Part shown: piece by piece, positions 1-64,000 of the stretch | Layout: each line of letters starts with the position of its first letter | How positions within the stretch are numbered: the stretch's first letter is position 1 | Assembly: GCA_017444615.1 (NCBI GenBank) | Contig: JAFSWF010000028.1 | Coordinates: forward strand, 634 to 64,633 | DNA: 64,000 bases | DNA from: Paludibacteraceae bacterium | GTDB taxonomy: Bacteria > Bacteroidota > Bacteroidia > Bacteroidales > Paludibacteraceae | Direction of reading: 5' to 3' | Made by a program: the position numbers and the translations under genes | The notes under the pieces: generated by a model | Databases searched by the model: none | What the model was told of the DNA's origin: nothing | What the model saw: the letters and a program-made list of their open reading frames with translations, nothing else

Positions 1-854
1 TTATTGATGACAGGGAAGTGAGCAAAGCTCTATTGGATACGGTGGCCGCGTGGGGCAAAGCGCGAGGAATGAAAGAGTTGAACGGACCGGTGGGCTTCAC
101 TGATTTTGACCATGAGGGCTTATTGCTGGAGGGGTATGAATACTTGGCACCGGTGGCTTCGTTGTATAATTATCCGTATTACGTCCAACACGTAGATGCG
201 TACGGGTTGAAGAAAGAAGCTGACTGGATTGAGATGCAGATCTTGCCACCGCTGGATTGGACCGAACGACAGGAACGGCTTTGTCAAGTGATCATGCAGC
301 GCGCAAAGGTGCATGTAGTGAAGGTGAAAAACTCCCGCGAACTGGTCAAACGTTTCGGCACTACCTACATGGACATCATCGACCAAGCGTACCAAAAACT
401 CTATAATTTCCAACCCATGACCGAGCGGCAGAAGAACTATTACAAGGACATGTATTTCCCTGTATTGAACTTCGATTTTGTGACGCTTCTTGCGAATGAG
501 AACGAAGAGTTGGTTGGCGTAGGTCTCGGTATGCCGGATATCTCCAAAGCGCTACGCAAGTGCGGTGGGCATCTCTTCCCATTTGGCTGGTATCACATCC
601 TCAAAGCACTCAAAGCCAAACCGATGGAGGCCTTTAATTTCCTGCTGATTGCGGTTAGACCAGATTATGAAGGAAAAGGACTAAGCCAACTATGCCTGCG
701 CGACCAGATACCTTATATCAACGATTATAAGATCCAACGCATGGAGACAACTTCTATGTTGGAGACGAACCGCAACATCATCGGTTTCTTTGAACCCATG
801 CCGCATAAGCAACATAAGCGTCGCCGCGCGTATATCAAGCCCATTGACGAGTGA
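1..854 (+). CDS. GNAT-like acyltransferase family protein (5' end outside window)
   Basis: Frame is open from the window edge (ORF track 18..854). LNGPVGFTDFDHEGLLLEGYEYL and LLIAVRPDYEGKGL resemble Bacteroidota GNAT-type proteins from memory. Stop overlaps the next start (GTGA). Confidence 0.5.
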   Translation, partial: IDDREVSKALLDTVAAWGKARGMKELNGPVGFTDFDHEGLLLEGYEYLAPVASLYNYPYYVQHVDAYGLKKEADWIEMQILPPLDWTERQERLCQVIMQRAKVHVVKVKNSRELVKRFGTTYMDIIDQAYQKLYNFQPMTERQKNYYKDMYFPVLNFDFVTLLANENEELVGVGLGMPDISKALRKCGGHLFPFGWYHILKALKAKPMEAFNFLLIAVRPDYEGKGLSQLCLRDQIPYINDYKIQRMETTSMLETNRNIIGFFEPMPHKQHKRRRAYIKPIDE

Positions 855-1312
855 AACGTGCGGCTTTAAATAGTGCCTTGGAGCGCCTCAATAGGTACGT
901 GTTAGCCAATAACAAACGGCCTTCGAAAGTGCGGAACATAGTGTTAGAACAAGCCTTCTTGCTACCACAACCTTTCGTCGCTGACCAATTGGTAGAGGCA
1001 TGCCAAGCCCAACGAATTTCTGTAGGAACAGTGTATAACTCGCTGGAGATCTTCGTTTCGGCACGAATTTTGCATAGTATTACTCGGCAGCGTGGACAAA
1101 ACGCCACTTATTATGAATGGATAGTGGGAGAACAGACACGATTGCAAGTAGTGTGCGAGAAGTGTGGACGCGTATCGGATTTTCATGATAAGGCCATCGA
1201 GCGACTGATACAAGAGAGACGGTATTCGAACTTTAACATGCATCATTTTTCGCTTTACGTCTACGGAGAATGTAAATTGTGCAAAAAGACTAAAAAACTG
1301 AAAGAGAGTTAA
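851..1312 (+). CDS. Fur family transcriptional regulator
   Basis: 153 aa with a winged-helix-like N-terminus and paired CxxC motifs (CEKCGRV ... GECKLCKK) typical of Fur/Zur/PerR. GTG start overlaps the upstream stop. Confidence 0.7.
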   Translation: MKRAALNSALERLNRYVLANNKRPSKVRNIVLEQAFLLPQPFVADQLVEACQAQRISVGTVYNSLEIFVSARILHSITRQRGQNATYYEWIVGEQTRLQVVCEKCGRVSDFHDKAIERLIQERRYSNFNMHHFSLYVYGECKLCKKTKKLKES

Positions 1313-1314
1313 TT

Positions 1315-2022
1315 ATGGAACAAACAGCTATATCACCAACCGCCATTTATTGGATTATTTTTATTGGCATTGCCATCGCCAGTTGGGTAGTATCTTACTC
1401 GCTGAAACATAAGTTCGATAAGTACTCCAAAGAACCGCTTCCGATGACCGGTCGTGAAGTGGCGGAACGCATGCTGCGCGATAATGGTATCACGGATGTG
1501 AAGGTAACATGCGTCAAAGGTCAGTTGACCGACCACTATAACCCCGCCACCAAAACTGTCAATTTGTCAGAGTCGGTGTACAGTAAGGCGAATGTGGCTG
1601 CCGCCGCGGTGGCTGCGCACGAATGTGGTCACGCAGTGCAACATGCTAATGCCTATGCGCCTTTGAAGTTGCGCTCCGCCTTAGTTCCCGTGGTTTCGTT
1701 TAGCAGTAATTGGGTAATGTGGATTATTTTAGCCGGTATGTTGCTCATCGGTTCGCAGGCAGGAAGGGTTATCCTACTTGTAGGAATAGGATTGTATGCC
1801 ATGCTAACCCTGTTCAGCTTCATTACCTTACCGGTAGAAGTGAATGCCAGCCGCCGTGCGGTTAACTGGTTGCAAGAAGCCGGTATCACCGACCGCCAAA
1901 CGACCGAAATGGCAAGCGACGCACTCAAAAGTGCCGCCTATACATACGTAGTAGCAGCCCTCGGCTCACTTGCCACACTGCTGTATTATATTATGATTTA
2001 TTTAGGAAGTAGTAGAAGATAG
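1315..2022 (+). CDS. membrane zinc metallopeptidase (Zn_peptidase_2-like)
   Basis: HECGHAVQH zinc-binding motif flanked by N- and C-terminal hydrophobic helices; 235 aa. Confidence 0.8.
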   Translation: MEQTAISPTAIYWIIFIGIAIASWVVSYSLKHKFDKYSKEPLPMTGREVAERMLRDNGITDVKVTCVKGQLTDHYNPATKTVNLSESVYSKANVAAAAVAAHECGHAVQHANAYAPLKLRSALVPVVSFSSNWVMWIILAGMLLIGSQAGRVILLVGIGLYAMLTLFSFITLPVEVNASRRAVNWLQEAGITDRQTTEMASDALKSAAYTYVVAALGSLATLLYYIMIYLGSSRR

Positions 2023-2042
2023 CCCTCCTAACTAAAAGCTTC

Positions 2043-2064
2043 TCCTCCCGTTCCATCGGGAGGA
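2043..2064. repeat. GC-rich hairpin (TCCTCCCG-TTCCAT-CGGGAGGA), intergenic
   Basis: Perfect 8-bp stem 7 nt before tRNA-Arg with no T tract. Arms are of the same type as the intragenic hairpin family. Confidence 0.7.
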
Positions 2065-2071
2065 CGCTCAG

Positions 2072-2145
2072 GGTCCCGTAGCTCAATTGAATAGAGTGTC
2101 AGATTCCGGTTCTGAAGGTTCTGGGTTTGAGCCCCAGCGGGGTCA
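2072..2145 (+). tRNA. tRNA-Arg (anticodon CCG), no encoded CCA
   Basis: Hand-folded cloverleaf: acceptor GGTCCCG/CGGGGTC (two G:U pairs), D arm GCTC-AATTGAATA-GAGT, anticodon arm TCAGA-TTCCGGT-TCTGA, variable AGGTT, T arm CTGGG-TTTGAGC-CCCAG. Non-canonical D and T loops, see findings. Confidence 0.8.
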
Positions 2146-2200
2146 CAAGAAGCTCGCGGCAAAGACGCAAATTAGCATCTTTGACCAGCGGGATCACAAG

Positions 2201-2224
2201 AAAGCCACCTTAGAGGGTGGCTTT
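2201..2224. terminator. bidirectional hairpin terminator between tRNA-Arg and the convergent EEP gene
   Basis: AAAGCCACC-loop-GGTGGCTTT with flanking A- and T-rich runs. Overlaps the stop codon region of the minus-strand gene. Confidence 0.55.
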
Positions 2225-3490
2225 CTTTAATCTCACATCCACGATAATCGGATCGTGGTCGGAGTAACGGTGATAGGTCTTATCGCGCATCTTAGACGCC
2301 TCATGCGAGTAATACCAATCGGCATTGATGTGCCATGGCATCACGCGAACGATCTGTGTTTGCATCGTTGGGTTGGCGAAACAACGGTCTAAATACCCTA
2401 CCTCGCCATGATAACTATACGAATAATCGTCGGCACAATAGACTTGTAACATATCCGCATAACCTGCGCGCACGATCGTTTGAATAGGTTGTTCCTGCGT
2501 ATAACAGTTATAATCGCCCAGCAGTAACACATCCTCATCTCCATAAACCGCCAGGGCTTTCGGTAGCATCACTAACAGCGAATCGGTATTTTGCATGCGC
2601 TGCGTGTTGGTATCCACTTTCCCTTTGCGTTTAGACTTAAGGTGGTTCAGACTAATCACGAAACGCTCACCGGTGGCTATCTCTTCGAAACATTGCGTCA
2701 CCATACGTACATGATAGTGACTGGTGGTGTCTTGATACGCCGAGAACCACGGTCCTACAGGACGAATGCGATCCTTGCGATAGATGAAACAACCGCTGAT
2801 ACGGTCTTGGTTGGACCAGCCCATATCCACATACGCGTACTTGTCGCCGTGCTTATTGAGTTCCTCCAACAACATTTTCGGCGCTTTATCACCCTTCTGC
2901 ATCTCACACATAGCAAACAGATCCGCCTTCATTCGTTGCAGTCCTTTAGCCAATTTACGAGTTTGCAAAGCCTGCTGAGCGGGGGTAGTCTTACGATGGG
3001 CATAACCACCCAAAACTGCAAAATAATTCTCTATGTTTGCACCTACGATGCGCATTTCACCTTTATTCTTTTTCGGCAAACGAGACTTCGCTGCGTGGCG
3101 AGTCTTAACGGATTGACCGGTCACTAACTGCCGTTCAGCCGTCACACGTGCTTTCAAACCACGAACCTTATCGCCCGTACGCACAGAGTAGTAGTTATTA
3201 CGGCAATGCACACAAATACTGGAGCGGTAGTTATGTGCCGCCAACTCATAATAACGCGTACTGTCACCATCGGCCAAGCCTACCGCCCTCTCCTCCGGGC
3301 ACACCAAGCGTTCCGGCGCCAAGACAAGCGAGTCGTAGAAATTTCCGCATACCACTAAAGGCGTACTAATAACGACTGTTTGGTTAACATACTTAGTCCA
3401 ATCGGACTGGAGCTGCTCTAACGAAACACGCTCTGCCGCGGAAACGGAGAGCGCGTAAAGGAGCACTAATAGAAATGTGTGTCTTTTCAT
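2210..3490 (-). CDS. secreted endonuclease/exonuclease/phosphatase (EEP) family protein
   Basis: Start set at ATG 3490 (signal peptide MKRHTFLLVLLYALSVSA), because the longer ORF to 3520 runs into the tRNA-fMet gene. C-terminal YSDHDPIIVDVRL is the EEP catalytic signature. Confidence 0.8.
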   Translation of the reverse strand: MKRHTFLLVLLYALSVSAAERVSLEQLQSDWTKYVNQTVVISTPLVVCGNFYDSLVLAPERLVCPEERAVGLADGDSTRYYELAAHNYRSSICVHCRNNYYSVRTGDKVRGLKARVTAERQLVTGQSVKTRHAAKSRLPKKNKGEMRIVGANIENYFAVLGGYAHRKTTPAQQALQTRKLAKGLQRMKADLFAMCEMQKGDKAPKMLLEELNKHGDKYAYVDMGWSNQDRISGCFIYRKDRIRPVGPWFSAYQDTTSHYHVRMVTQCFEEIATGERFVISLNHLKSKRKGKVDTNTQRMQNTDSLLVMLPKALAVYGDEDVLLLGDYNCYTQEQPIQTIVRAGYADMLQVYCADDYSYSYHGEVGYLDRCFANPTMQTQIVRVMPWHINADWYYSHEASKMRDKTYHRYSDHDPIIVDVRLKKATL

Positions 3491-3496
3491 AGATTG

Positions 3497-3568
<72 letters not shown>

Positions 3569-3598
3569 CTGCAGCCTCCATTTTCACGAAAGCGGGTG

Positions 3599-3630
3599 CA
3601 AAGGTACTGCTTTTTTCTGACATATGCAAA
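3599..3630 (-). promoter_or_regulatory. Bacteroidota sigma-A promoter for tRNA-fMet
   Basis: On the minus strand, TTTG (3627-3630), a 20-nt spacer, then TACCTTTG (3599-3606). Lies about 30 nt upstream of the tRNA 5' end. Confidence 0.7.
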
Positions 3631-3645
3631 TTTTTTGTACTTTTT

Positions 3646-3677
3646 TTTGCATATATGCGTTTTTTTTTGTAATTTTG
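3646..3677 (+). promoter_or_regulatory. Bacteroidota sigma-A promoter (divergent partner) for the 3698 operon
   Basis: TTTG (3646-3649), N20, TAATTTTG (3670-3677); ATG at 3698. Confidence 0.7.
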
Positions 3678-3697
3678 CACCCTAAAATTGGTATATT

Positions 3698-4189
3698 ATG
3701 GCTAAATACATTGTAATGGCAGAAGAAGGCGAGCTGAGCTTGCTGGACAAAGCGCGTGAAGAATTAGGACTGGTTTTGGAGGGGGCTACGCTCATATACA
3801 CGGGCGTAGGTGCGATCAATGTTATAAGGAGTCTGCAACACATCGACCGTGAGGCAGAGATCTATAACATCGGCTATGCCGGAAGTGCGAACTTCGATAT
3901 CGGTACGTGGGCACAAGTGACAGAAGTGCGACTCAACCACCCCAATGTCACCTATAACGAACCAAAGCTCGAAATTCACGATTCACCATTCACCATTCAA
4001 AATTGCCGAAAGGCTATTTGTTATACGAACACCGATTTTGTACTCGCTTCCGACTACAAAGACTGCGTGTTTGACATGGAATTGGCGTTCATCGCGGCAT
4101 TGGGCTTCAAGAACCTCCATAGCTTCAAGTATGTGAGCGACAACTTATCGCTTCACTCCTACCATGACCTCACCCACGGCGTAGAATAA
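3698..4189 (+). CDS. nucleoside phosphorylase/nucleosidase-like (PNP_UDP_1 fold) protein
   Basis: 163 aa. GVGAIN, GYAGS and DMELAFIA resemble MTA/SAH-nucleosidase family blocks. Carries an in-frame heptamer array (HDSPFTIQN). Confidence 0.5.
   Translation: MAKYIVMAEEGELSLLDKAREELGLVLEGATLIYTGVGAINVIRSLQHIDREAEIYNIGYAGSANFDIGTWAQVTEVRLNHPNVTYNEPKLEIHDSPFTIQNCRKAICYTNTDFVLASDYKDCVFDMELAFIAALGFKNLHSFKYVSDNLSLHSYHDLTHGVE
3973..4007. repeat. 7-nt-period array (AATTCAC GATTCAC CATTCAC CATTCAA AATTGCC), in frame in CDS
   Basis: Read directly from the sequence; encodes EIHDSPFTIQNC. Confidence 0.8.
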
Positions 4190-4231
4190 ATGCCCAAATG
4201 GTAAATGGTAAATGACCAAATGGTAAATAGC
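4184..4231. repeat. AAATGGT/AAATGAC array filling the stop-to-start spacer
   Basis: GAATAAATGCCCAAATGGTAAATGGTAAATGACCAAATGGTAAATAGC. Contains the TAA stop of the upstream gene and ends at the rlmI ATG. Confidence 0.85.
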
Positions 4232-5479
4232 ATGACTACTGTCATTTTAAAGCCGCATAAAGACGAATCGCTGAAGCGTTTTCACCCTTGGGTGTTCAGC
4301 GGTGCCATTGCACGCATCGTTTTAGACGCTGCGCATAGCGAACCAGCCCCTGTCGAAGGCGAACTGGTGGCGGTACATTCAGCTACTAATGAGTTGTTAG
4401 GCGTCGGGCATTGGCAAATAGGCTCCATCGCCGTGCGAATCTTAGCCTTCGGCGTAGATTCCTTACCCTCCGATTTTTGGACGGAACGCATCCGCGCTGC
4501 CTATAAAGTGCGCGAAGCATTAGGCTTGATTAGACCGGATAATAATACCTTCCGCCTCGTCCATGGCGAAGGAGATTTTCTGCCCGGACTGATAGTGGAT
4601 ATCTACGCCGAAACGGCGGTTATTCAGGCGCACTCAGTAGGCATGCATCTTCACCGCCAAGAGATAGCACAAGCCATCCTATCGGCGGTGCCACAGGTAA
4701 AGAATGTCTATTATAAATCCGACGACACCCTACCCTTCAAAGCGCCCATCGAAGGCGATAAAACCGGTTGGCTAATAACTAACAGCCAACAGCCAATGGC
4801 CAATGAGTTCTGGTCCATGGAGAACGGTCTCTCGTTCCGCATCGACTGGCTTCGAGGACAAAAGACCGGTTTCTTCATCGACCAGCGGGAGAACCGCGCA
4901 TTAGTCGAACGCTATGCGGCAGGCAAGGATGTGCTGAATATGTTCTGTTACACCGGCGGATTCTCGTTGTACGCCCTCCGTGGCGGTGCCAAGACAGTAG
5001 ATTCGGTCGATGTCAGCCAAAAAGCCATTGAAATAGTAAAAGCGAATGTACAAAGAAACTTCCCCCGTCAGTCCAACCATCGAGCCATAACGGCGGACGC
5101 CTTTGACTTCCTCAATGAGCGAATAAATGCCCAAATGGCAAATGACCAAATGGTAAATGGTAAATGGTATGACCTCATCATCCTTGACCCGCCTGCCTTC
5201 GCCAAACACCGCGACGCTATCAAGAATGCCCTTCGTGGCTACCAACGCATCAATGCCAAAGCCATTGAGATGATCAGACCCGGAGGCATCCTCTTCACTT
5301 TCTCTTGCTCGCAAGCAGTGGACAAAGAGGCATTCCGTCTGGCCGTCTTTAGTGCCGCCGCACAAGTGGGACGCAAAGTGCGCATCCTCCATCAGCTCCA
5401 CCAACCCCAAGACCACCCCATCAACATCTACCACCCCGAAGGGGAATACCTGAAGGGGCTGGTTCTCTTCGTAGAATAA
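4232..5479 (+). CDS. rlmI: 23S rRNA m5C methyltransferase RlmI-like (PUA + class I SAM MTase)
   Basis: RFHPWVFSGAI N-terminus, GFFIDQRENR, NMFCYTGGFS, ILDPPAF. Start set at ATG 4232 because the upstream MVNDQMVNS is translated repeat DNA (alternative 4205). Two in-frame arrays lie inside. Confidence 0.8.
   Translation: MTTVILKPHKDESLKRFHPWVFSGAIARIVLDAAHSEPAPVEGELVAVHSATNELLGVGHWQIGSIAVRILAFGVDSLPSDFWTERIRAAYKVREALGLIRPDNNTFRLVHGEGDFLPGLIVDIYAETAVIQAHSVGMHLHRQEIAQAILSAVPQVKNVYYKSDDTLPFKAPIEGDKTGWLITNSQQPMANEFWSMENGLSFRIDWLRGQKTGFFIDQRENRALVERYAAGKDVLNMFCYTGGFSLYALRGGAKTVDSVDVSQKAIEIVKANVQRNFPRQSNHRAITADAFDFLNERINAQMANDQMVNGKWYDLIILDPPAFAKHRDAIKNALRGYQRINAKAIEMIRPGGILFTFSCSQAVDKEAFRLAVFSAAAQVGRKVRILHQLHQPQDHPINIYHPEGEYLKGLVLFVE
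4773..4807. repeat. 7-nt-period array (TAACAGC CAACAGC CAATGGC CAATGAG), in frame in rlmI
   Basis: Encodes ITNSQQPMANE. Same unit family as 52537-52571 in the opposite orientation. Confidence 0.8.
5121..5167. repeat. AAATGGY/AAATGAC array, in frame in rlmI
   Basis: GAATAAATGCCCAAATGGCAAATGACCAAATGGTAAATGGTAAATGG. Near-copy of 4184-4231. Encodes RINAQMANDQMVNGKW just before the ILDPP motif. Confidence 0.85.
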
Positions 5480-5482
5480 CAG

Positions 5483-5522
5483 CTTAACGGCTTAACAATT
5501 TAACAATTTAACCATTTAACGT
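5483..5522. repeat. 8-nt-period array (CTTAACGG CTTAACAA TTTAACAA TTTAACCA TTTAACGT) in spacer
   Basis: Occupies most of the rlmI-to-exonuclease spacer. Confidence 0.8.
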
Positions 5523-5528
5523 TCATTC

Positions 5529-6416
5529 ATGAACCTCGTAGCATTTGACACCGAGACAACCGGATTAGACGTGCAGAAAGAGCACATCATCCAACTCTCT
5601 CTCATTAAGTTTGACACCGACACATGGGAAATCATCGGTCTGCGGGACTGGTATATTCTGCCAGACGTGCCCTTTACTATCCCTGCCGAAGCCGAAGCGG
5701 TGCATCATATCTCCAAAGCGTTCTTGCTCGAGCATGGCGTTAGTCTCAAGAGTATCTACAATGACTTCATCGCCTTTACCGCCGGCTGTGATTTTCTCAC
5801 CTATAACGGAAACGGCTACGACGCTCCTATCTTGCACTACAACCTCGTGCGGGCAGGATTGGATTTTGATTTCAACAACCGCACATGGTACGATGCTTTG
5901 TTGTTGGAACGCATCCATTCAGAAGGTCAAACAGACGAGAACGGTGAACGCTTGCATAATAACCTCACCGCCGCTTATACACGTTATTATGGTCATCCGT
6001 TCGAAGGAGCCCATAACTCCTTGGACGATGTGCGCGCCACCATCGAAGTATTCAAAGCACAAGTAGCGGCGCACGGATGGGCATGGGCGCAACGAGAAGA
6101 GTTTAATTTCATTTGCTATGACCGTTGGCTCACCAAAAAAGGCGGCTACTACTACCTCAACCAAGGTGCCCACAAAAACGAAAGCATCGAATCCATGCTG
6201 CGCATTGATAAGAGTTACCTCACATGGATTGTGGATAAATGCCAATGGACCGATGACCAAACACGTGCTATCATCGAACCCTATCTCGGACGCCACCCCA
6301 CAGACCAAGGCCAAAGCCAATGCCAACGCCGCCCCAAAGCCAAAACTCTTCCCTCTTCGCGTGGCAAAAAACGCAGCAAAGGAACTATCTCTGACGCCGA
6401 TTTGAGTTTATTCTAA
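5529..6416 (+). CDS. DEDDh 3'-5' exonuclease domain protein with C-terminal extension
   Basis: DTETTGL, YNGNGYDAPIL and HNSLDDVRAT exonuclease motifs. The basic tail is partly encoded by a 6-nt-period repeat. TAATG overlap with the next gene. Confidence 0.8.
   Translation: MNLVAFDTETTGLDVQKEHIIQLSLIKFDTDTWEIIGLRDWYILPDVPFTIPAEAEAVHHISKAFLLEHGVSLKSIYNDFIAFTAGCDFLTYNGNGYDAPILHYNLVRAGLDFDFNNRTWYDALLLERIHSEGQTDENGERLHNNLTAAYTRYYGHPFEGAHNSLDDVRATIEVFKAQVAAHGWAWAQREEFNFICYDRWLTKKGGYYYLNQGAHKNESIESMLRIDKSYLTWIVDKCQWTDDQTRAIIEPYLGRHPTDQGQSQCQRRPKAKTLPSSRGKKRSKGTISDADLSLF
6303..6346. repeat. 6-nt-period GCCAAN array in the exonuclease C-terminal tail
   Basis: GACCAAGGCCAAAGCCAATGCCAACGCCGCCCCAAAGCCAAAAC. 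Reverse-complement type of 10104-10136. Confidence 0.7.
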
Positions 6417-8113
6417 TGAAACGATTAGTAACCATCATAGGGCTGTTCATACTAACCCACTCCCTCTGTGCTGCGGAACGCCTCAGCGGCACAGCCCTCA
6501 GCGGGGAAGGATGGCGAGGCGTGGACCTTGGCCAACCGTACGTTATTACGCAAGTAGGATGGCAACCCACCAGTACCACAACGGCTGAATTGGGACTGTT
6601 TGAAGGCGCTAATCGTTCGGATTTTATGGATGCCATCCCCTTGTATATGCACCCGGGGGCGTCCAAGACCAATCAGATGAACTACGCCGAAGTGAACTGT
6701 TCACGAGGTTTCCGATACGTGCGTTACCGCAAATCCGACCTAAAAGGAGAGTATAAGATTGCCGCCTTGGAGTTTTATGGCACTCAGGGAGCGGGAGACG
6801 ACAGCCATCTAAGCCAATTGACGAACCTGCCGACGGTCGTTATTCACACACAAAACGACGAAGTGCCATACGACAAAGAGCATGAGATAACTTGTCTCGT
6901 GACGATTATATCCGATAACGGGGCCTCCGTTCTAACCGACACCGCCTTGATTCGGGAACGAGGCAATTACTCCCGTGGTTTCCCTAAAAAACCGTATCGA
7001 ATCAAGTTTGCCCACAAGCATCATATTCTGGGTTCGCCCGCAAACGCCAAGAAATGGACGTTAATCAATAACTACGGCGATAAAACACTGATGCGCAATC
7101 AGTTAGCTTTCGAACTAAGTCGCCGTTTCGGCATGCCCTACACCCCTTTCTGCGCCTATGTGGATGTGATTCTAAACGGCGATTATAAGGGTTGTTACCA
7201 ACTCTGCGACCAGATAGAGGTGCGTAAGAACCGCGTGGAAGTGACAGAGATGAGTCCGACCGATAATAGCGGAGACGCCTTGACCGGCGGCTATTTGATA
7301 GAAGCGGATGCCTACGCCTATGACGAAACATCCATGTTCTGGTCCTCGCAAGGAACGGGCGTCACCATCAAATCGCCTAAGGCGGATTCCATCACCTGGC
7401 AACAAGCATCATATATAGAGCAACGCTACGACGCCATGGAGGCGAATTGGCAGAAGTACCTCGACTTGAACACCTTCCTAAGGCATTTTCTGGTGGGCGA
7501 ATTATCCGGTAATACCGACACCTATTGGAGTATGTACCTCTATAAACAACGGTCGAACGACACCCTTTTTGTCGGACCCGTATGGGATTTTGACTTAGCC
7601 TTTGAGAATGATAATCGCACCTATCCGATCAATGATCTGAGCGATTACATCTACCGAACGAAAGGCAGTACCACCGGTTATCTCAAGACCCTGGTGGATA
7701 AGATTGTGGTGTATAACTCCAACGCCAAAAAGCAGTTACGAACACTCTGGGCACAGACGCGGCAGGCAGGCATGACCACGGAGAGTTTATTGCGCTATGT
7801 GGACGAACAAGCCCAACTGTTGGAGCAGTCGCAGCAACTTAATTTTACCCGCTGGCCAATCATGCAAGAATATGTCCACCAAAACCCGCGCATCTGGGGC
7901 TCCTATGACGCCGAAGTGAATAACGTACGACACTTCCTCCAGCAACGCATTGAGTGGATGGACACCAAACTGCAGTTCGACACCGCGACCTTATCAGTGG
8001 AGCCGGTGGAGACGCAGCCTATGCCGCAAGCCACCAAAATAGTGCGTGACGGACAACTCCTGATTATACGCAATAATCAGGTCTATACACCTACCGGAAA
8101 CCGCCTTCAGTAG
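6416..8113 (+). CDS. secreted CotH kinase family protein
   Basis: Signal peptide, discoidin-like N-terminal segment, and CotH core blocks KKPYRIKF, NNYGDKTLMRN, YKGCYQLCDQIEV. Confidence 0.8.
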   Translation: MKRLVTIIGLFILTHSLCAAERLSGTALSGEGWRGVDLGQPYVITQVGWQPTSTTTAELGLFEGANRSDFMDAIPLYMHPGASKTNQMNYAEVNCSRGFRYVRYRKSDLKGEYKIAALEFYGTQGAGDDSHLSQLTNLPTVVIHTQNDEVPYDKEHEITCLVTIISDNGASVLTDTALIRERGNYSRGFPKKPYRIKFAHKHHILGSPANAKKWTLINNYGDKTLMRNQLAFELSRRFGMPYTPFCAYVDVILNGDYKGCYQLCDQIEVRKNRVEVTEMSPTDNSGDALTGGYLIEADAYAYDETSMFWSSQGTGVTIKSPKADSITWQQASYIEQRYDAMEANWQKYLDLNTFLRHFLVGELSGNTDTYWSMYLYKQRSNDTLFVGPVWDFDLAFENDNRTYPINDLSDYIYRTKGSTTGYLKTLVDKIVVYNSNAKKQLRTLWAQTRQAGMTTESLLRYVDEQAQLLEQSQQLNFTRWPIMQEYVHQNPRIWGSYDAEVNNVRHFLQQRIEWMDTKLQFDTATLSVEPVETQPMPQATKIVRDGQLLIIRNNQVYTPTGNRLQ

Positions 8114-8172
8114 GCCTTTTAGGCGCTCTACAAGGCAAAAAAGATGTTTTTTTGCACTTTTTTGCAGAAATA

Positions 8173-8204
8173 TTTGGTCAATTCAAATTTTTGTTGTACC
8201 TTTG
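8173..8204 (+). promoter_or_regulatory. Bacteroidota sigma-A promoter upstream of the tRNA-Cys leader
   Basis: TTTG (8173-8176), N20, TACCTTTG (8197-8204). Confidence 0.7.
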
Positions 8205-8335
8205 CACCCGCTTTCTGAAAATTAGAAGAATCGGGGTCCCCGAAAATTTTAATTTTTGGGGAGAGCGGAGGCATAGGTTGCCCGTCCATTTAGCGAAGCG
8301 GTATGGACAAACGCACACCTATTGCCGAACGCGCC

Positions 8336-8407
8336 GGCCGGTTGGATGAGCGACTTAGTCAGCGGTCTGCAAAACCGTTCAGAGCGGTTTGACTCCGCTA
8401 CCGGCCT
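8336..8407 (+). tRNA. tRNA-Cys (anticodon GCA), no encoded CCA
   Basis: Acceptor GGCCGGT/ACCGGCC (perfect), anticodon arm GCGGT-CTGCAAA-ACCGT, 4-nt variable loop TCAG (G48 with G15, as in E. coli tRNA-Cys), T arm AGCGG-TTTGACT-CCGCT. D loop AGCGACTT lacks GG. Confidence 0.75.
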
Positions 8408-8410
8408 CAA

Positions 8411-8445
8411 AGAGCCGCCCGACCAAAAGGGTGGCTCTTTATTTA
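8411..8445 (+). terminator. rho-independent terminator after tRNA-Cys
   Basis: AGAGCCGCCC-GACCAAAA-GGGTGGCTCT (10-bp stem with one G:U) followed by TTATTTA. Confidence 0.7.
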
Positions 8446-8473
8446 TCTGATAGCTGAATGCTGACAGCTAAAC
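8446..8473. repeat. 7-nt-period array (TCTGATA GCTGAAT GCTGACA GCTAAAC) upstream of sufB
   Basis: Fills the gap between the tRNA-Cys terminator and the sufB ATG. Shares GAWTGCTGACAGCTAAA with 24842-24858. Confidence 0.8.
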
Positions 8474-8477
8474 ACAC

Positions 8478-9917
8478 ATGGACGAACTGATTACTGACAT
8501 AACGAACCAGGAGTACAAGTACGGCTTTACCACCGATGTTGAAACTGACGTCATTCCTGCGGGGCTGAATGAAGACATCATTCGGCTTATCTCGGCGAAG
8601 AAAAACGAACCCGAATGGCTCCTAACATTCCGTCTCAAAGCCTTCCGCAAATGGCAAACGATGACCGTTCCCACATGGGCACACCTCACTATCCCCGACA
8701 TCGACTTCCAAGCCATCTCCTACTACGCCGCCCCAAAAACAAAATCTTCAAATGACCAAATGGTAAATGACCTTGATCCCGAGATCGCCAAGACCTTCGA
8801 TAAACTCGGCATCCCATTAGAGGAACGGGCAGCCTTGGCGGGCAACATGGCAGTCGATGCCGTCATGGACTCAGTCTCCGTCAAGACTACCTTCCGCGAC
8901 ACCCTCGCCGAAAAAGGTATCATCTTCTGCTCTATCTCAGAGGCGGTCAAAGAGTACCCCGAATTGGTGCAAAAATACCTCGGTTCAGTAGTCCCACCCA
9001 CCGATAATTTCTATGCCGCACTCAACTCGGCCGTCTTCACCGACGGATCGTTCGTCTATGTGCCGAAAGGGGTGCGGTGTCCCATGGAACTAAGCACCTA
9101 TTTCCGCATCAATGCCGGCAAAACAGGTCAGTTCGAACGCACACTGCTCGTGGCGGATGAAGGAGCCTATCTCTCGTATTTAGAGGGTTGTACGGCGCCT
9201 ATGAGAGACGAAAACCAATTGCACGCCGCCATCGTCGAGATAGTGGTGCACAAAGATGCCGAAGTCAAATACTCCACCGTCCAAAACTGGTACCCGGGGG
9301 ACAAAGACGGCAAAGGTGGGATCTTCAATTTTGTCACCAAACGAGGTATTACCTACGAGAACGCACGCCTCTCTTGGACGCAAGTAGAAACCGGTTCCGC
9401 CATCACTTGGAAATATCCCTCTTGTATCCTTCGCGGCGATAACTCATCCGCGGAATTCTACTCCGTGGCCGTCACCAATAACCATCAGCAGGCAGATACC
9501 GGCACGAAGATGATTCATATCGGACGCAACACCCGCAGTCGTATCATCAGCAAAGGTATCTCGGCAGGCCAAAGCCAAAACGCCTACCGCGGACTCGTCA
9601 AAATGGGACGAAACGCACTCAACGCACGCAATTACAGCCAATGCGATTCGCTGCTCTTAGGCGATCAATGCGGCGCACATACCTTCCCCGATATGATCAT
9701 CGCTAACCCTACAGCCATCGTCGAACACGAAGCAACCACATCCAAGATCTCTGATGACCAACTCTTCTATTGCCGCCAACGCGGTATAGGCGTCGAAGAT
9801 GCCGTCGGACTCATCGTTAACGGCTATGCCAAAGAGGTGATGGACAAACTGCCCATGGAGTTTGCCGTCGAAGCCCAAAAACTGCTCCAAGTCTCCCTCG
9901 AAGGCTCCATCGGCTGA
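8478..9917 (+). CDS. sufB: Fe-S cluster assembly protein SufB
   Basis: Full-length SufB blocks ([31 protein letters not shown]). In-frame SSNDQMVN repeat insertion at 8748-8772. Confidence 0.95.
8748..8772. repeat. AAATGAC/AAATGGT array, in frame in sufB
   Basis: TCAAATGACCAAATGGTAAATGACC encodes SNDQMVND. Confidence 0.8.
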
Positions 9918-9938
9918 TTTTCCGCCTCCCCTCCATGC

Positions 9939-9994
9939 AAGAAAATTTTGCAAATAATCGTTCCGAAGGAAAAGAAAATTTTGCAAATAATCGT
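9939..9994. repeat. 23-nt direct repeat x2 (AAGAAAATTTTGCAAATAATCGT)
   Basis: Exact copies at 9939-9961 and 9972-9994, downstream of sufB. Confidence 0.85.
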
Positions 9995-10006
9995 GCGTAA
10001 GCTAAG

Positions 10007-10034
10007 AAAAAAGCGCTTTTTGGGCGCTTTTTTT
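10007..10034 (+). terminator. hairpin terminator after sufB
   Basis: AAAAAAGCGC-TTTTTGG-GCGCTTTTTTT. A near-identical module recurs at 49489-49513. Confidence 0.55.
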
Positions 10035-10043
10035 CGTCAAAAA

Positions 10044-10075
10044 CTTGCTTATTCCATTTTTTTGTTGTACCTTTG
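10044..10075 (+). promoter_or_regulatory. Bacteroidota sigma-A promoter
   Basis: CTTG (10044-10047), N20, TACCTTTG (10068-10075). Confidence 0.6.
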
Positions 10076-10079
10076 CTGC

Positions 10080-11963
10080 ATGAAAGGGAGATGGGTGTTC
10101 ATGGCTTTGGCTTTGGCGTTGGCTTTGGCGTTGGCAGCGCAGGAAAATACAGGGCGGAGATATATGCTTGACGATGTCATTTTAGATATTTACCGAGCCG
10201 CAACAGAATTGGGTGAGACGGATTATGAGCAGTTGCAAACGGACCTTTATGCCTTGTACGAGACCCCTATTGACCTCAATGCCACTACAGATGAAGAGTT
10301 ACAGCAGCTTCCTTTTCTCTCGCCGCATCAAATAGATGAGTTACTGGCCTACGCCGATCGGCATCCGTTTGAGTCCGTCTATGAACTGCAGCTCATCCCA
10401 TCGCTCACATCCTATGATATCCGTAATCTGCTGCCGTTTATTACAATCACCAATAACCAATCACCAATAACCAATCACCTCTACGCGCGGGAGGTGTTTC
10501 GCAATGCCAAGCATGAGGTTCTTACTCGTATAGATGCGCGGAATATAGAGGGGTTTGAAGGCACGGATCCTATGTATGTGCAAGGTCGGTATCGCTTTGA
10601 TTATCAGCGAAGGGTTGTTTTGGGTGCGCAGTTACGCAGACCGGCGGGCGGTGGGGCGCAAGATCTGCAATACGGCGCGTATCTGCAGCTTAAAGATATC
10701 GGTCCTTTGCACACACTGGTAGCCGGTAATTTTCAGGCTTCTTTTGGTCAAGGTCTGGTTCTGGCTTCCCCTTTCCATTCCGGCAAATCGGCTTACGTCA
10801 GCACAGTAGGTTTGCCGCAAGAAGGACTGCGTTATTACTCGTCGGTGGATGGCGAAGGCTTACACGGTGCCGGTACTACTTTTCGCTGGAAGTGGAACGG
10901 ACAGACACGCTTGGATGTGAGTGCGCTCTATTCGATGCGTCGGGCGAATGATAGCACCTGGCATCATCTGGTGGGCGCTAATGTGACCGTTCGTCATAAA
11001 CGACTACACGTTCAACTGACCGCTGTGGAGAACATCTGGTCGGATAGTATTCGTCCCTATCGGAATACCAATTATAACCGGCATTATTTCCGCGGTCGTA
11101 CGCAAGCGGTCATAGGCGTCTCTGCACGCTATAATCACGGTTGGTTCGATCTCTTCGGAGAAGTAGCCACCGCCCAAAACAGAGACCATTGGGGCGTAGG
11201 AACGCTCATCGGTAGTCGGTTCTACCCGACCGAGGGCGTGTCTTTGTTGGCGCTGTATCGCTATTATTCTCCGTATTTCGATAACGCCTTAGGCTATGCT
11301 TTTTCCGAGACTTCGCGCTTAGGCGATGAGAACGGAGGGTATCTGGGATTTGAACTGACGCGCTGGAAGAACTGGCGGGTTTGGGGATATGCGGATGTGT
11401 TTGGTTTTAGCGGACCCAAATACGGCATCCCCGATGCACCCTCTATAGGTTTTGATGCGTTGGTGGAAGTGTGTTATCGCTGGTTATCGCTGCGCCTTCG
11501 CGCCAAACAGAAAGGCGAGTTGAACACCTATATGACGCGGGCGCAATTCGATTGGATAGAAGGTCCATGGTCGCTACGAACCACCGCCGAAGCGAATCTC
11601 ACTCATCAGACGGAACTCCACTACGGCGTAACGCTCTATCAAGATGTAGCCTACCGGTTTCAGCAGGCACCGGTCTCCCTCCGCGGACGAGTGCAATTCT
11701 TCGATGCACGGGAGTGGAACAATCGTATCTATGCGTACGAACACGATGTGCTGTATGCGTTCTCTATTCCTGCGGTGTATGGCTTAGGCGGACGGGCGTA
11801 CTTATGCCTGAGATGGCAAATCATCCCGCAACTGGCGTTGTACTGCCGCGTGAGTGAGACCCTTTGGCAAAAAGCGTGGTACAGCGCGCATCATCCTTCT
11901 TGGAGCGGAAAAGGAATTCCTTCGCGAACAGACATTCACCTGCTTTTGAGAGCCACGCTGTAG
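10080..11963 (+). CDS. helix-hairpin-helix domain outer-membrane-type protein
   Basis: Signal-like MKGRWVFMALALALALALA, HhH/ComEA-like DLNATTDEELQQLPFLSPHQIDELLAY, then a long beta-rich region. ATG 10080 lies 4 nt after the -7 box, so ATG 10101 is an alternative start. ORF-track start 9948 rejected. Confidence 0.6.
   Translation: MKGRWVFMALALALALALAAQENTGRRYMLDDVILDIYRAATELGETDYEQLQTDLYALYETPIDLNATTDEELQQLPFLSPHQIDELLAYADRHPFESVYELQLIPSLTSYDIRNLLPFITITNNQSPITNHLYAREVFRNAKHEVLTRIDARNIEGFEGTDPMYVQGRYRFDYQRRVVLGAQLRRPAGGGAQDLQYGAYLQLKDIGPLHTLVAGNFQASFGQGLVLASPFHSGKSAYVSTVGLPQEGLRYYSSVDGEGLHGAGTTFRWKWNGQTRLDVSALYSMRRANDSTWHHLVGANVTVRHKRLHVQLTAVENIWSDSIRPYRNTNYNRHYFRGRTQAVIGVSARYNHGWFDLFGEVATAQNRDHWGVGTLIGSRFYPTEGVSLLALYRYYSPYFDNALGYAFSETSRLGDENGGYLGFELTRWKNWRVWGYADVFGFSGPKYGIPDAPSIGFDALVEVCYRWLSLRLRAKQKGELNTYMTRAQFDWIEGPWSLRTTAEANLTHQTELHYGVTLYQDVAYRFQQAPVSLRGRVQFFDAREWNNRIYAYEHDVLYAFSIPAVYGLGGRAYLCLRWQIIPQLALYCRVSETLWQKAWYSAHHPSWSGKGIPSRTDIHLLLRATL
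10104..10136. repeat. 6-nt-period GCTTTG/GCGTTG array encoding ALALALALALA
   Basis: GCTTTGGCTTTGGCGTTGGCTTTGGCGTTGGCA forms the hydrophobic core of the predicted signal peptide. Confidence 0.8.
10444..10478. repeat. 7-nt-period array (CAATCAC CAATAAC x2.5), in frame in CDS
   Basis: Encodes ITNNQSPITNH. Reverse-complement family of ATTGGTN arrays. Confidence 0.85.
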
Positions 11964-12008
11964 AATTATGCATGAGATGTGAAAAAACTTGATTTTTTTG
12001 CCAATTTA

Positions 12009-12040
12009 TTTGGTAATTCCATTTTTTTGTAGTACCTTTG
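12009..12040 (+). promoter_or_regulatory. Bacteroidota sigma-A promoter
   Basis: TTTG (12009-12012), N20, TACCTTTG (12033-12040); ATG at 12069. Confidence 0.7.
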
Positions 12041-12068
12041 CAGTCGATCTCATAACACACATCATACT

Positions 12069-13328
12069 ATGGAAAAAATCATCGAATTGATGCGCCTGCA
12101 CAAAGTGCCCGAGGCGTTCGAACAATTAGTTCCTCAATTAGCGACCAACGAACAAGCGCGGAGCCTCTTTCTCGAACTTCTGCGCACGGGTGCTAACCTC
12201 CACTTGCTGAAAGATTATGCAGAGTTGATCGAAAAGCAGGCTAAAGCCGGTAATCCGTGGATGCAGTTTGCTTGGGCGCGCTATCATGATTGTGTACAAC
12301 CGGAGGCCCACTCCAATGCGATCATGGAAGAGTATTACCTCAAGGCCGACCAAGCAGGCATCGCCGATGCACATATGTGTTTGGCCTTCTGCTGGCGGGA
12401 TGGTGATTTGGGTATGATAGATCTTGAGAAATACGCTCAGATGCGTCAAGAGGCCGTCGATCGAGGCAGTCATACGGCGGTGCAGCAACATCTTAGGGAC
12501 ATGATGAACGGCCGCGGAGGATTTGAGCGGGATCCATGGCAGGCGTATGAGTTGCTGGATAAGTTCGTTCGTCAAAGCGAGGCGAACGGAGATCATTTTG
12601 ACCCGCGGTACTTACATGTTTTGGCGGACATAGCGAACGAGTTGGGGCGCAAAGCCGAAGCGGATCTGCTGTATGAGAAAGCACTCAAAGCCGGTGACAC
12701 GACATCGTGGTTCTGGTTGGTGAACCTGCGTTGCTGCGACGAGAAAGGCAATATAACGGATACAGAGACATGTGAGCAACTGATGAATGAATACAACGAT
12801 TATGTGATACCCGAGGTTTTCTCCACCATGCAGCTGTGTATGGCAGCCTATAACTACGACGAATTGGATGAAGACCTGCAGCACGATGCACATCAGATGC
12901 TGAAAGATAACTTAGAGTTATCCTACGAGATAGGAGATGCCTACGGCGCGTTTAGTATGGGGTATAATTATTACTTAGGCCAATTCGGTTTTGAGGAGAA
13001 TAACGCGGAGGCGTGGAGATGGTTCGCTCGTGCCGCCCTGATGCGCAGTAGTACGGCGTATTACATGATGGCGCAGATGATAGCGGATGAGTATGCACCG
13101 GAAGGGTATGATGAAGAGTTCCAGCACATCTGCGAGTTGCGCGCATTGCGATTAGGCGAAGATGAATGTTTGGGAAAGGTGGTGCAAGCATACAAGCACG
13201 GCTTCCTAACCGATTTTGCATTAGAAATAGAAAAATACCATTTACCCGCCTATGAGGCGAAAGAAGAAGAGGAGGACGACGATGAATACGACGAAGGAGA
13301 CGACGGACGCTATGACGCCTATGCATGA
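12069..13328 (+). CDS. Sel1/TPR-like helical repeat protein with acidic tail
   Basis: Repeated units of the type AGNPWMQFAWARYH, AGIADAHMCLAFCW, GDAYGAFSMGYNYY. C-terminus EEEEDDDEYDEGDD. Confidence 0.45.
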   Translation: MEKIIELMRLHKVPEAFEQLVPQLATNEQARSLFLELLRTGANLHLLKDYAELIEKQAKAGNPWMQFAWARYHDCVQPEAHSNAIMEEYYLKADQAGIADAHMCLAFCWRDGDLGMIDLEKYAQMRQEAVDRGSHTAVQQHLRDMMNGRGGFERDPWQAYELLDKFVRQSEANGDHFDPRYLHVLADIANELGRKAEADLLYEKALKAGDTTSWFWLVNLRCCDEKGNITDTETCEQLMNEYNDYVIPEVFSTMQLCMAAYNYDELDEDLQHDAHQMLKDNLELSYEIGDAYGAFSMGYNYYLGQFGFEENNAEAWRWFARAALMRSSTAYYMMAQMIADEYAPEGYDEEFQHICELRALRLGEDECLGKVVQAYKHGFLTDFALEIEKYHLPAYEAKEEEEDDDEYDEGDDGRYDAYA

Positions 13329-13863
13329 GATACAACCCGAGCAGTCCCATTGGTGGGGCTTTGCCGCCATGCCCGATGAGTTGGAATACCCCTTTAACGG
13401 AGAAGATAATCCGCTGACCTTAGTATGCCAATTCCACCACGGCGAAGGAATGATTTATGTGTTTGCCGACCTCAATTATTTCCTCGGCGATTATGAAGCA
13501 GACGGCGGTCATATCGGCGAATGGGACGAACGGTTCTTTCGCGTACTCTATTCGCCAACCCGAGAGAACCTGCATATTCATGAAATAGTGGACGCTAACG
13601 GTGCATCGGCCGTACCGCAGGCAGAGCCGCTTGATGCACCGGCACAACGAGGCGAAGAATCGGGCGTGTTACAGCCGGCTTCTTGTTGGACGGACGAGTT
13701 GGAACAAGAGTTCCCGGGATACCAGGTATTGCTGGAATTGGATGAAAACGACGAGATAGGGCTGCGGTTCTATGACTGCGGAACCCTCTTCTTCCTCATC
13801 CAACCTAAAGACCTCGAGGCGAAGCGATTTGACAAAACCAAATGCGTGTTATATTCTTATTAA
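13312..13863 (+). CDS. DUF1963 (YwqG-like) family protein
   Basis: Blocks NPLTLVCQF and GLRFYDCGTLFFLIQPKDL match my memory of the DUF1963 family. Start is uncertain (ATG 13312 or 13321). The track start 13252 would overlap the upstream gene by 77 nt. Confidence 0.5.
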   Translation: MTPMHEIQPEQSHWWGFAAMPDELEYPFNGEDNPLTLVCQFHHGEGMIYVFADLNYFLGDYEADGGHIGEWDERFFRVLYSPTRENLHIHEIVDANGASAVPQAEPLDAPAQRGEESGVLQPASCWTDELEQEFPGYQVLLELDENDEIGLRFYDCGTLFFLIQPKDLEAKRFDKTKCVLYSY

Positions 13864-13890
13864 AGTCGAAAGTCAAAAGTCGAAAGTTTT
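13864..13890. repeat. 7-nt-period array (AGTCGAA AGTCAAA AGTCGAA AGTTTTA) filling spacer
   Basis: Spans from just after stop 13863 to ATG 13891. Confidence 0.85.
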
Positions 13891-14481
13891 ATGGATACGA
13901 TTGAAGAATTAGCCCGGTTATGCAAGCAGATCAATGATAACTGGCGAGAGAATGAGAACCGCAACGGGTGGAAAAACCTGCGGTTAGTGCCTGATGTAGC
14001 CAACCGTTTGACGGCAATGCCTCTAGAGGGCGAAACGAGCGCCGCTAATCAGATAGAGGTGCTCAGTCTGATGCTTGATTGCGTGGATGAACTCTCTATT
14101 CCCCGTCAAGTATTGGCCATCCGTAAATACCAACTATCGCTTTTCGACCAGCTGGAACCGGAGGCTGAGATAGAAGTGACGCGCGAGGAGGTGGAGCATG
14201 AGATAAAACGCTTGGAGGACTACTTGGACCTTTCCATCCCGATGGAAGAGTGGTGCAAAACCTACCACAAGCATCTGCTCTTTGACCCCGTAGAGCGCAC
14301 CCTCGAATACGAGACTATCATCTATGAGGCGGAGGAAGAGGTAGCGGAGAAACTCAAGAACGAGCATCGCGGTATGGGCTTTTGCTTCTCCTATTGGGCC
14401 ACGCTGGGAACGGCGTTGGCGAAACGCGGTATCGAGTGGCGCAGTCCGAGTCAGATGAACCCGCGAGTGCATTTTGACTAA
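13891..14481 (+). CDS. hypothetical protein
   Basis: 196-aa acidic ORF with no recognisable motif. The upstream spacer is entirely a heptamer array. Its stop abuts the convergent recO stop. Confidence 0.55.
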   Translation: MDTIEELARLCKQINDNWRENENRNGWKNLRLVPDVANRLTAMPLEGETSAANQIEVLSLMLDCVDELSIPRQVLAIRKYQLSLFDQLEPEAEIEVTREEVEHEIKRLEDYLDLSIPMEEWCKTYHKHLLFDPVERTLEYETIIYEAEEEVAEKLKNEHRGMGFCFSYWATLGTALAKRGIEWRSPSQMNPRVHFD

Positions 14482-15078
14482 TCAGTCAAAGACCTCCATC
14501 AGTACCGCCAGAGAGCGGGGTTCGGTCCAATCATCTATATGTTCGCTAAAATAGGCACAGAGTCGGCGGAGTTGTTCTTGCCGTTCTGACCGTGATTGAG
14601 GCAGCCGCAGTAATTGCGGCTGTTCTGTTTCATCAATGGCAAAACCTAACTGTGCTGCAAAACCGATGAGAAAGTGGATATGAAAATTAGGCGAGTCGTC
14701 AAGAGTCCGCACGGCTTGCGACAGGAAAGCGAACATAGGCTCATCGGGCACGGGATAACGGAGGGTGAGATAAAGCACTTCACTGAGGAAAAGCGCCATC
14801 GCCTGACGATAATAATCGCTTTGCGAACCCGTCGTAACAGGTACGAGCGGAGTGGCTTCTTTGAGCGTGGGCGGTTTGGAGCCCACCGGATAATCCGCCG
14901 TAATAGAAAGGAGAGTGAAAGGGGTATAGAGGCCGATGGCATGCTTGCGACCCAAGCCATACACCATATAATTAACACGTCCGCCTGCGCGTGTATACGC
15001 GTGGAGAACGTGTGCTTTATCAGAGCGAGGTTGAAGTGATAAGACGATTGCCTCAGTCGTGCTGACCATAGATACCAT
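14482..15078 (-). CDS. recO: DNA repair protein RecO
   Basis: N-terminal OB-like TEAIVLSLQPRSDKAHVLHAYTRAGGRVNYMVYG and overall size fit Bacteroidota RecO. Alternative start ATG 15069. Overlaps the upstream gene end. Confidence 0.65.
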   Translation of the reverse strand: MVSMVSTTEAIVLSLQPRSDKAHVLHAYTRAGGRVNYMVYGLGRKHAIGLYTPFTLLSITADYPVGSKPPTLKEATPLVPVTTGSQSDYYRQAMALFLSEVLYLTLRYPVPDEPMFAFLSQAVRTLDDSPNFHIHFLIGFAAQLGFAIDETEQPQLLRLPQSRSERQEQLRRLCAYFSEHIDDWTEPRSLAVLMEVFD

Positions 15079-16039
15079 CTATTTGTACGCCATCGGAGAG
15101 GCGATAGACGCAGAAGGACCAATCGGCTTTTTGACCTGTCTGAGCGGGTTCGAAATGCAGCACACCGTATGCGGGGTCAGTTGAGGTGAACTCCGCTGAG
15201 AGGTTTTTCTGTGCTTTGGGTTTGCCGGAGGTGTTAATCACCACAAAGGGCGTTTGCCGCACATAACTATGGTCATGTCCCGCTAAGACAAGGTCTGCTT
15301 GGGACAAAGTATAACGGAATGTGGCATAAATGAGCGGATTGACGCGTCCTTTGGCAGCCGAGAGAACAGGATGGTGCATCAGTACGATTATCCTTTTGTT
15401 TTTGGCCGCATTCATCGCCGCTTTGAGCCAAGTAAGCGTCCTCGTCAATCGCACCAAGCGGTTAAGGGGATTCGTATCCAGAATGATGAATCGTACTTGC
15501 GGAAAATCAACGATGTAATTCGCCCCTTCTATGCCCAAGGTGGTATCCACCGGTTGCGGAAACCATGTGTTCCATTGAGGTGCGATGGCTTTGCGGAAGC
15601 CTTTATCGTACTCATGATTACCGGCACAGGTGATAACCGGCAGTCCTTCGAGCGCCGACGGAGTCCATTCGCGGAGCAGAAGTTGGTAGTAATAAGGATA
15701 ACCTCTATCCAGCCAATCGCCTGTTTGGATGAGGGCATCAACTATGGGAACCCTTGCAGCGAGCGAATCGTAGTCGGCTTTCTGCAAGCGATTATGCACA
15801 TCGCCCAGCACTAATATATCCAACGAAGCAGGGCTTTGCGTATCTTGCCATCCTTTCGTTGTACGTACAAAACCGTTCAGCGTATCACCTGCAAAGGTAG
15901 GGAACGTATAATCGATGGTCTCTCCGTGCCAATGGGGTTCTTCGGGCATGCCAAACCATGCCTGCCAGCGGAGGGCGCAGATGACTACGCCGACCGCTAA
16001 CAGGGCAGAGGGAAGGACTATTTTGATCCACCTACGCAT
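15053..16039 (-). CDS. membrane-anchored metallophosphoesterase (calcineurin-like)
   Basis: GDVHN, GDWLDRG, GNHE, HHP and GHDH motifs. N-terminal hydrophobic anchor. Confidence 0.8.
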   Translation of the reverse strand: MRRWIKIVLPSALLAVGVVICALRWQAWFGMPEEPHWHGETIDYTFPTFAGDTLNGFVRTTKGWQDTQSPASLDILVLGDVHNRLQKADYDSLAARVPIVDALIQTGDWLDRGYPYYYQLLLREWTPSALEGLPVITCAGNHEYDKGFRKAIAPQWNTWFPQPVDTTLGIEGANYIVDFPQVRFIILDTNPLNRLVRLTRTLTWLKAAMNAAKNKRIIVLMHHPVLSAAKGRVNPLIYATFRYTLSQADLVLAGHDHSYVRQTPFVVINTSGKPKAQKNLSAEFTSTDPAYGVLHFEPAQTGQKADWSFCVYRLSDGVQIDGIYGQHD

Positions 16040-16467
16040 TAGAAGGGCAGATCGCTGGTACCATCATTAACCGATGCGTCGAAAGGATCCACATCAGCCA
16101 TGGGGTCTAAAGGTTGCGCGGGTGCTGCAGCCGGTTGAGGCGCAGCAGCGGGTTGCGGAGCCGCAGCCGGTTGAACGCCTGCTGCTGCTTGCGTCACATC
16201 GCCTTGCTGGATTTTCCACGCACGGATAGAGGTGTACCAACGGCCGTTGAACTCACGGCTTTCGATATCGAAACTAACCGTCACTAATTGGTCAATGGCG
16301 CAAGGGTTCATCTTAATGCGGTCCTCGCCAAAGACTTCAAAATGCACTTTACGCGGGTATTGATCAAGGGTTTCCAACACATAGGGTTGTACTTTCCAGG
16401 GGTTGCCGTTTCGGCCGATGCCGCTTTGTTCCGGCAGTACTTGTATAATCTTACCTACAACTTCCAT
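16039..16467 (-). CDS. DUF3127 OB-fold-like protein with SSB-like disordered tail
   Basis: About 85-aa N-terminal domain typical of DUF3127, then PAAAPQ repeats and an acidic tip DGTSDLPF. TAATG overlap with the downstream gene. Confidence 0.65.
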   Translation of the reverse strand: MEVVGKIIQVLPEQSGIGRNGNPWKVQPYVLETLDQYPRKVHFEVFGEDRIKMNPCAIDQLVTVSFDIESREFNGRWYTSIRAWKIQQGDVTQAAAGVQPAAAPQPAAAPQPAAAPAQPLDPMADVDPFDASVNDGTSDLPF

Positions 16468-16526
16468 AAAATCATTTTCTCATTTATTCATTTACCATTT
16501 GGTCATTTATTTTACCATTTGGTCAT
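16468..16526. repeat. NCATTT-type array filling the pgk-stop to DUF3127-start spacer
   Basis: ATCATTTTCTCATTTATTCATTTACCATTTGGTCATTTATTTTACCATTTGGTCATT. Reverse complement of the AAATGGT/AAATGAC family. Confidence 0.85.
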
Positions 16527-17774
16527 TTAACCTTTAATAGCAGCTACACCCGGGAGGATTTTGCCTTCGATCGCTTCGAGGAGGGCACCGCCACCGGTGG
16601 AAATGTACGAAACTTTGTCTGCCAGACCGAATTTATTGACGCAAGCTACAGAGTCACCACCTCCAATGAGGGAGAAAGCGCCTTCTGCTGTAGCCTCAGC
16701 GATGGCCTCACCGATGGCGCGGCTACCGTCGCAGAAATTATCGAACTCGAATACGCCTGCAGGACCATTCCAGAGGATCGTCTTTGCACCCTTGATAGCG
16801 TTGCGGAAGTTCTCTTGTGCCTTCGGACCGGCATCCAATCCTTCCCAACCGGCAGGAATGGCGTCAGACGGGAAGATCTTCTGGTTAGCATCATTAGCGA
16901 AAGCGTCTGCGCAGATAGCATCGGGTGCGAGCACCAGTTCTACGCCGTTCTTCTTAGCCAATTCTTCTACGCCCAGTGCTACATCGAGTTTGTCGAGTTC
17001 GACGATAGAACCGCCGATCTCACCACCGTGTGCTTTAGCGAAGGTATAGGTCATACCACCGCAAAGAATCAGTTTGTCCACTTTGCCAAGCAGGTTCTCG
17101 ATGATGCCGATCTTAGAGCTTACTTTCGAACCACCCATGATAGCTACGAACGGACGTTTGATATCGCCGAGGACTGCATCAACAGCGGCTACTTCTTTCT
17201 CCATCAGGAATCCGAGCATCTTGTTGTCGGCATCGAAATAATCTGCGATGACAGCGGTAGATGCATGTTTGCGGTGAGCTGTACCGAACGCATCCATCAC
17301 ATAGCAGTCTGCATAGGAAGCCAGCGTCTTTGCGAACTCTTTCTGACGATCTTTCATCTCTTTCTTCGCAGCCTCGTAAGCCGGATCCTCTTTGTCGATG
17401 CCTACCGGTTTACCTTCCTCTTCGGGATAGAAACGCAGGTTCTCCAGCAGCAGTACCTCACCTGGTTTGAGCGCAGCTGCTTGTGCCTGTGCTTTGGCGC
17501 AATCTTCAGCAAACTGAACGGGACAACCGAGCGCAGCCGCTACGGCATCTTTGATTTGACCCAAGCTGAATTTAGCCTGCACTTTGCCTTTGGGTTTACC
17601 CATGTGACTCATAATGATGAGCGCACCTCCTTCATCGAGGATGTGCTTGAGGGTCGGCAGGGCACCGCGGATACGGGTGTCGTCGGTAATCTTACCATTC
17701 TCATCCAGTGGCACATTGAAGTCCACGCGTACGATCGCCTTCTTACCGGCGAATTTAAAATCTTTGATTGTCAT
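16527..17774 (-). CDS. pgk: phosphoglycerate kinase
   Basis: [24 protein letters not shown] onward is full-length PGK. Start ATG 17774 (extension to 17912 rejected). Confidence 0.95.
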
Positions 17775-17844
17775 AACGTGTATATATTTAGTTGGTTTGT
17801 TAAAATCATTTTTTTCGGAATACCGGCCGGGATACCGACACTTC

Positions 17845-19179
17845 TTACCAATCGATGGAGTTAAGGCGGCCTTTATAGACATCACTATGGGTGATGGAGG
17901 CATCTTGTCCACCGAAGAGGTAGATGTCGAAATCGCGAACGATGGCTGTTTGCTTTTGGCGTGCCTGGTACACTTCCGGTAAGCGGTTCTTGGTGCTATC
18001 CGCTTGTGTCCAGGTTAAGCCTTCATCATCAGAGATCATAATCTCGCGACCGAAATATTTCATGTCTTTATCCACTCCGCCAAAGAGCAATAGTTGTCCG
18101 TTATAGGAGATGACGGAGATGCCGGTGAGGGTGGTGAACTGAGGTCGGTCGATAGAGAACTCTTCCAAGCGGTACCCGTTATTCTCCGGCGTATGCTTGG
18201 AGTATTCGAGGTTCCATCGCGAGTTGAGTGAACGGCCGTTCATGGCAAAGCCTCCGATGATCATCGCCCGTTCACGTGTACTGGCACTTTGGAACGCCAC
18301 CGTAGCAAAATCGCTAATGGGAAAATCGCCGTCGTCGGGGCGAAGGTCGGTTAGTTGCAGCGAGTCCTCCTTCCACAGAGCCAGTTCGTAGCCGTTATTA
18401 TCCACCAACGCCCATACTTCGTTATTCCAGTAGAGTAGCATGGTTAGGATGGGATAACTAACCGCTTGGCCCGACCAAGTGACGCCGTCGGTACTGGTGT
18501 AGAGAAAGTTATCTTGTCCGAAATAGAGGGTTGAACCATCGCTAATGATCTGTCGTACCCGCGTACCGTAAGGCAGTCCCTGCGCCTCTCCCCAATCGAT
18601 CCAAGAAGCGCCATCGTCAGAAGTGAACACTTGTTCCTCCCATCCATTGCTGGCTATCATCACAAAGTGGTCATCGAGTTCCAAAACGCGTTGCTCGCTG
18701 TCATCCTCCGGATAGATAGCATCAGTCAGTTTAGTCCAAGAGTACAAATCGGGGTCCACTTGGTGCACCGTAGGACGAATCTCATACACCTTGGTGGTCT
18801 TACCGTCCGAAGAACGGATCGTCAAATAAATCGGCTGTTTGGTAAAACTGAGGGTGTCATAACCGGTTAACTGAACGGTGGTATCCGGCATTCTCAGATA
18901 AGCGGCACCCGGAGTAGCGGCAAAGCTGAACTTAGGTACTACTTTCTCCAAACTGGTACCGTATAGGATGGAATCTTGGTTCCAGACCAAGCCTGTATCA
19001 AGCCTTTCGTCGATAGTAAAGACCGCTTTTGCCAAGCCGGGCATGGAGTCGTTCGCCGCAAAATAGAACGCGCTCAGTTTAGCCACCGAGGAGGTGGTGG
19101 AGGTAGTGCCGGAATTACTGTCACAGGAACTCAATACGAGTGCACTAAAACCGATTAGTATGTATAAAAGTCGCTTCAT
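17845..19179 (-). CDS. BNR/Asp-box repeat lipoprotein
   Basis: Lipobox LVLSSC. Asp-box-like motifs [24 protein letters not shown]. Confidence 0.6.
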
Positions 19180-19212
19180 TTGGCGTTATTTTTGTATTAT
19201 TTTGCCTTTAAA

Positions 19213-19244
19213 TTTGCATATCTCAGAAAAAAGCAGTATTTTTG
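19213..19244 (+). promoter_or_regulatory. Bacteroidota sigma-A promoter
   Basis: TTTG (19213-19216), N20, TATTTTTG (19237-19244); ATG at 19288. Confidence 0.6.
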
Positions 19245-19287
19245 CAGTGTTTTTCGAGAATCTAATATCTTAAATCTAAAAACATAT

Positions 19288-19890
19288 ATGTTATTCGAGT
19301 CTCAAATAAATGATTTAAAGCGTTTGCTTCCTTGGGTACGTATTCGCCAGCAGCAGGCTAACCTGCGTACCGTTGTAGAACAGAAACGTCGTTTGTTATC
19401 CAAAGAGGAGGTAGCGGAACAGTCCGCGCTTATCATCGCTCAGTTGGAGCAAATGTCTCTTTTCCGTGAGGCACAAACGGTTTTGCTGTATTATCCTATT
19501 CATAACGAGGTGGATTTGCGTCCATTGCTCGCCAAGTACGAGGGTCAAAAGACCATCCTTTTACCCGTGACGCATCGCCATTATATAGAGGTTCGTCCGT
19601 ATGCCGGAGAAGATATGATGCGCAAGAGTCACTGGGGTGTACCGGAACCGCAAACAGCTACTTTCAAAGGGCACATTGACCTGATCATCGTTCCGGGGGT
19701 AGTCTTTGACAAGCACCGGCACCGCATCGGTCGAGGCGGGGGTTATTATGATAAATTCTTAGCGCAACATCCTCGGGTTCCGAAGATAGGTGTTTGCTAT
19801 GATTTCCAACTCCAGCCCCATGCCATTCCCCATACATGGAGGGATAAGAAGTTGGATCGTATCGTCACTCCTCAGTCAACCATTGGATAG
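19288..19890 (+). CDS. 5-formyltetrahydrofolate cyclo-ligase
   Basis: ILLPV, WGVPEP, PGVVFDKHRHRIGRGGGYYDKFL. Start placed downstream of the promoter (track start 19180 rejected). Confidence 0.85.
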   Translation: MLFESQINDLKRLLPWVRIRQQQANLRTVVEQKRRLLSKEEVAEQSALIIAQLEQMSLFREAQTVLLYYPIHNEVDLRPLLAKYEGQKTILLPVTHRHYIEVRPYAGEDMMRKSHWGVPEPQTATFKGHIDLIIVPGVVFDKHRHRIGRGGGYYDKFLAQHPRVPKIGVCYDFQLQPHAIPHTWRDKKLDRIVTPQSTIG

Positions 19891-20632
19891 TAGGTTGACT
19901 ATCAATTATCTGTTGCAACTTTCTGTCGGTCTCGGCAGAAAGTTTTTGTTCGCCCTTACGGTAATAATAAATGATGCCGTAGAGCTGGCATTTCATCATC
20001 CGCGCGTAGGGCAGTTCATGCTCGTAAAACTTCTCCACCGCATTCCAAATCTCCAAAATGAGCGCGTCAGCTTGCGTACGCATCGGTGTTAAGCCGCCTT
20101 GCACACGTTCGGTGTTCTGTACATGGAAAGCGTGTTGCTGATGATGTTCCTTGAAGATGTCGTAATAGACTTTCACCTTATTGATGGCAGGGTTATAAAT
20201 AGGAAATCCTCCGTTCGCCATTCGTTTCTGCTCGCCTTCAATAATTTTCCGCCCCCACTCCTCCAGGTTCTCTTCCGTGCTCAGATCGGGCACCACATGA
20301 TTGAGCGGATCCAACCCATATAGCAGTTTCTGTTCCTTCTTGATCTCGCCACGAATGACGGCGAGGTTGAGTACTTGGATAAAATGCGACACGTACATGC
20401 GTGCGTTCTGCACTACGTGGCGGTACTGCTTGTTGGCATTCACTGACGAAGTGTAGTTATCTTTCGACTGCAGCACTACATTCTCAAACTGCGCCAAGAA
20501 CCGCTGCGTTTCGCTTAGCAGTTTGTAAGGCAGTGCTTGTTCGCCGAAGTCCACTTCTTGCGACCTGTGTACTGCGCGCTGCAACGAATGCAAACGAGCC
20601 AAATCGGTATTGGGTAATCGTCTGTAAGGCAT
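19865..20632 (-). CDS. hypothetical protein
   Basis: 255-aa ORF with ordinary composition and no recognised motif. 26-nt convergent overlap with the preceding gene end. Confidence 0.6.
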   Translation of the reverse strand: MPYRRLPNTDLARLHSLQRAVHRSQEVDFGEQALPYKLLSETQRFLAQFENVVLQSKDNYTSSVNANKQYRHVVQNARMYVSHFIQVLNLAVIRGEIKKEQKLLYGLDPLNHVVPDLSTEENLEEWGRKIIEGEQKRMANGGFPIYNPAINKVKVYYDIFKEHHQQHAFHVQNTERVQGGLTPMRTQADALILEIWNAVEKFYEHELPYARMMKCQLYGIIYYYRKGEQKLSAETDRKLQQIIDSQPTIQWLTEE

Positions 20633-20670
20633 CTTGTTATTTACGATTTATACATTTACCATTTGTTCAT
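20633..20670. repeat. ACGATTT/ACCATTT/TTCATTT array filling spacer
   Basis: CTTGTTATTTACGATTTATACATTTACCATTTGTTCAT lies between stop 20671-20673 and start 20632. Confidence 0.8.
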
Positions 20671-21639
20671 TTAGCTTTTACGAGTGACGAGTTTCTCGGC
20701 TATCTCGCGTAGTCGTTCGGTGGCGCTGTTTTGCGGCAGTTCATCCAATTGCGCCAAGGCTAGCGCTGTATGTTCTTCCATCACCGCCTCGCAGGTCTCA
20801 CGCACGCCCAGACGATCGTAGACAGAGCGCACGGCTGCAATCTTCTCCTCCTTGCGATCGTTGATCAAAAGCCATTCCAGTAACTCTGCTTTACTCTCCG
20901 GATCGGCATTCTCGAACGCAGTAATCAGCAACGCCGTACGTTTGTTGGCGCATATATCCCCACCGATGGCCTTGCCGAAGGTCTTCGGATCGCCGTACAC
21001 ATCCAAAATATCGTCTTGTATCTGGAACGCCAGACCTAAGTGCAGACCATATTTATAAAGCGCTTTCTGCTGCTTCTCGTCCGCACCGGCTATGTAACCG
21101 CCGATCTTCATCGCGTAGGCCAACAGCACGGATGTCTTGAGTTCAATCATCTTCATGTACTCATCCAGCGTGACATGCCCCATATGCTCAAACTCCATAT
21201 CGTACTGCTGTCCCTCGCAAATGCCGGTGGCCATCTCATTGAACCAAGCCAACACCTGTGGCAGCTTTTCTGCCGGCACACGACTCAATTGTTTGTACGC
21301 CTCAATGAGCATTTGGTCACCCGAGAGGATTGCCGTTTGCTCATTCCATTTGACGTGAACGGTAGGCCGTCCGCGACGCACCTCTGCCTTATCCATCACA
21401 TCGTCGTGAAGGAGGGTGAAGTTATGGAATATCTCCAACGCCAACGCTGCCGGGACAGTCTGCTCGATGGCATCACCGTTAATCAAACCGCCGTTCACAA
21501 TTGCTTCTGCTGCGGTCAACGCCAATGTCGGACGCAGTCTTTTGCCGCCCGATGCCAAGGTGTATGCAATCGGTTCGTACAACCCTTTCGGATGCCGATT
21601 CCAATCAATCTGCTCTATGGCTTTGTTAATATCTATCAT
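20671..21639 (-). CDS. polyprenyl diphosphate synthase
   Basis: Aspartate-rich motifs LLHDDVMD and QIQDDILD. Confidence 0.9.
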   Translation of the reverse strand: MIDINKAIEQIDWNRHPKGLYEPIAYTLASGGKRLRPTLALTAAEAIVNGGLINGDAIEQTVPAALALEIFHNFTLLHDDVMDKAEVRRGRPTVHVKWNEQTAILSGDQMLIEAYKQLSRVPAEKLPQVLAWFNEMATGICEGQQYDMEFEHMGHVTLDEYMKMIELKTSVLLAYAMKIGGYIAGADEKQQKALYKYGLHLGLAFQIQDDILDVYGDPKTFGKAIGGDICANKRTALLITAFENADPESKAELLEWLLINDRKEEKIAAVRSVYDRLGVRETCEAVMEEHTALALAQLDELPQNSATERLREIAEKLVTRKS

Positions 21640-22661
21640 ACAAATTTGTTTTCGATGATGTCGGTGAGCACGTCCTTGATGTCGAGACCGGCGGCACGTA
21701 TCTGTTGAGGAATAAAACTGGTAGCTGTCATGCCGGGGGTGGTGTTGACCTCGAGGAGGTTAATCTTATCGCCCGTGATAATCCAATCCACACGAATGAT
21801 GCCGTTGGCACCGATGATGTCATACAGGCGAAGGGTCTCCGCTTGAATCTTATCGCGCAAAGCGTCAGGGATACGAGCAGGAGTGATCTCATCCACCTGA
21901 CCTTTGTACTTCGCGTCGTAATCGAAGAACTCATTATGCGTTACCACCTCTGTAATCGGGAAAGCCACTGCTTTGTCTTTGGTCTTATACACACCGCAGG
22001 TTACTTCCGTTCCTTGCATAAAGGCCTCGCATATCACCTCATCTCCCTCTTTGAACGCACGCTCAATCGCCGGATAAATATCTTCAACCGTCTTCACCTT
22101 GGTGCACCCGAATGAGCTGCCGCCTACGTTACTCTTGATAAAACACGGCAGACCTAATGTCTCGGCAATCTTCGGCGCGTTAGGCCATTTCTGACCCGCA
22201 CGAAGAATCATACTATTGGCAATATGAAAACCAAAATAGGACAGGTAATGGTTGCAGGCATACTTGTTGAAAGTCAGCGCTGCGGCCAACACACCACAAC
22301 ACGAGTACGGCAGGCCGATCATATCCAGATAACCCTGCAGCACGCCGTTTTCTCCGGGTGTTCCGTGGATGGTGATATATGCAAAATCGAAAGTGTGTTT
22401 CGCGCCCGCACGCGTAAAAGAAAAATCATTCTTATCAATAGAATATCCGGGACCTGTCAGGTCTTCATGCTCGATGTCTGCATCGGGCAACGCAGTCCAA
22501 TCATTGCCGTGCAACCGTACTACGGTCACGTCGTACCGATCATGGTCCAAGAACGAGTAGATACCTTTGGCCGAACGTAGCGACACTTCATATTCGCTGC
22601 TGTCTCCTCCGGCTATAATGGCTATTTTTCTCCGCTCTAAAAGAGGTTTATCTGATTTCAT
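21636..22661 (-). CDS. ddl: D-alanine--D-alanine ligase
   Basis: IAIIAGGDSSEYEVSLRSA N-terminus, ATP-grasp core, LEVNTTPGMT. 4-nt overlap with the downstream gene. Confidence 0.9.
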   Translation of the reverse strand: MKSDKPLLERRKIAIIAGGDSSEYEVSLRSAKGIYSFLDHDRYDVTVVRLHGNDWTALPDADIEHEDLTGPGYSIDKNDFSFTRAGAKHTFDFAYITIHGTPGENGVLQGYLDMIGLPYSCCGVLAAALTFNKYACNHYLSYFGFHIANSMILRAGQKWPNAPKIAETLGLPCFIKSNVGGSSFGCTKVKTVEDIYPAIERAFKEGDEVICEAFMQGTEVTCGVYKTKDKAVAFPITEVVTHNEFFDYDAKYKGQVDEITPARIPDALRDKIQAETLRLYDIIGANGIIRVDWIITGDKINLLEVNTTPGMTATSFIPQQIRAAGLDIKDVLTDIIENKFV

Positions 22662-22686
22662 TTGAACATGATTCTAAAATTCCGTG

Positions 22687-22718
22687 CAAAGTTACAAAAA
22701 ATATTCGAAACTAACAAA
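22687..22718 (-). promoter_or_regulatory. Bacteroidota sigma-A promoter for the ddl operon
   Basis: Minus strand: TTTG (22715-22718), N20, TAACTTTG (22687-22694). Confidence 0.6.
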
Positions 22719-22748
22719 TAAATTAGAAATAAAATTGTTTCTAATTGT

Positions 22749-22770
22749 AAAAAAGGCCCTTTCGGACCTT
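22749..22770 (-). terminator. terminator after uvrB
   Basis: Minus strand: GGTCC-GAAA-GGGCC followed by TTTTTT. Confidence 0.55.
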
Positions 22771-22795
22771 CTTGTGCAATATTCTGTTTATTCTA

Positions 22796-24814
22796 TTAAC
22801 CTTCTAAGGCTTGCAGACGTGCTTGCATCTCGAGCCATTCATCGCGGAGGAATGCGGCAGTTTCGAAATCGGTGGCTTTGGCGGCTGCGAGCATCTGTTT
22901 ACGTTTTTGCTCAATAGCTTTTTGTAAAGCTTTGGCATCCATCTTCTGCCATTCGGCATTCTTCCAACCGGCTTTGATAGCTTCGCTCAAGCGGCGTTTC
23001 TCTTCCTCGGGGTCTTTGTATAAACCAGCGAGTGCGGAGGTGTTGATTTCTTTCTTGATAGCGGTAGGAACAATACCATGTTCTTCGTTATAGCGCATTT
23101 GGATCGCGCGGCGACGGTTCGTCTCATCAATCGTGGCTTGCATCGCAGGCGTAATCTTATCGCCATAGAGGATAGCCGTTCCGTTGACGTGTCGCGCCGC
23201 GCGGCCAACCGTTTGTGTCAAACTCCGTTGATCACGCAAGAAGCCCGTCTTATCGGCATCAAGAATTGCCACCAGACTTACTTCCGGCAAGTCTAATCCT
23301 TCTCGTAAAAGGTTCACACCCACTAAGACATCGTACTCGCCTTTACGCAGGTCTTCCATGATCTTGACGCGTTCTATGGTATCGATATCCGAGTGGATAT
23401 ACGCTGATTTGATGCCATAACGCCGCAGGTATTCGTCTAACTCTTCTGCCATCCGTTTGGTTAATGTCGTCACCAAGACTCGTTCATTACGATGAATACG
23501 TGTGCGGATTTCGTCCATGAGATCGTCCACTTGGTTCTCTGTCGGGCGCACTTCAATCTTCGGGTCTAACAAACCTGTGGGTCGAATCAATTGGTCGATG
23601 ACGATACCTTCTGAGCGGTCCATTTCATATTCGTCCGGCGTAGCCGATACATAGATGGTCTGGCCTGTCTTCTGCTCAAACTCATCGAACTTAAGCGGTC
23701 TATTGTCACGTGCGGCTGGAAGACGAAAACCGTAGGTAACCAGATTGTCCTTGCGCGATTTGTCACCACCGTACATGCCACGGATCTGCGGAACCGTTAC
23801 GTGACTCTCGTCGATGACGAGTAACATATCTTTCGGGAAGTAATCCAGCAGACAGTAAGGCGGTGTGCCTTCGGCACGACCGTCAAAATACCTGCTGTAG
23901 TTCTCCACGCCTGAGCAGTAACCCAACTCGTCCAACATCTCCAGATCGTACGTTACGCGTTCTTCGATGCGCTTGGCATACAGGTCTTCGCCCAGCTTGG
24001 TGAAGTACAAAATCTGCTCGTTGAGGTCGGCTTTAATCTGTTCTTTCGCCGCTGCGATGCGTTCGGGAGAGGTGAGGAAAATAGTAGCAGGACTTAAGTT
24101 ATATTGCTCAAACTCCTCCATTACTTGTCCGCTGATGGGGTCGATAGTTAGAATCGCATCTATCTCATTACCGAAGAACTCAATCCTCACTAAGTAATCC
24201 GCATAAGCTAAGGCAATGTCAATAGTATCTCCCTTGACGCGAAATCGTCCGCGTGCCAGTTCGACATCATTGCGCACATATTGCGCGGCAACCAATTGTT
24301 TGAGAAGCGTGTCCATTGGAATGACTTGTCCGCGTTTCAACTCCACCACGCTTGCCGTGAAATCTTGCGGACTACCGAGACCGTAGATACAACTAACCGA
24401 ACTGACGATGATGACATCTTTTCGTCCGCTTAGTAACGCTCCTACGGCAGAGAGACGAAGACGGTCAATCTCTTCGTTGATAGACAGGTCTTTCTCTATG
24501 TATAGGTCGGTAGAGGGTATATACGCCTCCGGTTGGTAATAATCATAGTAAGAGACGAAATACTCCACCGCGTTGTGTGGGAAGAAAGCTTTCATCTCCG
24601 AATACAGCTGTGCCGCGAGGGTCTTGTTATGGCTCATGATAAGCGTAGGCCGGTTGAGTTGAGCGATGACATTGGCGACCGTAAATGTTTTTCCGCTTCC
24701 AGTCACGCCGAGCAAGACCTGCGCAGGCGCGCCGGCTTGAATACCATCGACCAGCGCTTGTATGGCTTGCGGCTGATCGCCTGTAGGCTTATATGGAGAT
24801 TCTAATTGGAACAA
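22796..24814 (-). CDS. uvrB: excinuclease ABC subunit B
   Basis: GVTGSGKT Walker A, DESH box, C-terminal UVR domain. TTG start at 24814 with an in-frame TAA immediately upstream. Confidence 0.95.
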   Translation of the reverse strand: MFQLESPYKPTGDQPQAIQALVDGIQAGAPAQVLLGVTGSGKTFTVANVIAQLNRPTLIMSHNKTLAAQLYSEMKAFFPHNAVEYFVSYYDYYQPEAYIPSTDLYIEKDLSINEEIDRLRLSAVGALLSGRKDVIIVSSVSCIYGLGSPQDFTASVVELKRGQVIPMDTLLKQLVAAQYVRNDVELARGRFRVKGDTIDIALAYADYLVRIEFFGNEIDAILTIDPISGQVMEEFEQYNLSPATIFLTSPERIAAAKEQIKADLNEQILYFTKLGEDLYAKRIEERVTYDLEMLDELGYCSGVENYSRYFDGRAEGTPPYCLLDYFPKDMLLVIDESHVTVPQIRGMYGGDKSRKDNLVTYGFRLPAARDNRPLKFDEFEQKTGQTIYVSATPDEYEMDRSEGIVIDQLIRPTGLLDPKIEVRPTENQVDDLMDEIRTRIHRNERVLVTTLTKRMAEELDEYLRRYGIKSAYIHSDIDTIERVKIMEDLRKGEYDVLVGVNLLREGLDLPEVSLVAILDADKTGFLRDQRSLTQTVGRAARHVNGTAILYGDKITPAMQATIDETNRRRAIQMRYNEEHGIVPTAIKKEINTSALAGLYKDPEEEKRRLSEAIKAGWKNAEWQKMDAKALQKAIEQKRKQMLAAAKATDFETAAFLRDEWLEMQARLQALEG

Positions 24815-24820
24815 TTATCC

Positions 24821-24855
24821 GAATACTGAATACTGAATACCGATTGCTGACAGCT
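24821..24855. repeat. 7-nt-period array (GAATACT GAATACT GAATACC GATTGCT GACAGCT)
   Basis: Between the rplS terminator and the uvrB TTG start. Confidence 0.85.
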
Positions 24856-24886
24856 AAAAAAAGAGTGCCGAAGCACTCTTTTTTTA
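24856..24886 (-). terminator. rho-independent terminator after rplS
   Basis: AAAAAAA-GAGTGC-CGAA-GCACTC-TTTTTTT, symmetric. Confidence 0.75.
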
Positions 24887-25237
24887 CTTAACTCGGCGCT
24901 CTTGGATACGAGCCTTCTTACCGGTGCGCTCACGGAGGTAGTACAGTTTAGCACGGCGTACTTTACCATACTTATTCACTGTGATGCTTTCGATAAACGG
25001 GCTGTCCATCGGGAAAATACGCTCAACACCTACGTTGCCGCTCATTTTGCGAACGGTGAAGCGTTTCTTGTCGCCCTCGCCGTGAATGCAAATAACATCA
25101 CCACGGAACTCCTGTACACGCTCTTTGTTACCCTCTTTAATACGGTATCCAACCGTAATCTGATCACCTGCTTTGAAAGCCGGGAACTCTTTTTTCTCAC
25201 CGGCAAATGCTTGTTCAGCTACTTTAATCAAATCCAT
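24884..25237 (-). CDS. rplS: 50S ribosomal protein L19
   Basis: 117 aa, MDLIKVAEQ...FRGDVI...RKMS.GVGVERIFP pattern of L19. Confidence 0.95.
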   Translation of the reverse strand: MDLIKVAEQAFAGEKKEFPAFKAGDQITVGYRIKEGNKERVQEFRGDVICIHGEGDKKRFTVRKMSGNVGVERIFPMDSPFIESITVNKYGKVRRAKLYYLRERTGKKARIQERRVK

Positions 25238-25267
25238 AGTTTCTCTTTTTTAACGGTTAGTACTGTT

Positions 25268-25537
25268 TTACTTACGGATACCTAATTCTTTAATGATAGC
25301 GCGGTAACGCTCAATGTCTTTCGCCTTCAGGTAATCCAACATACGACGACGCTTACCTACCAGAGTAGTCAGAGCGCGCTCTGTACCGAAGTCCTTACGG
25401 TTCTCCTTAAGGTGCTCGGTCAGGTGGTTAATACGGAAGGTGAATAATGCGATTTGGCTCTCAGCCGAGCCGGTGTTTTTAGCGTCTTTGCCGTATTGGG
25501 CGAAGAGCTCAGCTTTTTTCTCTGCTGTTAAATACAT
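25268..25537 (-). CDS. rpsO: 30S ribosomal protein S15
   Basis: MYLTAEKKAELFAQYG...HLTEHLKENRKD...LVGKRRRMLDYL. Start ATG 25537; the upstream MVNEQMVNYI is translated repeat DNA. Confidence 0.95.
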   Translation of the reverse strand: MYLTAEKKAELFAQYGKDAKNTGSAESQIALFTFRINHLTEHLKENRKDFGTERALTTLVGKRRRMLDYLKAKDIERYRAIIKELGIRK

Positions 25538-25540
25538 GAT

Positions 25541-25586
25541 GTAATTTACCATTTGTTCATTTACCATTTAGCCATTTATTCATTGG
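25541..25586. repeat. ACCATTT-type array immediately upstream of rpsO ATG
   Basis: GTAATTTACCATTTGTTCATTTACCATTTAGCCATTTATTCATTGG, within the rpsO 5' leader. Confidence 0.8.
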
Positions 25587-25684
25587 ACTATTTAGTAAAT
25601 GACAGTTAAACAATCACCACTAAAGTCGAATTAAATCATCCTAACTTCGTGGCATTTATTTTCGCTTTTAGTCAAAAAAGCGTG

Positions 25685-25716
25685 CAAAGGTACTGCTTTT
25701 TTTTGAATTATGCAAA
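25685..25716 (-). promoter_or_regulatory. Bacteroidota sigma-A promoter for rpsO
   Basis: Minus strand: TTTG (25713-25716), N20, TACCTTTG (25685-25692). Leaves a leader of about 150 nt containing a heptamer array. Confidence 0.7.
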
Positions 25717-25732
25717 TAATTTTACACTTTTT

Positions 25733-26629
25733 TTACTTTTTTATCTGAATAGGGAAGGAACCGATGAGGTTTCCTTCGCAGAAAAAGTCCACAGTGTAGA
25801 AGCCTTTTTCTATTTCGTTGGTCAGGGGACAATAACACGTTCCGGTTAATTCTTCGCCTCCATATTCGAATTGTTGTGTTACCGAATAGGGGATATTCTC
25901 GCTCTCAAAAGCGAACACCTGCGTGGGTTCTTCGCCTTCAGCCGGTTCGGTGTAATTGAGCAAGTCACCCGTTGGATCCATCACACGCACGTATAGATCC
26001 TTCATACCGGGTGTACAGGTGATGTTCTTTGCGATGGTGAAATCGATTTGCAACTTCACCGCTTGACTTGCCATTTTGGTCTTGCGGTCACGCTTGTTGA
26101 GCATCACTACCGTGCAACTTGTCACCTCGAGCATAGCTGCTCGTGTCACCGTTTCGGTCAGTTGAGTGTTGAGGGTAGTGAGCTGGTTATTGGCTTCTTT
26201 CACCTGCTTGTTCTCCTCCCGCATTTGGATATTCTCCTTGGTCAAGCGCGCATTGGTTGCATTGAGCGAATCGACTTGCCGTACGTAGTCTTTCATCACT
26301 TCGCGAACGGTAGCTAACTCTTTTTTCAACTCGGCAATGCGCCGTGCACTCGTTACTTTGGTTTGACGCAATTCTTCGAGCAAGTCTTGTACCCGTTGTT
26401 GTTCACGAGAAAGCAAGTCCTGCAACGAATCATTCTTGATATCTAAATTCTGATAGCCGTCAAACTGAATGGCGAGATCTTCGTATTCTTCCTGCAACTC
26501 CGATTTCTCGATCTCCATCTGCTCCACCAACTCGTTCATCTGGCTGTACTGATAATAACTCAGTGCGCCTAAGGTGGCCAGCAGCACGACTAAAACAACT
26601 ATGATCGTATATACAACGCTTTTTTTCAT
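25733..26629 (-). CDS. membrane-anchored coiled-coil protein, function unknown
   Basis: N-terminal TM helix, long heptad-rich acidic/glutamine segment, C-terminal beta-rich domain. Confidence 0.6.
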   Translation of the reverse strand: MKKSVVYTIIVVLVVLLATLGALSYYQYSQMNELVEQMEIEKSELQEEYEDLAIQFDGYQNLDIKNDSLQDLLSREQQRVQDLLEELRQTKVTSARRIAELKKELATVREVMKDYVRQVDSLNATNARLTKENIQMREENKQVKEANNQLTTLNTQLTETVTRAAMLEVTSCTVVMLNKRDRKTKMASQAVKLQIDFTIAKNITCTPGMKDLYVRVMDPTGDLLNYTEPAEGEEPTQVFAFESENIPYSVTQQFEYGGEELTGTCYCPLTNEIEKGFYTVDFFCEGNLIGSFPIQIKK

Positions 26630-26630
26630 C

Positions 26631-27806
26631 TTATAAATATGGGATTACTTTTTCCAATTGATTCGAACGGCTTCCTTTGAGCAAAATCCGAGCGCCACTA
26701 ATAGGATGTTCCTCCAAATAGGCAGATAGCGCTTCTACGTTCTCAAACACCGGATAGGGAGCCGTGGTCTCTTTGTATTCTTCTCCGACGAGTAGAACGT
26801 TGTCGGCTTTACGCTCTAAGAGCATATTAACGATGTTCTGATGTTCCAAGTGGGTGTATTCGCCCAGTTCGCGCATAGCGCCGAGGATGTAGCATTTGTC
26901 GTTTGTCGTTTGTCGTTGGTCGTTGGAGAAGGCATTGATCGCTGCTTGCATGGAGGTTGGGTTGGCATTGTAGGCATCCACGATGACGGTATTACGCTCT
27001 GTTTGAAGCAGTTGGGAACGATTATTGGATGGGATATACGCCTTGATAGCAGCCAAGGCTGCTTCTTCCGAGATGCCAAAATGCCGGCCGACACAGATTG
27101 CTGCTGATACATTCTCTGCATTATAGCCACCTACGAGATGCGTACCTTCCGGCATCATCCCTGTATGATAAGCTACCGTTTGGAGATCACCGGCCATCTT
27201 CGTTAGATAGGGATTATCTACATTACGGAAACAGAATCCTCCGTGAGTTCTAAGGAAATCGTATAACTCCTGTTTAGTAGCTTGTACACCTTCAAACGAT
27301 CCGAACCCTTGCAGATGGGCTTTTCCGACATTGGTAATCAAGCCGCAAGTAGGTTCCACTATATCCACCAGTTCCTTAATATCACCTGGATGCGAGGCTC
27401 CCATCTCTACGATGGCCATTTCATGCGCACGCGTAATACTTAATAATGTAAGGGGAACTCCTATCTGATTATTGAGATTTCCTTGCGTATAATACAGATT
27501 ATATTTTGTTCTCAAGACGGCGGCGCATAGTTCTTTGGTCGTCGTCTTACCATTGGTTCCGGTAATGCCGATGATAGGGATATTAAGGCTTCGGCGCCAA
27601 GCACGGGCTAAATCTTGCAACTGAGTTAAGGCGTTCTCACCACTGATAATATAGGCGGCTCCTTTTTCGCGTGCCTGTTCAACGAAATCGTTGCCATCGA
27701 AATGTTCGCCTTTCAATGCCACAAAAACAGAGCCGGGAGTGACCTTCCGGCTGTCTGTTGTGACATTTAGCGAATCCTTATTTTTTATTAGGAAGCTCCA
27801 ATCCAT
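26631..27806 (-). CDS. murF: UDP-N-acetylmuramoyl-tripeptide--D-alanyl-D-alanine ligase
   Basis: TTDSRKVTPGSVFVALKG, GITGTNGKTTTKE, DAYNANPTSM. In-frame SNDQRQTTNDK repeat insertion. Confidence 0.9.
   Translation of the reverse strand: MDWSFLIKNKDSLNVTTDSRKVTPGSVFVALKGEHFDGNDFVEQAREKGAAYIISGENALTQLQDLARAWRRSLNIPIIGITGTNGKTTTKELCAAVLRTKYNLYYTQGNLNNQIGVPLTLLSITRAHEMAIVEMGASHPGDIKELVDIVEPTCGLITNVGKAHLQGFGSFEGVQATKQELYDFLRTHGGFCFRNVDNPYLTKMAGDLQTVAYHTGMMPEGTHLVGGYNAENVSAAICVGRHFGISEEAALAAIKAYIPSNNRSQLLQTERNTVIVDAYNANPTSMQAAINAFSNDQRQTTNDKCYILGAMRELGEYTHLEHQNIVNMLLERKADNVLLVGEEYKETTAPYPVFENVEALSAYLEEHPISGARILLKGSRSNQLEKVIPYL
26895..26926. repeat. 7-nt-period array (GTCGTTT x2, GTCGTTG x2), in frame in murF
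   Basis: Minus strand encodes SNDQRQTTNDK. Confidence 0.85.
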
Positions 27807-29148
27807 AGTTTTTCTTCTTATCTTCTACTTTCAACGCAAGGCTCAGTAAGAACGCCAATACGCCAAATGAAGCAAACACAATCATCGGTACGAGGTAGCC
27901 GTTAGTAGCCACACGCAGTTTGCCGATGAGCAGCGGTACGAGGCACAAGCCGATGTTCTGCACCCAGAATATGAGGCAATAAGCAGATCCGAGTACTTTC
28001 TCGTCAATGATCTTGGGCACAGACGGCCACATCGAAGCCGGTACGAGCGAGAAACTGACACCCAGCACTAAGATGGTGATGAGGGCGAGCGTGTTGCTTG
28101 GATAAGCCGGCAGTATAAACGCAAACACACTATGGCAGCAGATCATGATAATCGCGCCAAGGAGCATCATCGTTGCTCCTTTGCCCTTATAGTCAATGAA
28201 GGCTCCGAGGAACGGTGTGAGAACCATCGCCAGTATCGGGAACCATTTGAATAAACCTGCTGCCTCGGCATTGGAGATAGCCAGTGTCTCTTCTAGGAAG
28301 TTCGTTGCGAAACGCTGGAAGGGGAAGATAGCTGAATAATATAGCACACACAGGAGTGCTACAATCCAGAACATCTTCGACGAGAAGATTTGTTTCAGGT
28401 CAGAAACATGGAACTCATCCTCCGGATCTTTGACTGCTGTTGCCTCACCGATGGCTACGAGTTGGGCATCGAAGCGACTATCCATGATTGTGAAGACGAA
28501 GAAGTTGAGCAAACCGATGACGAGGAGAGCCGAAGCGAAGAGTAGTGGAGCAGTGACGGAATTGGTACCATTCACAGCGAACTGCTCGCTGATCATCGGT
28601 GAGAGCCACATAGCGCCAAACACACCAAGGCGTGCAATGGCCATCTCCAGCCCCATGGCAAGCGCCATCTCTTTGCCCTTAAACCACTTAGCCAGGATCT
28701 TACTAACCGTTGTGCCGGCCATCTCACAGCCGCAGCCGAAGATCATGAAACCAAACATTGCCAGTTTGGCGGAGCCGGGCATAGCGGGCCACCAAGCGTT
28801 AAGCCATTCCACGGTGTTTGCGTCCGCCCAAGAAATACCCCAATATTTGATTGCGGCACCGATTACCATCAGACTAGCGGAGAGTAGACCTGTGAAACGA
28901 ACACCCATCTTATCGAGTATGATACCTGCGAGGATGAGGAATCCGAAGACGTTGAGCAGGTACTCACCGGCCGCGTAGGTGCCAAACACACCTTGGTCCC
29001 AACCGAGCGTGTCGTTCAGTAATGATGCAAGCGGCGAGAGGATGTCCACGAACATATAGGCGAAGAACATCATCGACGCCACGAGGATGAGTACCGACCA
29101 CCGAGCGGCAGCACTATCACGAAGGGTTTGTTGGATTTTTTCTACCAT
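27778..29148 (-). CDS. MFS transporter
   Basis: 456 aa with about 12 hydrophobic helices in a two-fold arrangement. 29-nt overlap with the murF start. Confidence 0.75.
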   Translation of the reverse strand: MVEKIQQTLRDSAAARWSVLILVASMMFFAYMFVDILSPLASLLNDTLGWDQGVFGTYAAGEYLLNVFGFLILAGIILDKMGVRFTGLLSASLMVIGAAIKYWGISWADANTVEWLNAWWPAMPGSAKLAMFGFMIFGCGCEMAGTTVSKILAKWFKGKEMALAMGLEMAIARLGVFGAMWLSPMISEQFAVNGTNSVTAPLLFASALLVIGLLNFFVFTIMDSRFDAQLVAIGEATAVKDPEDEFHVSDLKQIFSSKMFWIVALLCVLYYSAIFPFQRFATNFLEETLAISNAEAAGLFKWFPILAMVLTPFLGAFIDYKGKGATMMLLGAIIMICCHSVFAFILPAYPSNTLALITILVLGVSFSLVPASMWPSVPKIIDEKVLGSAYCLIFWVQNIGLCLVPLLIGKLRVATNGYLVPMIVFASFGVLAFLLSLALKVEDKKKNYGLELPNKK

Positions 29149-29233
29149 AACTGTACTTGTTTTTCTTTTTCAGCCACTCTGCTTTTTTCTTTTCGTATTC
29201 GGCGTAATGGCTCTCTAAATATCCGTCAGCCAT
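29117..29233 (-). CDS. candidate 38-aa micro-ORF (MADGYLESHYAEYEKKKAEWLKKKNKYSYGRKNPTNPS)
   Basis: ATG 29233 to TGA 29117, hand-translated; too short for the ORF track. The lysine-rich amphipathic sequence resembles small Bacteroidota proteins I recall only vaguely. Overlaps the MFS start by 32 nt. Confidence 0.3.
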   Translation of the reverse strand: MADGYLESHYAEYEKKKAEWLKKKNKYSYGRKNPTNPS

Positions 29234-29241
29234 AAGGAAGC

Positions 29242-29269
29242 ATTCAGTATTCAGCCTTCAGCCTTCAGA
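29242..29269. repeat. 7-nt-period array (ATTCAGT ATTCAGC CTTCAGC CTTCAGA)
   Basis: Directly downstream of the ompH stop (29270-29272). Confidence 0.85.
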
Positions 29270-29761
29270 TTATTTAATACCAAGCTCTTTCTTAACGGTC
29301 GGAGTGACGTCATGTGCATCATTGCCGATATGAACCATCGCAGCAGAATCGAAGATGTAGGTGTACCCTTCGCGATCGCCGACTGCCTTGATAGCTTTGG
29401 TCATCTTCTCATGAACCGGTGCAAGCAACTCTTGTTGTTTGCGTTGAATATCCTGCTCTGCTGTTTGGTAGAAGAGTTGGATACGTTGTTGCATCTCTTG
29501 CAACTCTTGTTGGCGGATTTGCTTCACAGCGTCCGGCATAGTAGCCTCTTGCGCTTGGTAGTCTTGTGCTTTCTTTTGAATCTCTTCATTCATGGACGCT
29601 AATTGGTTCTCATATTGAGATTGAATAGTATCCATTTTCAATTTCACTTGCGCCACCTCCGGCATTTGGGAGAAGAGTTCCTGCGTGTTAATGTGACCGA
29701 ATTTCTGTGCGCTGAGAGCCATCGGAGCAATCAGCAACAAGGTAATAATAATCTTTTTCAT
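29270..29761 (-). CDS. OmpH/Skp family periplasmic chaperone
   Basis: Signal peptide plus a long Q/E-rich coiled region ending GYTYIFD. Lies in the conserved position after bamA. Confidence 0.8.
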   Translation of the reverse strand: MKKIIITLLLIAPMALSAQKFGHINTQELFSQMPEVAQVKLKMDTIQSQYENQLASMNEEIQKKAQDYQAQEATMPDAVKQIRQQELQEMQQRIQLFYQTAEQDIQRKQQELLAPVHEKMTKAIKAVGDREGYTYIFDSAAMVHIGNDAHDVTPTVKKELGIK

Positions 29762-29829
29762 TTCAATATTGTTTTATTTATTTTTTTTCGGAATCCCGGG
29801 ATACCGGTATTACGGTATATCGATATTTT

Positions 29830-30366
29830 TTATTTAGCACCTAATTTTTGCAGTACTTGGTCGGATATGTCCAGTTTGGAGGACATGTAAATGAGCGCGG
29901 GGTCAGCAGAGCGATCTTTTACTACCTCGATACGTTTCTCTGCGGCCAAGTCTTGGATGGCGTTATAAATCTCGTCTTGTATGGGTTTGATGAGCGCTTC
30001 GCGTTTCTTGAAGAGTTCGCCATCCTGTCCGAAATACTTACGTTTCAGTTCCAACACCTCTTGCTCTTTCTTGACGATGGCCTCTTCGTGTTCGCGGCGC
30101 ATAGCGTCGGAAAGGAAGATCTGCTCCGTTTGGTAGTTGGTTGCCATCACACGTGCTTCCTGTTGCGCGGCGTCTATCTCTTTCTGCCAGCGTTTGGAAA
30201 GCATTGTCAGTTGCTCATTCGCCTGCTCGTATTGGGGCAGGTTCTTGAGAATATATTGCATATCAATATATGCCACCTGTTGGTCTTTTGCAAAAGTTGT
30301 GCCAAAACAAAGTACAAAGGAAATAAGTACGATGTACGATTTATGTACGAAGGCCTTTTTCATCAT
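29830..30366 (-). CDS. OmpH/Skp family periplasmic chaperone (second copy)
   Basis: Same architecture as the first copy. Start ATG 30366 or 30363 (track TTG 30372). Confidence 0.8.
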   Translation of the reverse strand: MMKKAFVHKSYIVLISFVLCFGTTFAKDQQVAYIDMQYILKNLPQYEQANEQLTMLSKRWQKEIDAAQQEARVMATNYQTEQIFLSDAMRREHEEAIVKKEQEVLELKRKYFGQDGELFKKREALIKPIQDEIYNAIQDLAAEKRIEVVKDRSADPALIYMSSKLDISDQVLQKLGAK

Positions 30367-30397
30367 TGTCAATTATCAATTGTCAATTATCAATTAG
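30367..30397. repeat. AATTGAY-family array filling the bamA-stop to ompH-start spacer
   Basis: TGTCAATTATCAATTGTCAATTATCAATTAG. Confidence 0.85.
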
Positions 30398-33022
30398 TTA
30401 TAACTCTTGTCCGAGGACGAAGTGGAATTGGCTACCACCGTATTGTTTCGAACCGTTAATTTCGTCAAATCCCCACCCCCAGTCTATACCGAGTAATCCG
30501 AACATGGGCAGGAAGATACGTACACCTACACCGGCTGAACGCTTGAGGTCAAAGGGGTTGTAGTTACGAATATCCGAGAAGCAGTTACCGGCCTCCAAGA
30601 AAGCGAGTGCCCAAATAGTAGCGTTTTGCTCCAACGAAATGGGGTAACGAAGCTCCATAGTGAACTTGTTGTAGAGGTAACCCATATTACGTCCTGTTGC
30701 AACGTCATACGGAGTAAGCGAACCGGAACTATAACCACGCATTGCCACGTATTCGGTCGAATAACTGGTGTAACTGGACATACCGTCACCACCCATATAG
30801 AAGGACTCGAAGGGCGATTTGGCATTCTCGTTATAGTGCCCCAAGTAACCGAATTCTGCACGGGTCATGAGGACGAGTTTGCTATCACGGGTAAGCGGCG
30901 TGAACACTTTGCCGGTAAATTTCCATTTATGATACTCAATCAAGTGGTATTTCTCCGAAGCGGTCATTTGCGAGTAGTCTTTGCCGTTGAAGAGTGACCA
31001 AGGCGGTGTGATCTTGAGGCCGAGCGTGAATTGCGAACCGCGGCGTGTGTAAATCGGGTTATCGATGGACGAACGGCTGAGTTGCAGGTTGATAGCCAAG
31101 TTGTGACTTGTACCATTCGCAATCAGCAAGTACGGCCAGTCTTTCATCATATACATCTGATAACTCAATTCGCCATAGAACGTGAAGTAATCGTCCGGCC
31201 AACGCAAACGCTTACCGTATCCAATGGACACGCCGAGGGTGCGTAGGTACTTATCTTTATCCGCTTCGGACTCTGCTAACTGCTGGTAATAGTTGGAGTT
31301 ACCGGAGTAGTAGTAATAGCTCGAATAAGTATTGTACAAGTTCTGGTACGCCTTCTGGTAACGCGAAGAGTAACCGGTTTGGTTAGCAAAATAGATACTT
31401 GCGCTGAGGCTGTTAGGTCGCTTACCGCCTAACCAAGGTTCCAAGAACGAGATACTTGCGCTCGTATAATATATACCGTTCGTACGCGCGTTAATGGAGA
31501 AAGTTTGTCCTTCTCCCTGCGGCACAATACGATAGGCTTTTTTGTTGAAGAGGTTTTGGATGGCGAAGTTGGTGAACTTGAGTCCTAATGAACCTACCAG
31601 ACCGGTTGCGCCCCAACCGAGCGAGAACTCGATTTGGTCAGAAGACTTGGTCTCCAATTGGTACGTAATATCTACTGTTCCCTCTTCTGGGTTCGGTTGA
31701 ATGTCCGGAACAAGTTTCTCTTGGTCGAAGTGACCCATTTGCGCCAACTCACGAAGCGAACGCATAATATCCGACTGGCTGTATAGTTGTCCGGGTTTGG
31801 TGTATAGTTCACGGCGAACAACATGCTCATAAACGCGGGTGTTACCTACTATCTTCACCTCGTTGATGGTAGCAGGTTTACCTTCGTACATGCGCATCTC
31901 AAAGTCGATAGAGTCGTTCTCCACGTTCACTTCCACCGGTTCGACGTTGAAGAAGAGGTAACCGCGGTCGGTATAGAGTTTGCTGACGGCATCATCATCG
32001 CCTGTCAAACGATCATTAAGGGTCTTGAGGTTGTACACATCCCCGGGTTTGACGCCCAAAGTAGCATCTAATAACTCGTACGGATAGATGGTGTTTCCCA
32101 CCCATTTAACCGAACGAACATAATATTTATCTCCCTCGCTGATAGTCATATAGACATCCACGCGTGTTGGGTCTTCGGGGTTTGGTACGACCGAGTCAGC
32201 TACAATATATGCGTCGCGATAACCGTACTCATTGTATTTCTCAATGACCGCGAGTTTATCTTTTTCGTACTCTTCGGTAACGAATTTCTTGGTTCGGAAG
32301 AGGTTAACGATATCATTATCGTTCGTTTTCTTCATCGCCTTATTGATTTGCCGTGTGGTAAGCGCCTCGTTGCCGGTGATATATATTTTGCCTACTTTCG
32401 TTTTGGCTTTCTTATCCACAGCAATCATCACTTTCACATAGCCCGGGTGGTCAACGTCATTTTGCTGAAGTACATGTACTTCGGCATTGTGGAAACCTTT
32501 TTCTGCCAGATATTTTTTGATGACTGTTTTAGCATGATCTTCGAGGTTCGGCGTCATTTGTGAACCCTGACGAATACCGGCTTTTATCTCAACGTCCTCT
32601 TTCTCGCTTTTCTTCAGTCCTTCGTATTTCACTTCGCTCACACGCGGACGTTGTTCCAAGGCGATTACTAACCAAATCTTATTACCTTCAATCTTTTTCG
32701 CTTTGATTTTGACGGACGCAAAGAGGCCTTGCTTCCAGAATCGTTTGATAGCTTTGGTTATTTGGTCACCGGGCACTTCGATCTTATCGCCTACGGCGAG
32801 ACCGGAGAAACCGATGAGCACGAAATCTTCGTAGCTATCCGCTCCTTCTATCTCAATCGACGCTATCTCGTACGTTTTACGGGTCATCGTATATTCGATG
32901 TCCGGCGCAGCAGGCGTAGGGATGCTATCGTTGGCTAATAGGCATTGGATGTTGGCTATTAGCATGGCACAACATAGTATTTTAGCGAATCTGTTCACTC
33001 GTTTTTCCAAATCTTCTTTCAC
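30398..33022 (-). CDS. bamA: outer membrane protein assembly factor BamA
   Basis: 874 aa with POTRA-like repeats followed by an Omp85 barrel. uppS-bamA-ompH-ompH order is typical for Bacteroidota. Alternative start 32965. Confidence 0.9.
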
Positions 33023-33722
33023 GTTTCTGATAATCGACGATGGCTTTATAGAACTCCTCTTCTGTGAACTCCGGCCAGAGACAGTCGGTAAAGTACAACT
33101 CGCTGTAAGCCAGTTGCCATAGGAGGAAATTACTGATTCGGTACTCGCCGCTGGTACGAATCAGCAGGTCTGGGTCGGGAATAGAAGCTGTTGTCATAAG
33201 GGATGATACCAGCTGCTCGTTCACATCCTCGGGGCGTAAGGTTCCTGCTTTGGCTTGTTGCACGGCTGTTTGCATCGCACGGATGATTTCCCAACGCGCT
33301 GAATAACTGAGCGCCAAGACCATCGTCAAACCGGTATTCTTACTCGTTTGCTCGATGCAATTGAGGAATTTCTGACGTGCACCTTCCGGCAAGCGGTCAA
33401 TGTCACCAATAGTCTGCAGGCGGACGTTATTATTCATCAGCGTTGGTGTCTCTTTGGCGATGGTGTCCACCAGTAGTGTCATCAGCGCATCCACTTCCTC
33501 TTTGGGCCGGTTCCAATTCTCCGTAGAGAACGTATAGAGCGTCAAGTACTCCACGCCTAATTGGGTAGCCGCCACGGTGATATTATGCACCGTTTCTACG
33601 CCTTGCTTATGTCCGAACATCCGCGCAAGTCCTTGTTTTTTGGCCCATCGACCGTTACCATCCATAATGATGGCAATGTGTCGCGGTAAGCGCGTTGCGT
33701 CTATTTGTTCCTTATAACTCAT
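32982..33722 (-). CDS. uppS: isoprenyl transferase (undecaprenyl diphosphate synthase)
   Basis: [10 protein letters not shown] and [15 protein letters not shown]. Start ATG 33722 (track 33773 rejected). Confidence 0.95.
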
Positions 33723-33726
33723 GCTT

Positions 33727-34479
33727 CTAATAATTACAAATCCGACAGGGTTTCTTCGCACGCCCGAACTCAACCACTAATCCTACCGTCAGTTGACCGG
33801 TTAGGTCACAGTTCATAATGTTGGAACCGTTGAGATTATGGGTGTTATTCAACTCTTTCTTCGCTTCAATGTCATCCGCAAAATAGAGATTATGCTGCCA
33901 TGCTATATTGAGACCAAAGCAGTCCGAAAATTTCCATTTGAACCCTATACCGAATGGCAGATACAACGCCATTCCGCCTGTTTTGCCATCCTTTATGAGT
34001 TGTCCCACTTCTGAGACCCAGTTAGCGGCAAACAGGTTCGTTCCTTCCAGTCCGTAGAAAGCGCCACCGAGACCCAAGAAAATATACGGTGTATAGGGTT
34101 TGATACGCTTGTCGTACTCGTTCGATGCCCCGAAGCGGAGGAAGTTAAACTCTGCCATCACATCTATATTGATCAAGTCGTTCGTCCATCTCCCATCTGT
34201 CTCTGGTTTGCGTTCCTGCCAAAGCGATTTGTATCCGTTTATCTGTTCCCAACTCACTTTCGCTTGGATAGCCCAGCGTTTGGTGAACTTATAGCGGTAA
34301 TGAAGACCAACTGTCACGCCCGGACTGGCAAAAATATGTGGTTCAGCTTCGCCCACATAGTAGGCGTAGCCTGCTTGTAAACCGATTTCGTGCAGGTAGG
34401 GGAGTTCTTCGGCACGAACGGTCATCGTTGCGCTAACAAGCAACAACACTATACCATATATATACGTACGTACGCGCAT
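33727..34479 (-). CDS. outer membrane beta-barrel protein (DUF6089-like)
   Basis: Signal peptide, alternating aromatic/hydrophobic beta-strand pattern, position upstream of uppS. Confidence 0.55.
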
Positions 34480-34481
34480 AG

Positions 34482-35840
34482 TTAATTTTGTTTTATCAGC
34501 AGACGAAAAGCGTCCGTTACTTTTTTTACAGGCACCACTTCTATTTGGAACCGTGTGTTATCTATTTTCATCCCTGCGGGGATAAGGATTCGTTTGAAAC
34601 CCAGTTTCTGTGCCTCCTGGATGCGTTGCTCAATGCGGTTCACCGGTCTGATCTCACCTGCCAACCCCACTTCGCCGCAAAGACATGTACCTGCGTCAAG
34701 GGCAATGTCCATGTTACTGCTCAGTACAGCCGCCAAAACGGCTAAGTCGATGGACGGGTCTTGTACCCGCAGGCCTCCGGCTATGTTGAGGAACACATCT
34801 TTCTGGAGCAACTTAAAGCCAATACGCTTCTCCAGTACAGCGAGTAACATGTTCAGTCGCCTACCGTCAAAGCCTGTGGATGAACGTTGCGGTGTACCAT
34901 AAGCAGCCGTTGAGACGAGTGCCTGCACTTCGATTAAGAACGGTCTGACCCCTTCTACCGCGGCGGCGATAGCAATGCCGGATAAGCCTTCCCGTGAAGT
35001 GGAAAGCAGTAACTCTGACGGATTGCTCACTTCGCGCAGACCGTCTTGCCGCATCTCATAGATACCCAGTTCGGAGGTCGAACCAAAACGGTTCTTCTGC
35101 GCACGAAGGATGCGGTACATATAGTGCTGGTCCCCCTCAAACTGCAAGACCGTATCTACGATATGTTCCAGCACTTTAGGACCTGCCAACGAACCCTCTT
35201 TGTTAATGTGCCCGATGATGAAGAACGGTATATTACGGGTCTTGGCGAACTCTAATATACGTGCGGCACATTCGCGTACTTGGCTGAGACTGCCGATGGT
35301 TGCATCGATCGATTCTGTTCCGATGGTCTGGATAGAGTCGATGACAACTACCTCGGGTTCTAACTCTTTGACTTGCTCTAAGATTCGTTCCAACGATGTC
35401 TCGCTACTAATGTAGAGGTTCGAGGCGTCGCCGGCGAGTCGCTCTGCGCGCAGTTTGATCTGCCGAACACTCTCTTCGCCTGAGGCGTAGAACGTCTTGC
35501 GTTCGCCTAATTGCAGCAGTACTTGCAAGGCTAAAGTCGATTTGCCGATGCCGGGTTCACCGCCTAAGAGCACCAAACTGCCCGACACTAATCCTCCTCC
35601 TAAGACCCGATTCAACTCACCGTTGTGCATGTCAATGCGCATCTCTTCGGAAGCCACGATGTCCTGTAAGCGCTGTGGCTGACCGCTTACGCTGAATGAC
35701 CGCTTTGCTGTAGGAGTGCTTTGCTGAATGACCTCCTCTTCGTACGTGCCCCATTCGCCGCAGACAGGGCAACGACCCAACATCTGCGGGGCTTTCGCTC
35801 CGCATGAAGAACAAACATATTGTATCGTTGCCTTTGCCAT
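34482..35840 (-). CDS. radA: DNA repair protein RadA
   Basis: Zinc finger CSSCGAKAPQMLGRCPVCGEWGT, Walker A GGEPGIGKST, KNRFG motif, Lon-like C-terminus. Confidence 0.95.
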   Translation of the reverse strand: MAKATIQYVCSSCGAKAPQMLGRCPVCGEWGTYEEEVIQQSTPTAKRSFSVSGQPQRLQDIVASEEMRIDMHNGELNRVLGGGLVSGSLVLLGGEPGIGKSTLALQVLLQLGERKTFYASGEESVRQIKLRAERLAGDASNLYISSETSLERILEQVKELEPEVVVIDSIQTIGTESIDATIGSLSQVRECAARILEFAKTRNIPFFIIGHINKEGSLAGPKVLEHIVDTVLQFEGDQHYMYRILRAQKNRFGSTSELGIYEMRQDGLREVSNPSELLLSTSREGLSGIAIAAAVEGVRPFLIEVQALVSTAAYGTPQRSSTGFDGRRLNMLLAVLEKRIGFKLLQKDVFLNIAGGLRVQDPSIDLAVLAAVLSSNMDIALDAGTCLCGEVGLAGEIRPVNRIEQRIQEAQKLGFKRILIPAGMKIDNTRFQIEVVPVKKVTDAFRLLIKQN

Positions 35841-36649
35841 TATATCTCTATTACGTTGTTTTCCTCAGCGAGAATGGTGTTTTCGAAGATAGGCTTTGCC
35901 TCTTGCAGGAAAAGCGAATGGTCTTCCACACGGGCGCTATAGTGTCCTAAGATCAACTTCCCTACTTTCGCTTTTTGGGCGATAGTAGCAGCCTCAGCAG
36001 CCGTTGAATGCTTCACTTCCTTGCTGCGAGCGGACATCTCTTGCAGGAACGTGGACTCGTGATAAAGTGCATCCACGCCTTCGATAATAGGCACGATCTT
36101 CTCGCTGTATTGGGTGTCCGTGCAGTACGCATAGCGCTTACGGGTGACGTGATCAAACGTGCCATCTTCCTTGGGTACACGGCGCGTCTCTTTGAAGAGG
36201 AACCCGCAACAAGGCACGCCATGTTTGAGCGGCATGGTTTCCACCGTCACCGTTCGGTCCTCGTAGATTACTTCGTGCTTGCGAGGGTTGATGGGGTGAA
36301 AAATAATCTCATACAACCTATCGCCGCAATGGTAATCGAGTAAAGGTTTGAGCAACTTCTCCAAGTCCGGCTGCGCATAGATATGCATTGGCTGCGTGCG
36401 TTTGAGCATAGCCAACGTGGTTAGTAAGCCCATTAGACCAAAACAGTGGTCGCCGTGCAGGTGGGTGATAAAGATGTTATACAACCTGCCTGTACGGATT
36501 CCCAGTTTCTGCATAGTTAGCAGCACACCTTCCCCGCAGTCCACGAGGAAGAGTTTATCCCTCAATTCCACTAATTGTCCCGAAGGGGAAGTGGTCTTGG
36601 TGGGTTTGGCGCTACCACAGCCTAATATGGTCACTTTACCGTTACTCAT
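35840..36649 (-). CDS. rnz: ribonuclease Z / MBL-fold hydrolase
   Basis: ILGCGSAKPT, LFLVDCGEG, ITHLHGDHCFGL (HxHxDH). TAATG overlap with radA. Confidence 0.7.
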   Translation of the reverse strand: MSNGKVTILGCGSAKPTKTTSPSGQLVELRDKLFLVDCGEGVLLTMQKLGIRTGRLYNIFITHLHGDHCFGLMGLLTTLAMLKRTQPMHIYAQPDLEKLLKPLLDYHCGDRLYEIIFHPINPRKHEVIYEDRTVTVETMPLKHGVPCCGFLFKETRRVPKEDGTFDHVTRKRYAYCTDTQYSEKIVPIIEGVDALYHESTFLQEMSARSKEVKHSTAAEAATIAQKAKVGKLILGHYSARVEDHSLFLQEAKPIFENTILAEENNVIEI

Positions 36650-36672
36650 TATTGCAGATAGGAGGCTTAGGA

Positions 36673-36708
36673 AGCCTAGTTAGCCTAGTTTGTCCAGTTG
36701 TCTTAGTA
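36673..36708. repeat. 9-nt-period array (AGCCTAGTT x2, TGTCCAGTT, GTCTTAGTA) straddling a stop codon
   Basis: Contains the DUF4954 stop (36680-36682) and its last codons. Confidence 0.7.
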
Positions 36709-38662
36709 TCGTATTTCCTAATTCTGTTTTTTTCTCGATATGCTCAAGGACGGCTTTGACGAAGGAGTTGGACTCAAACGAACCCCGCACTTCTTCGAAG
36801 TCCGCCTCCGCTTGTTTGCGGTCGCCGTCCACACCAAAGCCGGTATGGCTGTTGAGGTCGAACTCTTTGCGGGCGTCGTTATACACCATCTTATCCAGTT
36901 TAACCACCGACTCTTGCCACTGGGTAACTGTCTTCTTAAGTTGGAGAAGGCTCACTTCTTCTACGCTGCAACCCCATACTTGCTCGAGTTTATCGAGCGC
37001 CCAAGTCCACTCATAGGAGTAGTAGTTAGCATGGATCTCTTGCAGTCGTTTTTGGATCTGCGCCAAACTCAACTTACCGTTCTCCACCTCGTCCAACATC
37101 TGTGTTACTACGCTCAGCGGAGCAATCAGGCCTGCTAAATCCACCCACGAGCCTAAGCCTTCAGGACTATCGGGTCGCAACGCCGCACGCACGTCTTCGA
37201 TACTATCAAAAACCTTGCCATTCAAGCGACTGATGAGACTATTTCCTAAAAATTTCTGAATACCAATGGTATAAAGCTCTTTGCCGTGCAGTAGTGACGA
37301 GTTGCGGATCTTGCAATTCTTATAGCCGTAGATGTCCGTATTTTCGCCGCCTAAAGCCTGCAACTCATTCAGCACTTCGCGTCCACGCCACATTTTCTGA
37401 ACGGTGTACGGGCTCAAGAGGTTGAAGTTGATGCAGTCCAGTTTATTCGGATCCTTGCGGTTATCACGTTTCGGCCATTTCTGTGCGTCGCGGATCGTAC
37501 CTACTGTACGCAGGTTAGCGCCAGGCACCAGATAGCTCTCTGAGTTGTTCTCAATCAAGTACGAGAACGGCAACTCAGACGTGTCCGCGTGGTGGGTGTG
37601 ACGACCCATCACAAGGCTGAACGCACCTACTTTGGACGGCCATAACAAGTAACTATCGCTGGTAGTCTTCGCGCCACGCTCTGCTACGCCTTGGTGGATA
37701 GGTCCCAGTTTGTACATATGGTTCGACTGGTTGCTACCCGAACCGGCGTTCAGGAACGAGAACATACCGGCGATAAGAAGGGTACTCTTATGGTGCGTAA
37801 CGGTGTACGGGCCGGCAAAGATAGCACATGCCTCGCCGTGCATGCCTTGGCAGTTACTGAAGAAGAGACTCTCTCCGGCAGAATAGTGCTTATCGAAGAT
37901 ACAACCCTGTCCCACAAAACACTTGTCCACTAAGGTCGAATCGCCTATGCTAACGCCGGAACAGATGATGAAGTCCACGCATTTGACACCGCTACCCAAC
38001 CGAACCGGTGCGAATTGGTTGGAATTGATCGTACCGTTTTTCAAACGGCTGACACCACTCAGTTCGGCGTAGTCGCCGATGTGCACGTTCTTGATCGAAC
38101 CGCAGTTCAAAATACGCACGTTGTTGCCGATATAACCATGATCGGAAGCCTGTGCTTCGGCGTACTCATCTATCTGGCGTTCTAACTCTTGAATCATCTT
38201 CGGGCGGTGACGATAGAGTGTCAGAATATACGCCAAACTGGCACTCAACTCGTTAAAGATAGGTATCTCTCGTCCGCCGCCTTCGTTCATCACCGGCACA
38301 CGCACACCGTTGCCAAACGTTGTTTTGCCGTCCACGAGGATGGCGTTCACGTTCTCGATGCAGGTATTGTCGCCTACGTGATAGTTAGCGATGTAATTAT
38401 GGATGTTATAGAGGTGCGCATCGTTGCCTATCTCGCAGTTATGGATAGTGGCATTGTAGATACCTGAGTGGATTTTCAAGCCCCCCGGTAACGCAATTTC
38501 TTTGCCGAACACGCCTAACTGAACAAGTCCGGAGAAATTGGCTTGACGCACATATCTGGCGTCAAATCCTTCCGCCACTTCAATCAGACTCCAGTCATGC
38601 GAGGTACACCCCTGTGCCTCCAATTGCGCAATTTCTTGCGCAGTTAATTTACGAAATGCCAT
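36680..38662 (-). CDS. DUF4954 family protein (left-handed beta-helix-like)
   Basis: N-terminus FRKLTAQEIAQLEAQGCTSHDWSLIEVAEGFD matches my memory of DUF4954; 660 aa. Confidence 0.65.
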   Translation of the reverse strand: MAFRKLTAQEIAQLEAQGCTSHDWSLIEVAEGFDARYVRQANFSGLVQLGVFGKEIALPGGLKIHSGIYNATIHNCEIGNDAHLYNIHNYIANYHVGDNTCIENVNAILVDGKTTFGNGVRVPVMNEGGGREIPIFNELSASLAYILTLYRHRPKMIQELERQIDEYAEAQASDHGYIGNNVRILNCGSIKNVHIGDYAELSGVSRLKNGTINSNQFAPVRLGSGVKCVDFIICSGVSIGDSTLVDKCFVGQGCIFDKHYSAGESLFFSNCQGMHGEACAIFAGPYTVTHHKSTLLIAGMFSFLNAGSGSNQSNHMYKLGPIHQGVAERGAKTTSDSYLLWPSKVGAFSLVMGRHTHHADTSELPFSYLIENNSESYLVPGANLRTVGTIRDAQKWPKRDNRKDPNKLDCINFNLLSPYTVQKMWRGREVLNELQALGGENTDIYGYKNCKIRNSSLLHGKELYTIGIQKFLGNSLISRLNGKVFDSIEDVRAALRPDSPEGLGSWVDLAGLIAPLSVVTQMLDEVENGKLSLAQIQKRLQEIHANYYSYEWTWALDKLEQVWGCSVEEVSLLQLKKTVTQWQESVVKLDKMVYNDARKEFDLNSHTGFGVDGDRKQAEADFEEVRGSFESNSFVKAVLEHIEKKTELGNTILRQLDKLG

Positions 38663-38678
38663 GCTTCGTAATTCTTAA

Positions 38679-39803
38679 TTAGTCATTCAAGAGCATCGGC
38701 ATGAGCAGCATCAGCACATCTTCGTTCTCTTCGTTCTCAAGAGGAGCGATGAGACCTGCGCGAGAAGGATCCGCCAGTTTGAGTTGTACTTCGGTTGAAG
38801 CCACCGATGACAGCAAATCAATCAGGAACGGTGCCTTGAAACCGATAGCCATCGGCATGCCGTTGTAATCGCAAGAGATGGTCTCTTCTGCGCTCGTCGA
38901 GAAATCGATATCCTGTGCAGATATCTTAATCTGGTTCTCGCTCAACGCCAGACGTAACTGCGCGGTGCCGTTATTGGCAAACACCGCCACACGCTTGCAG
39001 GCGTTGATGATTGTTTGACGATCTACTGTTACGATATTTTGGTTAGACTGCGGAATAACGGCGTTGTAGTTCGGGTAACGACCTTCGATCTGACGGCATA
39101 CCACGATCGTGTTACCAAACTCAAAACGAGCGTTCTTAGCACCAAAAGTGACGGTTACATCGCCTTCTTCTTTCGTCAGCAAGTTCTTCAAGAGGCTTGC
39201 CGGTTTCTTCGGAAGGATGAAGTTAGCAGCGGCAGGGGCCGAAACGGAATGGTTGGTGTAACGAACCAAACGGTGTGCATCGGTGGCGACCATCGTCACT
39301 TGGTTCTCTGCGATGTCAAAGAAAATACCGTTCATCACAGGGCGCAGATCATCGTCTGCCGTGCAGAAGATGGTCTTCTCGATGGCGCTTTGCAGCACAC
39401 CTGCCGGAATAGTAACAGCCTTGGCGTCTGCTTCGGAAGCCGGCATCAACGGATACTCATTGCCGTTCACTCCCACGAACGAATAGGTACCGTTTTGGCT
39501 AACCATACTAACGGCGAAGTTATTGTCGTCAATAGTGAAAGAGAGTGGTTGCTCGCTGAACTCCTTCAGCGTCTCTAACAGCAACTTAGCAGCCGATGCC
39601 ACTTTGCCGGCACCCTCTACGTTCTCTACTTCAACCGATGTGCGGATCGTGGTCTCGCCATCAGAGGCCGTCAGTTTCAACTCATTGCCTTGCAGGTCGA
39701 ATAACACATCGTCCAAGATAGGCAACGAATTTTTGTTGTTAATCACGCGGCAAACCGCCTGTAGTTGCGAATACAATTTCGAACTTGATACATTGAATTT
39801 CAT
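38679..39803 (-). CDS. dnaN: DNA polymerase III subunit beta
   Basis: MKFNVSSSKLYSQLQAVCRVINNKNSLPILDDVLF and a three-domain clamp length. Start ATG 39803 (track 39866 rejected). Confidence 0.9.
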   Translation of the reverse strand: MKFNVSSSKLYSQLQAVCRVINNKNSLPILDDVLFDLQGNELKLTASDGETTIRTSVEVENVEGAGKVASAAKLLLETLKEFSEQPLSFTIDDNNFAVSMVSQNGTYSFVGVNGNEYPLMPASEADAKAVTIPAGVLQSAIEKTIFCTADDDLRPVMNGIFFDIAENQVTMVATDAHRLVRYTNHSVSAPAAANFILPKKPASLLKNLLTKEEGDVTVTFGAKNARFEFGNTIVVCRQIEGRYPNYNAVIPQSNQNIVTVDRQTIINACKRVAVFANNGTAQLRLALSENQIKISAQDIDFSTSAEETISCDYNGMPMAIGFKAPFLIDLLSSVASTEVQLKLADPSRAGLIAPLENEENEDVLMLLMPMLLND

Positions 39804-39910
39804 ATGCGTATTTTTTTTAGTTATTTTGTTCGTCTTTTTCCACCCGTTCGTGTGCCCATACGGCACTCATATATACATGCGCGTACGGGCATAGCGCACA
39901 TTTTAGCGTG

Positions 39911-39942
39911 CAAAGGTACGACTTTTTTTTTATATATGCAAG
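39911..39942 (-). promoter_or_regulatory. Bacteroidota sigma-A promoter for dnaN
   Basis: Minus strand: CTTG (39939-39942), N20, TACCTTTG (39911-39918). Confidence 0.6.
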
Positions 39943-39989
39943 TTTTTTTGTTTTTTTCTTTGAAAAAACGTACTTTTCGTGTCAAAAAA

Positions 39990-40021
39990 TTTGGATATAT
40001 GGAAATTTTTTATTATCTTTG
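39990..40021 (+). promoter_or_regulatory. Bacteroidota sigma-A promoter (divergent partner)
   Basis: TTTG (39990-39993), N20, TATCTTTG (40014-40021); ATG at 40046. Confidence 0.65.
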
Positions 40022-40045
40022 CACGATTTTTTAAGAAGAACAACT

Positions 40046-40402
40046 ATGGCAGGACGCAGGATAGCGATGACAGCCGCTTTTGAGTGGTACCGCGGTGAGT
40101 TGGATGAGGATTTATATCTTCGTACTTTGGTGAAAGACAAGCACAAAGTGCTGGCAGTTTGCAAGAAGCCCCACTATACGAAAAAGCAGCGGAAGGAAAT
40201 GGCCAAACGTCCTCAGTTCCAGCGATTTAAGGCGGTCAATGCCGAGGCTCAACGAATATATCACGACCCTGTATTGCGTGCGGAGTGGGAGGAGCGCCAT
40301 GCGGCCTTTCAGAAGAAAGCTCGTAAGTCCGGCGATTATACGTATCCGCGTCTTTGGGATTATATCCGTCACGAGTTGAATGCTGCGCTGGTAAAGGGTT
40401 AA
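40046..40402 (+). CDS. small basic hypothetical protein
   Basis: 118 aa (MAGRRIAMTAAFEWYRGELDEDLY...). Promoter at the correct distance. Track start 39908 would run through the promoter DNA. Confidence 0.55.
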   Translation: MAGRRIAMTAAFEWYRGELDEDLYLRTLVKDKHKVLAVCKKPHYTKKQRKEMAKRPQFQRFKAVNAEAQRIYHDPVLRAEWEERHAAFQKKARKSGDYTYPRLWDYIRHELNAALVKG

Positions 40403-40452
40403 AAATAGGTTCTGTTCAGTTTTTAGTAAGGTTTTGATTCACAGAATTTTCC

Positions 40453-40502
40453 TCATATGAGCTTTATATGAGGTTTAGATGAGCTATATATGAGGTATAT
40501 AG
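40453..40502. repeat. 11-nt-period tandem array x4.5 (TNATATGAGSt)
   Basis: TCATATGAGCT TTATATGAGGT TTAGATGAGCT ATATATGAGGT ATATAG. Confidence 0.8.
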
Positions 40503-40543
40503 ATTGGTTCGGTGCGGGTTCGAGGACATCAGTGTGTCATAGG

Positions 40544-40620
40544 GTAAGTGCATGGTAAGTGCAAAGTAAGCGCAAAGTAAGCGCAAAGTAAGTGCAATGT
40601 AAGTGCAATGTAAGCGCCGT
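40544..40620. repeat. 11-nt-period tandem array x7 (GTAAGYGCAAW)
   Basis: Seven contiguous units, 77 nt, intergenic upstream of the murI promoter. Confidence 0.9.
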
Positions 40621-40707
40621 ATAAAGTGGTTGACTAAACCTCATATCTGCATGCCTAAGCCATTTCGAATGCAAAATAACAAAAAATATTTCATATATGC
40701 AAATAAA

Positions 40708-40739
40708 TTTGCACAATTCAAAAAAAAGCAGTAATTTTG
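40708..40739 (+). promoter_or_regulatory. Bacteroidota sigma-A promoter for murI
   Basis: TTTG (40708-40711), N20, TAATTTTG (40732-40739). Confidence 0.65.
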
Positions 40740-40793
40740 CAGGCGGAAATGGTGAAAAGCTAAGAGAAAAAGGCAAAGAGCAAAGATAGGAAA

Positions 40794-41786
40794 ATGGCAA
40801 AGATAGGTGTTTTTGATAGTGGATACGGAGGATTGACGATTTTGAAGGAGATCCGCAAGGTGTTGCCTGAGTACGATTATCTGTACTTGGGCGATAATGC
40901 CCGTGCGCCGTATGGAACACACTCATTTGAGGTCATTTATCAGTACACACTGCAGGCGGTTAGGTACTTGTTTGAACAAGACTGCGCGCTGGTTATTCTT
41001 GCTTGTAATACCGCCTCCGCCAAAGCTCTGCGTACTATCCAACAAAAGGACTTGCATGGGCCTAACCCCAACCCTTCCCCAAAAGGAAGGGAGCCACATA
41101 ATGTACTCGGCGTTATTCGTCCTACCGTCGAAGCGGTGCCAAGTATTACGAAAAACGGCCATATAGGTATTTTAGCCACGCCTGCCACGGTCAGTTCGGA
41201 GAGTTATGTGCTGGAATTGGAGAAAATTCAAGAACACAAACCGGCTTCTTTGTCCGAGGGCACGATTAACGCTTCGCGATTTTCGCCTGACAAAATACAG
41301 CGTACAGACCGATTTACTATCACCCAACAAGCTTGTCCTATGTGGGTGCCGCTCATCGAAGCGGGTGAGCATCATAGTGCAGGTGCTAAGTATTTTGTGG
41401 GAGAGTATTTGCGGCAGATTTTCGAGAAAGATCCTGAGATAGACACGCTTGTGCTTGGTTGCACGCACTACCCGTTGCTGAAGGACGAGATTGATAAGTG
41501 GCTGGCTTATCGCCATGAGATAGAAGAATCGGAATTCCCGAATCCTATCGAAACGCCCCAAGTGACCACGATTGCGCAAGGGGAGTTAGTGGCGCATAGT
41601 TTGGCGGATTACTTGGTTCGCCACCCCGAATACAGAGAGCAACTCTCGCAAGGTGGTTCTTGCCACTATCTGACCACAGAAAATGCGGACCGCTTTTCGC
41701 AATCCGCTTCGCTTTTTATCGGTTCGCCTATTCAGGCGCAAACCATTATTTGCCAAGAGGGCCTTTTTATCCAAGAAGTTGATTGA
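40794..41786 (+). CDS. murI: glutamate racemase
   Basis: IGVFDSGYGGLT, ILACNTAS, VLGCTHYPLL. 330 aa, about 50 aa longer than the racemases I remember. Contains a hairpin element insert (PNPNPSPKGREP). Confidence 0.9.
   Translation: MAKIGVFDSGYGGLTILKEIRKVLPEYDYLYLGDNARAPYGTHSFEVIYQYTLQAVRYLFEQDCALVILACNTASAKALRTIQQKDLHGPNPNPSPKGREPHNVLGVIRPTVEAVPSITKNGHIGILATPATVSSESYVLELEKIQEHKPASLSEGTINASRFSPDKIQRTDRFTITQQACPMWVPLIEAGEHHSAGAKYFVGEYLRQIFEKDPEIDTLVLGCTHYPLLKDEIDKWLAYRHEIEESEFPNPIETPQVTTIAQGELVAHSLADYLVRHPEYREQLSQGGSCHYLTTENADRFSQSASLFIGSPIQAQTIICQEGLFIQEVD
41060..41094. repeat. GC-rich hairpin mini-element, in frame in murI
   Basis: GCCTAACCCCAACCCTTCCCCAAAAGGAAGGGAG. Stem CCCTTCC/GGAAGGG. 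Read as PNPNPSPKGRE. Confidence 0.8.
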
Positions 41787-42207
41787 AAGAAGGGATAACC
41801 GTTGAGAACTCGCATCCCGTAGGTGTTATTGCGGCTACAATCGATTGCGGTCCGTTGTGTAAGAGCAAAAAAGGCACCTCTAACCGGCGGTTATAAATCA
41901 ACGCTTGGTCAAGCGTTTTTTGTGTAAGTGGGACCGTCTCTGCTTTGCATTCAATGAGCATTAGAGGTTGGAGGTCCGCGTTATACACCACGGCATCAGC
42001 ACGGAGGCGCCTACCCCCATCCCCTCCTTGAAGGGAAGGGAGTTGAAACGCCACTTCTACGGCGATGAGTGATGTAGGATAACCTAATTGCTCCACCAAA
42101 CGGTGAAGCAATTGTTGGCGCACCCACTCTTCGGGAGTCAATCGCACCCATTTATGCCGCCATTCGCAGAAGATCTGCTCTTTATTTTGGTTTATGCGTG
42201 TGCGCAT
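41767..42207 (-). CDS. HsdR_N-like PD-(D/E)xK nuclease-fold protein
   Basis: 146 aa. The E...D...IECK arrangement is typical of type I restriction enzyme R N-terminal-domain proteins. Hairpin element insert (SLQGGDGGR). 20-nt convergent overlap with murI. Confidence 0.55.
   Translation of the reverse strand: MRTRINQNKEQIFCEWRHKWVRLTPEEWVRQQLLHRLVEQLGYPTSLIAVEVAFQLPSLQGGDGGRRLRADAVVYNADLQPLMLIECKAETVPLTQKTLDQALIYNRRLEVPFLLLHNGPQSIVAAITPTGCEFSTVIPSFNQLLG
42009..42042. repeat. GC-rich hairpin mini-element, in frame in the HsdR_N-like gene
   Basis: GCCTACCCCCATCCCCTCCTTGAAGGGAAGGGAG. Read on the minus strand as SLQGGDGGR. Confidence 0.8.
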
Positions 42208-42236
42208 AAACGTTACATTGTTAAGCAGTTAACTTG

Positions 42237-43994
42237 TTATTTCAAGTAATTATCCTTGAGGGAGCATGTGCGGTTGAAGATGAGATGATTCGGCGTGGAG
42301 TCATCATCGACTACAAAATAGCCTTGCTTGAGGAATTGGAAGTGATCCTGCATTTTCGCCTGCGCCAAGGATGATTCTACTTTGGCGGTTACTATCTTTA
42401 GGCTATCCGGGTTGAGAAGGTCTCTGAAATCCCGTTCATCCGCACTGGGATTCTCGACTGCAAAGAGTCGGTCATAGAGACGAACCTCCGCATCCAACGC
42501 CGAGCCGCATTCTACCCAATTGATGGTAGCTTTGGTCTTACGGTTTCCGCCTTCTGTGCCCGATTTAGAGGTAGGATCGTAGGTGGCATAAACGGTTGTA
42601 ATCTTGCCCTCAGCATCCTTCTCACAGCCTGTGGCTTGGATAATATAGGAGGCTTTGAGGCGCACCTCACGCCCACCCGGGCTAAGGCGGTAGAACTTAT
42701 TATCTGCCTCTTCGAGGAAGTCTCCGCGCTCGATCCACAGTTCAGGTCCGAAAGGAATCTCGCGTGTGCCCAGTTCAGGATGTCCGTCGATGTTTTCGGC
42801 GATTAACACCTCTCTCCCGTCTCCCCCAGACCTCTCTCCTTGGGAGAGGGTTGGGGTGATGTGATAATTGGTAATCACCAGTTTGACGGGATCGAAGATG
42901 GCGCAGACACGTGGGGCGGTCTCTTTGAGGTCCTCGCGGATGGTGTGTTCCAAGAGGCCTTGGTCAATCATTCCTTCTACTTTGGTATAACCGATTTTAT
43001 CCATGAACGTACGGATGGATTGCGGCGTATAACCACGGCGACGCAGACCACAAACGGTCGGCATACGCGGATCATCCCAACCGGCTACGAGTCCTTCTTT
43101 GACGAGTTGCAACATCTTCCGCTTGGACATGACGGTATAAGTAATGTTCAGGCGGTTGAACTCCCGCTGCTTGGGTCGATAATCGGGTCCGTAAGGCGAT
43201 AAGCCGCAGAAATTCTCGCCGGTTATCTGGTCCAAGAAATAATCGTATAAGGGGCGGTGAACCTCAAACTCAAGCGTACAGATGGAATGCGTTACGCCTT
43301 CGAAATAATCGCTCTGACCATGTGCAAAATCGTACATGGGATAGACGTTCCAACGTCGTCCGGTACGATGGTGCGGATGGGCGGTGATGATACGATACAT
43401 AATCGGGTCACGGAAGTGCATGTTGGGGTTGGCCATGTCTATTTTGGCACGAAGAACCATCTTACCATCTTCTATCTCCCCGCGTTGCATAGCTTCGAAT
43501 AGACGCAAGTTCTCCTCAATCGGACGATCGCGGTAGGGGGAGTTAATGCCCGGTTCCGCAGGTGTACCTTTCTGCTCGGCGATCTGCTCCGATGTTTGTT
43601 CGTCCACATAGGCTTTGCCGGCTTTGATGAATTGGATGGCGAGGTTATAGAGTTGTTCAAAGTAATCGGAGGCATAGAAGATCTTGCCCCATTTGAAGCC
43701 TAACCATGCGATGTCGCGTTCGATGGTCTCCACATATTCGGTATCTTCCTTAGCGGGATTCGTGTCGTCAAAACGGAGGTTGCAGACACCGTTATATTTT
43801 TCGGCAATACCGAAATCCATGCAGATGGCTTTGACGTGTCCGATGTGCAGGTAACCATTCGGTTCCGGCGGGAAACGGGTTTGGATACGACCGTTATTGA
43901 CTCCTTCTGCCAGGTCTTTCTCTACTATTTGCTCGATGAAATTGAGCGATTTTTCTTCTTTGCCCTCAACGGGTGTGATTACTTCTTGTGCCAT
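42237..43994 (-). CDS. glnS: glutamine--tRNA ligase
   Basis: HIGH (PEPNGYLHIGH) and VMSKR class I signatures. Hairpin element insert (LSQGERSGGDGRE). Confidence 0.95.
   Translation of the reverse strand: MAQEVITPVEGKEEKSLNFIEQIVEKDLAEGVNNGRIQTRFPPEPNGYLHIGHVKAICMDFGIAEKYNGVCNLRFDDTNPAKEDTEYVETIERDIAWLGFKWGKIFYASDYFEQLYNLAIQFIKAGKAYVDEQTSEQIAEQKGTPAEPGINSPYRDRPIEENLRLFEAMQRGEIEDGKMVLRAKIDMANPNMHFRDPIMYRIITAHPHHRTGRRWNVYPMYDFAHGQSDYFEGVTHSICTLEFEVHRPLYDYFLDQITGENFCGLSPYGPDYRPKQREFNRLNITYTVMSKRKMLQLVKEGLVAGWDDPRMPTVCGLRRRGYTPQSIRTFMDKIGYTKVEGMIDQGLLEHTIREDLKETAPRVCAIFDPVKLVITNYHITPTLSQGERSGGDGREVLIAENIDGHPELGTREIPFGPELWIERGDFLEEADNKFYRLSPGGREVRLKASYIIQATGCEKDAEGKITTVYATYDPTSKSGTEGGNRKTKATINWVECGSALDAEVRLYDRLFAVENPSADERDFRDLLNPDSLKIVTAKVESSLAQAKMQDHFQFLKQGYFVVDDDSTPNHLIFNRTCSLKDNYLK
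42807..42858. repeat. GC-rich hairpin element (longer, composite), in frame in glnS
   Basis: CACCTCTCTCCCGTCTCCCCCAGACCTCTCTCCTTGGGAGAGGGTTGGGGTG. Stem CTCTCC-TTG-GGAGAG with outer CCCCA/TGGGG. Read as TLSQGERSGGDGRE. Confidence 0.75.
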
Positions 43995-44000
43995 ATATAC

Positions 44001-44717
44001 TTATCCTTTTACTATTCCTCTGGGAGATGATTTGATGAAATTGATGATATAATCGCGTTCCGGTGTTTGCGGTAACGTTGTTTCTATTTGCGCAAGCGCT
44101 TGGGTTGTATTGAGTCCACTGTTATAGAGGAGGCGGTACACCTCTTGGATAACATGTATTTGTTCGGGTGTAAAGCCTCGGCGGTTAAGGCCTACGGAGT
44201 TGATGCCGCAGAAGGCAATGGGGTCGCGTGCGATGATAGCATAAGGCGGGATGTCTTTGTTCACTTTCGATCCTCCTTGTACCATACAATGTCCGCCGAT
44301 ATGCGTGAATTGGTGCACCAACGAACCTCCGCCGATGATGGCATAATCATCGACCACCACCTCTCCGGCGAGTTGCGTAGCGTTGGACATAATGATATTA
44401 TTCCCCAACACACAATCATGCGCCACGTGGCAATAGGCCATGATCAGGTTGTTATTACCGATGACGGTCTTTGTTTTGGAGGCGGTGCCGCGGTGGACGG
44501 TAACGAACTCTCGCAACACACAGTTATCGCCGATGATGGTCCATGTTTCTTCGCCTTGGAACTTCAGATCCTGCGGCACTGCGCCAATGACGGCAGAAGG
44601 AAAAACATGGCAGTTATCGCCAAGAATGACATTATCGTCAATGTAAGCAAAGGCATCAATGGTGACATTCTTGCCCAGTTGAGCTTTCGGGCTCACATAT
44701 GCTAAAGGAGAAACCAT
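44001..44717 (-). CDS. lpxA: acyl-ACP--UDP-N-acetylglucosamine O-acyltransferase
   Basis: Hexapeptide-repeat beta-helix plus helical C-terminus. Position after lpxC. Confidence 0.9.
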   Translation of the reverse strand: MVSPLAYVSPKAQLGKNVTIDAFAYIDDNVILGDNCHVFPSAVIGAVPQDLKFQGEETWTIIGDNCVLREFVTVHRGTASKTKTVIGNNNLIMAYCHVAHDCVLGNNIIMSNATQLAGEVVVDDYAIIGGGSLVHQFTHIGGHCMVQGGSKVNKDIPPYAIIARDPIAFCGINSVGLNRRGFTPEQIHVIQEVYRLLYNSGLNTTQALAQIETTLPQTPERDYIINFIKSSPRGIVKG

Positions 44718-44752
44718 ATATATGTACGATTTGATGATTTACGATGTACGAT
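44718..44752. repeat. TACGATT-type array filling the lpxC-stop to lpxA-start spacer
   Basis: ATATATGTACGATTTGATGATTTACGATGTACGAT. Confidence 0.8.
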
Positions 44753-45658
44753 TTATTCGCTTAGGATTTGATTGCGCAGGCGGCGCACGCACTGGGTGTT
44801 GAAGGTATGGCCGGGTTTATAGGCCGTTATTTTCCCCTGCAGGCGTAATCCGAGCAACGACAGGTCACCGATGACGTCTAACAGTTTATGTCGCGCGGGT
44901 TCGTTGAGGTAGTTTAGTGGAGAGAGGTAACCTAATTTCTGTGCGTCCATATGCGGTTGTCCCAACTTATCGCAGAAATAATCCATTCCTTCTTGCGACA
45001 TCTCGGTTTCATAGATGACAAGGGCGTTCTTCAGGTCTCCTCCTTTGATAAGCCCCACACGTAGCAGGGGTTCTATCTCTCGGACGAAGCAGAAAGTGCG
45101 TGCGGAAGAGATCTCTTGGGGATAGGTGCTCAAATCGCGGAGCGTAGCATGTTGTTCGCGCAGGATATTCGAGTTAAACGCAATCGTCACATCTACCTCG
45201 TAATGGTCGCAGGGTTCGATACGCATCAGGTGTCCGTGCTCAGAGATATACTCAATGGGTTCTTTCACCACATAAACCTGTTGTTCCGCCTCTTGTTCTT
45301 GCAAGCCTACTCGTTGTATCTCGCGAACGAATAACCGCGCGCTGCCATCCAAAATAGGCATCTCCGGTGCATTCACATCGATGATACAATTATCCACGCC
45401 CATGGCATACAGCGCACTCAGGGAGTGCTCTACGGTAGATATTTTCCACTTACCGCGCTCCAACACCGTTCCTCGTTCTGTGCCTGCCACATAATCTGCC
45501 AATGCCTGATAACAGGGTTGTCCCGGCAGGTCAATACGACGAAGACACACACCGGTGTTTTCCGGTGCCGGATGGAAGGTGGCTGTTACTTGCAAGCCGG
45601 TATGCAAACCGATTGAAGCAAGGGTAAATGGCTCTTTGATAGTATGTTGTTTACTCAT
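44753..45658 (-). CDS. lpxC: UDP-3-O-acyl-N-acetylglucosamine deacetylase (stand-alone, no FabZ domain)
   Basis: [32 protein letters not shown]. 301 aa ending directly in a repeat spacer. Confidence 0.9.
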
Positions 45659-46659
45659 TTCTCTTTGGCTGCTTGTTTAAATTTGACTACTGCACGTCGC
45701 CATAATGCGGCATCGATGGCGGGGTAGCCCATGTACATGCCGGGTTTGCGAATAGAGTTAGGAATACCTGTCTGTGCCCCGAAAATACAGTTATCCGCAA
45801 TCTCGATATGACCTGCTACGCCTACTTGTCCCGCTAAGATACAATGTTTGCCGATTTTCGTACTACCGGCGATGCCTACTTGTGCGCAGAGGAACGTGGA
45901 CTCGCCTACCTCCACATTATGCGCCACTTGCACTAAGTTGTCCAGCTTCGCATTCCGACGAATGATAGTGCTACCCATCATAGCTCGGTCAATCGTGGTG
46001 TTGGCACCGATTTCTACATCATCTTCGATGATCACATTGCCTATCTGCGGTATTTTTTGGTTCACGCCTTGCGCATCGGGTTCAAAGCCAAAGCCGTCTG
46101 CCCCTACTACCACGCCGGCATGCAGGATACAATGGGCTCCGATTACGCAATGGGCATAGACCTTCACTCCAGCATAGAGAATCGTATTATCGCCGATGGT
46201 CACATTCTCTCCTATATAGACGTTGGGATAAATCTGCACGCCTTTGCCTAAACGCACGTTCTTGCCTATATAGGCAAACGCACCAATATAAGCATCCTCC
46301 GGAATGGTCACTCCTTCGGAGATGAAAGAGGGTTGTTCGATGCCTTGCTTTTTAGGGTTCATCGCTTTGGCAACGAGGCTCAGTAACTGTCCCATTGCTC
46401 CGCGGGCATTCTCCACAAGAATAATGGCTAATTGACAATTGATAATTGACAGTTGTTCTTCGCTGATTAGTGAGCGAGTCATGAGAACAACCCCTGCATG
46501 CGTTGTTTTGAGATACGGAAGATATTTGTCCTCTGTAATGAACGAAAGATGGTGAGTCTGTGCGGACTCAATGGGGGCAACGTCAGACACTTTTGCCTGC
46601 GTATTACCGTGAAGTTCTCCTCCTAATAAAGCAGCTATTTGTTGTGCACTAAATTCCAT
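45655..46659 (-). CDS. lpxD: UDP-3-O-(3-hydroxymyristoyl)glucosamine N-acyltransferase
   Basis: N-terminal uridine-binding domain plus hexapeptide repeats. In-frame [10 protein letters not shown] array insertion. Confidence 0.9.
46423..46457. repeat. AATTGAY-family array, in frame in lpxD
   Basis: AATGGCT AATTGAC AATTGAT AATTGAC AGTTGTT. Minus strand encodes [13 protein letters not shown]. Confidence 0.85.
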
Positions 46660-47878
46660 CTCTATACTTAAATAAATATCGTTTAATCGGTTTGCGGGTC
46701 AGTGACTCCAGATCCAAGATCTCACTTGCTTCCGCGATGTCACGCACCGTTCCATCCGAGTACAAAATGCCGATGGAATCGGCCTTTTCGCTATACGTGT
46801 TGCTGGTAGATATATGTTCTGTCCAGCAATAAGTGGCATCAGTTTGTGAGATTCCGAGAGTCTTAGCAAAATGCGCATTGAGTGCGTTTTTCTCTTCGTC
46901 TGTTAGGGGTGCATCCACTAATTCTCCGCGGAATAACTGACGATTGATGAAAGCAGTACTCAGTGCACGTAGCACTTGGTCATCACTACTCATCCATGCT
47001 TTGATGGCGGATAGCACATCGGTATCATCCAAAATAGCGTACTGGTCAAGCGCCGCACTATGCGGGGCAAACATATCTGCCGTTACCGGTTGATACAAGA
47101 AATAGCGCAAAGCCGGAGAGCAGAAAAGTTGACCATTATGACGCGCAATCTCTTTTGCGCGCGTGAGTATTTTAATAAGGTGTTGCTCCGCAGCCACCGA
47201 AGTCTTATGCAAGTAAACCTGCCAATACATTAACCGACGTGCCACCAAAAATTTTTCTACGGAGTAGATTCCTTTCACTTGTACCACTAATCGGTCGTCG
47301 CGCACATCGAGCATCTTAATGAGTCGCTCGCTCGCCACACGTCCCTCCTGCACGCCCGTAAAGAACGAATCTCTACAGAGATAATCCATCCGGTCTACAT
47401 CCAATTGACTGGAGATCAGTTGATGCAAGAAATGTTTGGGATACTCATTCTTGAAGATAGCAATTGCTTGCGTTAGTTGACCATTCAAGTCTTCGTTAAT
47501 GCGCTCCATCATCATCAGCGAGATCTCTTCATGCGTGATACCATCCACTAAGGTGTGCTCCAATACATGCGAGAAGGGTCCATGACCAATATCGTGCAAT
47601 AAGATAGCTATCATAGCCGATGTCGCTTCCTCTTCTGATATGTCGATGCCTTTGAGTCGCAGGGTATGTATGGCTTCGCTCATTAGATGCATGGCGCCCA
47701 ACGAGTGACCAAACCGGCTATGTTGAGCACCCGGGTACACCAAATAGGACAGTCCCAACTGACGAATACGACTCAATCTCTGCACATAGGGATGTTGCAA
47801 CACATCGTAGATCAAGTCATTGGGAATGGACAAGAATCCAAAGACCGGGTCGTTAATTATTTTGCGTTTGTTTACCAT
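46649..47878 (-). CDS. HD domain phosphohydrolase (dGTPase-like)
   Basis: [34 protein letters not shown]. Start ATG 47878 (track 47947 would overlap cysS). Confidence 0.8.
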
Positions 47879-47882
47879 GTTA

Positions 47883-49373
47883 TCACAAGCTCCACTCAAA
47901 TCCGTCTTTTGTATCTTTAATCTGGAACCCAAGCGCAGAGAGACCATTACGAATGGTGTCGGAGGTAGTCCAGTCTTTGTTCTTTTTTGCTTCTAATCGA
48001 ATACCTAAAAGCAGGTCAATAGCGCCGTGGAAAGCTTTAAGCCTACCTCCGTCTCCTCCCTGAAGGGAAGAGCCATCTTCGAGTCGGAGACCGAGGATGT
48101 CGATGGCGTAGGTTTTCCAGATGTCACGCAGTTCGTTGAGGTCGGCCTCGCTGATGGTTCCTTTGCCGTCCCAAACGGTATTGATGGCGCGCACGGAATC
48201 GAAGAGAGCGGCGATGACGAAGGGCGTATTGAGGTCGTCGTCCATGGCTTCTTGGCAACGGGTGCGCAACACCTCACCCAAGCCCTCTCCTAAGGAGAGG
48301 GATGTTTCCGCAGAAGGCTTGATTTTCAGCAGTCGGGCGTAAGCTTCTTGGAGGCGTTGGAGACCTTTCTCTGCGGCTTCGAGGGCTTCGGAGGAGAAAT
48401 CCACCGTGGAGCGATAGTGCGCTTGGAGGATGAAGAGGCGGATGACCATCGGCGAGAAGGGTTTGGAGAGCAGCGGATGTTCGCCCGAGAAGAACTGCTC
48501 GAGGGTGATGAAGTTGTTGTACGACTTGCCCATCTTCTTACCCGCGATGGTGATCATGTTATTGTGCATCCAGTAATGCACGGATTCCTTACCAAGGGCA
48601 GCACAGGATTGTGCAATCTCCGCTTCGTGGTGAGGGAAGATGAGATCCAATCCGCCGCCGTGGATATCGAACTGCTCGCCGAGGTATTTTGTGCCCATGG
48701 TGGAGCACTCCATATGCCAACCAGGGAAACCTTCTGACCAAGGGGATGGCCAATGCATGATATGCTCAGGAGAGGCTTTCTTCCAAAGGGCGAAATCGTA
48801 ACTGTGTTTCTTCTCGTTTTGTCCGTCTAATTCGCGGGTTTCTGCAATGATGTCATGCAGATTACGTCCGCTGAGTTTGCCATAGGGATAGTCTTTGGCA
48901 TATTTCTCGACATCCATATAAACGGAGCCATTAGAAACATAGGCATAGCCGCGGTCGAGGATCTTCTGAACGAAGGCTATCTGCTCGATGATATGTCCCG
49001 AAGCGTGGGGTTCGATGGAAGGGGGCAACACATTGAGGGCAGCCATGTCGCGGTGGTAACGGTTGGTGTAGTACTGTACTACCTCCATGGGCTCAAGTTG
49101 CTCAAGGCGCGCTTTCTTGGCTATCTTATCTTCGCCTTCATCGGCATCGTGCTCGAGATGACCAACATCAGTGATGTTACGCACGTAACGCACTTTGTAT
49201 CCGAGGTGCAACAAATAGCGATAGAGCACATCGAAGGTGATCGCCGGTCGTGCGTGTCCCAGGTGAGCGTCACCATAAACAGTAGGGCCGCAGACATACA
49301 TGCCTACGTGACCTTCGTGGAGGGGTTTGAATGTCTCTTTGTAGCGAGACAAGGAGTTATAGATTTCTAACAT
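47883..49373 (-). CDS. cysS: cysteine--tRNA ligase
   Basis: [16 protein letters not shown] (HIGH) and KMGKS. Two hairpin element inserts (SLSLGEGLG and SLQGGDGGR). Confidence 0.95.
48041..48074. repeat. GC-rich hairpin mini-element, in frame in cysS (copy 1)
   Basis: GCCTACCTCCGTCTCCTCCCTGAAGGGAAGAGCC. Read as SLQGGDGGR, the same peptide as at 42009-42042. Confidence 0.8.
48270..48303. repeat. GC-rich hairpin mini-element, in frame in cysS (copy 2)
   Basis: CACCTCACCCAAGCCCTCTCCTAAGGAGAGGGATG. Perfect 8-bp stem CCCTCTCC/GGAGAGGG. Read as SLSLGEGLG. Confidence 0.8.
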
Positions 49374-49385
49374 ATTCGATAAGTA

Positions 49386-49413
49386 ATCAGCCTTCAGCCA
49401 TCAGCTTTCAGAC
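49386..49413. repeat. 7-nt-period array (ATCAGCC TTCAGCC ATCAGCT TTCAGAC) in cysS leader
   Basis: Between the cysS promoter and its ATG. Confidence 0.85.
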
Positions 49414-49424
49414 CTTTGCGGGTG

Positions 49425-49456
49425 CAAAGGTACTATTTTTTTTTGACATGTGCAAG
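49425..49456 (-). promoter_or_regulatory. Bacteroidota sigma-A promoter for cysS
   Basis: Minus strand: CTTG (49453-49456), N20, TACCTTTG (49425-49432). Confidence 0.6.
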
Positions 49457-49488
49457 AAAATTTTCAATAATCATTCCATAGAATCAGA

Positions 49489-49513
49489 AAAAAGCGCTTT
49501 TTGGACGCTTTTT
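49489..49513 (-). terminator. hairpin terminator after the 49541-49945 gene
   Basis: AAAAAGCG-loop-CGCTTTTT, near-identical to 10007-10034. Confidence 0.5.
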
Positions 49514-49540
49514 CTTCATTAACAATTCCATTCAGCTCAT

Positions 49541-49945
49541 CTACCGAGCAGAAGCAGATCGCCGTTCGCGAACGATGAGAAGTGCTTCTTCGCGGATATC
49601 GGGCGGAAGCGTTATGTTCCGTAACTGTAAACTGCGACACCAACCGGGCACATCGCTCTCTTGCAACGAATGAAAGACTTCCCGAACGGCCTCTTCTTGG
49701 TCCGGAGTAAAATCTTCCGGTGCCACTCCTGCTAAGGCATCCAATTCCTCATCGTCGTAATAGACCACCTCTGCATTTGTTTGCAAAAGCGTTTCCCTTT
49801 CGCATACCAAATGCTCACCGCAACACCCTTCCGGACGGCTATCTGTTGGGGTCGTTTGAGGGTGTTTGGCTCGTTGACGCTCTCGTATCTCAAAGAGCAC
49901 AACAATAACAATCGCCAATACTATGAATAAGATCAGAGGTAGCAT
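49541..49945 (-). CDS. membrane-anchored hypothetical protein
   Basis: 134 aa. N-terminal TM helix, CCGEHLVCE cysteine cluster, acidic middle. Confidence 0.5.
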   Translation of the reverse strand: MLPLILFIVLAIVIVVLFEIRERQRAKHPQTTPTDSRPEGCCGEHLVCERETLLQTNAEVVYYDDEELDALAGVAPEDFTPDQEEAVREVFHSLQESDVPGWCRSLQLRNITLPPDIREEALLIVRERRSASAR

Positions 49946-49957
49946 TAACTTTCAGCT

Positions 49958-51877
49958 TTATGACTCTTCAAAATCATCTACGGCATCTTCTTCGATGACG
50001 AGGTTGTCAATGATGAAGTTCTGACGCTCGTTGGTGTTTTTGCCCATGTAGAACGCGAGAAGCTCGTTCACACTGTCTTCTTTACGCAGTTTGACTTGAT
50101 CCAAACGAATCTCTTTGCCTATAAAACCCTTGAATTCATCGGGAGAAATCTCACCGAGTCCTTTGAATCGTGTGATCTCCGGTGTTTTGATTTTGGCGAT
50201 GGCTTTTTGCCGTTCTTCCTCCGAATAACAATAGACCGTTTGGTTCTTGTCCTTGACACGGAAAAGCGGTGTTTGGAGGATGTAGACATGTCCCTTTTTG
50301 ACGAGATCGGGGAAGAACTGCAGGAAGAAAGTGAGCATCAACAGGCGGATGTGCATACCGTCCACATCGGCATCGGTGGCGATGATGACTTTATTATAGC
50401 GTAGTTCATCGAGTCCGTCTTCTATATTGAGGGCAGACTGCAGACAGTTAAACTCTTCATTCTCATAGACGACAGATTTGCTTAAGCCATAACTGTTGAG
50501 TGGTTTGCCTCGGAGAGAGAAGACAGCTTGCGTACGCACGTCACGGCTCTTGGTGATGGAGCCGGAGGCGGAAAGACCCTCGGTGATAAAGATACAACTC
50601 TCCAAACGCAGGTCATCATCGGCATCTTTAGCGGATTTGACGGGTTTGGGGTCGTTGAGGTGAATTTGGCAATCACGCAGTTTGGGATTATTGACCAAGT
50701 TCTTTTTTGCCCGTTCGCGCGCGGCTTTGGTTACACCCGCTATCGCCTTACGCTCTTTCTCGGAGTCTTGGATCTTCTGCAACATAATCTCCACCGTCTG
50801 CGGGTTCTTATGGAGGTAATTATCCAAGTGCTGCTTAACGAAATCATTGACGAATTTATTAACGCTAATACCGCCGGTAGGGCTCATATCTCGCGAACCC
50901 AGTTTCACTTTCGTTTGGCTTTCAAAGACAGGTTCTTCCACATTGATAGCGATGGCGCCTACGACACCATTTCGGATGTCAGCGAGTTCTTGGTTTTTAT
51001 TGAAGAACTCCTTGATGGTTCGACCGATCGCTTCGCGATAAGCGGCCTGGTGTGTTCCTCCTTGGATGGTGTGTTGACCATTGACGAAGGAGAAATACTC
51101 ATCGCTATTTTGGTCGGTGTGCGTGAGCGCTATCTCGATATCCTCTCCTTTGAGATGGATGATGGGATAGAGCGGTTCTACCGTCATGTTTTCGTTTAAC
51201 AGGTCTAACAGGCCGTTCTTGGAAACGAATTTCTTGCCGTTATAAGAGAGTGTCAAACCTGTGTTGAGGTACGCATAGTTACGAAGTAATTCTTCGATAT
51301 AATCATCGCGGAAATGGTAGTTCTCAAAAAGACCTTTGCAGTCATCGGGTACGAACTCGATGATGGTTCCTCGTTTTTCGCTGCCTGTATAATCGATGAT
51401 ACCGGTATCGGCTGTCAGTTTGCCTTGACTGAACTCCGCCTTGCGGGTCTTGCCTTCCCTGAATGACTGCACGGAGAAATAACTAGAGAGGGCATTGACA
51501 GCTTTGGTACCTACGCCGTTCAAACCGACGGATTTCTTAAAGGCTTTGCTATCGTATTTACCGCCGGTATTGAGGACGCTTACGACTTCAATCAGTTTGC
51601 CCAAGGGGATACCACGACCGTAATCGCGCACGCGTACTCGACCTTCGGTTACTTCCACTTCAATCACTTTTCCTTCGCCCATGCGGAACTCATCGATGGA
51701 GTTATCGATACTCTCTTTGATGAGCACGTAGATACCGTCATCGCTATGCGAGCCATCGCCTAATTTACCGATGTACATACCCGGGCGGCGACGGATATGC
51801 TCCATGTCGTCGAGGTGGATGATGTGTTCGTCTCCGTAGTCCACAGGGGTGTTTTTTATCTCTAATTCTTCTGCCAT
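49958..51877 (-). CDS. parE: type IIA topoisomerase subunit B (topoisomerase IV ParE-like)
   Basis: GHKL ATPase ([25 protein letters not shown]) and TOPRIM ([21 protein letters not shown]). The N-terminal pattern looks more ParE-like than GyrB-like, from memory. Confidence 0.8.
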
Positions 51878-51905
51878 AATTTCGTCACTTTCTCAAAAAC
51901 GGGTG

Positions 51906-51937
51906 CAAAATTACAAAATAATTTTTACATATGCAAA
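51906..51937 (-). promoter_or_regulatory. Bacteroidota sigma-A promoter for parE
   Basis: Minus strand: TTTG (51934-51937), N20, TAATTTTG (51906-51913). Confidence 0.65.
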
Positions 51938-51947
51938 TTTTTTTGGT

Positions 51948-53408
51948 TTAGATTAGTCCTTTTTCTTTGGCTAACTGCATCAAATAGGCTTTTGCGGGTT
52001 CGTATTCATTAGGAATGACGCCATCTAATATTGCATCTTTGATAGCGGCTTTGAGTTCGCCTACGGTTGAACAGGGCTCTAAGTGTAGTATTTCCATGAT
52101 TTCATCGCCTTTGACGGGTGGTTGGAAATTCCGAATTCGGTCGCGTTCTTCGAGTTCCACCATCTTCTGCCGAACGAGCTGATAGTTCCGATGGAATCGG
52201 GCTTTTTTGTCCTCATTGCGGCTTGTGATGTCGGCATCGCAGAGAAGCATCAGGTCGTCTATATCATCTCCCGCTTCAAAGAGGAGTCGCCTCACGGCGG
52301 AGTCAGTAACGGTGTCTTCGATGAGGTTAATGGGGCGCATATGCAGGTCTACCATCTTCCGCACGTATTCCATTTTTTCGTTTAGGGGTAGTTTCATTTT
52401 GGCGAAGATTTTCGGTATCATCTTCGCGCCGATGTAGTTATGATTGCGGAAAGTCCACCCCGCTTGCGGGTCCCAGGCTTTGCTTTTAGGTTTGCCGATA
52501 TCGTGTAAAAGCGCCGCCCAGCGAAGCCAGAGACAGCTGTTGGCTGTTGGCTGTTGGCCATTGGCTCGTTGTAATTCTGCCACATTATCGAGAACTTGGA
52601 GGGTGTGATAGAAGACATCTTTATGTCCGCGACCTTCTTTCACTTCCACTCCTTTGAGTGCTGATAATTCCGGGAAGATAAGGGGTAAAAGTCCGGTTTT
52701 ATCGAGCAGGATCCATCCTTCTGAAGGCCGACGGGAGAGCATGATTTTATTCAGTTCATCGGCGATACGTTCACGGGTGATAATATGGATGCGTTCTTTA
52801 TTGCGGGCGATGGCATCGAAGGTCTCGGGGTGGAGGTTGAAGCCTAATTGGGTAGCAAAACGGACCGCTCTCATCATTCGGAGCGGATCATCGGAGAAAG
52901 TGATGTCCGGATCGAGCGGTGTGCGGATGATACAACGGTCTAAATCGCCGATTCCATCGAATAAATCCACTAATTCGCCATAGCGGTTTTTATTGAGACA
53001 AAGGGCTAAGGCGTTGATGGTAAAATCTCGTCGGCTGAGATCTTCTTCGAGTGTGCCGTTTTCTACAATAGGATTGCGACTATCGTGTTGATAACTTTCC
53101 TTGCGTGCTCCGACAAATTCTAACTCAAGGTCACCTCGCTTGACTTGCGCGGTGCCGTAGGTCTTGAAGACGGACAGATGAGCTTTGCGGCCAAGGCGTT
53201 TAGCCATTGCTTCAGCAAGGCTTATACCAGAACCGACGACTACAACGTCTATGTCGGTAGAAGGGCGATGGAGAATTAGGTCGCGTACCCAGCCGCCAAC
53301 TACGTAACATTCGAGGCCTAACTGATCCGCCTCTTTGCCTACCATGGCTAAGGTTGGCTGTTGATCATTAGCCATGAACCACGGGTGTATAATCGCATTC
53401 CAATCCAT
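51948..53408 (-). CDS. cca: CCA-adding tRNA nucleotidyltransferase with HD domain
   Basis: GGWVRDLIL, DIDVVV, LLHDIGKP. In-frame ANGQQPTANS array insertion. Consistent with the tRNA genes here lacking an encoded CCA. Confidence 0.8.
   Translation of the reverse strand: MDWNAIIHPWFMANDQQPTLAMVGKEADQLGLECYVVGGWVRDLILHRPSTDIDVVVVGSGISLAEAMAKRLGRKAHLSVFKTYGTAQVKRGDLELEFVGARKESYQHDSRNPIVENGTLEEDLSRRDFTINALALCLNKNRYGELVDLFDGIGDLDRCIIRTPLDPDITFSDDPLRMMRAVRFATQLGFNLHPETFDAIARNKERIHIITRERIADELNKIMLSRRPSEGWILLDKTGLLPLIFPELSALKGVEVKEGRGHKDVFYHTLQVLDNVAELQRANGQQPTANSCLWLRWAALLHDIGKPKSKAWDPQAGWTFRNHNYIGAKMIPKIFAKMKLPLNEKMEYVRKMVDLHMRPINLIEDTVTDSAVRRLLFEAGDDIDDLMLLCDADITSRNEDKKARFHRNYQLVRQKMVELEERDRIRNFQPPVKGDEIMEILHLEPCSTVGELKAAIKDAILDGVIPNEYEPAKAYLMQLAKEKGLI
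52537..52571. repeat. 7-nt-period array (CTGTTGG x3, CCATTGG, CTCGTTG), in frame in cca
   Basis: Minus strand encodes RANGQQPTANS. Confidence 0.85.
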
Positions 53409-53420
53409 AGTAAGTGCTGT

Positions 53421-54812
53421 TTAATCGGGTTCGGGAGGTGTAGTAGCCACCCACGTTTCTTGTTCATGAATGAGTCGATGAAATCGGGATATTTGTATCC
53501 ATAACATGATTGCCGCGGTGACGGCCGCCATCAGGTCGCTTATGGGAATAGACCACCATACGCCATCTAAGGGGTCATCAAAGAGCATCGGTATCGTCAG
53601 CAATAAGGGGATGAGGTATAGTACTTGTCGGGTTAGGCTCAAGAAGATTGACTTGCCTGCCATTCCGATGGAAGTGAAGAGGTTACCTGTTACCATTTGA
53701 AAACCGATGATGAGCATAGAGGAACATATGATACGCATTGGTTTGATGGTACTTTCGATGAGGAGCGTGTCGTGTGTAAATATGCGTGTGACCCATTCGG
53801 GGAAGGCTTCGCCTAAGATAAAAACGAGTCCCATCACTCCTGTGGCATAGAGGCTGGTTAGGTAGAACGAACGCAACATGCGGTGGTATTGTTTGGCGCC
53901 GTAGTTGAAGCCTGCGATGGGTTGCATGCCTTGGTTAAGACCCATCACTATCATTGCAAAAACGAAGGTCAGACGGTTGATGACGCCGTAGGATGCAATG
54001 GCAAAATCGCCTCCATAACGCTTGAGTTGGTTGTTGATGATGACTACCACGAAACAATGTGCTATATTATAGAGGAAAGGCGCCATTCCGATGGCTAAAG
54101 CACGATACGTGATACCTTTGTCAAGTACCCAAATTCCTCGATGAAATCGGACTAATTCGTCTTTATCCAAGAATTTGGTAATCTGCCAAACTACCGCCAC
54201 GGCTTGTGAGATGACGGTGGCTAAAGCCGCTCCGCGAACACCCATATCGAGGGCGAAGATGAAGATGGGGTCAAGGATTATATTGATGGTAACAGCGACG
54301 ATGGTTGCAGTCATGGAGAAACGAGGATGTCCCGCGGAGCGGAGCATGCTATTAAGACCAAAGTAAATATGGGTGAGGATGTTTCCGAAAAGGATGATCT
54401 CCATATATTCGTGCGCATAGACGATGGTATCTTCGCTGGCACCGAAAGCCATTAGAATAGGGTCTAACCAAATCAGTCCTACGGTCATTACGATTGCTGA
54501 AAGGATGATGTTAAGGACGATGACATTGCCAAGAACCTTATTGGCTTTGTCGTAATCCCGTTCGCCAAGGTAGATGGCCAGTAAGGAAGAGGCGCCAACG
54601 CCTACTAAGGAGCCGAAGGCTGCGCAGATGTCCATAAAGGGTTTGGCGACGGTAAGTGCGCCGAGCGCCAATGCGCCACATCCATGACCGATGTAGATGG
54701 AGTCAACTATGTTGTATAGCGAACTGGCCGTCATCGCAATGATGGCGGGGAGTGCATACTTAAAGAGCAGTTTATGCACCGGGGCAGTTCCTAATTCTGT
54801 AGTATTTGACAT
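53421..54812 (-). CDS. MATE family efflux transporter
   Basis: 12-TM profile. N-terminus LLFKYALPAIIAMTASSLYNIVDSIYIGHG is typical of MATE. Confidence 0.85.
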   Translation of the reverse strand: MSNTTELGTAPVHKLLFKYALPAIIAMTASSLYNIVDSIYIGHGCGALALGALTVAKPFMDICAAFGSLVGVGASSLLAIYLGERDYDKANKVLGNVIVLNIILSAIVMTVGLIWLDPILMAFGASEDTIVYAHEYMEIILFGNILTHIYFGLNSMLRSAGHPRFSMTATIVAVTINIILDPIFIFALDMGVRGAALATVISQAVAVVWQITKFLDKDELVRFHRGIWVLDKGITYRALAIGMAPFLYNIAHCFVVVIINNQLKRYGGDFAIASYGVINRLTFVFAMIVMGLNQGMQPIAGFNYGAKQYHRMLRSFYLTSLYATGVMGLVFILGEAFPEWVTRIFTHDTLLIESTIKPMRIICSSMLIIGFQMVTGNLFTSIGMAGKSIFLSLTRQVLYLIPLLLTIPMLFDDPLDGVWWSIPISDLMAAVTAAIMLWIQISRFHRLIHEQETWVATTPPEPD

Positions 54813-55837
54813 ATCTTTTCAAACGCTTCGGCGGCCGGATGACCTGTTTGCAAAGCGATGGGTGTTCCTTCGTCTCCGCCTTCGCGAATGGATTGTACGA
54901 GTGGTATTTGTCCCAATAGGGGGATGTTTAGTTCTTGGGCTAATTGTTTGCCGCCGTCGCGACCGAAAATATAGTATTTATTGTTGGGGAGTTCCGCCGG
55001 CGTGAACCATGCCATGTTCTCGATAAGACCGAGGATGGGTACGTTGATTTTTTCGTTTTGGAACATCTCCACTCCTTTTCGGGCATCTACTAAAGCGACC
55101 GGTTGAGGTGTAGTGACGACGATTACGCCCGTCAATTGTATCGATGAAATCAGGGTTAAATGGATGTCGCTGGTACCCGGAGGCAGGTCGATGAGGAAAT
55201 AATCCAATTCGCCCCAATGTACATCTTCGATAAGTTGTTTGATGGCGTTTGATGCCATGCCACCCCTCCAGATGATAGCCTGGGAAGGGTCCACAAAGAA
55301 ACCGATGGACAGCATTTTGACGCCATATTGTTCGATGGGTTCGATGAGTGTTCGTCCGTCTAAATCGACAGAATATGGCCTTGCGTCCTCGCAATGGAAC
55401 ATCTTCGGCATGGACGGTCCGTGAATGTCAGCATCGAGTAATCCGACGCGAAATCCTTTGTTGGCTAAGGAGACTGCTAAGTTAGCTGCCACGGTGGATT
55501 TGCCGACACCTCCTTTGCCGCTATGGATAGCGATGACGTGCTTTGCATGTATTGGTGATTGGTGATTGGTGGTTGGTGATTTGATATTCTCCTTAACGAA
55601 CTTGGGATGGATGTGCGCGGAGATATTAGGGTCTATGTAGGTTTGTAACGCCACTTCTGAGGCTTTAACGACCGATTTGAGGAAGGGGTCGTTCTCCTTT
55701 GGGAAGATGAGCGAGAAACTTACCTCAAAGCCAGATATGCGGATGTCATCTTCGAGCATTCCGCTTTCGATGAGATCTTTGCCGGTTCCGGGGTAACGTA
55801 CATGCCGTAGGGCGTCTATTACTTGTTGAGGGTACAT
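54791..55837 (-). CDS. Mrp/NBP35 family Fe-S cluster carrier ATPase
   Basis: IAIHSGKGGVGKST deviant Walker A and an N-terminal DUF59-like domain. In-frame SPTTNHQSPI array insertion. Start ATG 55837 (track 55969 rejected). Confidence 0.9.
   Translation of the reverse strand: MYPQQVIDALRHVRYPGTGKDLIESGMLEDDIRISGFEVSFSLIFPKENDPFLKSVVKASEVALQTYIDPNISAHIHPKFVKENIKSPTTNHQSPIHAKHVIAIHSGKGGVGKSTVAANLAVSLANKGFRVGLLDADIHGPSMPKMFHCEDARPYSVDLDGRTLIEPIEQYGVKMLSIGFFVDPSQAIIWRGGMASNAIKQLIEDVHWGELDYFLIDLPPGTSDIHLTLISSIQLTGVIVVTTPQPVALVDARKGVEMFQNEKINVPILGLIENMAWFTPAELPNNKYYIFGRDGGKQLAQELNIPLLGQIPLVQSIREGGDEGTPIALQTGHPAAEAFEKICQILQN
55551..55585. repeat. 7-nt-period array (ATTGGTG x3, GTTGGTG, ATTTGAT), in frame in mrp
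   Basis: Minus strand encodes KSPTTNHQSPI, just upstream of the P-loop. Confidence 0.85.
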
Positions 55838-55868
55838 GAAATAGGGGTGTGTTTTGATTTTGCGGCTG

Positions 55869-55900
55869 CAAAGGTACAAAAAAAATCGCACATATGCAAA
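55869..55900 (-). promoter_or_regulatory. Bacteroidota sigma-A promoter for mrp
   Basis: Minus strand: TTTG (55897-55900), N20, TACCTTTG (55869-55876). Confidence 0.7.
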
Positions 55901-55977
55901 TAAAAAATTTGCTACAAAAAGTATATATATACTATGTATATATATAGTAAGAATGACTTTTTTGCACAAAAAGGGCG

Positions 55978-56021
55978 GTTATCCTATGGGTATCCTATGG
56001 TTATCCTATGGGTATCCTATG
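55978..56021. repeat. 11-nt-period tandem array x4 (GKTATCCTATG)
   Basis: Four contiguous units, followed by an 11-nt-phased G-rich stretch (about 56058-56100) and the palindrome GGCAAAT-GGC-ATTTGCC. Confidence 0.9.
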
Positions 56022-56193
56022 GTAAGGGTTCGTGTCGGTCTCGACTTTTGTCGTGAAAGGGGGCGGAAATGGGCGGGTAAGGGGTGTGGCGAGGGCGGCA
56101 AATGGCATTTGCCTGAAATAGACATAGAAGAAAGGGATTAAATTCCGGAACAATGGAAAAAGATGCGTGTTTTGCAAAAAAAATGGCAAATTA

Positions 56194-56225
56194 TTTGCAT
56201 ATGTGCAAAATTTTTTGTACCTTTG
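56194..56225 (+). promoter_or_regulatory. Bacteroidota sigma-A promoter
   Basis: TTTG (56194-56197), N20, TACCTTTG (56218-56225); ATG at 56299. Confidence 0.7.
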
Positions 56226-56298
56226 CGCGTTTTTTGAGGAGGAGGTATGGGAAGCAAACTAAAACTTGAAAGAAAAACATATTATAACCGTATAAATT

Positions 56299-56847
56299 AT
56301 GATTTATAAACTGACATTTTCGTGTGAAGAAGGCGATCCGAATTTCCGCCGAGTATTTGAGGCCGATGCGGACGCTACGTTCTTAGATTTGCACAATGCA
56401 ATTCTGAAATCCGTTGACTATCCGGATGATCAAATGACATCTTTCTTCCTTTGCAACGACGAGTGGGAGAAGGGTCAGGAAGTGACGCTGGTTGAGATGG
56501 ATTCGAGTTTTGAGTACGACAACATGGTGATGAATGAGACGCGTTTGAGTGACTTGCTGGAAGAACAAGGTCAACGGTTGATTTACATCTTCGATCCGAT
56601 GTTCGAGCGCTATTTCTTCGGTAGTCTGAAGGAGATTAAAGCGGGTTCGATGAACGGTGTGGAGTGTGTAGAAAGCCGTGGTAAAGCGCCGAAACAGCTA
56701 AAGAGCGAGGATCCGTTTGCCGGTTTAGGAGGCAAGGGCGGCGATGACTTCGAGTTCGACGATGAGTTTAAGGACGAGTTGGATCTGAACGACATCGACA
56801 TGGAAGGCTTCCAAGATTTGAGTTGGGAAGACGGAAGCATGTTTTAA
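56299..56847 (+). CDS. pRiA4b ORF-3-like family protein with acidic tail
   Basis: IYKLTFSCEEGDPNFRRVFEADADATFLDLHNAI resembles the PF07929-type N-terminal block, from memory. C-terminus is D/E/F rich. Confidence 0.45.
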   Translation: MIYKLTFSCEEGDPNFRRVFEADADATFLDLHNAILKSVDYPDDQMTSFFLCNDEWEKGQEVTLVEMDSSFEYDNMVMNETRLSDLLEEQGQRLIYIFDPMFERYFFGSLKEIKAGSMNGVECVESRGKAPKQLKSEDPFAGLGGKGGDDFEFDDEFKDELDLNDIDMEGFQDLSWEDGSMF

Positions 56848-56880
56848 TTGATAATTGATAATTGACAATTGATAATTAAC
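56846..56880. repeat. 7-nt-period array (AATTGAT x2, AATTGAC, AATTGAT, AATTAAC)
   Basis: Starts inside the TAA stop of the upstream gene and sits before miaA. Confidence 0.9.
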
Positions 56881-56891
56881 AAAGCGTTCTA

Positions 56892-57935
56892 GTGGCTTTC
56901 GTGCAAGGTTTGGAGTCTGTGCGGATTCAGCAAATTTGTACCAAGCCCAACAAACTTTTTGTGCATAGAACTTTATTGTTGATAGTAGGTCCGACGGGGG
57001 TTGGAAAGACGGAGTTGGCGTTGCGGGTAGCGGAACGGTATGGTAGTCCGATTGTGAATTGCGACAGCCGTCAGGTGTACCGTGAGATACCCATTGGCAC
57101 CGCAGCTCCTACGGCGGAGGAACTGGCTCGGGTTAAGCACTATTTCGTGGGTTGCAAAGAGTTGGAGGAAGACTACAATGCCGGTCAGTACGAACGCGAC
57201 GCGTTGGCGTTGTTAGACCAACTGTTTGAAGACCATGAGGTCGTGGTGATGAGTGGCGGTTCGATGCTGTATGCTGATGCCGTTTGTGACGGATTAGACG
57301 ATATTCCGAATGTGCCGGAGGACATTCGAAAGAAAGTAGCCTACCCTCGGTCCCTCCCAAGAGGGAGGGAAGAAAGTCGCGAAGAATGGCTGAGTTGGTT
57401 GCAGGCGGAGGTGCAACGATTAGATCCGGAGTATTGGAAGATCGTGGACCAACATAATCCTGCCCGCTTGGCGCATTGCGTAGAGTTGTGCTTGACGACA
57501 GGAAAGCCGTATTCATCGCTGCGTACAAAGGAATCAGGAATCAGGAGTCAGGAGTCAGGAGACCGGCCGTTTCGGATTATTAAGGTAGGTTTAGAGCGTC
57601 CGCGGGAAGAATTGTACGCACGAATCAACCGTCGTGTAGAACAGATGATTGCGGACGGGTTGGTGGAAGAGGCGAAACGGGTTTATCCAAAGCGAGCTTT
57701 GAATAGTTTACGAACGGTAGGTTACCGCGAACTATTTGCTTATTTCGATGGTGAGTACGATTTGGAGCGCGCCATTGAGTTGATTCAACAAAACACGCGT
57801 CACTATGCCAAGCGTCAGATAACCTGGTATCGACGCGACAAAGAGATACATTGGCTACAAGCCGAAAGAGATTATGAAACGAATATACGTATTATTGACC
57901 ATTTGCTTGGCGATGGTGGCGTGCAAGAAGAATGA
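56892..57935 (+). CDS. miaA: tRNA dimethylallyltransferase
   Basis: GPTGVGKT, DSRQVYREIPIGTAAP. Start uncertain (GTG 56892 or an internal GTG near 56962). One hairpin insert and one heptamer array lie in frame. 62-nt overlap with the next gene. Confidence 0.9.
   Translation: MAFVQGLESVRIQQICTKPNKLFVHRTLLLIVGPTGVGKTELALRVAERYGSPIVNCDSRQVYREIPIGTAAPTAEELARVKHYFVGCKELEEDYNAGQYERDALALLDQLFEDHEVVVMSGGSMLYADAVCDGLDDIPNVPEDIRKKVAYPRSLPRGREESREEWLSWLQAEVQRLDPEYWKIVDQHNPARLAHCVELCLTTGKPYSSLRTKESGIRSQESGDRPFRIIKVGLERPREELYARINRRVEQMIADGLVEEAKRVYPKRALNSLRTVGYRELFAYFDGEYDLERAIELIQQNTRHYAKRQITWYRRDKEIHWLQAERDYETNIRIIDHLLGDGGVQEE
57339..57372. repeat. GC-rich hairpin mini-element, in frame in miaA
   Basis: GCCTACCCTCGGTCCCTCCCAAGAGGGAGGGAAG. 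Perfect 8-bp stem TCCCTCCC/GGGAGGGA. Read as AYPRSLPRGREE. Confidence 0.8.
57530..57564. repeat. 7-nt-period array (GGAATCA x2, GGAGTCA x2, GGAGACC), in frame in miaA
   Basis: Encodes KESGIRSQESGD. Confidence 0.9.
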
Positions 57936-58905
57936 TGTGCAATTCACTTATTCTCCGGAAGCGCCTCGTGCAGGTCAAGCAGTAACATTTACCAACCAAT
58001 CCTCTTCGGGTCAAGACTGGGAGTGGTCGTTTGGGGATGGCGGTGTGTCCACCCTCAAATCGCCTACCCACACGTACCAGAAACCCGGTACGTATCGCGT
58101 ATTGCTGAAGGTGGATAAGAAAAACGCGTGGACGAAGACTACAGAGTTGACGGTTTATGACACGATACCTTCTTTCTCTGCCTCGGATAGCGTGTTCTAT
58201 GTGTTTACCGATTACACGTTCACGGCGCAGGTGTATAATCCCTATAATTTGGATGTCACGTACGAGTGGTCTTTGCCGTTGGAGGAGGAGTACGCTCAAG
58301 TGAGCGACACCACGTTGACGGGTTCGACGCTTCATTTATATTTTACGCGTTTCTTGGACGAGGTGCCTGTTATGCTACGCGTTGTGCTGAATGGCGACAC
58401 GACTGTTGTAAAGCAGTTCTTTGCGGTAAAAGACCAACCGACCCATTCGTTGTTGCTTCGCACGAACGAAGGTGATTGGCGGCAACGTATTTTCGGCAGT
58501 AGGGCAGAGAAGGCGAAGTTAGATGCGACGGCTACCGCCTTGCTGGATGCGGAGCAAGATACGTTTCAGGTGTATAATAGCGACACGTTCTATTTGAGTG
58601 ACATGCGGCTTCTTTTCCCCACTTTGCAGGGTTTTCATATCGCCAAGCGGAAGTTCTACTACCGCGACGAGGACGGCGTGTGGGTGGCGAACATTGATGG
58701 TTCGTATTTCGTGCCGATAGACACCACTCCTTGTACCGCTATGACGCTGGATATGACGGATAACCGCATTTACTGGGCGAACGAAAATGGTGTGTGGTAT
58801 ATGCCGTTTGTAGGGTCCGATAATAATCAATTTATAACCATTCCGACACAATTAAATGATTTCAGCGGCGTGCTCCGTTTGTCCGCTGATAGTGAGAAGA
58901 GATGA
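57874..58905 (+). CDS. PKD domain lipoprotein
   Basis: Lipobox LAMVAC. PKD block VTFTNQSSSGQDWEWSFGDGGVSTLKSPTHTYQKPGTYRVLLKV. Confidence 0.8.
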   Translation: MKRIYVLLTICLAMVACKKNDVQFTYSPEAPRAGQAVTFTNQSSSGQDWEWSFGDGGVSTLKSPTHTYQKPGTYRVLLKVDKKNAWTKTTELTVYDTIPSFSASDSVFYVFTDYTFTAQVYNPYNLDVTYEWSLPLEEEYAQVSDTTLTGSTLHLYFTRFLDEVPVMLRVVLNGDTTVVKQFFAVKDQPTHSLLLRTNEGDWRQRIFGSRAEKAKLDATATALLDAEQDTFQVYNSDTFYLSDMRLLFPTLQGFHIAKRKFYYRDEDGVWVANIDGSYFVPIDTTPCTAMTLDMTDNRIYWANENGVWYMPFVGSDNNQFITIPTQLNDFSGVLRLSADSEKR

Positions 58906-60425
58906 ATAAACCCGATGTGATTTTTGAGACCTCGTGGGAGGTCTGTAACCGCGTAGGCGGAATCTATGCAGTATTGAGTACTCGTGCGGCTTCGATGCAA
59001 GCCGAGCACCCCGATAAGGTGTTTTTCTTTGGACCGGATTTTGGTGCGCATAGCGATATTTATTTTCAAGAGGACAAGAGTCTGCTGAAAGATTGGTTAT
59101 TGGTAATTGGTCATTGGTCATTGAAGATTCCTGTGCGTGTGGGTCGATGGAATGTGCCGGGGAACCCGATTGCTATCTTGCTGAAGTTCGATGCGTTATG
59201 GCCGAAGAAGGATGCTATTTATGCGTGGGCCTGGGAGAAATTTCAGGTTCAGAGCCACGCGGCTTATGGCGATTATGACGAGTCGTGTTTGTTTGGCTAC
59301 GCGGCAGGAATGGTGATGGAGAGCCTTTATAATTGGTTATTGGTGACAGGTGATAAGTTAAAGGTTTGTGCGCATGCTAATGAGTGGCAGACGGCGTTTT
59401 CGATATTCTACTTGCAAGACCACTGTCCGGCGATTGCAACGCTGTTTACCACTCACGCCACCGGAATTGGTCGTTCGATAGCCGGCAACGGTAAGCCGCT
59501 TTACGATTATTTCGAGGGGTATAACGGTGACCAGATGGCGGCGGAGTTGAATATGGTCAGCAAGCACTCAGTGGAGAAACAAGCGGCACACCATGCAGAT
59601 TGCTTTACGACCGTCAGTTATATCACCGCCCGTGAGTGTAAGCAGTTATTGGACAAAGAGGTAGATATCGAGACGCCGAACGGCTTTGAGCCTACTTTTG
59701 TGCCGAAGGGGAAGGCGTTTGACAAGCGTCGCGACGAAGCGCGAGAGTTATTGCGAAAGGTAGCGGGCGAGCAGTTAGGCGGAGTGGTACCTAAGAACGC
59801 GTTGCTGCTTTGTATCTCCGGTAGGCAGGAGTGGAAGAACAAAGGTATAGACATCTTTGCCTCGGCGATGGATAAGTTGGCACAGAAGATTTACCATAGC
59901 GGCCAGCCGGAAAAGGAGGTCGTGGCGTTTGTGATGATTCCTTATTTGGACCGTGCGCCGATGCGAATTGGCAAAGTGAGTGTGGTTTATGTGCCGTATT
60001 ACTTGGACGGTCAAGATCCGCTTTTTGGTAAGAGTTACTATGACCTGCTGATCGGCATGGATATAACGGTTTTCCCGAGTTACTATGAGCCTTGGGGTTA
60101 TACGCCGTTAGAGTCGTGTGCTTTCCATGTGCCGACTATCACCACTTCTTTGGCGGGCTTTGGCGAATGGGCGGCTCGGCAGAAAGAGCAAGGAGGCGTG
60201 GTAGTGGTTGAGCGTACGGACTCTAATTTCGACCAAGTGGCCGAACAAGTGGCGGAGGCGTTATTGCGTTTTGACCGATTGAGCGGTGAAGAGAAAGCGC
60301 AGGCACGTGAACAGGCCGCAGCGTTGGCTAAGAAAGCCGATTGGAAGCATTTCTTCCAATACTACCGCAAGGCCTATGACATTGCGCTGAAGAAAGCGAA
60401 GGTGAGGGTAAAGAGTAATGGGTAA
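58902..60425 (+). CDS. glycogen synthase-like glycosyltransferase (GT3-type)
   Basis: FETSWEVCNRVGGIYAVL N-terminal signature. In-frame LLVIGHWSL array. The stop codon lies inside a heptamer array. ATGA overlap with the upstream gene. Confidence 0.7.
   Translation: MNKPDVIFETSWEVCNRVGGIYAVLSTRAASMQAEHPDKVFFFGPDFGAHSDIYFQEDKSLLKDWLLVIGHWSLKIPVRVGRWNVPGNPIAILLKFDALWPKKDAIYAWAWEKFQVQSHAAYGDYDESCLFGYAAGMVMESLYNWLLVTGDKLKVCAHANEWQTAFSIFYLQDHCPAIATLFTTHATGIGRSIAGNGKPLYDYFEGYNGDQMAAELNMVSKHSVEKQAAHHADCFTTVSYITARECKQLLDKEVDIETPNGFEPTFVPKGKAFDKRRDEARELLRKVAGEQLGGVVPKNALLLCISGRQEWKNKGIDIFASAMDKLAQKIYHSGQPEKEVVAFVMIPYLDRAPMRIGKVSVVYVPYYLDGQDPLFGKSYYDLLIGMDITVFPSYYEPWGYTPLESCAFHVPTITTSLAGFGEWAARQKEQGGVVVVERTDSNFDQVAEQVAEALLRFDRLSGEEKAQAREQAAALAKKADWKHFFQYYRKAYDIALKKAKVRVKSNG
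59092..59126. repeat. 7-nt-period array (ATTGGTT ATTGGTA ATTGGTC x2 ATTGAAG), in frame in the glycogen synthase-like gene
   Basis: Encodes DWLLVIGHWSLK. A shorter relative lies at about 59331-59352. Confidence 0.9.
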
Positions 60426-60442
60426 TTGGTAAAGAGTAAAAA
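60408..60442. repeat. 7-nt-period array (GTAAAGA GTAATGG GTAATTG GTAAAGA GTAAAAA) spanning a stop codon
   Basis: Encodes the last residues (VKSNG) and the TAA stop (60423-60425) of the upstream gene. Ends 1 nt before the next ATG. Confidence 0.9.
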
Positions 60443-60443
60443 T

Positions 60444-62138
60444 ATGAGAAAGATTTTGTTAGTTGGATTGATGGCGGTATGTGTGATGCCTGTTTGGTGT
60501 TGCACGAATTTCATCGTAGGTAAGAACGCTTCGGCGGATGGTAGTACGATCATCTCTTATGCAGCGGACTCGTACGGTATGTATGGTTTTTTGCATTTCT
60601 CGCCGGCGGCGGATTGGCCTGATGGTAGTGTGCGCGAGGTGTTCGATTGGGACACCGGTCGTCCGTTGGGTTCTATTCCCCAAGTGGCACACACCTACAA
60701 AGTGGTGGGTAATACGAACGAACACCAAGTGACGATTGGCGAGACCACATGGGGTGGACGAGAAGCGTTATGGGACACCGTAGGTATTGATTACGGAAGC
60801 CTCATTTATATTGCGTTGGAACGCAGTAAGACTGCCCGTGAAGCTATCGAATGTATGATTTCACTGGTGAATGAGTTTGGCTACGCCTCCGAAGGCGAGT
60901 CGTTCTCTATCGGTGACCCTAACGAGGTGTGGGTCATGGACTTAATCGGTAAAGGGGCAGGACAGAAAGGCGCTAACTGGGTAGCCGTTCGTATTCCTGA
61001 CGAGGCTATTTGCGGTCATGCTAACCAAGCCCGTATCACCCAGTTACCGCAGGGCAAAGCCAAACTGACCAAAGAGCAGAAACGGTTGCAGAAAAAGTTG
61101 AACTGCGTTTGTCACGGCGACTGGCTATGGGACAAGAACCTGATTGCTGCGGCGCGAGAGAAGGGTTATTTCTCCGGCAAAGACGCGGATTTCAATTTTC
61201 AGGCAGCCTTTAATCCCTTTGATTTTACGGGTTTGTATGTGTGCGAGGCGCGTGTGTGGTCATTCTTCCGCCATTTCTCCTCGGAGATGGAGCCGTATTT
61301 CGATTATGCCACAGGCGCTACGTACTTGGCCACCGGTGGTAAAGACGCCGGAACGCCGATGCCGTTGTGGATCATCCCTGAGCGCAAAGTGAGTGTGCAA
61401 GATATCAAGGAATGTATGCGGGATGAGTACCAAGGTACGCCGCTGGACATCACCCAAGGCACCGATGCGGGTCCGTGGAACAGTAAGTTACGTTTTGGTA
61501 GCTTAGGATTTAAGTTGAAAGATACGGAAGATACGACGAAGACGACGCAGTACTGGTACGAGCGTCCGACGGCTACGCAGCAGACGGCTTGGTCGTTTGT
61601 GTCACAAATGCGAAACGGTAAGCGTGGCGTGTTCTGGTTTGGCGTGGACGACGCGGCATGTAGCTGCTATGTGCCCATGTACAGTTGTATCAACCATGTG
61701 CCGGAGTGTTTTGCCGAAGGCAATGGAGACAGTTATACGTTCTCCCCTACCAGTGCATGGTGGACGTTCAATATCGTTGCCAACTGGGCTTATACCAAGT
61801 ACAGCCGTATGTACCCGCATATCCGCGAAATGCAATCTATCTGGGACGATAAGTTCAACGCCCAGCAAGCGGGTGTGGACGAACAAGCGGCGGGTCTGAG
61901 CGAAGAAGAGGCGTGTGCGTTCCTTACTTCGTACTCCTGCGCGCAAGCGGAGAACGTGGTGGCCGATTGGCAACGGTTGGGTATTTATCTGATGACGAAG
62001 TTCTTAGACGGTCAGGAACGCAAAGAGGAGAACGGTCAGTTCAAACGTAATCCGTACGGGCATAGTTGTGGTCCGAACCGTTTGCCAATGCCGGAGAAGT
62101 TCCTCCGCTTAGTGGCTGATGAAGTAATACATGAGTGA
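60444..62138 (+). CDS. C69 family dipeptidase
   Basis: Signal peptide ending at nucleophile Cys (WCCTNFIVGKNASADGST). Start ATG 60444 (track 60426 begins in repeat DNA). Confidence 0.85.
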   Translation: MRKILLVGLMAVCVMPVWCCTNFIVGKNASADGSTIISYAADSYGMYGFLHFSPAADWPDGSVREVFDWDTGRPLGSIPQVAHTYKVVGNTNEHQVTIGETTWGGREALWDTVGIDYGSLIYIALERSKTAREAIECMISLVNEFGYASEGESFSIGDPNEVWVMDLIGKGAGQKGANWVAVRIPDEAICGHANQARITQLPQGKAKLTKEQKRLQKKLNCVCHGDWLWDKNLIAAAREKGYFSGKDADFNFQAAFNPFDFTGLYVCEARVWSFFRHFSSEMEPYFDYATGATYLATGGKDAGTPMPLWIIPERKVSVQDIKECMRDEYQGTPLDITQGTDAGPWNSKLRFGSLGFKLKDTEDTTKTTQYWYERPTATQQTAWSFVSQMRNGKRGVFWFGVDDAACSCYVPMYSCINHVPECFAEGNGDSYTFSPTSAWWTFNIVANWAYTKYSRMYPHIREMQSIWDDKFNAQQAGVDEQAAGLSEEEACAFLTSYSCAQAENVVADWQRLGIYLMTKFLDGQERKEENGQFKRNPYGHSCGPNRLPMPEKFLRLVADEVIHE

Positions 62139-62164
62139 GAGTTGAGAGATAAGAGTTTAGAGAT

Positions 62165-64000
62165 ATGAAACATTTTACAGAATACAAACGTTTAGATTTG
62201 CCTGCGTTGAGCCGCGAGGTGTTGGCGCAATGGGAGCAAGAAGGATTATTTGAGAAGAGTGTGAGCACCCGCGAGGGACATCCGCAGTTTTTGTTCTTCG
62301 AAGGACCGCCTTCGGCGAATGGTATGCCGGGTATTCACCATGTGATGGCGCGTACTATCAAAGATACGTTCTGCCGGTTCAAAACTATGCAAGGGTATCA
62401 GGTTCGCCGCAAAGCCGGTTGGGACACCCATGGTCTGCCGGTGGAGTTAGGTGTGGAGAAAATGCTTGGTATCACCAAAGAGGACATCGGTAAGAAAATA
62501 TCCGTTGACGAGTACAACGCTGCTTGCCGCCGTGAGGTGATGAAATACACCAAAGAGTGGACCAACCTGACCAAACAAATGGGGTATTGGGTGGATCTGG
62601 ATGATCCGTATATTACGTACGATAATAAATATATCGAGACGCTTTGGTACTTGCTCAAGGAGCTCTATAAGAAAGGCTACTTGTATAAAGGTTACACTAT
62701 TCAGCCCTATTCGCCTGCCGCAGGAACGGGATTGAGTTCGCACGAACTCAATCAACCTGGTTGCTACCGTGACGTGAAGGATCTCACTTGTACGGCCCGC
62801 TTTAGAGTCAAGTCCAATGACCAACGACTATCGACCAACGCCCCTACTTACATCATCGCTTGGACGACGACGCCGTGGACATTACCGTCTAATACGGCAC
62901 TTTGTGTGGGTCCGAAGATTGATTACGTGGAGGTAGAGGCACCGAATGGTGACCATGTTATTTTGGCGGAGGCGCGTTTGGAGGCGTATAAGAAAGAGCT
63001 GTGTGCCGAAGGGGAAGAACCGAAAATTGTGGCCCGTTACAAAGGGTCTGATTTGGTAGGTTTGGAGTACGAACCGCTTTTCCCGTGGGTTAAACTGGAG
63101 AACGCTTTCCGCGTCATCCCCGGAGACTACGTAACGACTGAAGATGGTACCGGTATCGTACATATCGCACCTACTTTCGGAGCCGACGACAAGAAAGTGG
63201 CAGACGCGGCCGGTGTGCCAGGGCTCTATTTCCAAACCAAGAACAACGGTCCTCGTCCGATGGTGGATTTTACCGGTAAGTACTGGAAAGTGGAGGACCT
63301 CGATGAAGCGTGGGTAAAAGAGAACCTGAATGTGGAGTTATACGGCAAGTACGCCGGTCGCTTCGTCAAGAACGCATATGACCCGAATTTGACGGAGAAA
63401 GATGAGAGTTTGGACTTGCATTTATGCCTCGAGATGAAAGCCGATGGTCGTCTGCTTAAGACCGAGAAACATGTTCACTCGTACCCGCATTGTTGGCGAA
63501 CCGACAAGCCTGTCTTGTATTATCCGTTGGACTCTTGGTTCATCCAATCGACGAAGGCGCGCGAGGAGATGATTGCGCTCAATCAGACGATTAACTGGCA
63601 ACCCGAAAGCACCGGTACCGGTCGTTTTGGTCAGTGGCTGAACAACCTCAACGATTGGAACCTCAGCCGTTCGCGTTACTGGGGAACACCGTTGCCTATC
63701 TGGCGTACGGAAGACGGAAGCGAAGAGATTTGTATCGGTTCCATTGCAGAATTATTCGATGAAATCGACAAATCTGTGCAGGCAGGCTTCATGCAAGCCA
63801 ACCCGTGGCCGAAGCATAAAGTGGGTGATTATAGCAAAGCCAACTATGATCCTTCCGTCATCGATCTGCACCGTCCGTATGTGGATGGTATTATCCTTGT
63901 TTCGCCAAGCGGCAAACCGATGAAACGCGAACTGGACCTTATCGACGTGTGGTTCGATTCGGGTGCGATGCCTTATGCGCAGAATCACTACCCCTTCGAG
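62165..64000 (+). CDS. ileS: isoleucine--tRNA ligase (3' end outside window)
   Basis: Not in the ORF track because it runs off the window. Hand translation from ATG 62165 gives MKHFTEYKRLDLPALSREVLAQWEQEGLFEKS...PSANGMPGIHH...WTTTPWTLPSN...WFDSGAMPYAQ, with no stop through 64000. In-frame SNDQRLSTN array. Confidence 0.95.
   Translation, partial: MKHFTEYKRLDLPALSREVLAQWEQEGLFEKSVSTREGHPQFLFFEGPPSANGMPGIHHVMARTIKDTFCRFKTMQGYQVRRKAGWDTHGLPVELGVEKMLGITKEDIGKKISVDEYNAACRREVMKYTKEWTNLTKQMGYWVDLDDPYITYDNKYIETLWYLLKELYKKGYLYKGYTIQPYSPAAGTGLSSHELNQPGCYRDVKDLTCTARFRVKSNDQRLSTNAPTYIIAWTTTPWTLPSNTALCVGPKIDYVEVEAPNGDHVILAEARLEAYKKELCAEGEEPKIVARYKGSDLVGLEYEPLFPWVKLENAFRVIPGDYVTTEDGTGIVHIAPTFGADDKKVADAAGVPGLYFQTKNNGPRPMVDFTGKYWKVEDLDEAWVKENLNVELYGKYAGRFVKNAYDPNLTEKDESLDLHLCLEMKADGRLLKTEKHVHSYPHCWRTDKPVLYYPLDSWFIQSTKAREEMIALNQTINWQPESTGTGRFGQWLNNLNDWNLSRSRYWGTPLPIWRTEDGSEEICIGSIAELFDEIDKSVQAGFMQANPWPKHKVGDYSKANYDPSVIDLHRPYVDGIILVSPSGKPMKRELDLIDVWFDSGAMPYAQNHYPFE
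62814..62841. repeat. 7-nt-period array (CCAATGA CCAACGA CTATCGA CCAACGC), in frame in ileS
   Basis: Encodes SNDQRLSTN. Same unit family as the murF array in the opposite genomic orientation. Confidence 0.8.

Follow-up and report, generated by a model that had tools for sequence, protein, structure and literature searches.

The DNA analyzed here (the window, 64 000 nucleotides) comes from a Paludibacteraceae MAG, an uncultured rumen/gut member of Bacteroidales, and carries, among others, rlmI, sufB, pgk, uvrB, murF, bamA, lpxD, cysS, cca, mrp/apbC, miaA and ileS. Short tandem arrays, mostly of a 7-nt unit and typically of 3–6 imperfect copies, are dispersed within and between its genes. Merging of the TRF rows with the list of an earlier note on this sequence gave 32 blocks, 3–4 of which were dubious; thus, the count of that note (more than 30) was of the right order but slightly generous. 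Twelve arrays lay within ORFs, which agrees with its figure of at least 12 read through in genes, and the ten peptides it quoted were all in frame (two in rlmI and one each in the 9948-11963 ORF, lpxD, murF, cca, mrp, miaA, the glgA-like gene and ileS). The arrays within ORFs are as follows.

3974-3999, + strand: ATTCACC x3.7, in unannotated ORF 3698-4189
4773-4807, + strand: weak in-frame array of AACAGCC in rlmI; peptide SQQPMAN
5121-5169, + strand: in-frame array of AAATGACC/AAATGGT in rlmI; NDQMVNG; 9-aa insertion compared with E. coli RlmI
8748-8772, + strand: weak in-frame array in the sufB variable loop; SNDQMVND
10444-10479, + strand: in-frame array of CAATCAC/CAATAAC (complement of ATTGGTG) in ORF 9948-11963; NNQSPITNH
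26895-26926, - strand: in-frame array in murF; NDQRQTTNDK; the loop exceeds that of E. coli MurF by 4 aa
46423-46457, - strand: in-frame array (sense GTCAATT) in the lpxD N-terminal domain; LSIINCQLA
52536-52571, - strand: in-frame array of CAGCCAA in cca; ANGQQPTANS
55551-55585, - strand: in-frame array of CACCAAT in the mrp/apbC linker from the FeS_assembly_P to the ParA domain; SPTTNHQSPI
57529-57564, + strand: in-frame array of GGARTCA x4.7 in the MiaA loop; ESGIRSQESG; +21 nt over the 18-nt baseline
59092-59126, + strand: in-frame array of ATTGGTN in a loop of the glgA-like glycosyltransferase; LLVIGHWSL
62814-62841, + strand: weak in-frame array of CCAAYGA in ileS; SNDQRLSTN

The arrays of spacers, leaders and intergenic regions are as follows.

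4184-4231, + strand: spacer array of AAATGGT/AAATGACC (7+8 nt); spans the stop of ORF 3698-4189 and reaches up to the rlmI start (PGAP 4232)
5477-5521, + strand: spacer array of TTAACNNN, period 8; opens with the rlmI stop codon and leaves 7 nt to the exonuclease start
8446-8473, + strand: weak leader array, GCTGAMA family; between tRNA-Cys and sufB, 4 nt short of the sufB start
13862-13890, + strand: spacer array of AAAGTCG; whole spacer from the stop of 13252-13863 to start 13891
16468-16526, - strand: spacer array, AAATGGT family (sense on the - strand); whole 59-nt spacer from the pgk stop to the DUF3127 gene start
20633-20673, - strand: spacer array, AAATGGT family; polyprenyl synthase stop to the next gene's start (0 nt)
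24821-24855, - strand: GAATACT/GCTGACA array between divergent genes; uvrB starts 6 nt downstream
25541-25586, - strand: intergenic array, AAATGGT family; lies 146 nt past the stop codon of gene 25733-26629
29239-29269, - strand: GCTGAAN family (sense) array immediately after the ompH stop codon
30365-30397, - strand: spacer array of AATTGAY with a 14-nt higher-order period; bamA stop to ompH start
40758-40786, + strand: weak purine-rich array; 7 nt upstream of start 40794
44722-44752, - strand: spacer array, ATCGTAC family; extends from the stop of 44753-45658 to 4 nt before the start of 44001-44717
49386-49416, - strand: leader array of GCTGAAR (sense); cysS starts 12 nt downstream
56845-56882, + strand: spacer array of TAATTGA; opens with the stop of a PRiA4_ORF3-like gene, upstream of miaA
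60406-60442, + strand: GTAAAGA/GTAATGG array; includes the glgA-like stop and ends 1 nt before the C69 peptidase start (60444)
62136-62165, + strand: spacer array of TGAGAGT; C69 stop to ileS start (62165)

By using TRF (score ≥30), 23 non-overlapping period-7 arrays were detected in the 64-kb window, an approximately 20-fold excess over 30 dinucleotide shuffles processed by the same procedure (mean 1.13, maximum 5), and the observation was confirmed. A stricter self-match scan gave 8 period-7 arrays in the window and 0 in 20 shuffles, and periods 8, 9, 11 and 12 rose only modestly over the shuffles in the TRF analysis. A repeat was present at every site claimed earlier, but the AAATGGT/AAATGAC family is really a mixture of 7 and 8 nt that repeats every 15 nt, the period of 5477-5521 is 8, and four sites (4773, 8446, 8748 and 62814) were weak, with 2–3 imperfect units. 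Six window sites carried the AAATGGT/AAATGACC composite family. Unit families recurred at distant sites, as noted before, and the view that they are DNA-level elements rather than evolved protein repeats was borne out, because they occur in spacers and ORFs, in both orientations and in all three reading phases. Spacers make up ∼6% of the window but are home to approximately half of its arrays, so the description of the window as saturated inside conserved genes overstated the coding share. The remaining arrays were inserted in frame, into variable loops, signal peptides or a linker. It should be noted that the outside half, which the earlier note had missed, fills entire spacers from stop codon to next start codon, 0–12 nt from the latter.

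The carriers are a clade of uncultured rumen/gut Paludibacteraceae-like Bacteroidales. Per 100 kb, clade relatives contained 38.6 period-7 arrays, the remaining Bacteroidota 11.0 and other phyla 6.4, and this enrichment was limited to period 7. Taken singly, the heptamers of the arrays were not common (median ratio 1.1). The top family appeared as ATTGGTG in spacers and as CACCAAT in ORFs, and pyrimidine-rich CTTTCAA arrays code for the C69 signal-peptide core. The orientation of arrays is filtered, with stop-bearing G>C strands before start codons and stop-free strands in ORFs. The sense strand of spacer arrays had G>C by 29:9 and carried stops in all three frames in 24 of 42 cases (7 of 42 on the antisense strand), and ORF arrays showed the opposite bias (C>G, 65:38); in these figures the clade-wide split between spacers and ORFs is one of maximal ORFs, such that stop-free leaders may pass as ORF N-termini and inflate the bias, and effects of the replication strand are confounded with gene orientation.

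Alignment with orthologues, as proposed earlier, established the arrays as insertions into variable loops. In all outgroups and the majority of relatives the MiaA loop comprised 18 nt, and arrays of many families were found in it at no fewer than 17 loci, adding 15 to 99 nt; MiaA was 6 aa longer than solved homologues. Insert-bearing taxa were scattered over the MiaA tree, the window having the insert and its sister L062 lacking it. SufB proteins that were ∼92% identical differed almost exclusively in one loop, the site of the peptides NDQMV, ITNHQSPIT and PTANSQQ, and relatives with at least 90% identical SufB had other array families or one extra unit there. Different unit families have thus struck single loops of MiaA and SufB again and again. 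The spacer before miaA measured 1 nt in three relatives, and five genomes had arrays of different families at this junction.

Between genomes that were 95–98% identical, the majority of indels were located in arrays, and they measured 7 nt (one unit) outside genes and 21 or 42 nt (three or six units) inside genes. SufB P0017 had exactly one 15-nt composite unit more than the window, and a 21-nt tandem duplication separated the glgA-like loops of L048 and L066. These clean differences upheld the argument that changes other than multiples of three units would shift the frame. A 36-nt AAATGGT/AAATGACC array of L007 was missing from L008. The arrays are not hypervariable, because none of 10 differed in a strain with 99.88% identity.

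On the basis of these results, we consider it probable, with some reserve, that the blocks are lineage-specific dispersed heptanucleotide (sometimes 8-nt) repeats that are resized by slippage, copied by family, filtered by selection and largely neutral or selfish. Replication slippage is shown to lengthen or shorten existing arrays in whole units, and new sites would, as we infer, be seeded by copying of pre-existing unit families, possibly through ectopic template switching or gene conversion and often at A-rich low-complexity sites; no donor–recipient pair, target-site signature or enzyme was identified for the seeding step. Copying is favoured by the recurrence of unit classes within a genome (44 times; 1.3–3.6 expected) despite the unremarkable frequency of the single heptamers, and by the composite-family array that separates L007 from L008. 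Purifying selection would then spare arrays only where they are harmless. The survivors would be of two kinds: those forming an entire intercistronic spacer or 5' leader by start codons, with the G>C strand in sense and stops in all three frames, and those lying in frame and in stop-free orientation in surface loops, linkers and signal-peptide cores. The latter would encode hydrophilic residues in loops and hydrophobic ones in signal peptides, and would keep only length changes divisible by three, that is, 3 or 6 units or one 7+8 composite. Such arrays are apparently tolerated as largely neutral or selfish DNA.

Alternatively, the spacer arrays might be functional cis elements of mRNA leaders and the in-gene copies by-products, which we regard as unlikely. 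They could serve as binding sites for S1, a cold-shock protein or an RRM protein, or as A/U-rich standby sites that aid translation initiation or re-initiation. Shine-Dalgarno use is largely absent in Bacteroidota. Fourteen window arrays terminated 0–12 nt from a start codon, and the sense strand of spacer arrays was A/T-rich and C-poor (A.39, C.08, G.20, T.33). A weak A-W-W-G core, repeated every 7 nt (5.3 bits compared with at most 4.2 in nulls), could reflect a common binding factor or a mechanistic preference. The start-linked orientation bias, which a purely neutral model does not predict, leaves room for a role in translation initiation, because it follows the downstream start codon (17:3) and not the upstream stop. 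TAACTGA repeats in the same position, before start codons, were reported in Beggiatoaceae, cyanobacteria and five Bacteroidetes including Paludibacter propionicigenes (MacGregor, 2015; PMC4679880), where binding of S1, Csp or Csr was proposed and CspB was described to bind heptamer repeats, one protein per heptamer. However, many unrelated unit families fill one junction in different species and close relatives lack the spacer, identical families also lie within ORFs, and the orientation bias may partly be the ORF-calling artefact mentioned above. In addition, the low RNA structure of arrays (−0.063 kcal/mol per nt; composition-matched shuffles, −0.030) is fully accounted for by base composition.

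It seems quite doubtful that a dedicated mobile-DNA mechanism (a transposase, recombinase, reverse-transcriptase-like enzyme or RNA template) makes or carries the arrays and inserts them ready-made at preferred targets, in the manner of miniature elements such as Rickettsia palindromic elements or cyanobacterial small dispersed repeats. Genome-specific families occupied many sites (44 pairs of different sites in one genome shared a unit class; 1.3–3.6 expected, null maximum 8), and whole arrays of the common composite family were present in one and missing from the other of genomes 93% identical. The repeated strikes on one MiaA loop could point to a sequence-targeted process rather than tolerance alone, and the SufB loop was hit in the same way. 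A separate 42–49-nt two-hairpin element was lodged within CACAATT arrays at two sites in L042/L051, and therefore some mobile DNA recognizes arrays. On the other hand, terminal inverted repeats, target-site duplications and conserved ends were not seen, no transposase or RT gene is present in the window, array lengths form a continuum and shift one unit at a time, as expected from slippage, and some arrays, such as that in the L035 MiaA loop, look locally born from A-rich baseline sequence.

It is very improbable that the arrays are contingency loci in which unit-number change switches genes or expression at high frequency (phase variation). A 7-nt unit does shift the frame, non-coding arrays vary by single units between close genomes, and a 2-unit change in the C69 peptidase signal-peptide array of L008 relative to L007 left no in-frame start, but in this last case L008 may contain a pseudogene or an error in the MAG consensus. 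The hosts, moreover, are housekeeping or essential genes (sufB, murF, lpxD, ileS, miaA and cca), the arrays are short, cleanly aligned coding differences are in-frame multiples, and the 99.88% identical strain showed no change. Finally, the window and all of its relatives are metagenome assemblies, but assembly or sequencing artefact or chance low complexity can practically be dismissed, being contradicted by identical arrays in independent assemblies (L033 and L034; NCBI and ENA records), their presence in dozens of MAGs from different studies, intact reading frames and the excess over shuffles.

Cyanobacterial short tandemly repeated repetitive (STRR) heptanucleotide sequences were reportedly described by Mazel et al. 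in 1990, with Vioque (1997) as a further reference. They share with the present arrays tandem 7-nt units, several families per genome and many dispersed loci, mostly between genes. Unlike STRR of heterocystous cyanobacteria, the arrays of Bacteroidota are short (3–6 units), belong to different and more numerous families, and are in large fraction read in frame within protein-coding genes; CCCCAGT and CAACAGT tandems were absent here and TTGGTCA was incidental only. Rickettsia palindromic elements (reportedly by Ogata et al. in 2000) are said to be in-frame insertions in conserved protein genes, and small dispersed repeats of cyanobacteria were reportedly described by Elhai et al. in 2008. In-frame, surface-exposed insertion into conserved, even essential, genes with function kept, as well as nested insertion, is common to these and the present arrays, but those elements are palindromic or hairpin-forming and of fixed length, whereas the arrays are direct tandems of variable unit number with no inverted repeats. 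The phase-variable SSR contingency loci of Haemophilus and Neisseria likewise have units not divisible by three in ORFs, so that slippage can shift the frame; here, however, hosts are housekeeping genes, arrays are short and imperfect, near-identical strains do not vary, and cleanly aligned differences preserve the frame.

In general kind, the arrays appear to resemble STRR and also what Mrázek et al. termed 'long simple sequence repeats'. As relayed in PMC4679880 and PMC4692102, Mrázek, Guo & Shah (2007) found over-represented SSRs with 5–11-nt units, heptanucleotides being commonest, and proposed polymerase slippage as the mechanism; according to PMC4679880, multiple-of-three units were likeliest in coding regions. 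Over-represented units of this size, heptanucleotide dominance and slippage are thus shared, but 7-nt units are common in coding regions here, and Bacteroidales are not highlighted in what these articles relay. Like TAACTGA repeats, the arrays comprise 2–6 direct heptamer copies within a few nt upstream of start codons, stop codons restrict their orientation, repeats are not predicted by how often the unit occurs singly, and Paludibacteraceae are among the carriers. In contrast to that single unit, whose tandem repeat was absent here, dozens of families occur, in-frame coding arrays are a major component, and comparative gain, loss and unit-number change are seen.

The earlier statement that no mechanism or name has been described was therefore wrong, because dispersed heptanucleotide repeats are an established class (STRR; TAACTGA repeats; Mazel, 1990; Mrázek, 2007; MacGregor, 2015). 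What looks undescribed to date is how dense they are in Bacteroidales, how many families they form, and that essential genes contain in-frame hot spots for them. The arrays are regarded not as dedicated regulatory devices but as elements to which these genomes chiefly owe their spacer DNA and their variation in loop length.

With Tandem Repeats Finder (score >=30), the 64-kb window yielded 23 period-7 arrays that do not overlap, whereas 30 dinucleotide-preserving shuffles handled by the same procedure averaged 1.13 and never exceeded 5. Thus, the high density of such arrays claimed in an earlier note, made from the sequence alone, withstood comparison with shuffled sequence within the window. 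Periods 8, 9, 11 and 12 were only mildly raised over the dinucleotide shuffles, and a stricter self-match scan gave eight period-7 arrays against none in 20 shuffles, with each other period reaching two at most. The excess of tandem 5-11 nt units over composition-matched expectation that characterizes long simple sequence repeats (LSSRs) in the sense of Mrázek et al. (2007) is therefore found in the window. A repeat was present at every position where the earlier note had placed one, and all 10 of the peptides it quoted are encoded in frame in the genes it named. Some details required revision. The AAATGGT/AAATGAC family is indeed repetitive, but its unit is not a plain heptamer: it is a mixed composite of 7-nt and 8-nt units, AAATGGT/AAATGACC, with a best period of 15. 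The repeat at 5477-5521 has a period of 8, those at 4773, 8446, 8748 and 62814 are real but weak, and merging the Tandem Repeats Finder rows with the earlier list replaced the proposed total of more than 30 arrays by 32 blocks, of which a few are doubtful. Two simple explanations were rejected. The units are not merely frequent genomic heptamers (median ratio 1.10 as single heptamers outside arrays), and Rfam reported only two tRNAs in the window, so that no known RNA family accounts for the arrays. Artefact is an unlikely explanation for them.

The arrays lie among ordinary housekeeping genes (rlmI, a DEDD exonuclease gene, sufB, pgk, recO, uvrB, ddl, murF, bamA-ompH-ompH, lpxD, cysS, gyrB, cca, mrp/apbC, miaA, a glgA-like glycosyltransferase gene, a C69 dipeptidase gene and ileS), and no transposase or reverse transcriptase gene was seen in the window. 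NCBI records of the window proteins read 'MAG: ... [Paludibacteraceae bacterium]', and the closest genomes at species level come from MAGs of rumen/gut Bacteroidales and Paludibacteraceae, whose MiaA is ~70% identical to that of the window. Maximal ORFs cover ~94% of the window, yet about half of the arrays sit in the remainder; 12 arrays lie within ORFs. A start codon follows within 0-12 nt of the array end in 14 cases, and ~9 of these 14 arrays also begin at or contain the stop codon of the upstream gene. At 4184-4231, 13862-13890, 16468-16526, 20633-20673, 60406-60442 and 62136-62165 the array makes up the whole operon spacer. Start calls beside arrays differ between databases, with rlmI beginning at 4205 or 4232 and miaA at 56892 or 56961 (424 and 347 aa in ENA, 415 and 324 aa in NCBI PGAP); ATG, GTG and TTG codons inside arrays account for such spurious N-terminal extensions. 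It should also be mentioned that ARAGORN places a tRNA-Cys (GCA) at 8336-8408, missing from the Rfam scan at gathering threshold, between a TAnnTTTG-type promoter and sufB; it is followed by a hairpin with a T-run and then by a heptamer array.

Period-7 arrays were much denser in loci from related genomes (designated L001, L007 and so on) than in other lineages, and this enrichment was confined to period 7:

Density of period-7 arrays by lineage
This clade (43 loci, 526 kb): 38.6 arrays per 100 kb
Other Bacteroidota (mostly three Bacteroides loci): 11.0 arrays per 100 kb
Other phyla: 6.4 arrays per 100 kb

Identical unit classes recurred at separate sites within one genome 44 times, against 1.3-3.6 expected and a null maximum of 8. 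After rotation and strand alignment, the units shared a weak core, A-W-W-G followed by three variable bases, which scored 5.27 bits compared with at most 4.17 in nulls. Single-linkage clustering at one mismatch or less chained all units into one family and is unusable as a classification. Viral contigs were uninformative on this clade: ATTGGTG x3 occurred in 10 contigs with GC contents of 36%-74%, and the AAATGACC/AAATGGT composite gave no match.

Orientation depended on position. On the sense strand of spacer arrays, G exceeded C in 29 cases and C exceeded G in 9 (p = 0.0017), and stops in all three frames were found in 24 of 42 spacer arrays when read in sense but in 7 of 42 in antisense; since maximal-ORF calling may hide stop-free leader arrays as ORF N-termini, this bias should be read with caution. 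The bias followed the downstream start codon (17:3) and was absent far from starts. A manual tally of the window, in which most starts are backed by homology or gene-caller annotations, gave ~11 arrays with G>C, one or two with C>G and a few ties. ORF arrays were reversed (C>G, 65:38), and the commonest family appeared as ATTGGTG in spacers and as its complement CACCAAT in ORFs. Within ORFs the usable strand is set by stop codons. Where ORF arrays were stop-free both ways, loops mostly carried the purine-rich sense strand (19:7). Signal peptides use the pyrimidine-rich one, and this pattern fits selection on residue type. The idea that spacer arrays are specially unstructured as RNA was rejected, as they were no less structured than composition-matched shuffles; their low structure follows from base composition alone. 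A regulatory role of start-proximal arrays would agree with their start-adjacent placement, orientation bias and A-W-W-G core, and the host bacteria are poor in Shine-Dalgarno sequences. However, diverse families occupy one and the same junction and some relatives have no spacer there at all, and we consider such a role rather doubtful.

Comparison of orthologous sites shows that the arrays are insertions and that some sites were struck repeatedly. The junction upstream of miaA has a spacer of 1 nt in three relatives (L003, L007 and L008), whereas arrays fill it in the window and in L004, L005, L006 and L009; the families involved (AATTGAY, CAATCAC, AAAGTCG, ATTGGTG and GCTGAAT) differ, and all also occur elsewhere in the window. 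Within miaA, one loop has a length of 18 nt in every outgroup Bacteroidota and in the majority of relatives. It is longer by 21 nt in the window (GGARTCA x4), and in at least 17 loci it carries arrays of many families, among them CACAATK, CAGCCNT, CAGAATA, CGAAAGN, GGCTAAA and GCCAAGA. The added length ranges from 15 to 99 nt and is always divisible by 3, as the check on inserted lengths proposed in the earlier note had envisaged, but not always by 7 or 21. Insert-bearing taxa are scattered over the MiaA tree (an insert is present in the window but missing from its sister L062, and present in L006 but missing from L003, L007 and L008), and the empty state retains the outgroup-like T-x-x-x-K-K/E, which implies many independent gains. 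In a second variable MiaA segment ('AYPRSLPRGREESREEW', ~57290-57340), the window, L001 and L005 exceed the other relatives in length; heptamer periodicity is not obvious in it.

Other genes behaved similarly. SufB proteins of ~92% identity measure 477-500 aa, and their differences are almost confined to the loop that holds the window's array and that contains NDQMV, ITNHQSPIT, PTANSQQ and similar peptides; compared with solved structures, this position is a variable loop. By the same comparison, RlmI is longer at its array by 9 aa, MiaA by 6 aa, MurF by 4 aa and LpxD by 3 aa, while solved CCA homologues gave no alignment across the array site. The glgA-like gene has two array-bearing loops; AAAGTCG (peptide ESRKSKV) is common to L001 and L009 at unequal copy numbers. 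In many relatives, pyrimidine-rich arrays (CTTTCAA, GTATTCA, CTCTCGC) lie in the signal-peptide core of the C69 peptidase. The mrp orthologues were not syntenic in the relatives' loci examined, so the mrp insert has no orthologue-based bounds. Hot spots of this kind, together with family bursts, might point to dedicated insertion machinery, yet element ends, target duplications and a corresponding enzyme were not found, and we regard this explanation as quite improbable.

Array length changed in whole units between close genomes. L033, the one other near-identical assembly on which the strain-level comparison rests (99.88% identity over 17.7 kb), differed at none of 10 arrays, indicating that the arrays are not hypervariable. 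The variation in unit number for which the earlier note proposed a comparison of strains was absent at this level and appeared between pairs 95-98% identical, in which arrays hold most indels. Most array-bearing proteins fall in 90% clusters of one or two members. Non-coding arrays differed by single 7-nt units between L042 and L051 and between L007 and L008 (92.9% identical). Larger steps comprised a 21-nt tandem duplication in a glgA-like loop, a 21-nt difference between L004 and L042, and a 42-nt (six-unit) difference within a radical-SAM-like ORF between L048 and L066; the SufB protein P0017 exceeds that of the window by exactly one composite unit (15 nt). Such whole-unit polymorphism, consistent with slippage, is a further property of LSSRs. 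The L048 ORF (1518-2759, minus strand, CxxxCxxC) has two separate CACCAAT arrays (NHQSPITNHQSPI...), one of which directly follows the cluster-binding motif and exceeds its L066 counterpart by 14 aa. Presence or absence of a whole array was also observed: a 36-nt AAATGGT/AAATGACC array is present in L007 and absent from L008, and this composite family is found at six sites in the window. In the raw alignment, some further array indels flagged as genic deviate from multiples of three; in one of them, 28 nt between L056 and L073, the flanks are seemingly offset by 2 nt, which would bring the net change to 30 nt. In the C69 signal peptide of L008 (13494-13560), two CTTTCAA units fewer than in L007 leave the mature-domain frame without an in-frame start upstream of the catalytic Cys, possibly a natural frameshift, a pseudogene or an error of the MAG consensus. 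Phase variation is an unlikely explanation: contingency loci sit in surface, host-interaction or restriction-modification genes, whereas these arrays sit in sufB, murF, lpxD, cca, miaA, ileS, rlmI and mrp, and apart from the possible L008 frameshift those changes in coding arrays that align cleanly keep the reading frame.

Taken together, the blocks are best read as STRR/LSSR-type heptanucleotide tandem repeats dispersed through the genome. The genome comparisons show that slippage resizes existing arrays; new sites would be seeded by copying existing families, as suggested by the recurrence of families, by a composite structure common to several sites and by arrays that are present entire in one genome and missing from another; and selection, on the statistical evidence, restricts arrays to harmless positions and orientations. 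A more speculative version, to which we give little credence, is that a dedicated, family-templated copy-paste process of this Bacteroidales clade seeds arrays at preferred sites and that start-proximal arrays then came to serve as modules for the initiation or re-initiation of translation. Either an enzyme or an RNA would supply the template, or a polymerase working in a 7-nt register would prefer A-W-W-G, and the preferred sites would include the same essential-gene loops, struck again and again.

Several other repeats were observed. GACCGCTTCGCT, which adjoins arrays in L009, L036, L040 and L047, was rejected as the core of a larger element (eight matches in the window, 5.9 expected). Relatives have a second class of in-frame insert, 45 and 63 nt long and built of CGGTCT(G/A)NCAG repeats with short GAAR-loop hairpins between them (for example, GCCCGAAGGGC), in L007 (10467-10529 and 14759-14803) and at the glgA-like/C69 junction of L037; the class also lies beside arrays in L009, L036, L040, L047 and L055. 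In the window, these GAAR-hairpin inserts (CGGTCTNNCAG) are either missing or no commoner than expected (12 against 11.3). An element of 42-49 nt with two small hairpins (TTAGCCCTAAAGGGCACGATTATTTGRCACAGCCAAATTTTC; L042 1948-1996, L051 9915-9963 and 10566-10606) lies inside CACAATT arrays at two sites, the miaA upstream junction and the in-frame MiaA loop array, and is absent at the corresponding L004 site; it looks like a tiny mobile element targeting arrays. Period-11 arrays at 40455-40501 (ATATGAGCTAT x4.3), 40544-40614 (GTAAGTGCAAA x6.5) and 55977-56023 (TATCCTATGGG x3.9) lie in two large intergenic regions, 5' of Bacteroidetes-type TAnnTTTG promoter motifs. Spaced at the helical repeat, they suggest curved DNA or sites for regulator binding and have no relation to the heptamer arrays. 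Hexamer/dodecamer repeats compatible with codons (TGGCTT/TGGCGTTGGCTT at 10102-10135 in ORF 9948-11963; CCAAAG at 6305-6330 in the exonuclease tail) are ordinary in-frame low-complexity repeats, separate from the heptamer class. Finally, an A/T-rich 32-nt direct repeat (2.2 copies, 3610-3676) lies between tRNA-Met and ORF 3698-4189.

STRR heptamers of heterocystous cyanobacteria have been known since 1990, with CCCCAGT, TTGGTCA and CAACAGT as canonical units. The window arrays are likewise heptanucleotide tandems of several families dispersed through a genome, but their host is a Paludibacteraceae MAG; CCCCAGT and CAACAGT tandems are absent, and TTGGTCA occurs only x2, inside an ATTGGTN array. 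According to Mrázek et al. (2007), as cited by MacGregor (2015) and Rehm (2015) (PMC4679880, PMC4692102), heptanucleotides are the most abundant class of long SSRs in many prokaryotes, and a slippage preference related to the polymerase was proposed as their origin. TAACTGA repeats just 5' of start codons were described in Beggiatoaceae, cyanobacteria and five Bacteroidetes including Paludibacter (MacGregor, 2015, PMC4679880). The present arrays resemble these in their placement a few nucleotides 5' of starts and in their 'forward' orientation, whereas no TAACTGA tandem was found in the window and 526 kb of clade loci. With these three precedents, the statement in the earlier note that no mechanism or name had been described does not hold. 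RPE-like palindromic mini-elements and MITEs share in-frame insertion at tolerant sites of conserved protein genes, but such elements have inverted repeats or hairpins and a fixed length, whereas the arrays are direct repeats whose length varies in unit steps and whose folding energy is as low as that of composition-matched shuffles. Beyond MacGregor (2015), we found no paper on heptanucleotide repeats of Bacteroides or on STRR inside open reading frames. Nor did we find a description of the present combination: many heptamer families within one repeat population of gut/rumen Bacteroidales, a large share of arrays read in frame in essential genes, loops that are hot spots time after time, and a three-unit rule in comparative data.

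These results have practical consequences: array-encoded low-complexity peptides inflate apparent protein divergence, arrays with ATG, GTG and TTG mislead start-codon calling, and, where a 7-nt register runs through genes, MAG assembly and annotation face a latent risk of frameshifts. More generally, heptamer repeats can be what intercistronic spacer DNA predominantly derives from and can dominate the loop-length indels of essential, highly conserved proteins. With dozens of species and strains, orthologous sites both filled and empty, and unit changes at 2-5% divergence, this clade is an unusually informative natural experiment on the origin and function of heptanucleotide repeats, a question since the cyanobacterial STRR.

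Follow-up and report, generated by a model that had tools for sequence, protein, structure and literature searches.

The six short palindromic units read through in frame inside conserved genes of the window (the whole 64-kb stretch of Paludibacteraceae DNA analyzed here) are, in our judgment, probably copies of a non-autonomous, REP-like mobile miniature repeat that survive only in permissive loops. The repeat is neither a Rickettsia palindromic element (RPE) nor a REP, and belongs to a wider cross-phylum family with DUF559 as the candidate enzyme. The initial annotation had described seven hairpins of one architecture, six of them in six genes, and likened them to RPEs; its first observation is partly confirmed and its interpretation partly supported.

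As defined here, a unit consists of an all-pyrimidine arm of 7–9 nt, a loop of 3–6 nt, a complementary all-purine arm and, after a further 2–3 nt, a G-rich tail of about 12 nt, GGGG(A/T)G(G/A)GG(T). All six genic units have this structure in alignment A2 and score 27–41 bits against R1, a covariance model built from 34 Bacteroidales units, but all six are themselves in its training set. A search of the 64-kb window with R1 returned exactly six sites (E 2e-7 to 2e-4) and an inverted half-unit in glnS; because the six sites fit R1 by construction, the independent content of this result is that no further copy occurs in the 64 kb. The seventh hairpin, the intergenic one at 2043–2064, is not a member, as it lacks a tail, has arms of mixed pyrimidine and purine composition, and reaches only 6.6 bits (E 8.4) with R1. 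The expectation that the motif would exceed chance is borne out for the genic units by the leader GCCTAMCYYC, which has five matches against 0.41 expected, and by perfect GC-rich hairpins with one all-pyrimidine arm, which are far commoner in the window than in shuffled sequences. This leader is a real sequence but not a separate part, being the reverse complement of the unit's own G-rich 3' tail. Its fifth match, at 45904, was considered as a unit and rejected, since it lacks a hairpin and is not found by R1. For four of the six units the fold is significantly more stable than in shuffled versions (z −2.2 to −3.4), the weak hairpins being those of the hsdRN and cysS-A copies. No Rfam family matched the units; the one extra Rfam match, in locus L124, was to a fragment of a group II intron that precedes the unit there on its upstream side.

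The positions and peptides of the six genic sequences are as first described, and they are indeed free of stops, occur in either orientation and use more than one reading frame. The host genes number five (murI-like, HSDR_N_2, glnS, cysS and miaA), because cysS carries two copies. Units are 34–39 nt long (about 57–63 nt for a doublet) and encode 11–17 residues. The murI-like gene (Asp/Glu racemase family, Pfam PF01177; 40794..41786, plus strand), whose protein has a 100% identical counterpart in an NCBI Paludibacteraceae MAG, contains a single unit at 41056..41094 on the minus strand, with the hairpin CCCTTCC/GGAAGGG and the tail GGGTTGGGGTTAGGC on that strand, encoding GPNPNPSPKGREP (R1 33.4 bits, E 8.8e-6; fold z −2.4). 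The gene for a small HSDR_N_2 protein (restriction-enzyme-like N-terminal domain, Pfam PF13588, E 2e-27; 41767..42207, minus strand), which is syntenic and adjoins glnS in relative L003 also, contains a single unit at 42005..42043 (minus strand; R1 37.9 bits, E 8.9e-7) that encodes a 12-residue peptide and has a weak hairpin (z −0.3 to −0.95). The insert in the glutaminyl-tRNA synthetase gene glnS (42237..43994, minus strand; identified by Pfam and by a match to PDB 1o0b, E 5e-189) had been taken for a single element and proves to be a doublet of two inverted units on both strands (42804..42866): a full unit at 42828–42866 on the plus strand (R1 34.9 bits) and a partial one, the inverted half-unit, at 42804–42852 on the minus strand (R1 16.8 bits, E 0.046), which together encode ITPTLSQGERSGGDGRE. 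In the cysteinyl-tRNA synthetase gene cysS (47883..49373, minus strand; Pfam, and PDB 6ujd, E 8e-158), single units each encoding a 12-residue peptide occupy site A (48037..48075, minus strand; R1 27 bits, E 2.4e-4) and site B (48267..48305, minus strand; R1 40.6 bits, E 2.2e-7; fold z −3.0 to −3.4). The peptide SLQGGDGGR is encoded by two window copies, those of hsdRN and cysS-A. The gene for tRNA dimethylallyltransferase MiaA (56892..57935, plus strand; Pfam PF01715; protein P0121 is 100% identical) probably starts at 56961, judging from the length of the deposited protein (324 aa) against the 347-aa open reading frame, and its single unit at 57335..57373 (minus strand; R1 35.6 bits, E 2.9e-6; fold z −2.2 to −2.7) encodes AYPRSLPRGREE.

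Within the window the five singlets all lie on one strand and the doublet on both. We considered strand bias as a sign of single-strand transposition and rejected it, as the doublet occupies both strands, GC skew is uninformative and the bias is not significant. Singlets and inverted doublets both occur in the R1 family, the doublets being those of the window glnS and of cysS site B in L007. Window copies differ from one another by an estimated 20–30% in the alignment, and resemblance is closer between orthologous copies than between paralogous ones, so there is no sign of recent transposition in the Paludibacteraceae lineage. Near-identical copies are nevertheless dispersed among unrelated genes of a single genome, as with the shared peptide of hsdRN and cysS-A in the window and, in L106, a glnS copy and an lpxD-like copy that are, as read from the listed sequences, closely similar over their whole length. 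Among copies that played no part in the choice of loci, seven are genic and three intergenic, and a long open reading frame is open through every genic copy.

Alignment with orthologues shows indels at the insert positions, in keeping with the earlier view that these sites are variable. Among relatives at 71–93% identity, presence/absence and replacement are seen at identical residue positions in CysRS, MiaA, MurI and GlnRS. Compared with Aquifex MurI, the murI unit adds 13 aa, and its site is hypervariable among 120 relatives. At the HSDR_N_2 site, L003 has an unrelated peptide of nearly equal length (EIVNPQSSD-RKS). The GlnRS insert, a net gain of 39 nt, is absent from E. coli (NYQGEGEMV) and L003 (NYEGEGETL), where the GEGE turn is uninterrupted and which, on the aligned sequences, appear to keep the ancestral state; L106 has a different single unit at this site. 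Site A of cysS is variable or empty among relatives, and site B is occupied by other subfamilies, by a unit in the opposite orientation (L007), by heptamers (L005) or by nothing (L003 and L209). At the miaA site the closest relatives are about 10 aa shorter (VQQHYEQEG), and the unit is retained in others. The unit peptide is in none of the 25 distant CysRS representatives printed, and the length at both CysRS sites varies widely across all 97 distant representatives. The states of the two sites assort almost independently among 120 CysRS sequences; we report only this combinatorial assortment because the neighbor-joining tree of these sequences is too star-like for counts of gains and losses. 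In the glnS, cysS and miaA alignments a few native codons have been replaced by the units, not simply added to, and these alignments yielded neither an empty/filled pair whose junctions were cleanly defined nor a target-site duplication.

The proposed mapping of inserts onto surface loops was carried out for CysRS, and both inserts fall in low-confidence inter-helix loops of the AlphaFold (AF2) model, the mean pLDDT of which is 93.5. The site A insert is predicted to lie in the loop joining helices H408-425 and H441-463, where pLDDT falls below 50, and the site B insert lies in the predicted coil 350-363, also between helices. In-frame heptamer arrays occupy the same protein hot spots as the hairpin units, and the two alternate at CysRS sites A and B, in MurI and in MiaA; the 64-kb window has about 23 heptamer arrays.

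The core hairpin extends over at least 13 phylum-level groups and there lies mainly outside genes. Its 21-nt core is matched by at least 120 stretches, where about 2 would be expected on an estimate from collection size and pattern degeneracy, and these stretches have a conserved tail in common. The cross-phylum consensus, GGGGAGGGG-ATTAA-GGGGAGGG, contains four G-tracts, and the units lie near the ends of open reading frames. In other phyla, inverted units bracket genes for DUF559 (PF04480) endonucleases, which are Vsr-like PD-(D/E)XK proteins. Such genes adjoin units in about 10 pattern-selected loci and are the only protein cluster found adjoining units among the 120 pattern-selected loci. 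In a reciprocal test on 80 DUF559 genes selected by protein alone, hairpins with pyrimidine/purine arms were found upstream of 56/77 and downstream of 59/76, against a background of 0.39 per kb. R1, trained on Bacteroidales units, detected an adjacent unit at 60 of these 80 loci, with strict polarity (upstream, 32 on "+" versus 5 on "−"; downstream, 42 on "−" versus 1 on "+"). The association between DUF559 and the units is correlative. No DUF559, Y1 transposase or any other transposase gene is present in the 64-kb window; tblastn detected no DUF559 in the Bacteroidales loci L001–L007 and some 20 loci from the pattern scan, and none is among the Pfam labels of called genes in L208–L213. The placing of inverted units around DUF559, like that of REPs around RAYT, makes this nuclease the best candidate for cutting and spreading the units. 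A broader reading, which we hold tentatively, is that DUF559 (about 110–140 aa) and the units form an unrecognized miniature mobile system in more than 12 phyla, a second and mechanistically different "REPtron," of which the Paludibacteraceae units would be solo copies in the loops of housekeeping proteins, at least some of them under nucleotide-level selection. Literature searches for DUF559 together with repeats returned nothing relevant, and a text search with the unit sequence gave human and c-MYC matches only. The initial annotation had missed this cross-phylum spread and the DUF559 bracketing, along with the heptamer arrays at the hot spots and the nucleotide-level conservation described below.

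The likeness to RPEs drawn in the initial annotation holds for behavior and fails for identity. RPEs, reportedly treated by Ogata et al. in 2000 (a paper cited in PMC3733652), are described from Rickettsia, and RPE-1 is about 100–150 bp long and encodes 30–50 residues. Like them, the window units are dispersed palindromes lying in frame in conserved, often essential genes, where they add surface-exposed segments that are absent from orthologues. They differ in length (34–57 nt versus 100–150 nt), in their homopyrimidine/homopurine arms and G-rich tail, and in their occurrence in at least 13 phylum-level groups, and membership among the RPEs is implausible because length and composition differ. 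A second parallel is with the small dispersed repeats (SDRs) of cyanobacteria, said to have been described by Elhai et al. in 2008, and the STRR heptamers attributed to Mazel et al. in 1990. SDRs are hairpin-type repeats of about 21–27 nt that co-occur with tandem heptamers, insert in genes and replace one another; we know of no gene associated with them. The heptamer units TTGGTCA and CAACAGY are common to STRR and to the DNA studied here. Heptamers beside repeats and repeat-by-repeat replacement at orthologous sites are shared features, though of behavior only; the phylum and the sequences are different, and the units described here are far more conspicuous as in-frame occupants of housekeeping-enzyme loops.

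In size and organization the units are nearer to these cyanobacterial repeats and to REP/REPIN elements than to RPEs. REPs associated with RAYT (REPtrons), including intragenic GTAG/CGTC REPs, are GC-rich stem-loops of 20–40 nt occurring as singlets and inverted doublets, mostly intergenic but some of them inside genes, tRNA synthetase genes among them (PMC3733652; PMC3116915). The units described here are likewise GC-rich stem-loops with many dispersed copies, either single or paired as inverted doublets, and a small enzyme gene bracketed by inverted units recalls the REPtron, in this case in the other phyla only. Unlike REPs, however, they have no GTAG/CGTC abutting the stem, the conserved flank being the 3' G-rich tail 2–3 nt beyond it. 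GTAG (as GGTAGGC) does occur in three of the six window units, and GTTAGGC in the murI copy, at the far end of the tail, 8–10 nt beyond the stem on its 3' side; the terminal bases are GGGGTT or AGAGGT in other Bacteroidales units and GGGTGA in cross-phylum ones. Further differences are that the bracketed gene encodes a DUF559 PD-(D/E)XK nuclease rather than a Y1 HUH (IS200/IS605-like) transposase, and that the Paludibacteraceae copies lie for the most part inside genes. In Xanthomonas and Nostoc, G-rich heptamer repeats that form G-quadruplexes (PMC4692102) are similarly dispersed and carry G-tracts, but the window copies do not have four G3 tracts. Since it is the cross-phylum consensus, and not the window copies, that has four G-tracts, a G-quadruplex role for the units is speculation. 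In the literature searched we found no described equivalent in Bacteroidota, as the initial annotation had supposed.

Other origins for the units can be weighed against this picture. That the hairpins arose in place by slippage or template switching, as quasi-palindromes that are not copies of one another, is highly improbable: the sites are hypervariable linkers in which heptamer repeats expand as well, and purine-rich native sequence could seed an arm, but arm, loop and 12-nt tail are common to unrelated genes, genomes and phyla, and the shared tail and loop largely refute a local origin. The leader enrichment also speaks against it, as does the lack of R1 matches elsewhere in the window and in L003 (which has no family hairpin in 21 kb), L005, L210 and L213. 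We give almost no credence to the idea that the segments are missing from the mature protein, having been cut from the mRNA or skipped by the ribosome. Stable hairpins can promote bypassing in other systems, but we found no support for it here; the genic copies of the window and those of its relatives are all in frame and stop-free in the frame used, which would not be needed if the segments were removed. Units are open in 4.9/6 frames in Bacteroidales versus 3.6/6 in other phyla. Templated repair or gene conversion at purine-rich linkers, in place of transposition, is unlikely, though several observations are consistent with it. Where a native GGNGARGG-like tract suffered a break or a fork stalled in it, repair would draw on another genomic unit via microhomology, overwriting a few codons and favoring re-use of the site. 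Native GAAGGCGAAGGC has indeed been replaced in GlnRS, the length change in HSDR_N is only +1 aa, and the "empty" CysRS allele (QGGDAGK, CAAGGCGGCGATGCCGGAAAG) resembles the arm and tail of the filled allele (QGGDGGR); the holding of one site by different subfamilies and orientations and the near-independent assortment at the two CysRS sites point the same way. Microhomology is seen, however, at two sites only and could simply reflect tolerance of Gly/Glu-rich turns, conversion tracts have left no direct sign, and the copies in one genome have not been homogenized.

A mobile origin is compatible with the remaining possibility, that some units have been exapted and are kept by selection at the DNA or RNA level. 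At cysS-A a 36-nt block, the longest identical run in the gene, is 100% identical in four lineages with heavily diverged synonymous sites; outside the block, among codons for the same residue, only 28% are invariant (for the block, P about 2.4e-7). Within the miaA unit synonymous differences number 2/10, compared with 54% outside it. The sense strand of the cysS-A stem contains a G-U wobble and is the better-folding of the two strands (−5.6 versus −3.1 kcal/mol). These comparisons suggest that at least one copy, cysS-A, is under nucleotide-level conservation, through constraint or another process, and its conserved synonymous sites do not fit neutral selfish DNA. In other phyla, moreover, the tail doubles as a Shine-Dalgarno-like sequence 5–9 nt upstream of start codons. 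Possible roles would include an mRNA hairpin modulating translation or inter-domain folding, a protein-binding site or a G-rich structure. As an account of the units, exaptation is nonetheless doubtful: many lineages have lost, eroded or replaced the unit without visible consequence (SAASQDGDGAK, heptamers, empty sites), the genes that hold units are unrelated, with orientation and frame differing among them, the hairpin is poor in two of the six, and Rfam holds no match.

Under the preferred reading of the units as mobile miniature repeats, copies would have dispersed through the chromosome of a Paludibacteraceae lineage, and those landing in genes would persist only where the frame was kept, no stop codon was introduced and the site was a permissive surface loop or linker, to be translated as 11–17 extra residues. 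A copy at such a site could later give way to one of another subfamily or to a heptamer array, be inverted, decay or be lost, and in this way the site would become a hypervariable indel hot spot. We infer that the units moved in Paludibacteraceae in some such manner, through DUF559 or another enzyme, the DUF559 nuclease being the best candidate for having cut and spread them.

To our knowledge, in-frame selfish palindromes in essential genes have been reported chiefly in Rickettsia and in some REP-rich proteobacteria. The Paludibacteraceae case would be large-scale colonization of this kind in a Bacteroidota lineage that is free-living in gut and rumen, accompanied by in-frame heptamer arrays. 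The inserts would explain hypervariable segments and odd peptides in Bacteroidales proteins, and their masking is advisable in phylogenomics. On the conserved cysS copy, the exaptation of selfish DNA within coding sequence may be put to the test. DUF559 is a large family of unknown function; it would gain a concrete, testable role, and a new route is suggested for the birth of REP-like repeats. The repeat family and its bracketing of DUF559 genes suggest a type of miniature mobile DNA not described before.

Reading the window sequence bore out the six genic hairpins proposed in the initial annotation, which lie in the murI-like gene (41060-41094), hsdRN (42009-42042), glnS (42807-42858), cysS (site A, 48041-48074; site B, 48270-48303) and miaA (57339-57372). 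As had been claimed, translation revealed no stop in any of the six, and the peptides include AYPRSLPRGREE. The copies occupy five ORFs, assigned by Pfam as an Asp/Glu racemase (murI-like), a small HSDR_N_2 protein, GlnRS, CysRS (two copies) and MiaA. The window MiaA and MurI have 100% identical counterparts in an NCBI metagenome-assembled Paludibacteraceae genome. Elsewhere the window carries ordinary housekeeping genes (dnaN, uvrB, pgk, ddl, bamA, uppS, radA, lpxACD, glgA and others), and no transposase, integrase or DUF559 nuclease gene was found in the 64 kb.

The anatomy of the unit was derived by aligning the window copies, in a single orientation, with others taken from Bacteroidales loci. 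An all-pyrimidine arm of 7-9 nt and its complementary all-purine arm enclose a loop of 3-6 nt, often TTGAG or TTGTG, and the purine arm is followed after 2-3 nt by a G-rich tail, GGGG(A/T)G(G/A)GG(T). The "leader" previously described (GCCTAMCYYC, which occurs five times in the window against 0.41 expected) is this tail read on the opposite strand. Shuffled sequence is far poorer than the window in perfect GC-rich hairpins with one all-pyrimidine arm. Four of the six units fold well (z of -2.2 to -3.4); those in hsdRN and at cysS-A form weak hairpins. A covariance model, R1, was built from 34 aligned units and used to scan the whole window without filters. It returned exactly six sites at 27-41 bits, a match by construction because these are training units; what the scan does show is that the window has no further match beyond an inverted half-unit in glnS, so that this gene carries a doublet. 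With a score of 6.6 bits, the hairpin between genes at 2043-2064, initially counted as a seventh copy, is not a member of the family.

Comparison with orthologues revealed indel polymorphism at the insert sites. Among 120 CysRS homologues of 85-93% identity, the only hypervariable segments are the two insert positions, which hold the unit as in the window, different unit subfamilies (TTPSLLGEGRGEA, APSLEGRGGER, SLEGRSGGVSDG), heptamer-derived peptides (EMSNDKSQMSNK, MTNDQSQMTNK, QSPITNDQSPI, DQPSAVSHQ), eroded versions (SAASQDGDGAK) or a short form (QGGDEGKQ, TTVEV). The DNA of nine relatives bears this out, with true tandem heptamers (TCACCAA, ATGACCA, CAGCCGT) at these sites and, in one relative (L007), a site B unit of the same subfamily in reversed orientation. 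The GlnRS turn that a 57-nt doublet occupies in the window is uninterrupted in both E. coli (NYQGEGEMV) and a relative (L003, NYEGEGETL), and another Paludibacteraceae MAG, RGIG4295, carries a single, different unit at exactly this site, and a gene resembling lpxD has one closely similar to it (both in locus L106, where the two units lie at 784-822 and 4941-4979). At the MurI insert the Aquifex protein is 13 residues shorter, and 120 relatives range from LIKDKKV to many differing unit- or heptamer-derived peptides. The closest MiaA relatives have a form shorter by about 10 residues, more distant ones retaining the unit, and in HSDR_N_2 the peptide of the relative L003 is unrelated and close in length. 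In 97 distant CysRS representatives both sites are linkers of variable length, and the insert peptide is absent from all 25 whose segments were listed. Taken together, these comparisons argue against peptides inherited ancestrally by the orthologues. One distant CysRS, 52% identical to that of the window, has a heptamer-like peptide, TLTTDNQQLTTASQQLTA, at the site B linker (P0367), so short repeats occupy this hot spot well beyond the lineage of the window.

In an AlphaFold2 model (mean pLDDT 93.5), the window CysRS has site B in a coil (350-363) that joins two helices and site A in a loop (426-441) with pLDDT below 50 at residues 435-441. The GlnRS and MurI inserts are gaps in alignment to solved structures; from the general folds rather than from coordinates, we take the former to be a turn and the latter a helix-to-strand loop. 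The units replace a few native codons and are not clean additions, and no target duplication was found at the junctions compared. At two sites, GlnRS GAAGGCGAAGGCGAG and CysRS CAAGGCGGCGATGCCGGAAAG, the native sequence is purine-rich and resembles the purine arm, which may reflect microhomology-aided integration or merely tolerance of Gly/Glu-rich turns.

A long ORF stays open through every genic copy, both those of the window and those of some 20 other Bacteroidales genes. The products of the latter include a methyltransferase, an ABC ATPase, a GH13 alpha-amylase-family enzyme (by Pfam), a second GlnRS and, by motif reading only, IspD-like, Kbl/BioF-like and LpxD-like proteins. Bacteroidales units are open in 4.9 of six frames on average, against 3.6 for units of other phyla and 3.9 for random 37-mers, which, with the long ORFs, argues that the hairpin segments are translated and not removed. 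Copies that played no part in locus choice were genic in seven cases and intergenic in three, and the window adds six genic and no intergenic copies; most copies in this Paludibacteraceae lineage are thus intragenic, unlike classical REPs. An 8-kb stretch of RGIG4295 holds five units, four within genes (L054, 1324-5049).

A 36-nt block at cysS-A, GGCTCTTCCCTTCAGGGAGGAGACGGAGGTAGGCTT (window 48039-48074), is identical in the window and three other lineages (L002, L208, L209), although 42-49% of same-residue codons differ in the rest of cysS and site B has four different states. No identical run in the gene is longer, and the immediately flanking codons vary; with only 28% of same-residue codon columns invariant in all four lineages, P for the block is about 2.4e-7. 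The miaA unit shows a milder deficit (2/10 against 54%). Orthologous copies resemble one another more closely than paralogous copies do, so homogenisation among copies is not the cause. The identity does not fit neutral junk, and the possibilities are a DNA or RNA sequence constraint or else precise re-insertion.

Short tandem repeats are also present. Heptamers form about 23 tandem arrays in the window, each of 2.3-5 copies, and 7 is by far the commonest repeat period. Arrays lie in ORFs at 3974-3999, 4781-4796, 5132-5169, 10444-10479, 26895-26924, 46430-46455, 52536-52571, 55551-55581, 57529-57561 and 59092-59123, and others are intergenic or at gene ends (4196, 13862, 24821, 29239, 30365, 44722, 49387, 56845, 60406 and 62136). 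At least 10-12 are read in frame within genes, giving peptides such as ITNNQSPITNH, NDQRQTTNDK, SPTTNHQSPI, WLLVIGHWSL and, in miaA, ESGIRSQESGD. The hot spots of CysRS, MurI and MiaA are occupied in relatives by a heptamer array or else a hairpin unit. Tandem 11-nt repeats (ATATGAGCTAT, 4.3 copies, then GTAAGTGCAAA, 6.5 copies) lie at 40455-40614, between the ORF after dnaN and murI, and a 22-nt repeat (2.1 copies, 55977-56023) lies upstream of 56299; by sequence, both look like iterons.

The repeat family is not confined to Bacteroidota. Exact matches to the 21-nt core YCCCTCCCTTGWGGGGAGGGR, with one genome per species, numbered at least 120 stretches against about two expected by chance, our estimate from collection size and pattern degeneracy. 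They fall in Nitrospirota, Desulfobacterota, Alpha-, Beta- and Gammaproteobacteria, Actinomycetota, Melainabacteria, CPR groups, Planctomycetota, Elusimicrobiota, Nitrospinota, Aquificota, Chloroflexota, FCPU426, Aminicenantes and several Bacteroidales. The flank shows conservation as well, the hairpin being followed across phyla by ATTAA, ATGAA or GTTAG and then GGGGAGGGTGA. Matches outside Bacteroidota lie chiefly in short ORFs, that is, between genes, and their linker usually has a stop codon in one frame. Among L008-L127, the loci from outside Bacteroidota have a G-rich tail, AAGGGGAGGGTGAT, that looks like an extended Shine-Dalgarno sequence and is often followed 5-9 nt on by an ATG. With its four G-tracts, the consensus purine strand, GGGGAGGGG-ATTAA-GGGGAGGG, could fold into a quadruplex or triplex, and either purine block could be the pairing partner of the pyrimidine arm. 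In several loci of Nitrospirota and Aquificota (L062, L124, L042, L075, L027, L035) a second conserved hairpin, CCCGCCGCAGAGACGGCGGGGTATCC-TAAAATCT, lies about 10-40 nt 5' of the unit. Just 5' of these elements, L124 has an Rfam match to group II intron domain V/VI (63-139), and such introns may target some of the units or lie next to them.

Clustering all ORFs of the core-matched loci revealed a protein of 110-140 residues adjoining units in about 10 loci, identified by Pfam as DUF559 (E of 1e-38 to 1e-43). Many genomes outside Bacteroidota have such a gene between inverted units whose tails face it; full genes are present in L015, L029, L044, L082, L085, L096 and L119, and fragments in L020, L043 and L111. 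The tail of the 5' unit acts as a Shine-Dalgarno-like sequence directly before the start codon, and the 3' unit is inverted and often forms the C-terminus (...HPPLNPLPSREGE). In one Nitrospirae MAG, WY3.bin132, two of three such loci are degraded, which suggests that a small selfish cassette proliferates and decays. Reciprocally, among 80 metagenomic DUF559 genes chosen by protein pattern as the only criterion (L128-L207), a perfect pyrimidine/purine-arm hairpin lay within about 130 nt upstream in 56/77 and downstream in 59/76, against a background of 0.39 per kb, the upstream and downstream loops being reverse complements of each other. The Bacteroidales-trained R1 gave 104 matches in these loci, and a match adjoined the gene in 60 of the 80, with strict polarity of 32 '+' versus 5 '-' upstream and 42 '-' versus 1 '+' downstream. 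By analogy, the unit-DUF559-unit layout is a REPtron-like architecture with a different enzyme. The DUF559/Vsr clade, one of whose members is a homing endonuclease of a group I intron, has the PD-(D/E)XK nuclease fold (PMC3424549). Our literature search found no paper tying DUF559 to such repeats. No DUF559 gene was seen in the window, in the Bacteroidales loci searched by tblastn (L001-L007 and the roughly 20 of the core scan) or among the Pfam labels of genes called in L208-L213, and within the lineage of the window the link is thus an inference.

Cyanobacterial small dispersed repeats with their heptamer companions are closest in behaviour, and the window heptamers TTGGTCA, TTGGTGA and CAACAGC resemble cyanobacterial STRR heptamers. 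The elements work like the Rickettsia palindromic elements to which the initial annotation likened them, but do not have their length. They also work like the intragenic REPs of Di Nocera et al. (PMC3733652), but both the defining GTAG/CGTC tag abutting the stem and the RAYT association are missing, and we file them as REP-like mini-elements. Three features appear to be new: a Bacteroidota lineage with units predominantly inside genes, a cross-phylum repeat family that brackets DUF559 nuclease genes, and conservation of an in-frame copy at the nucleotide level.
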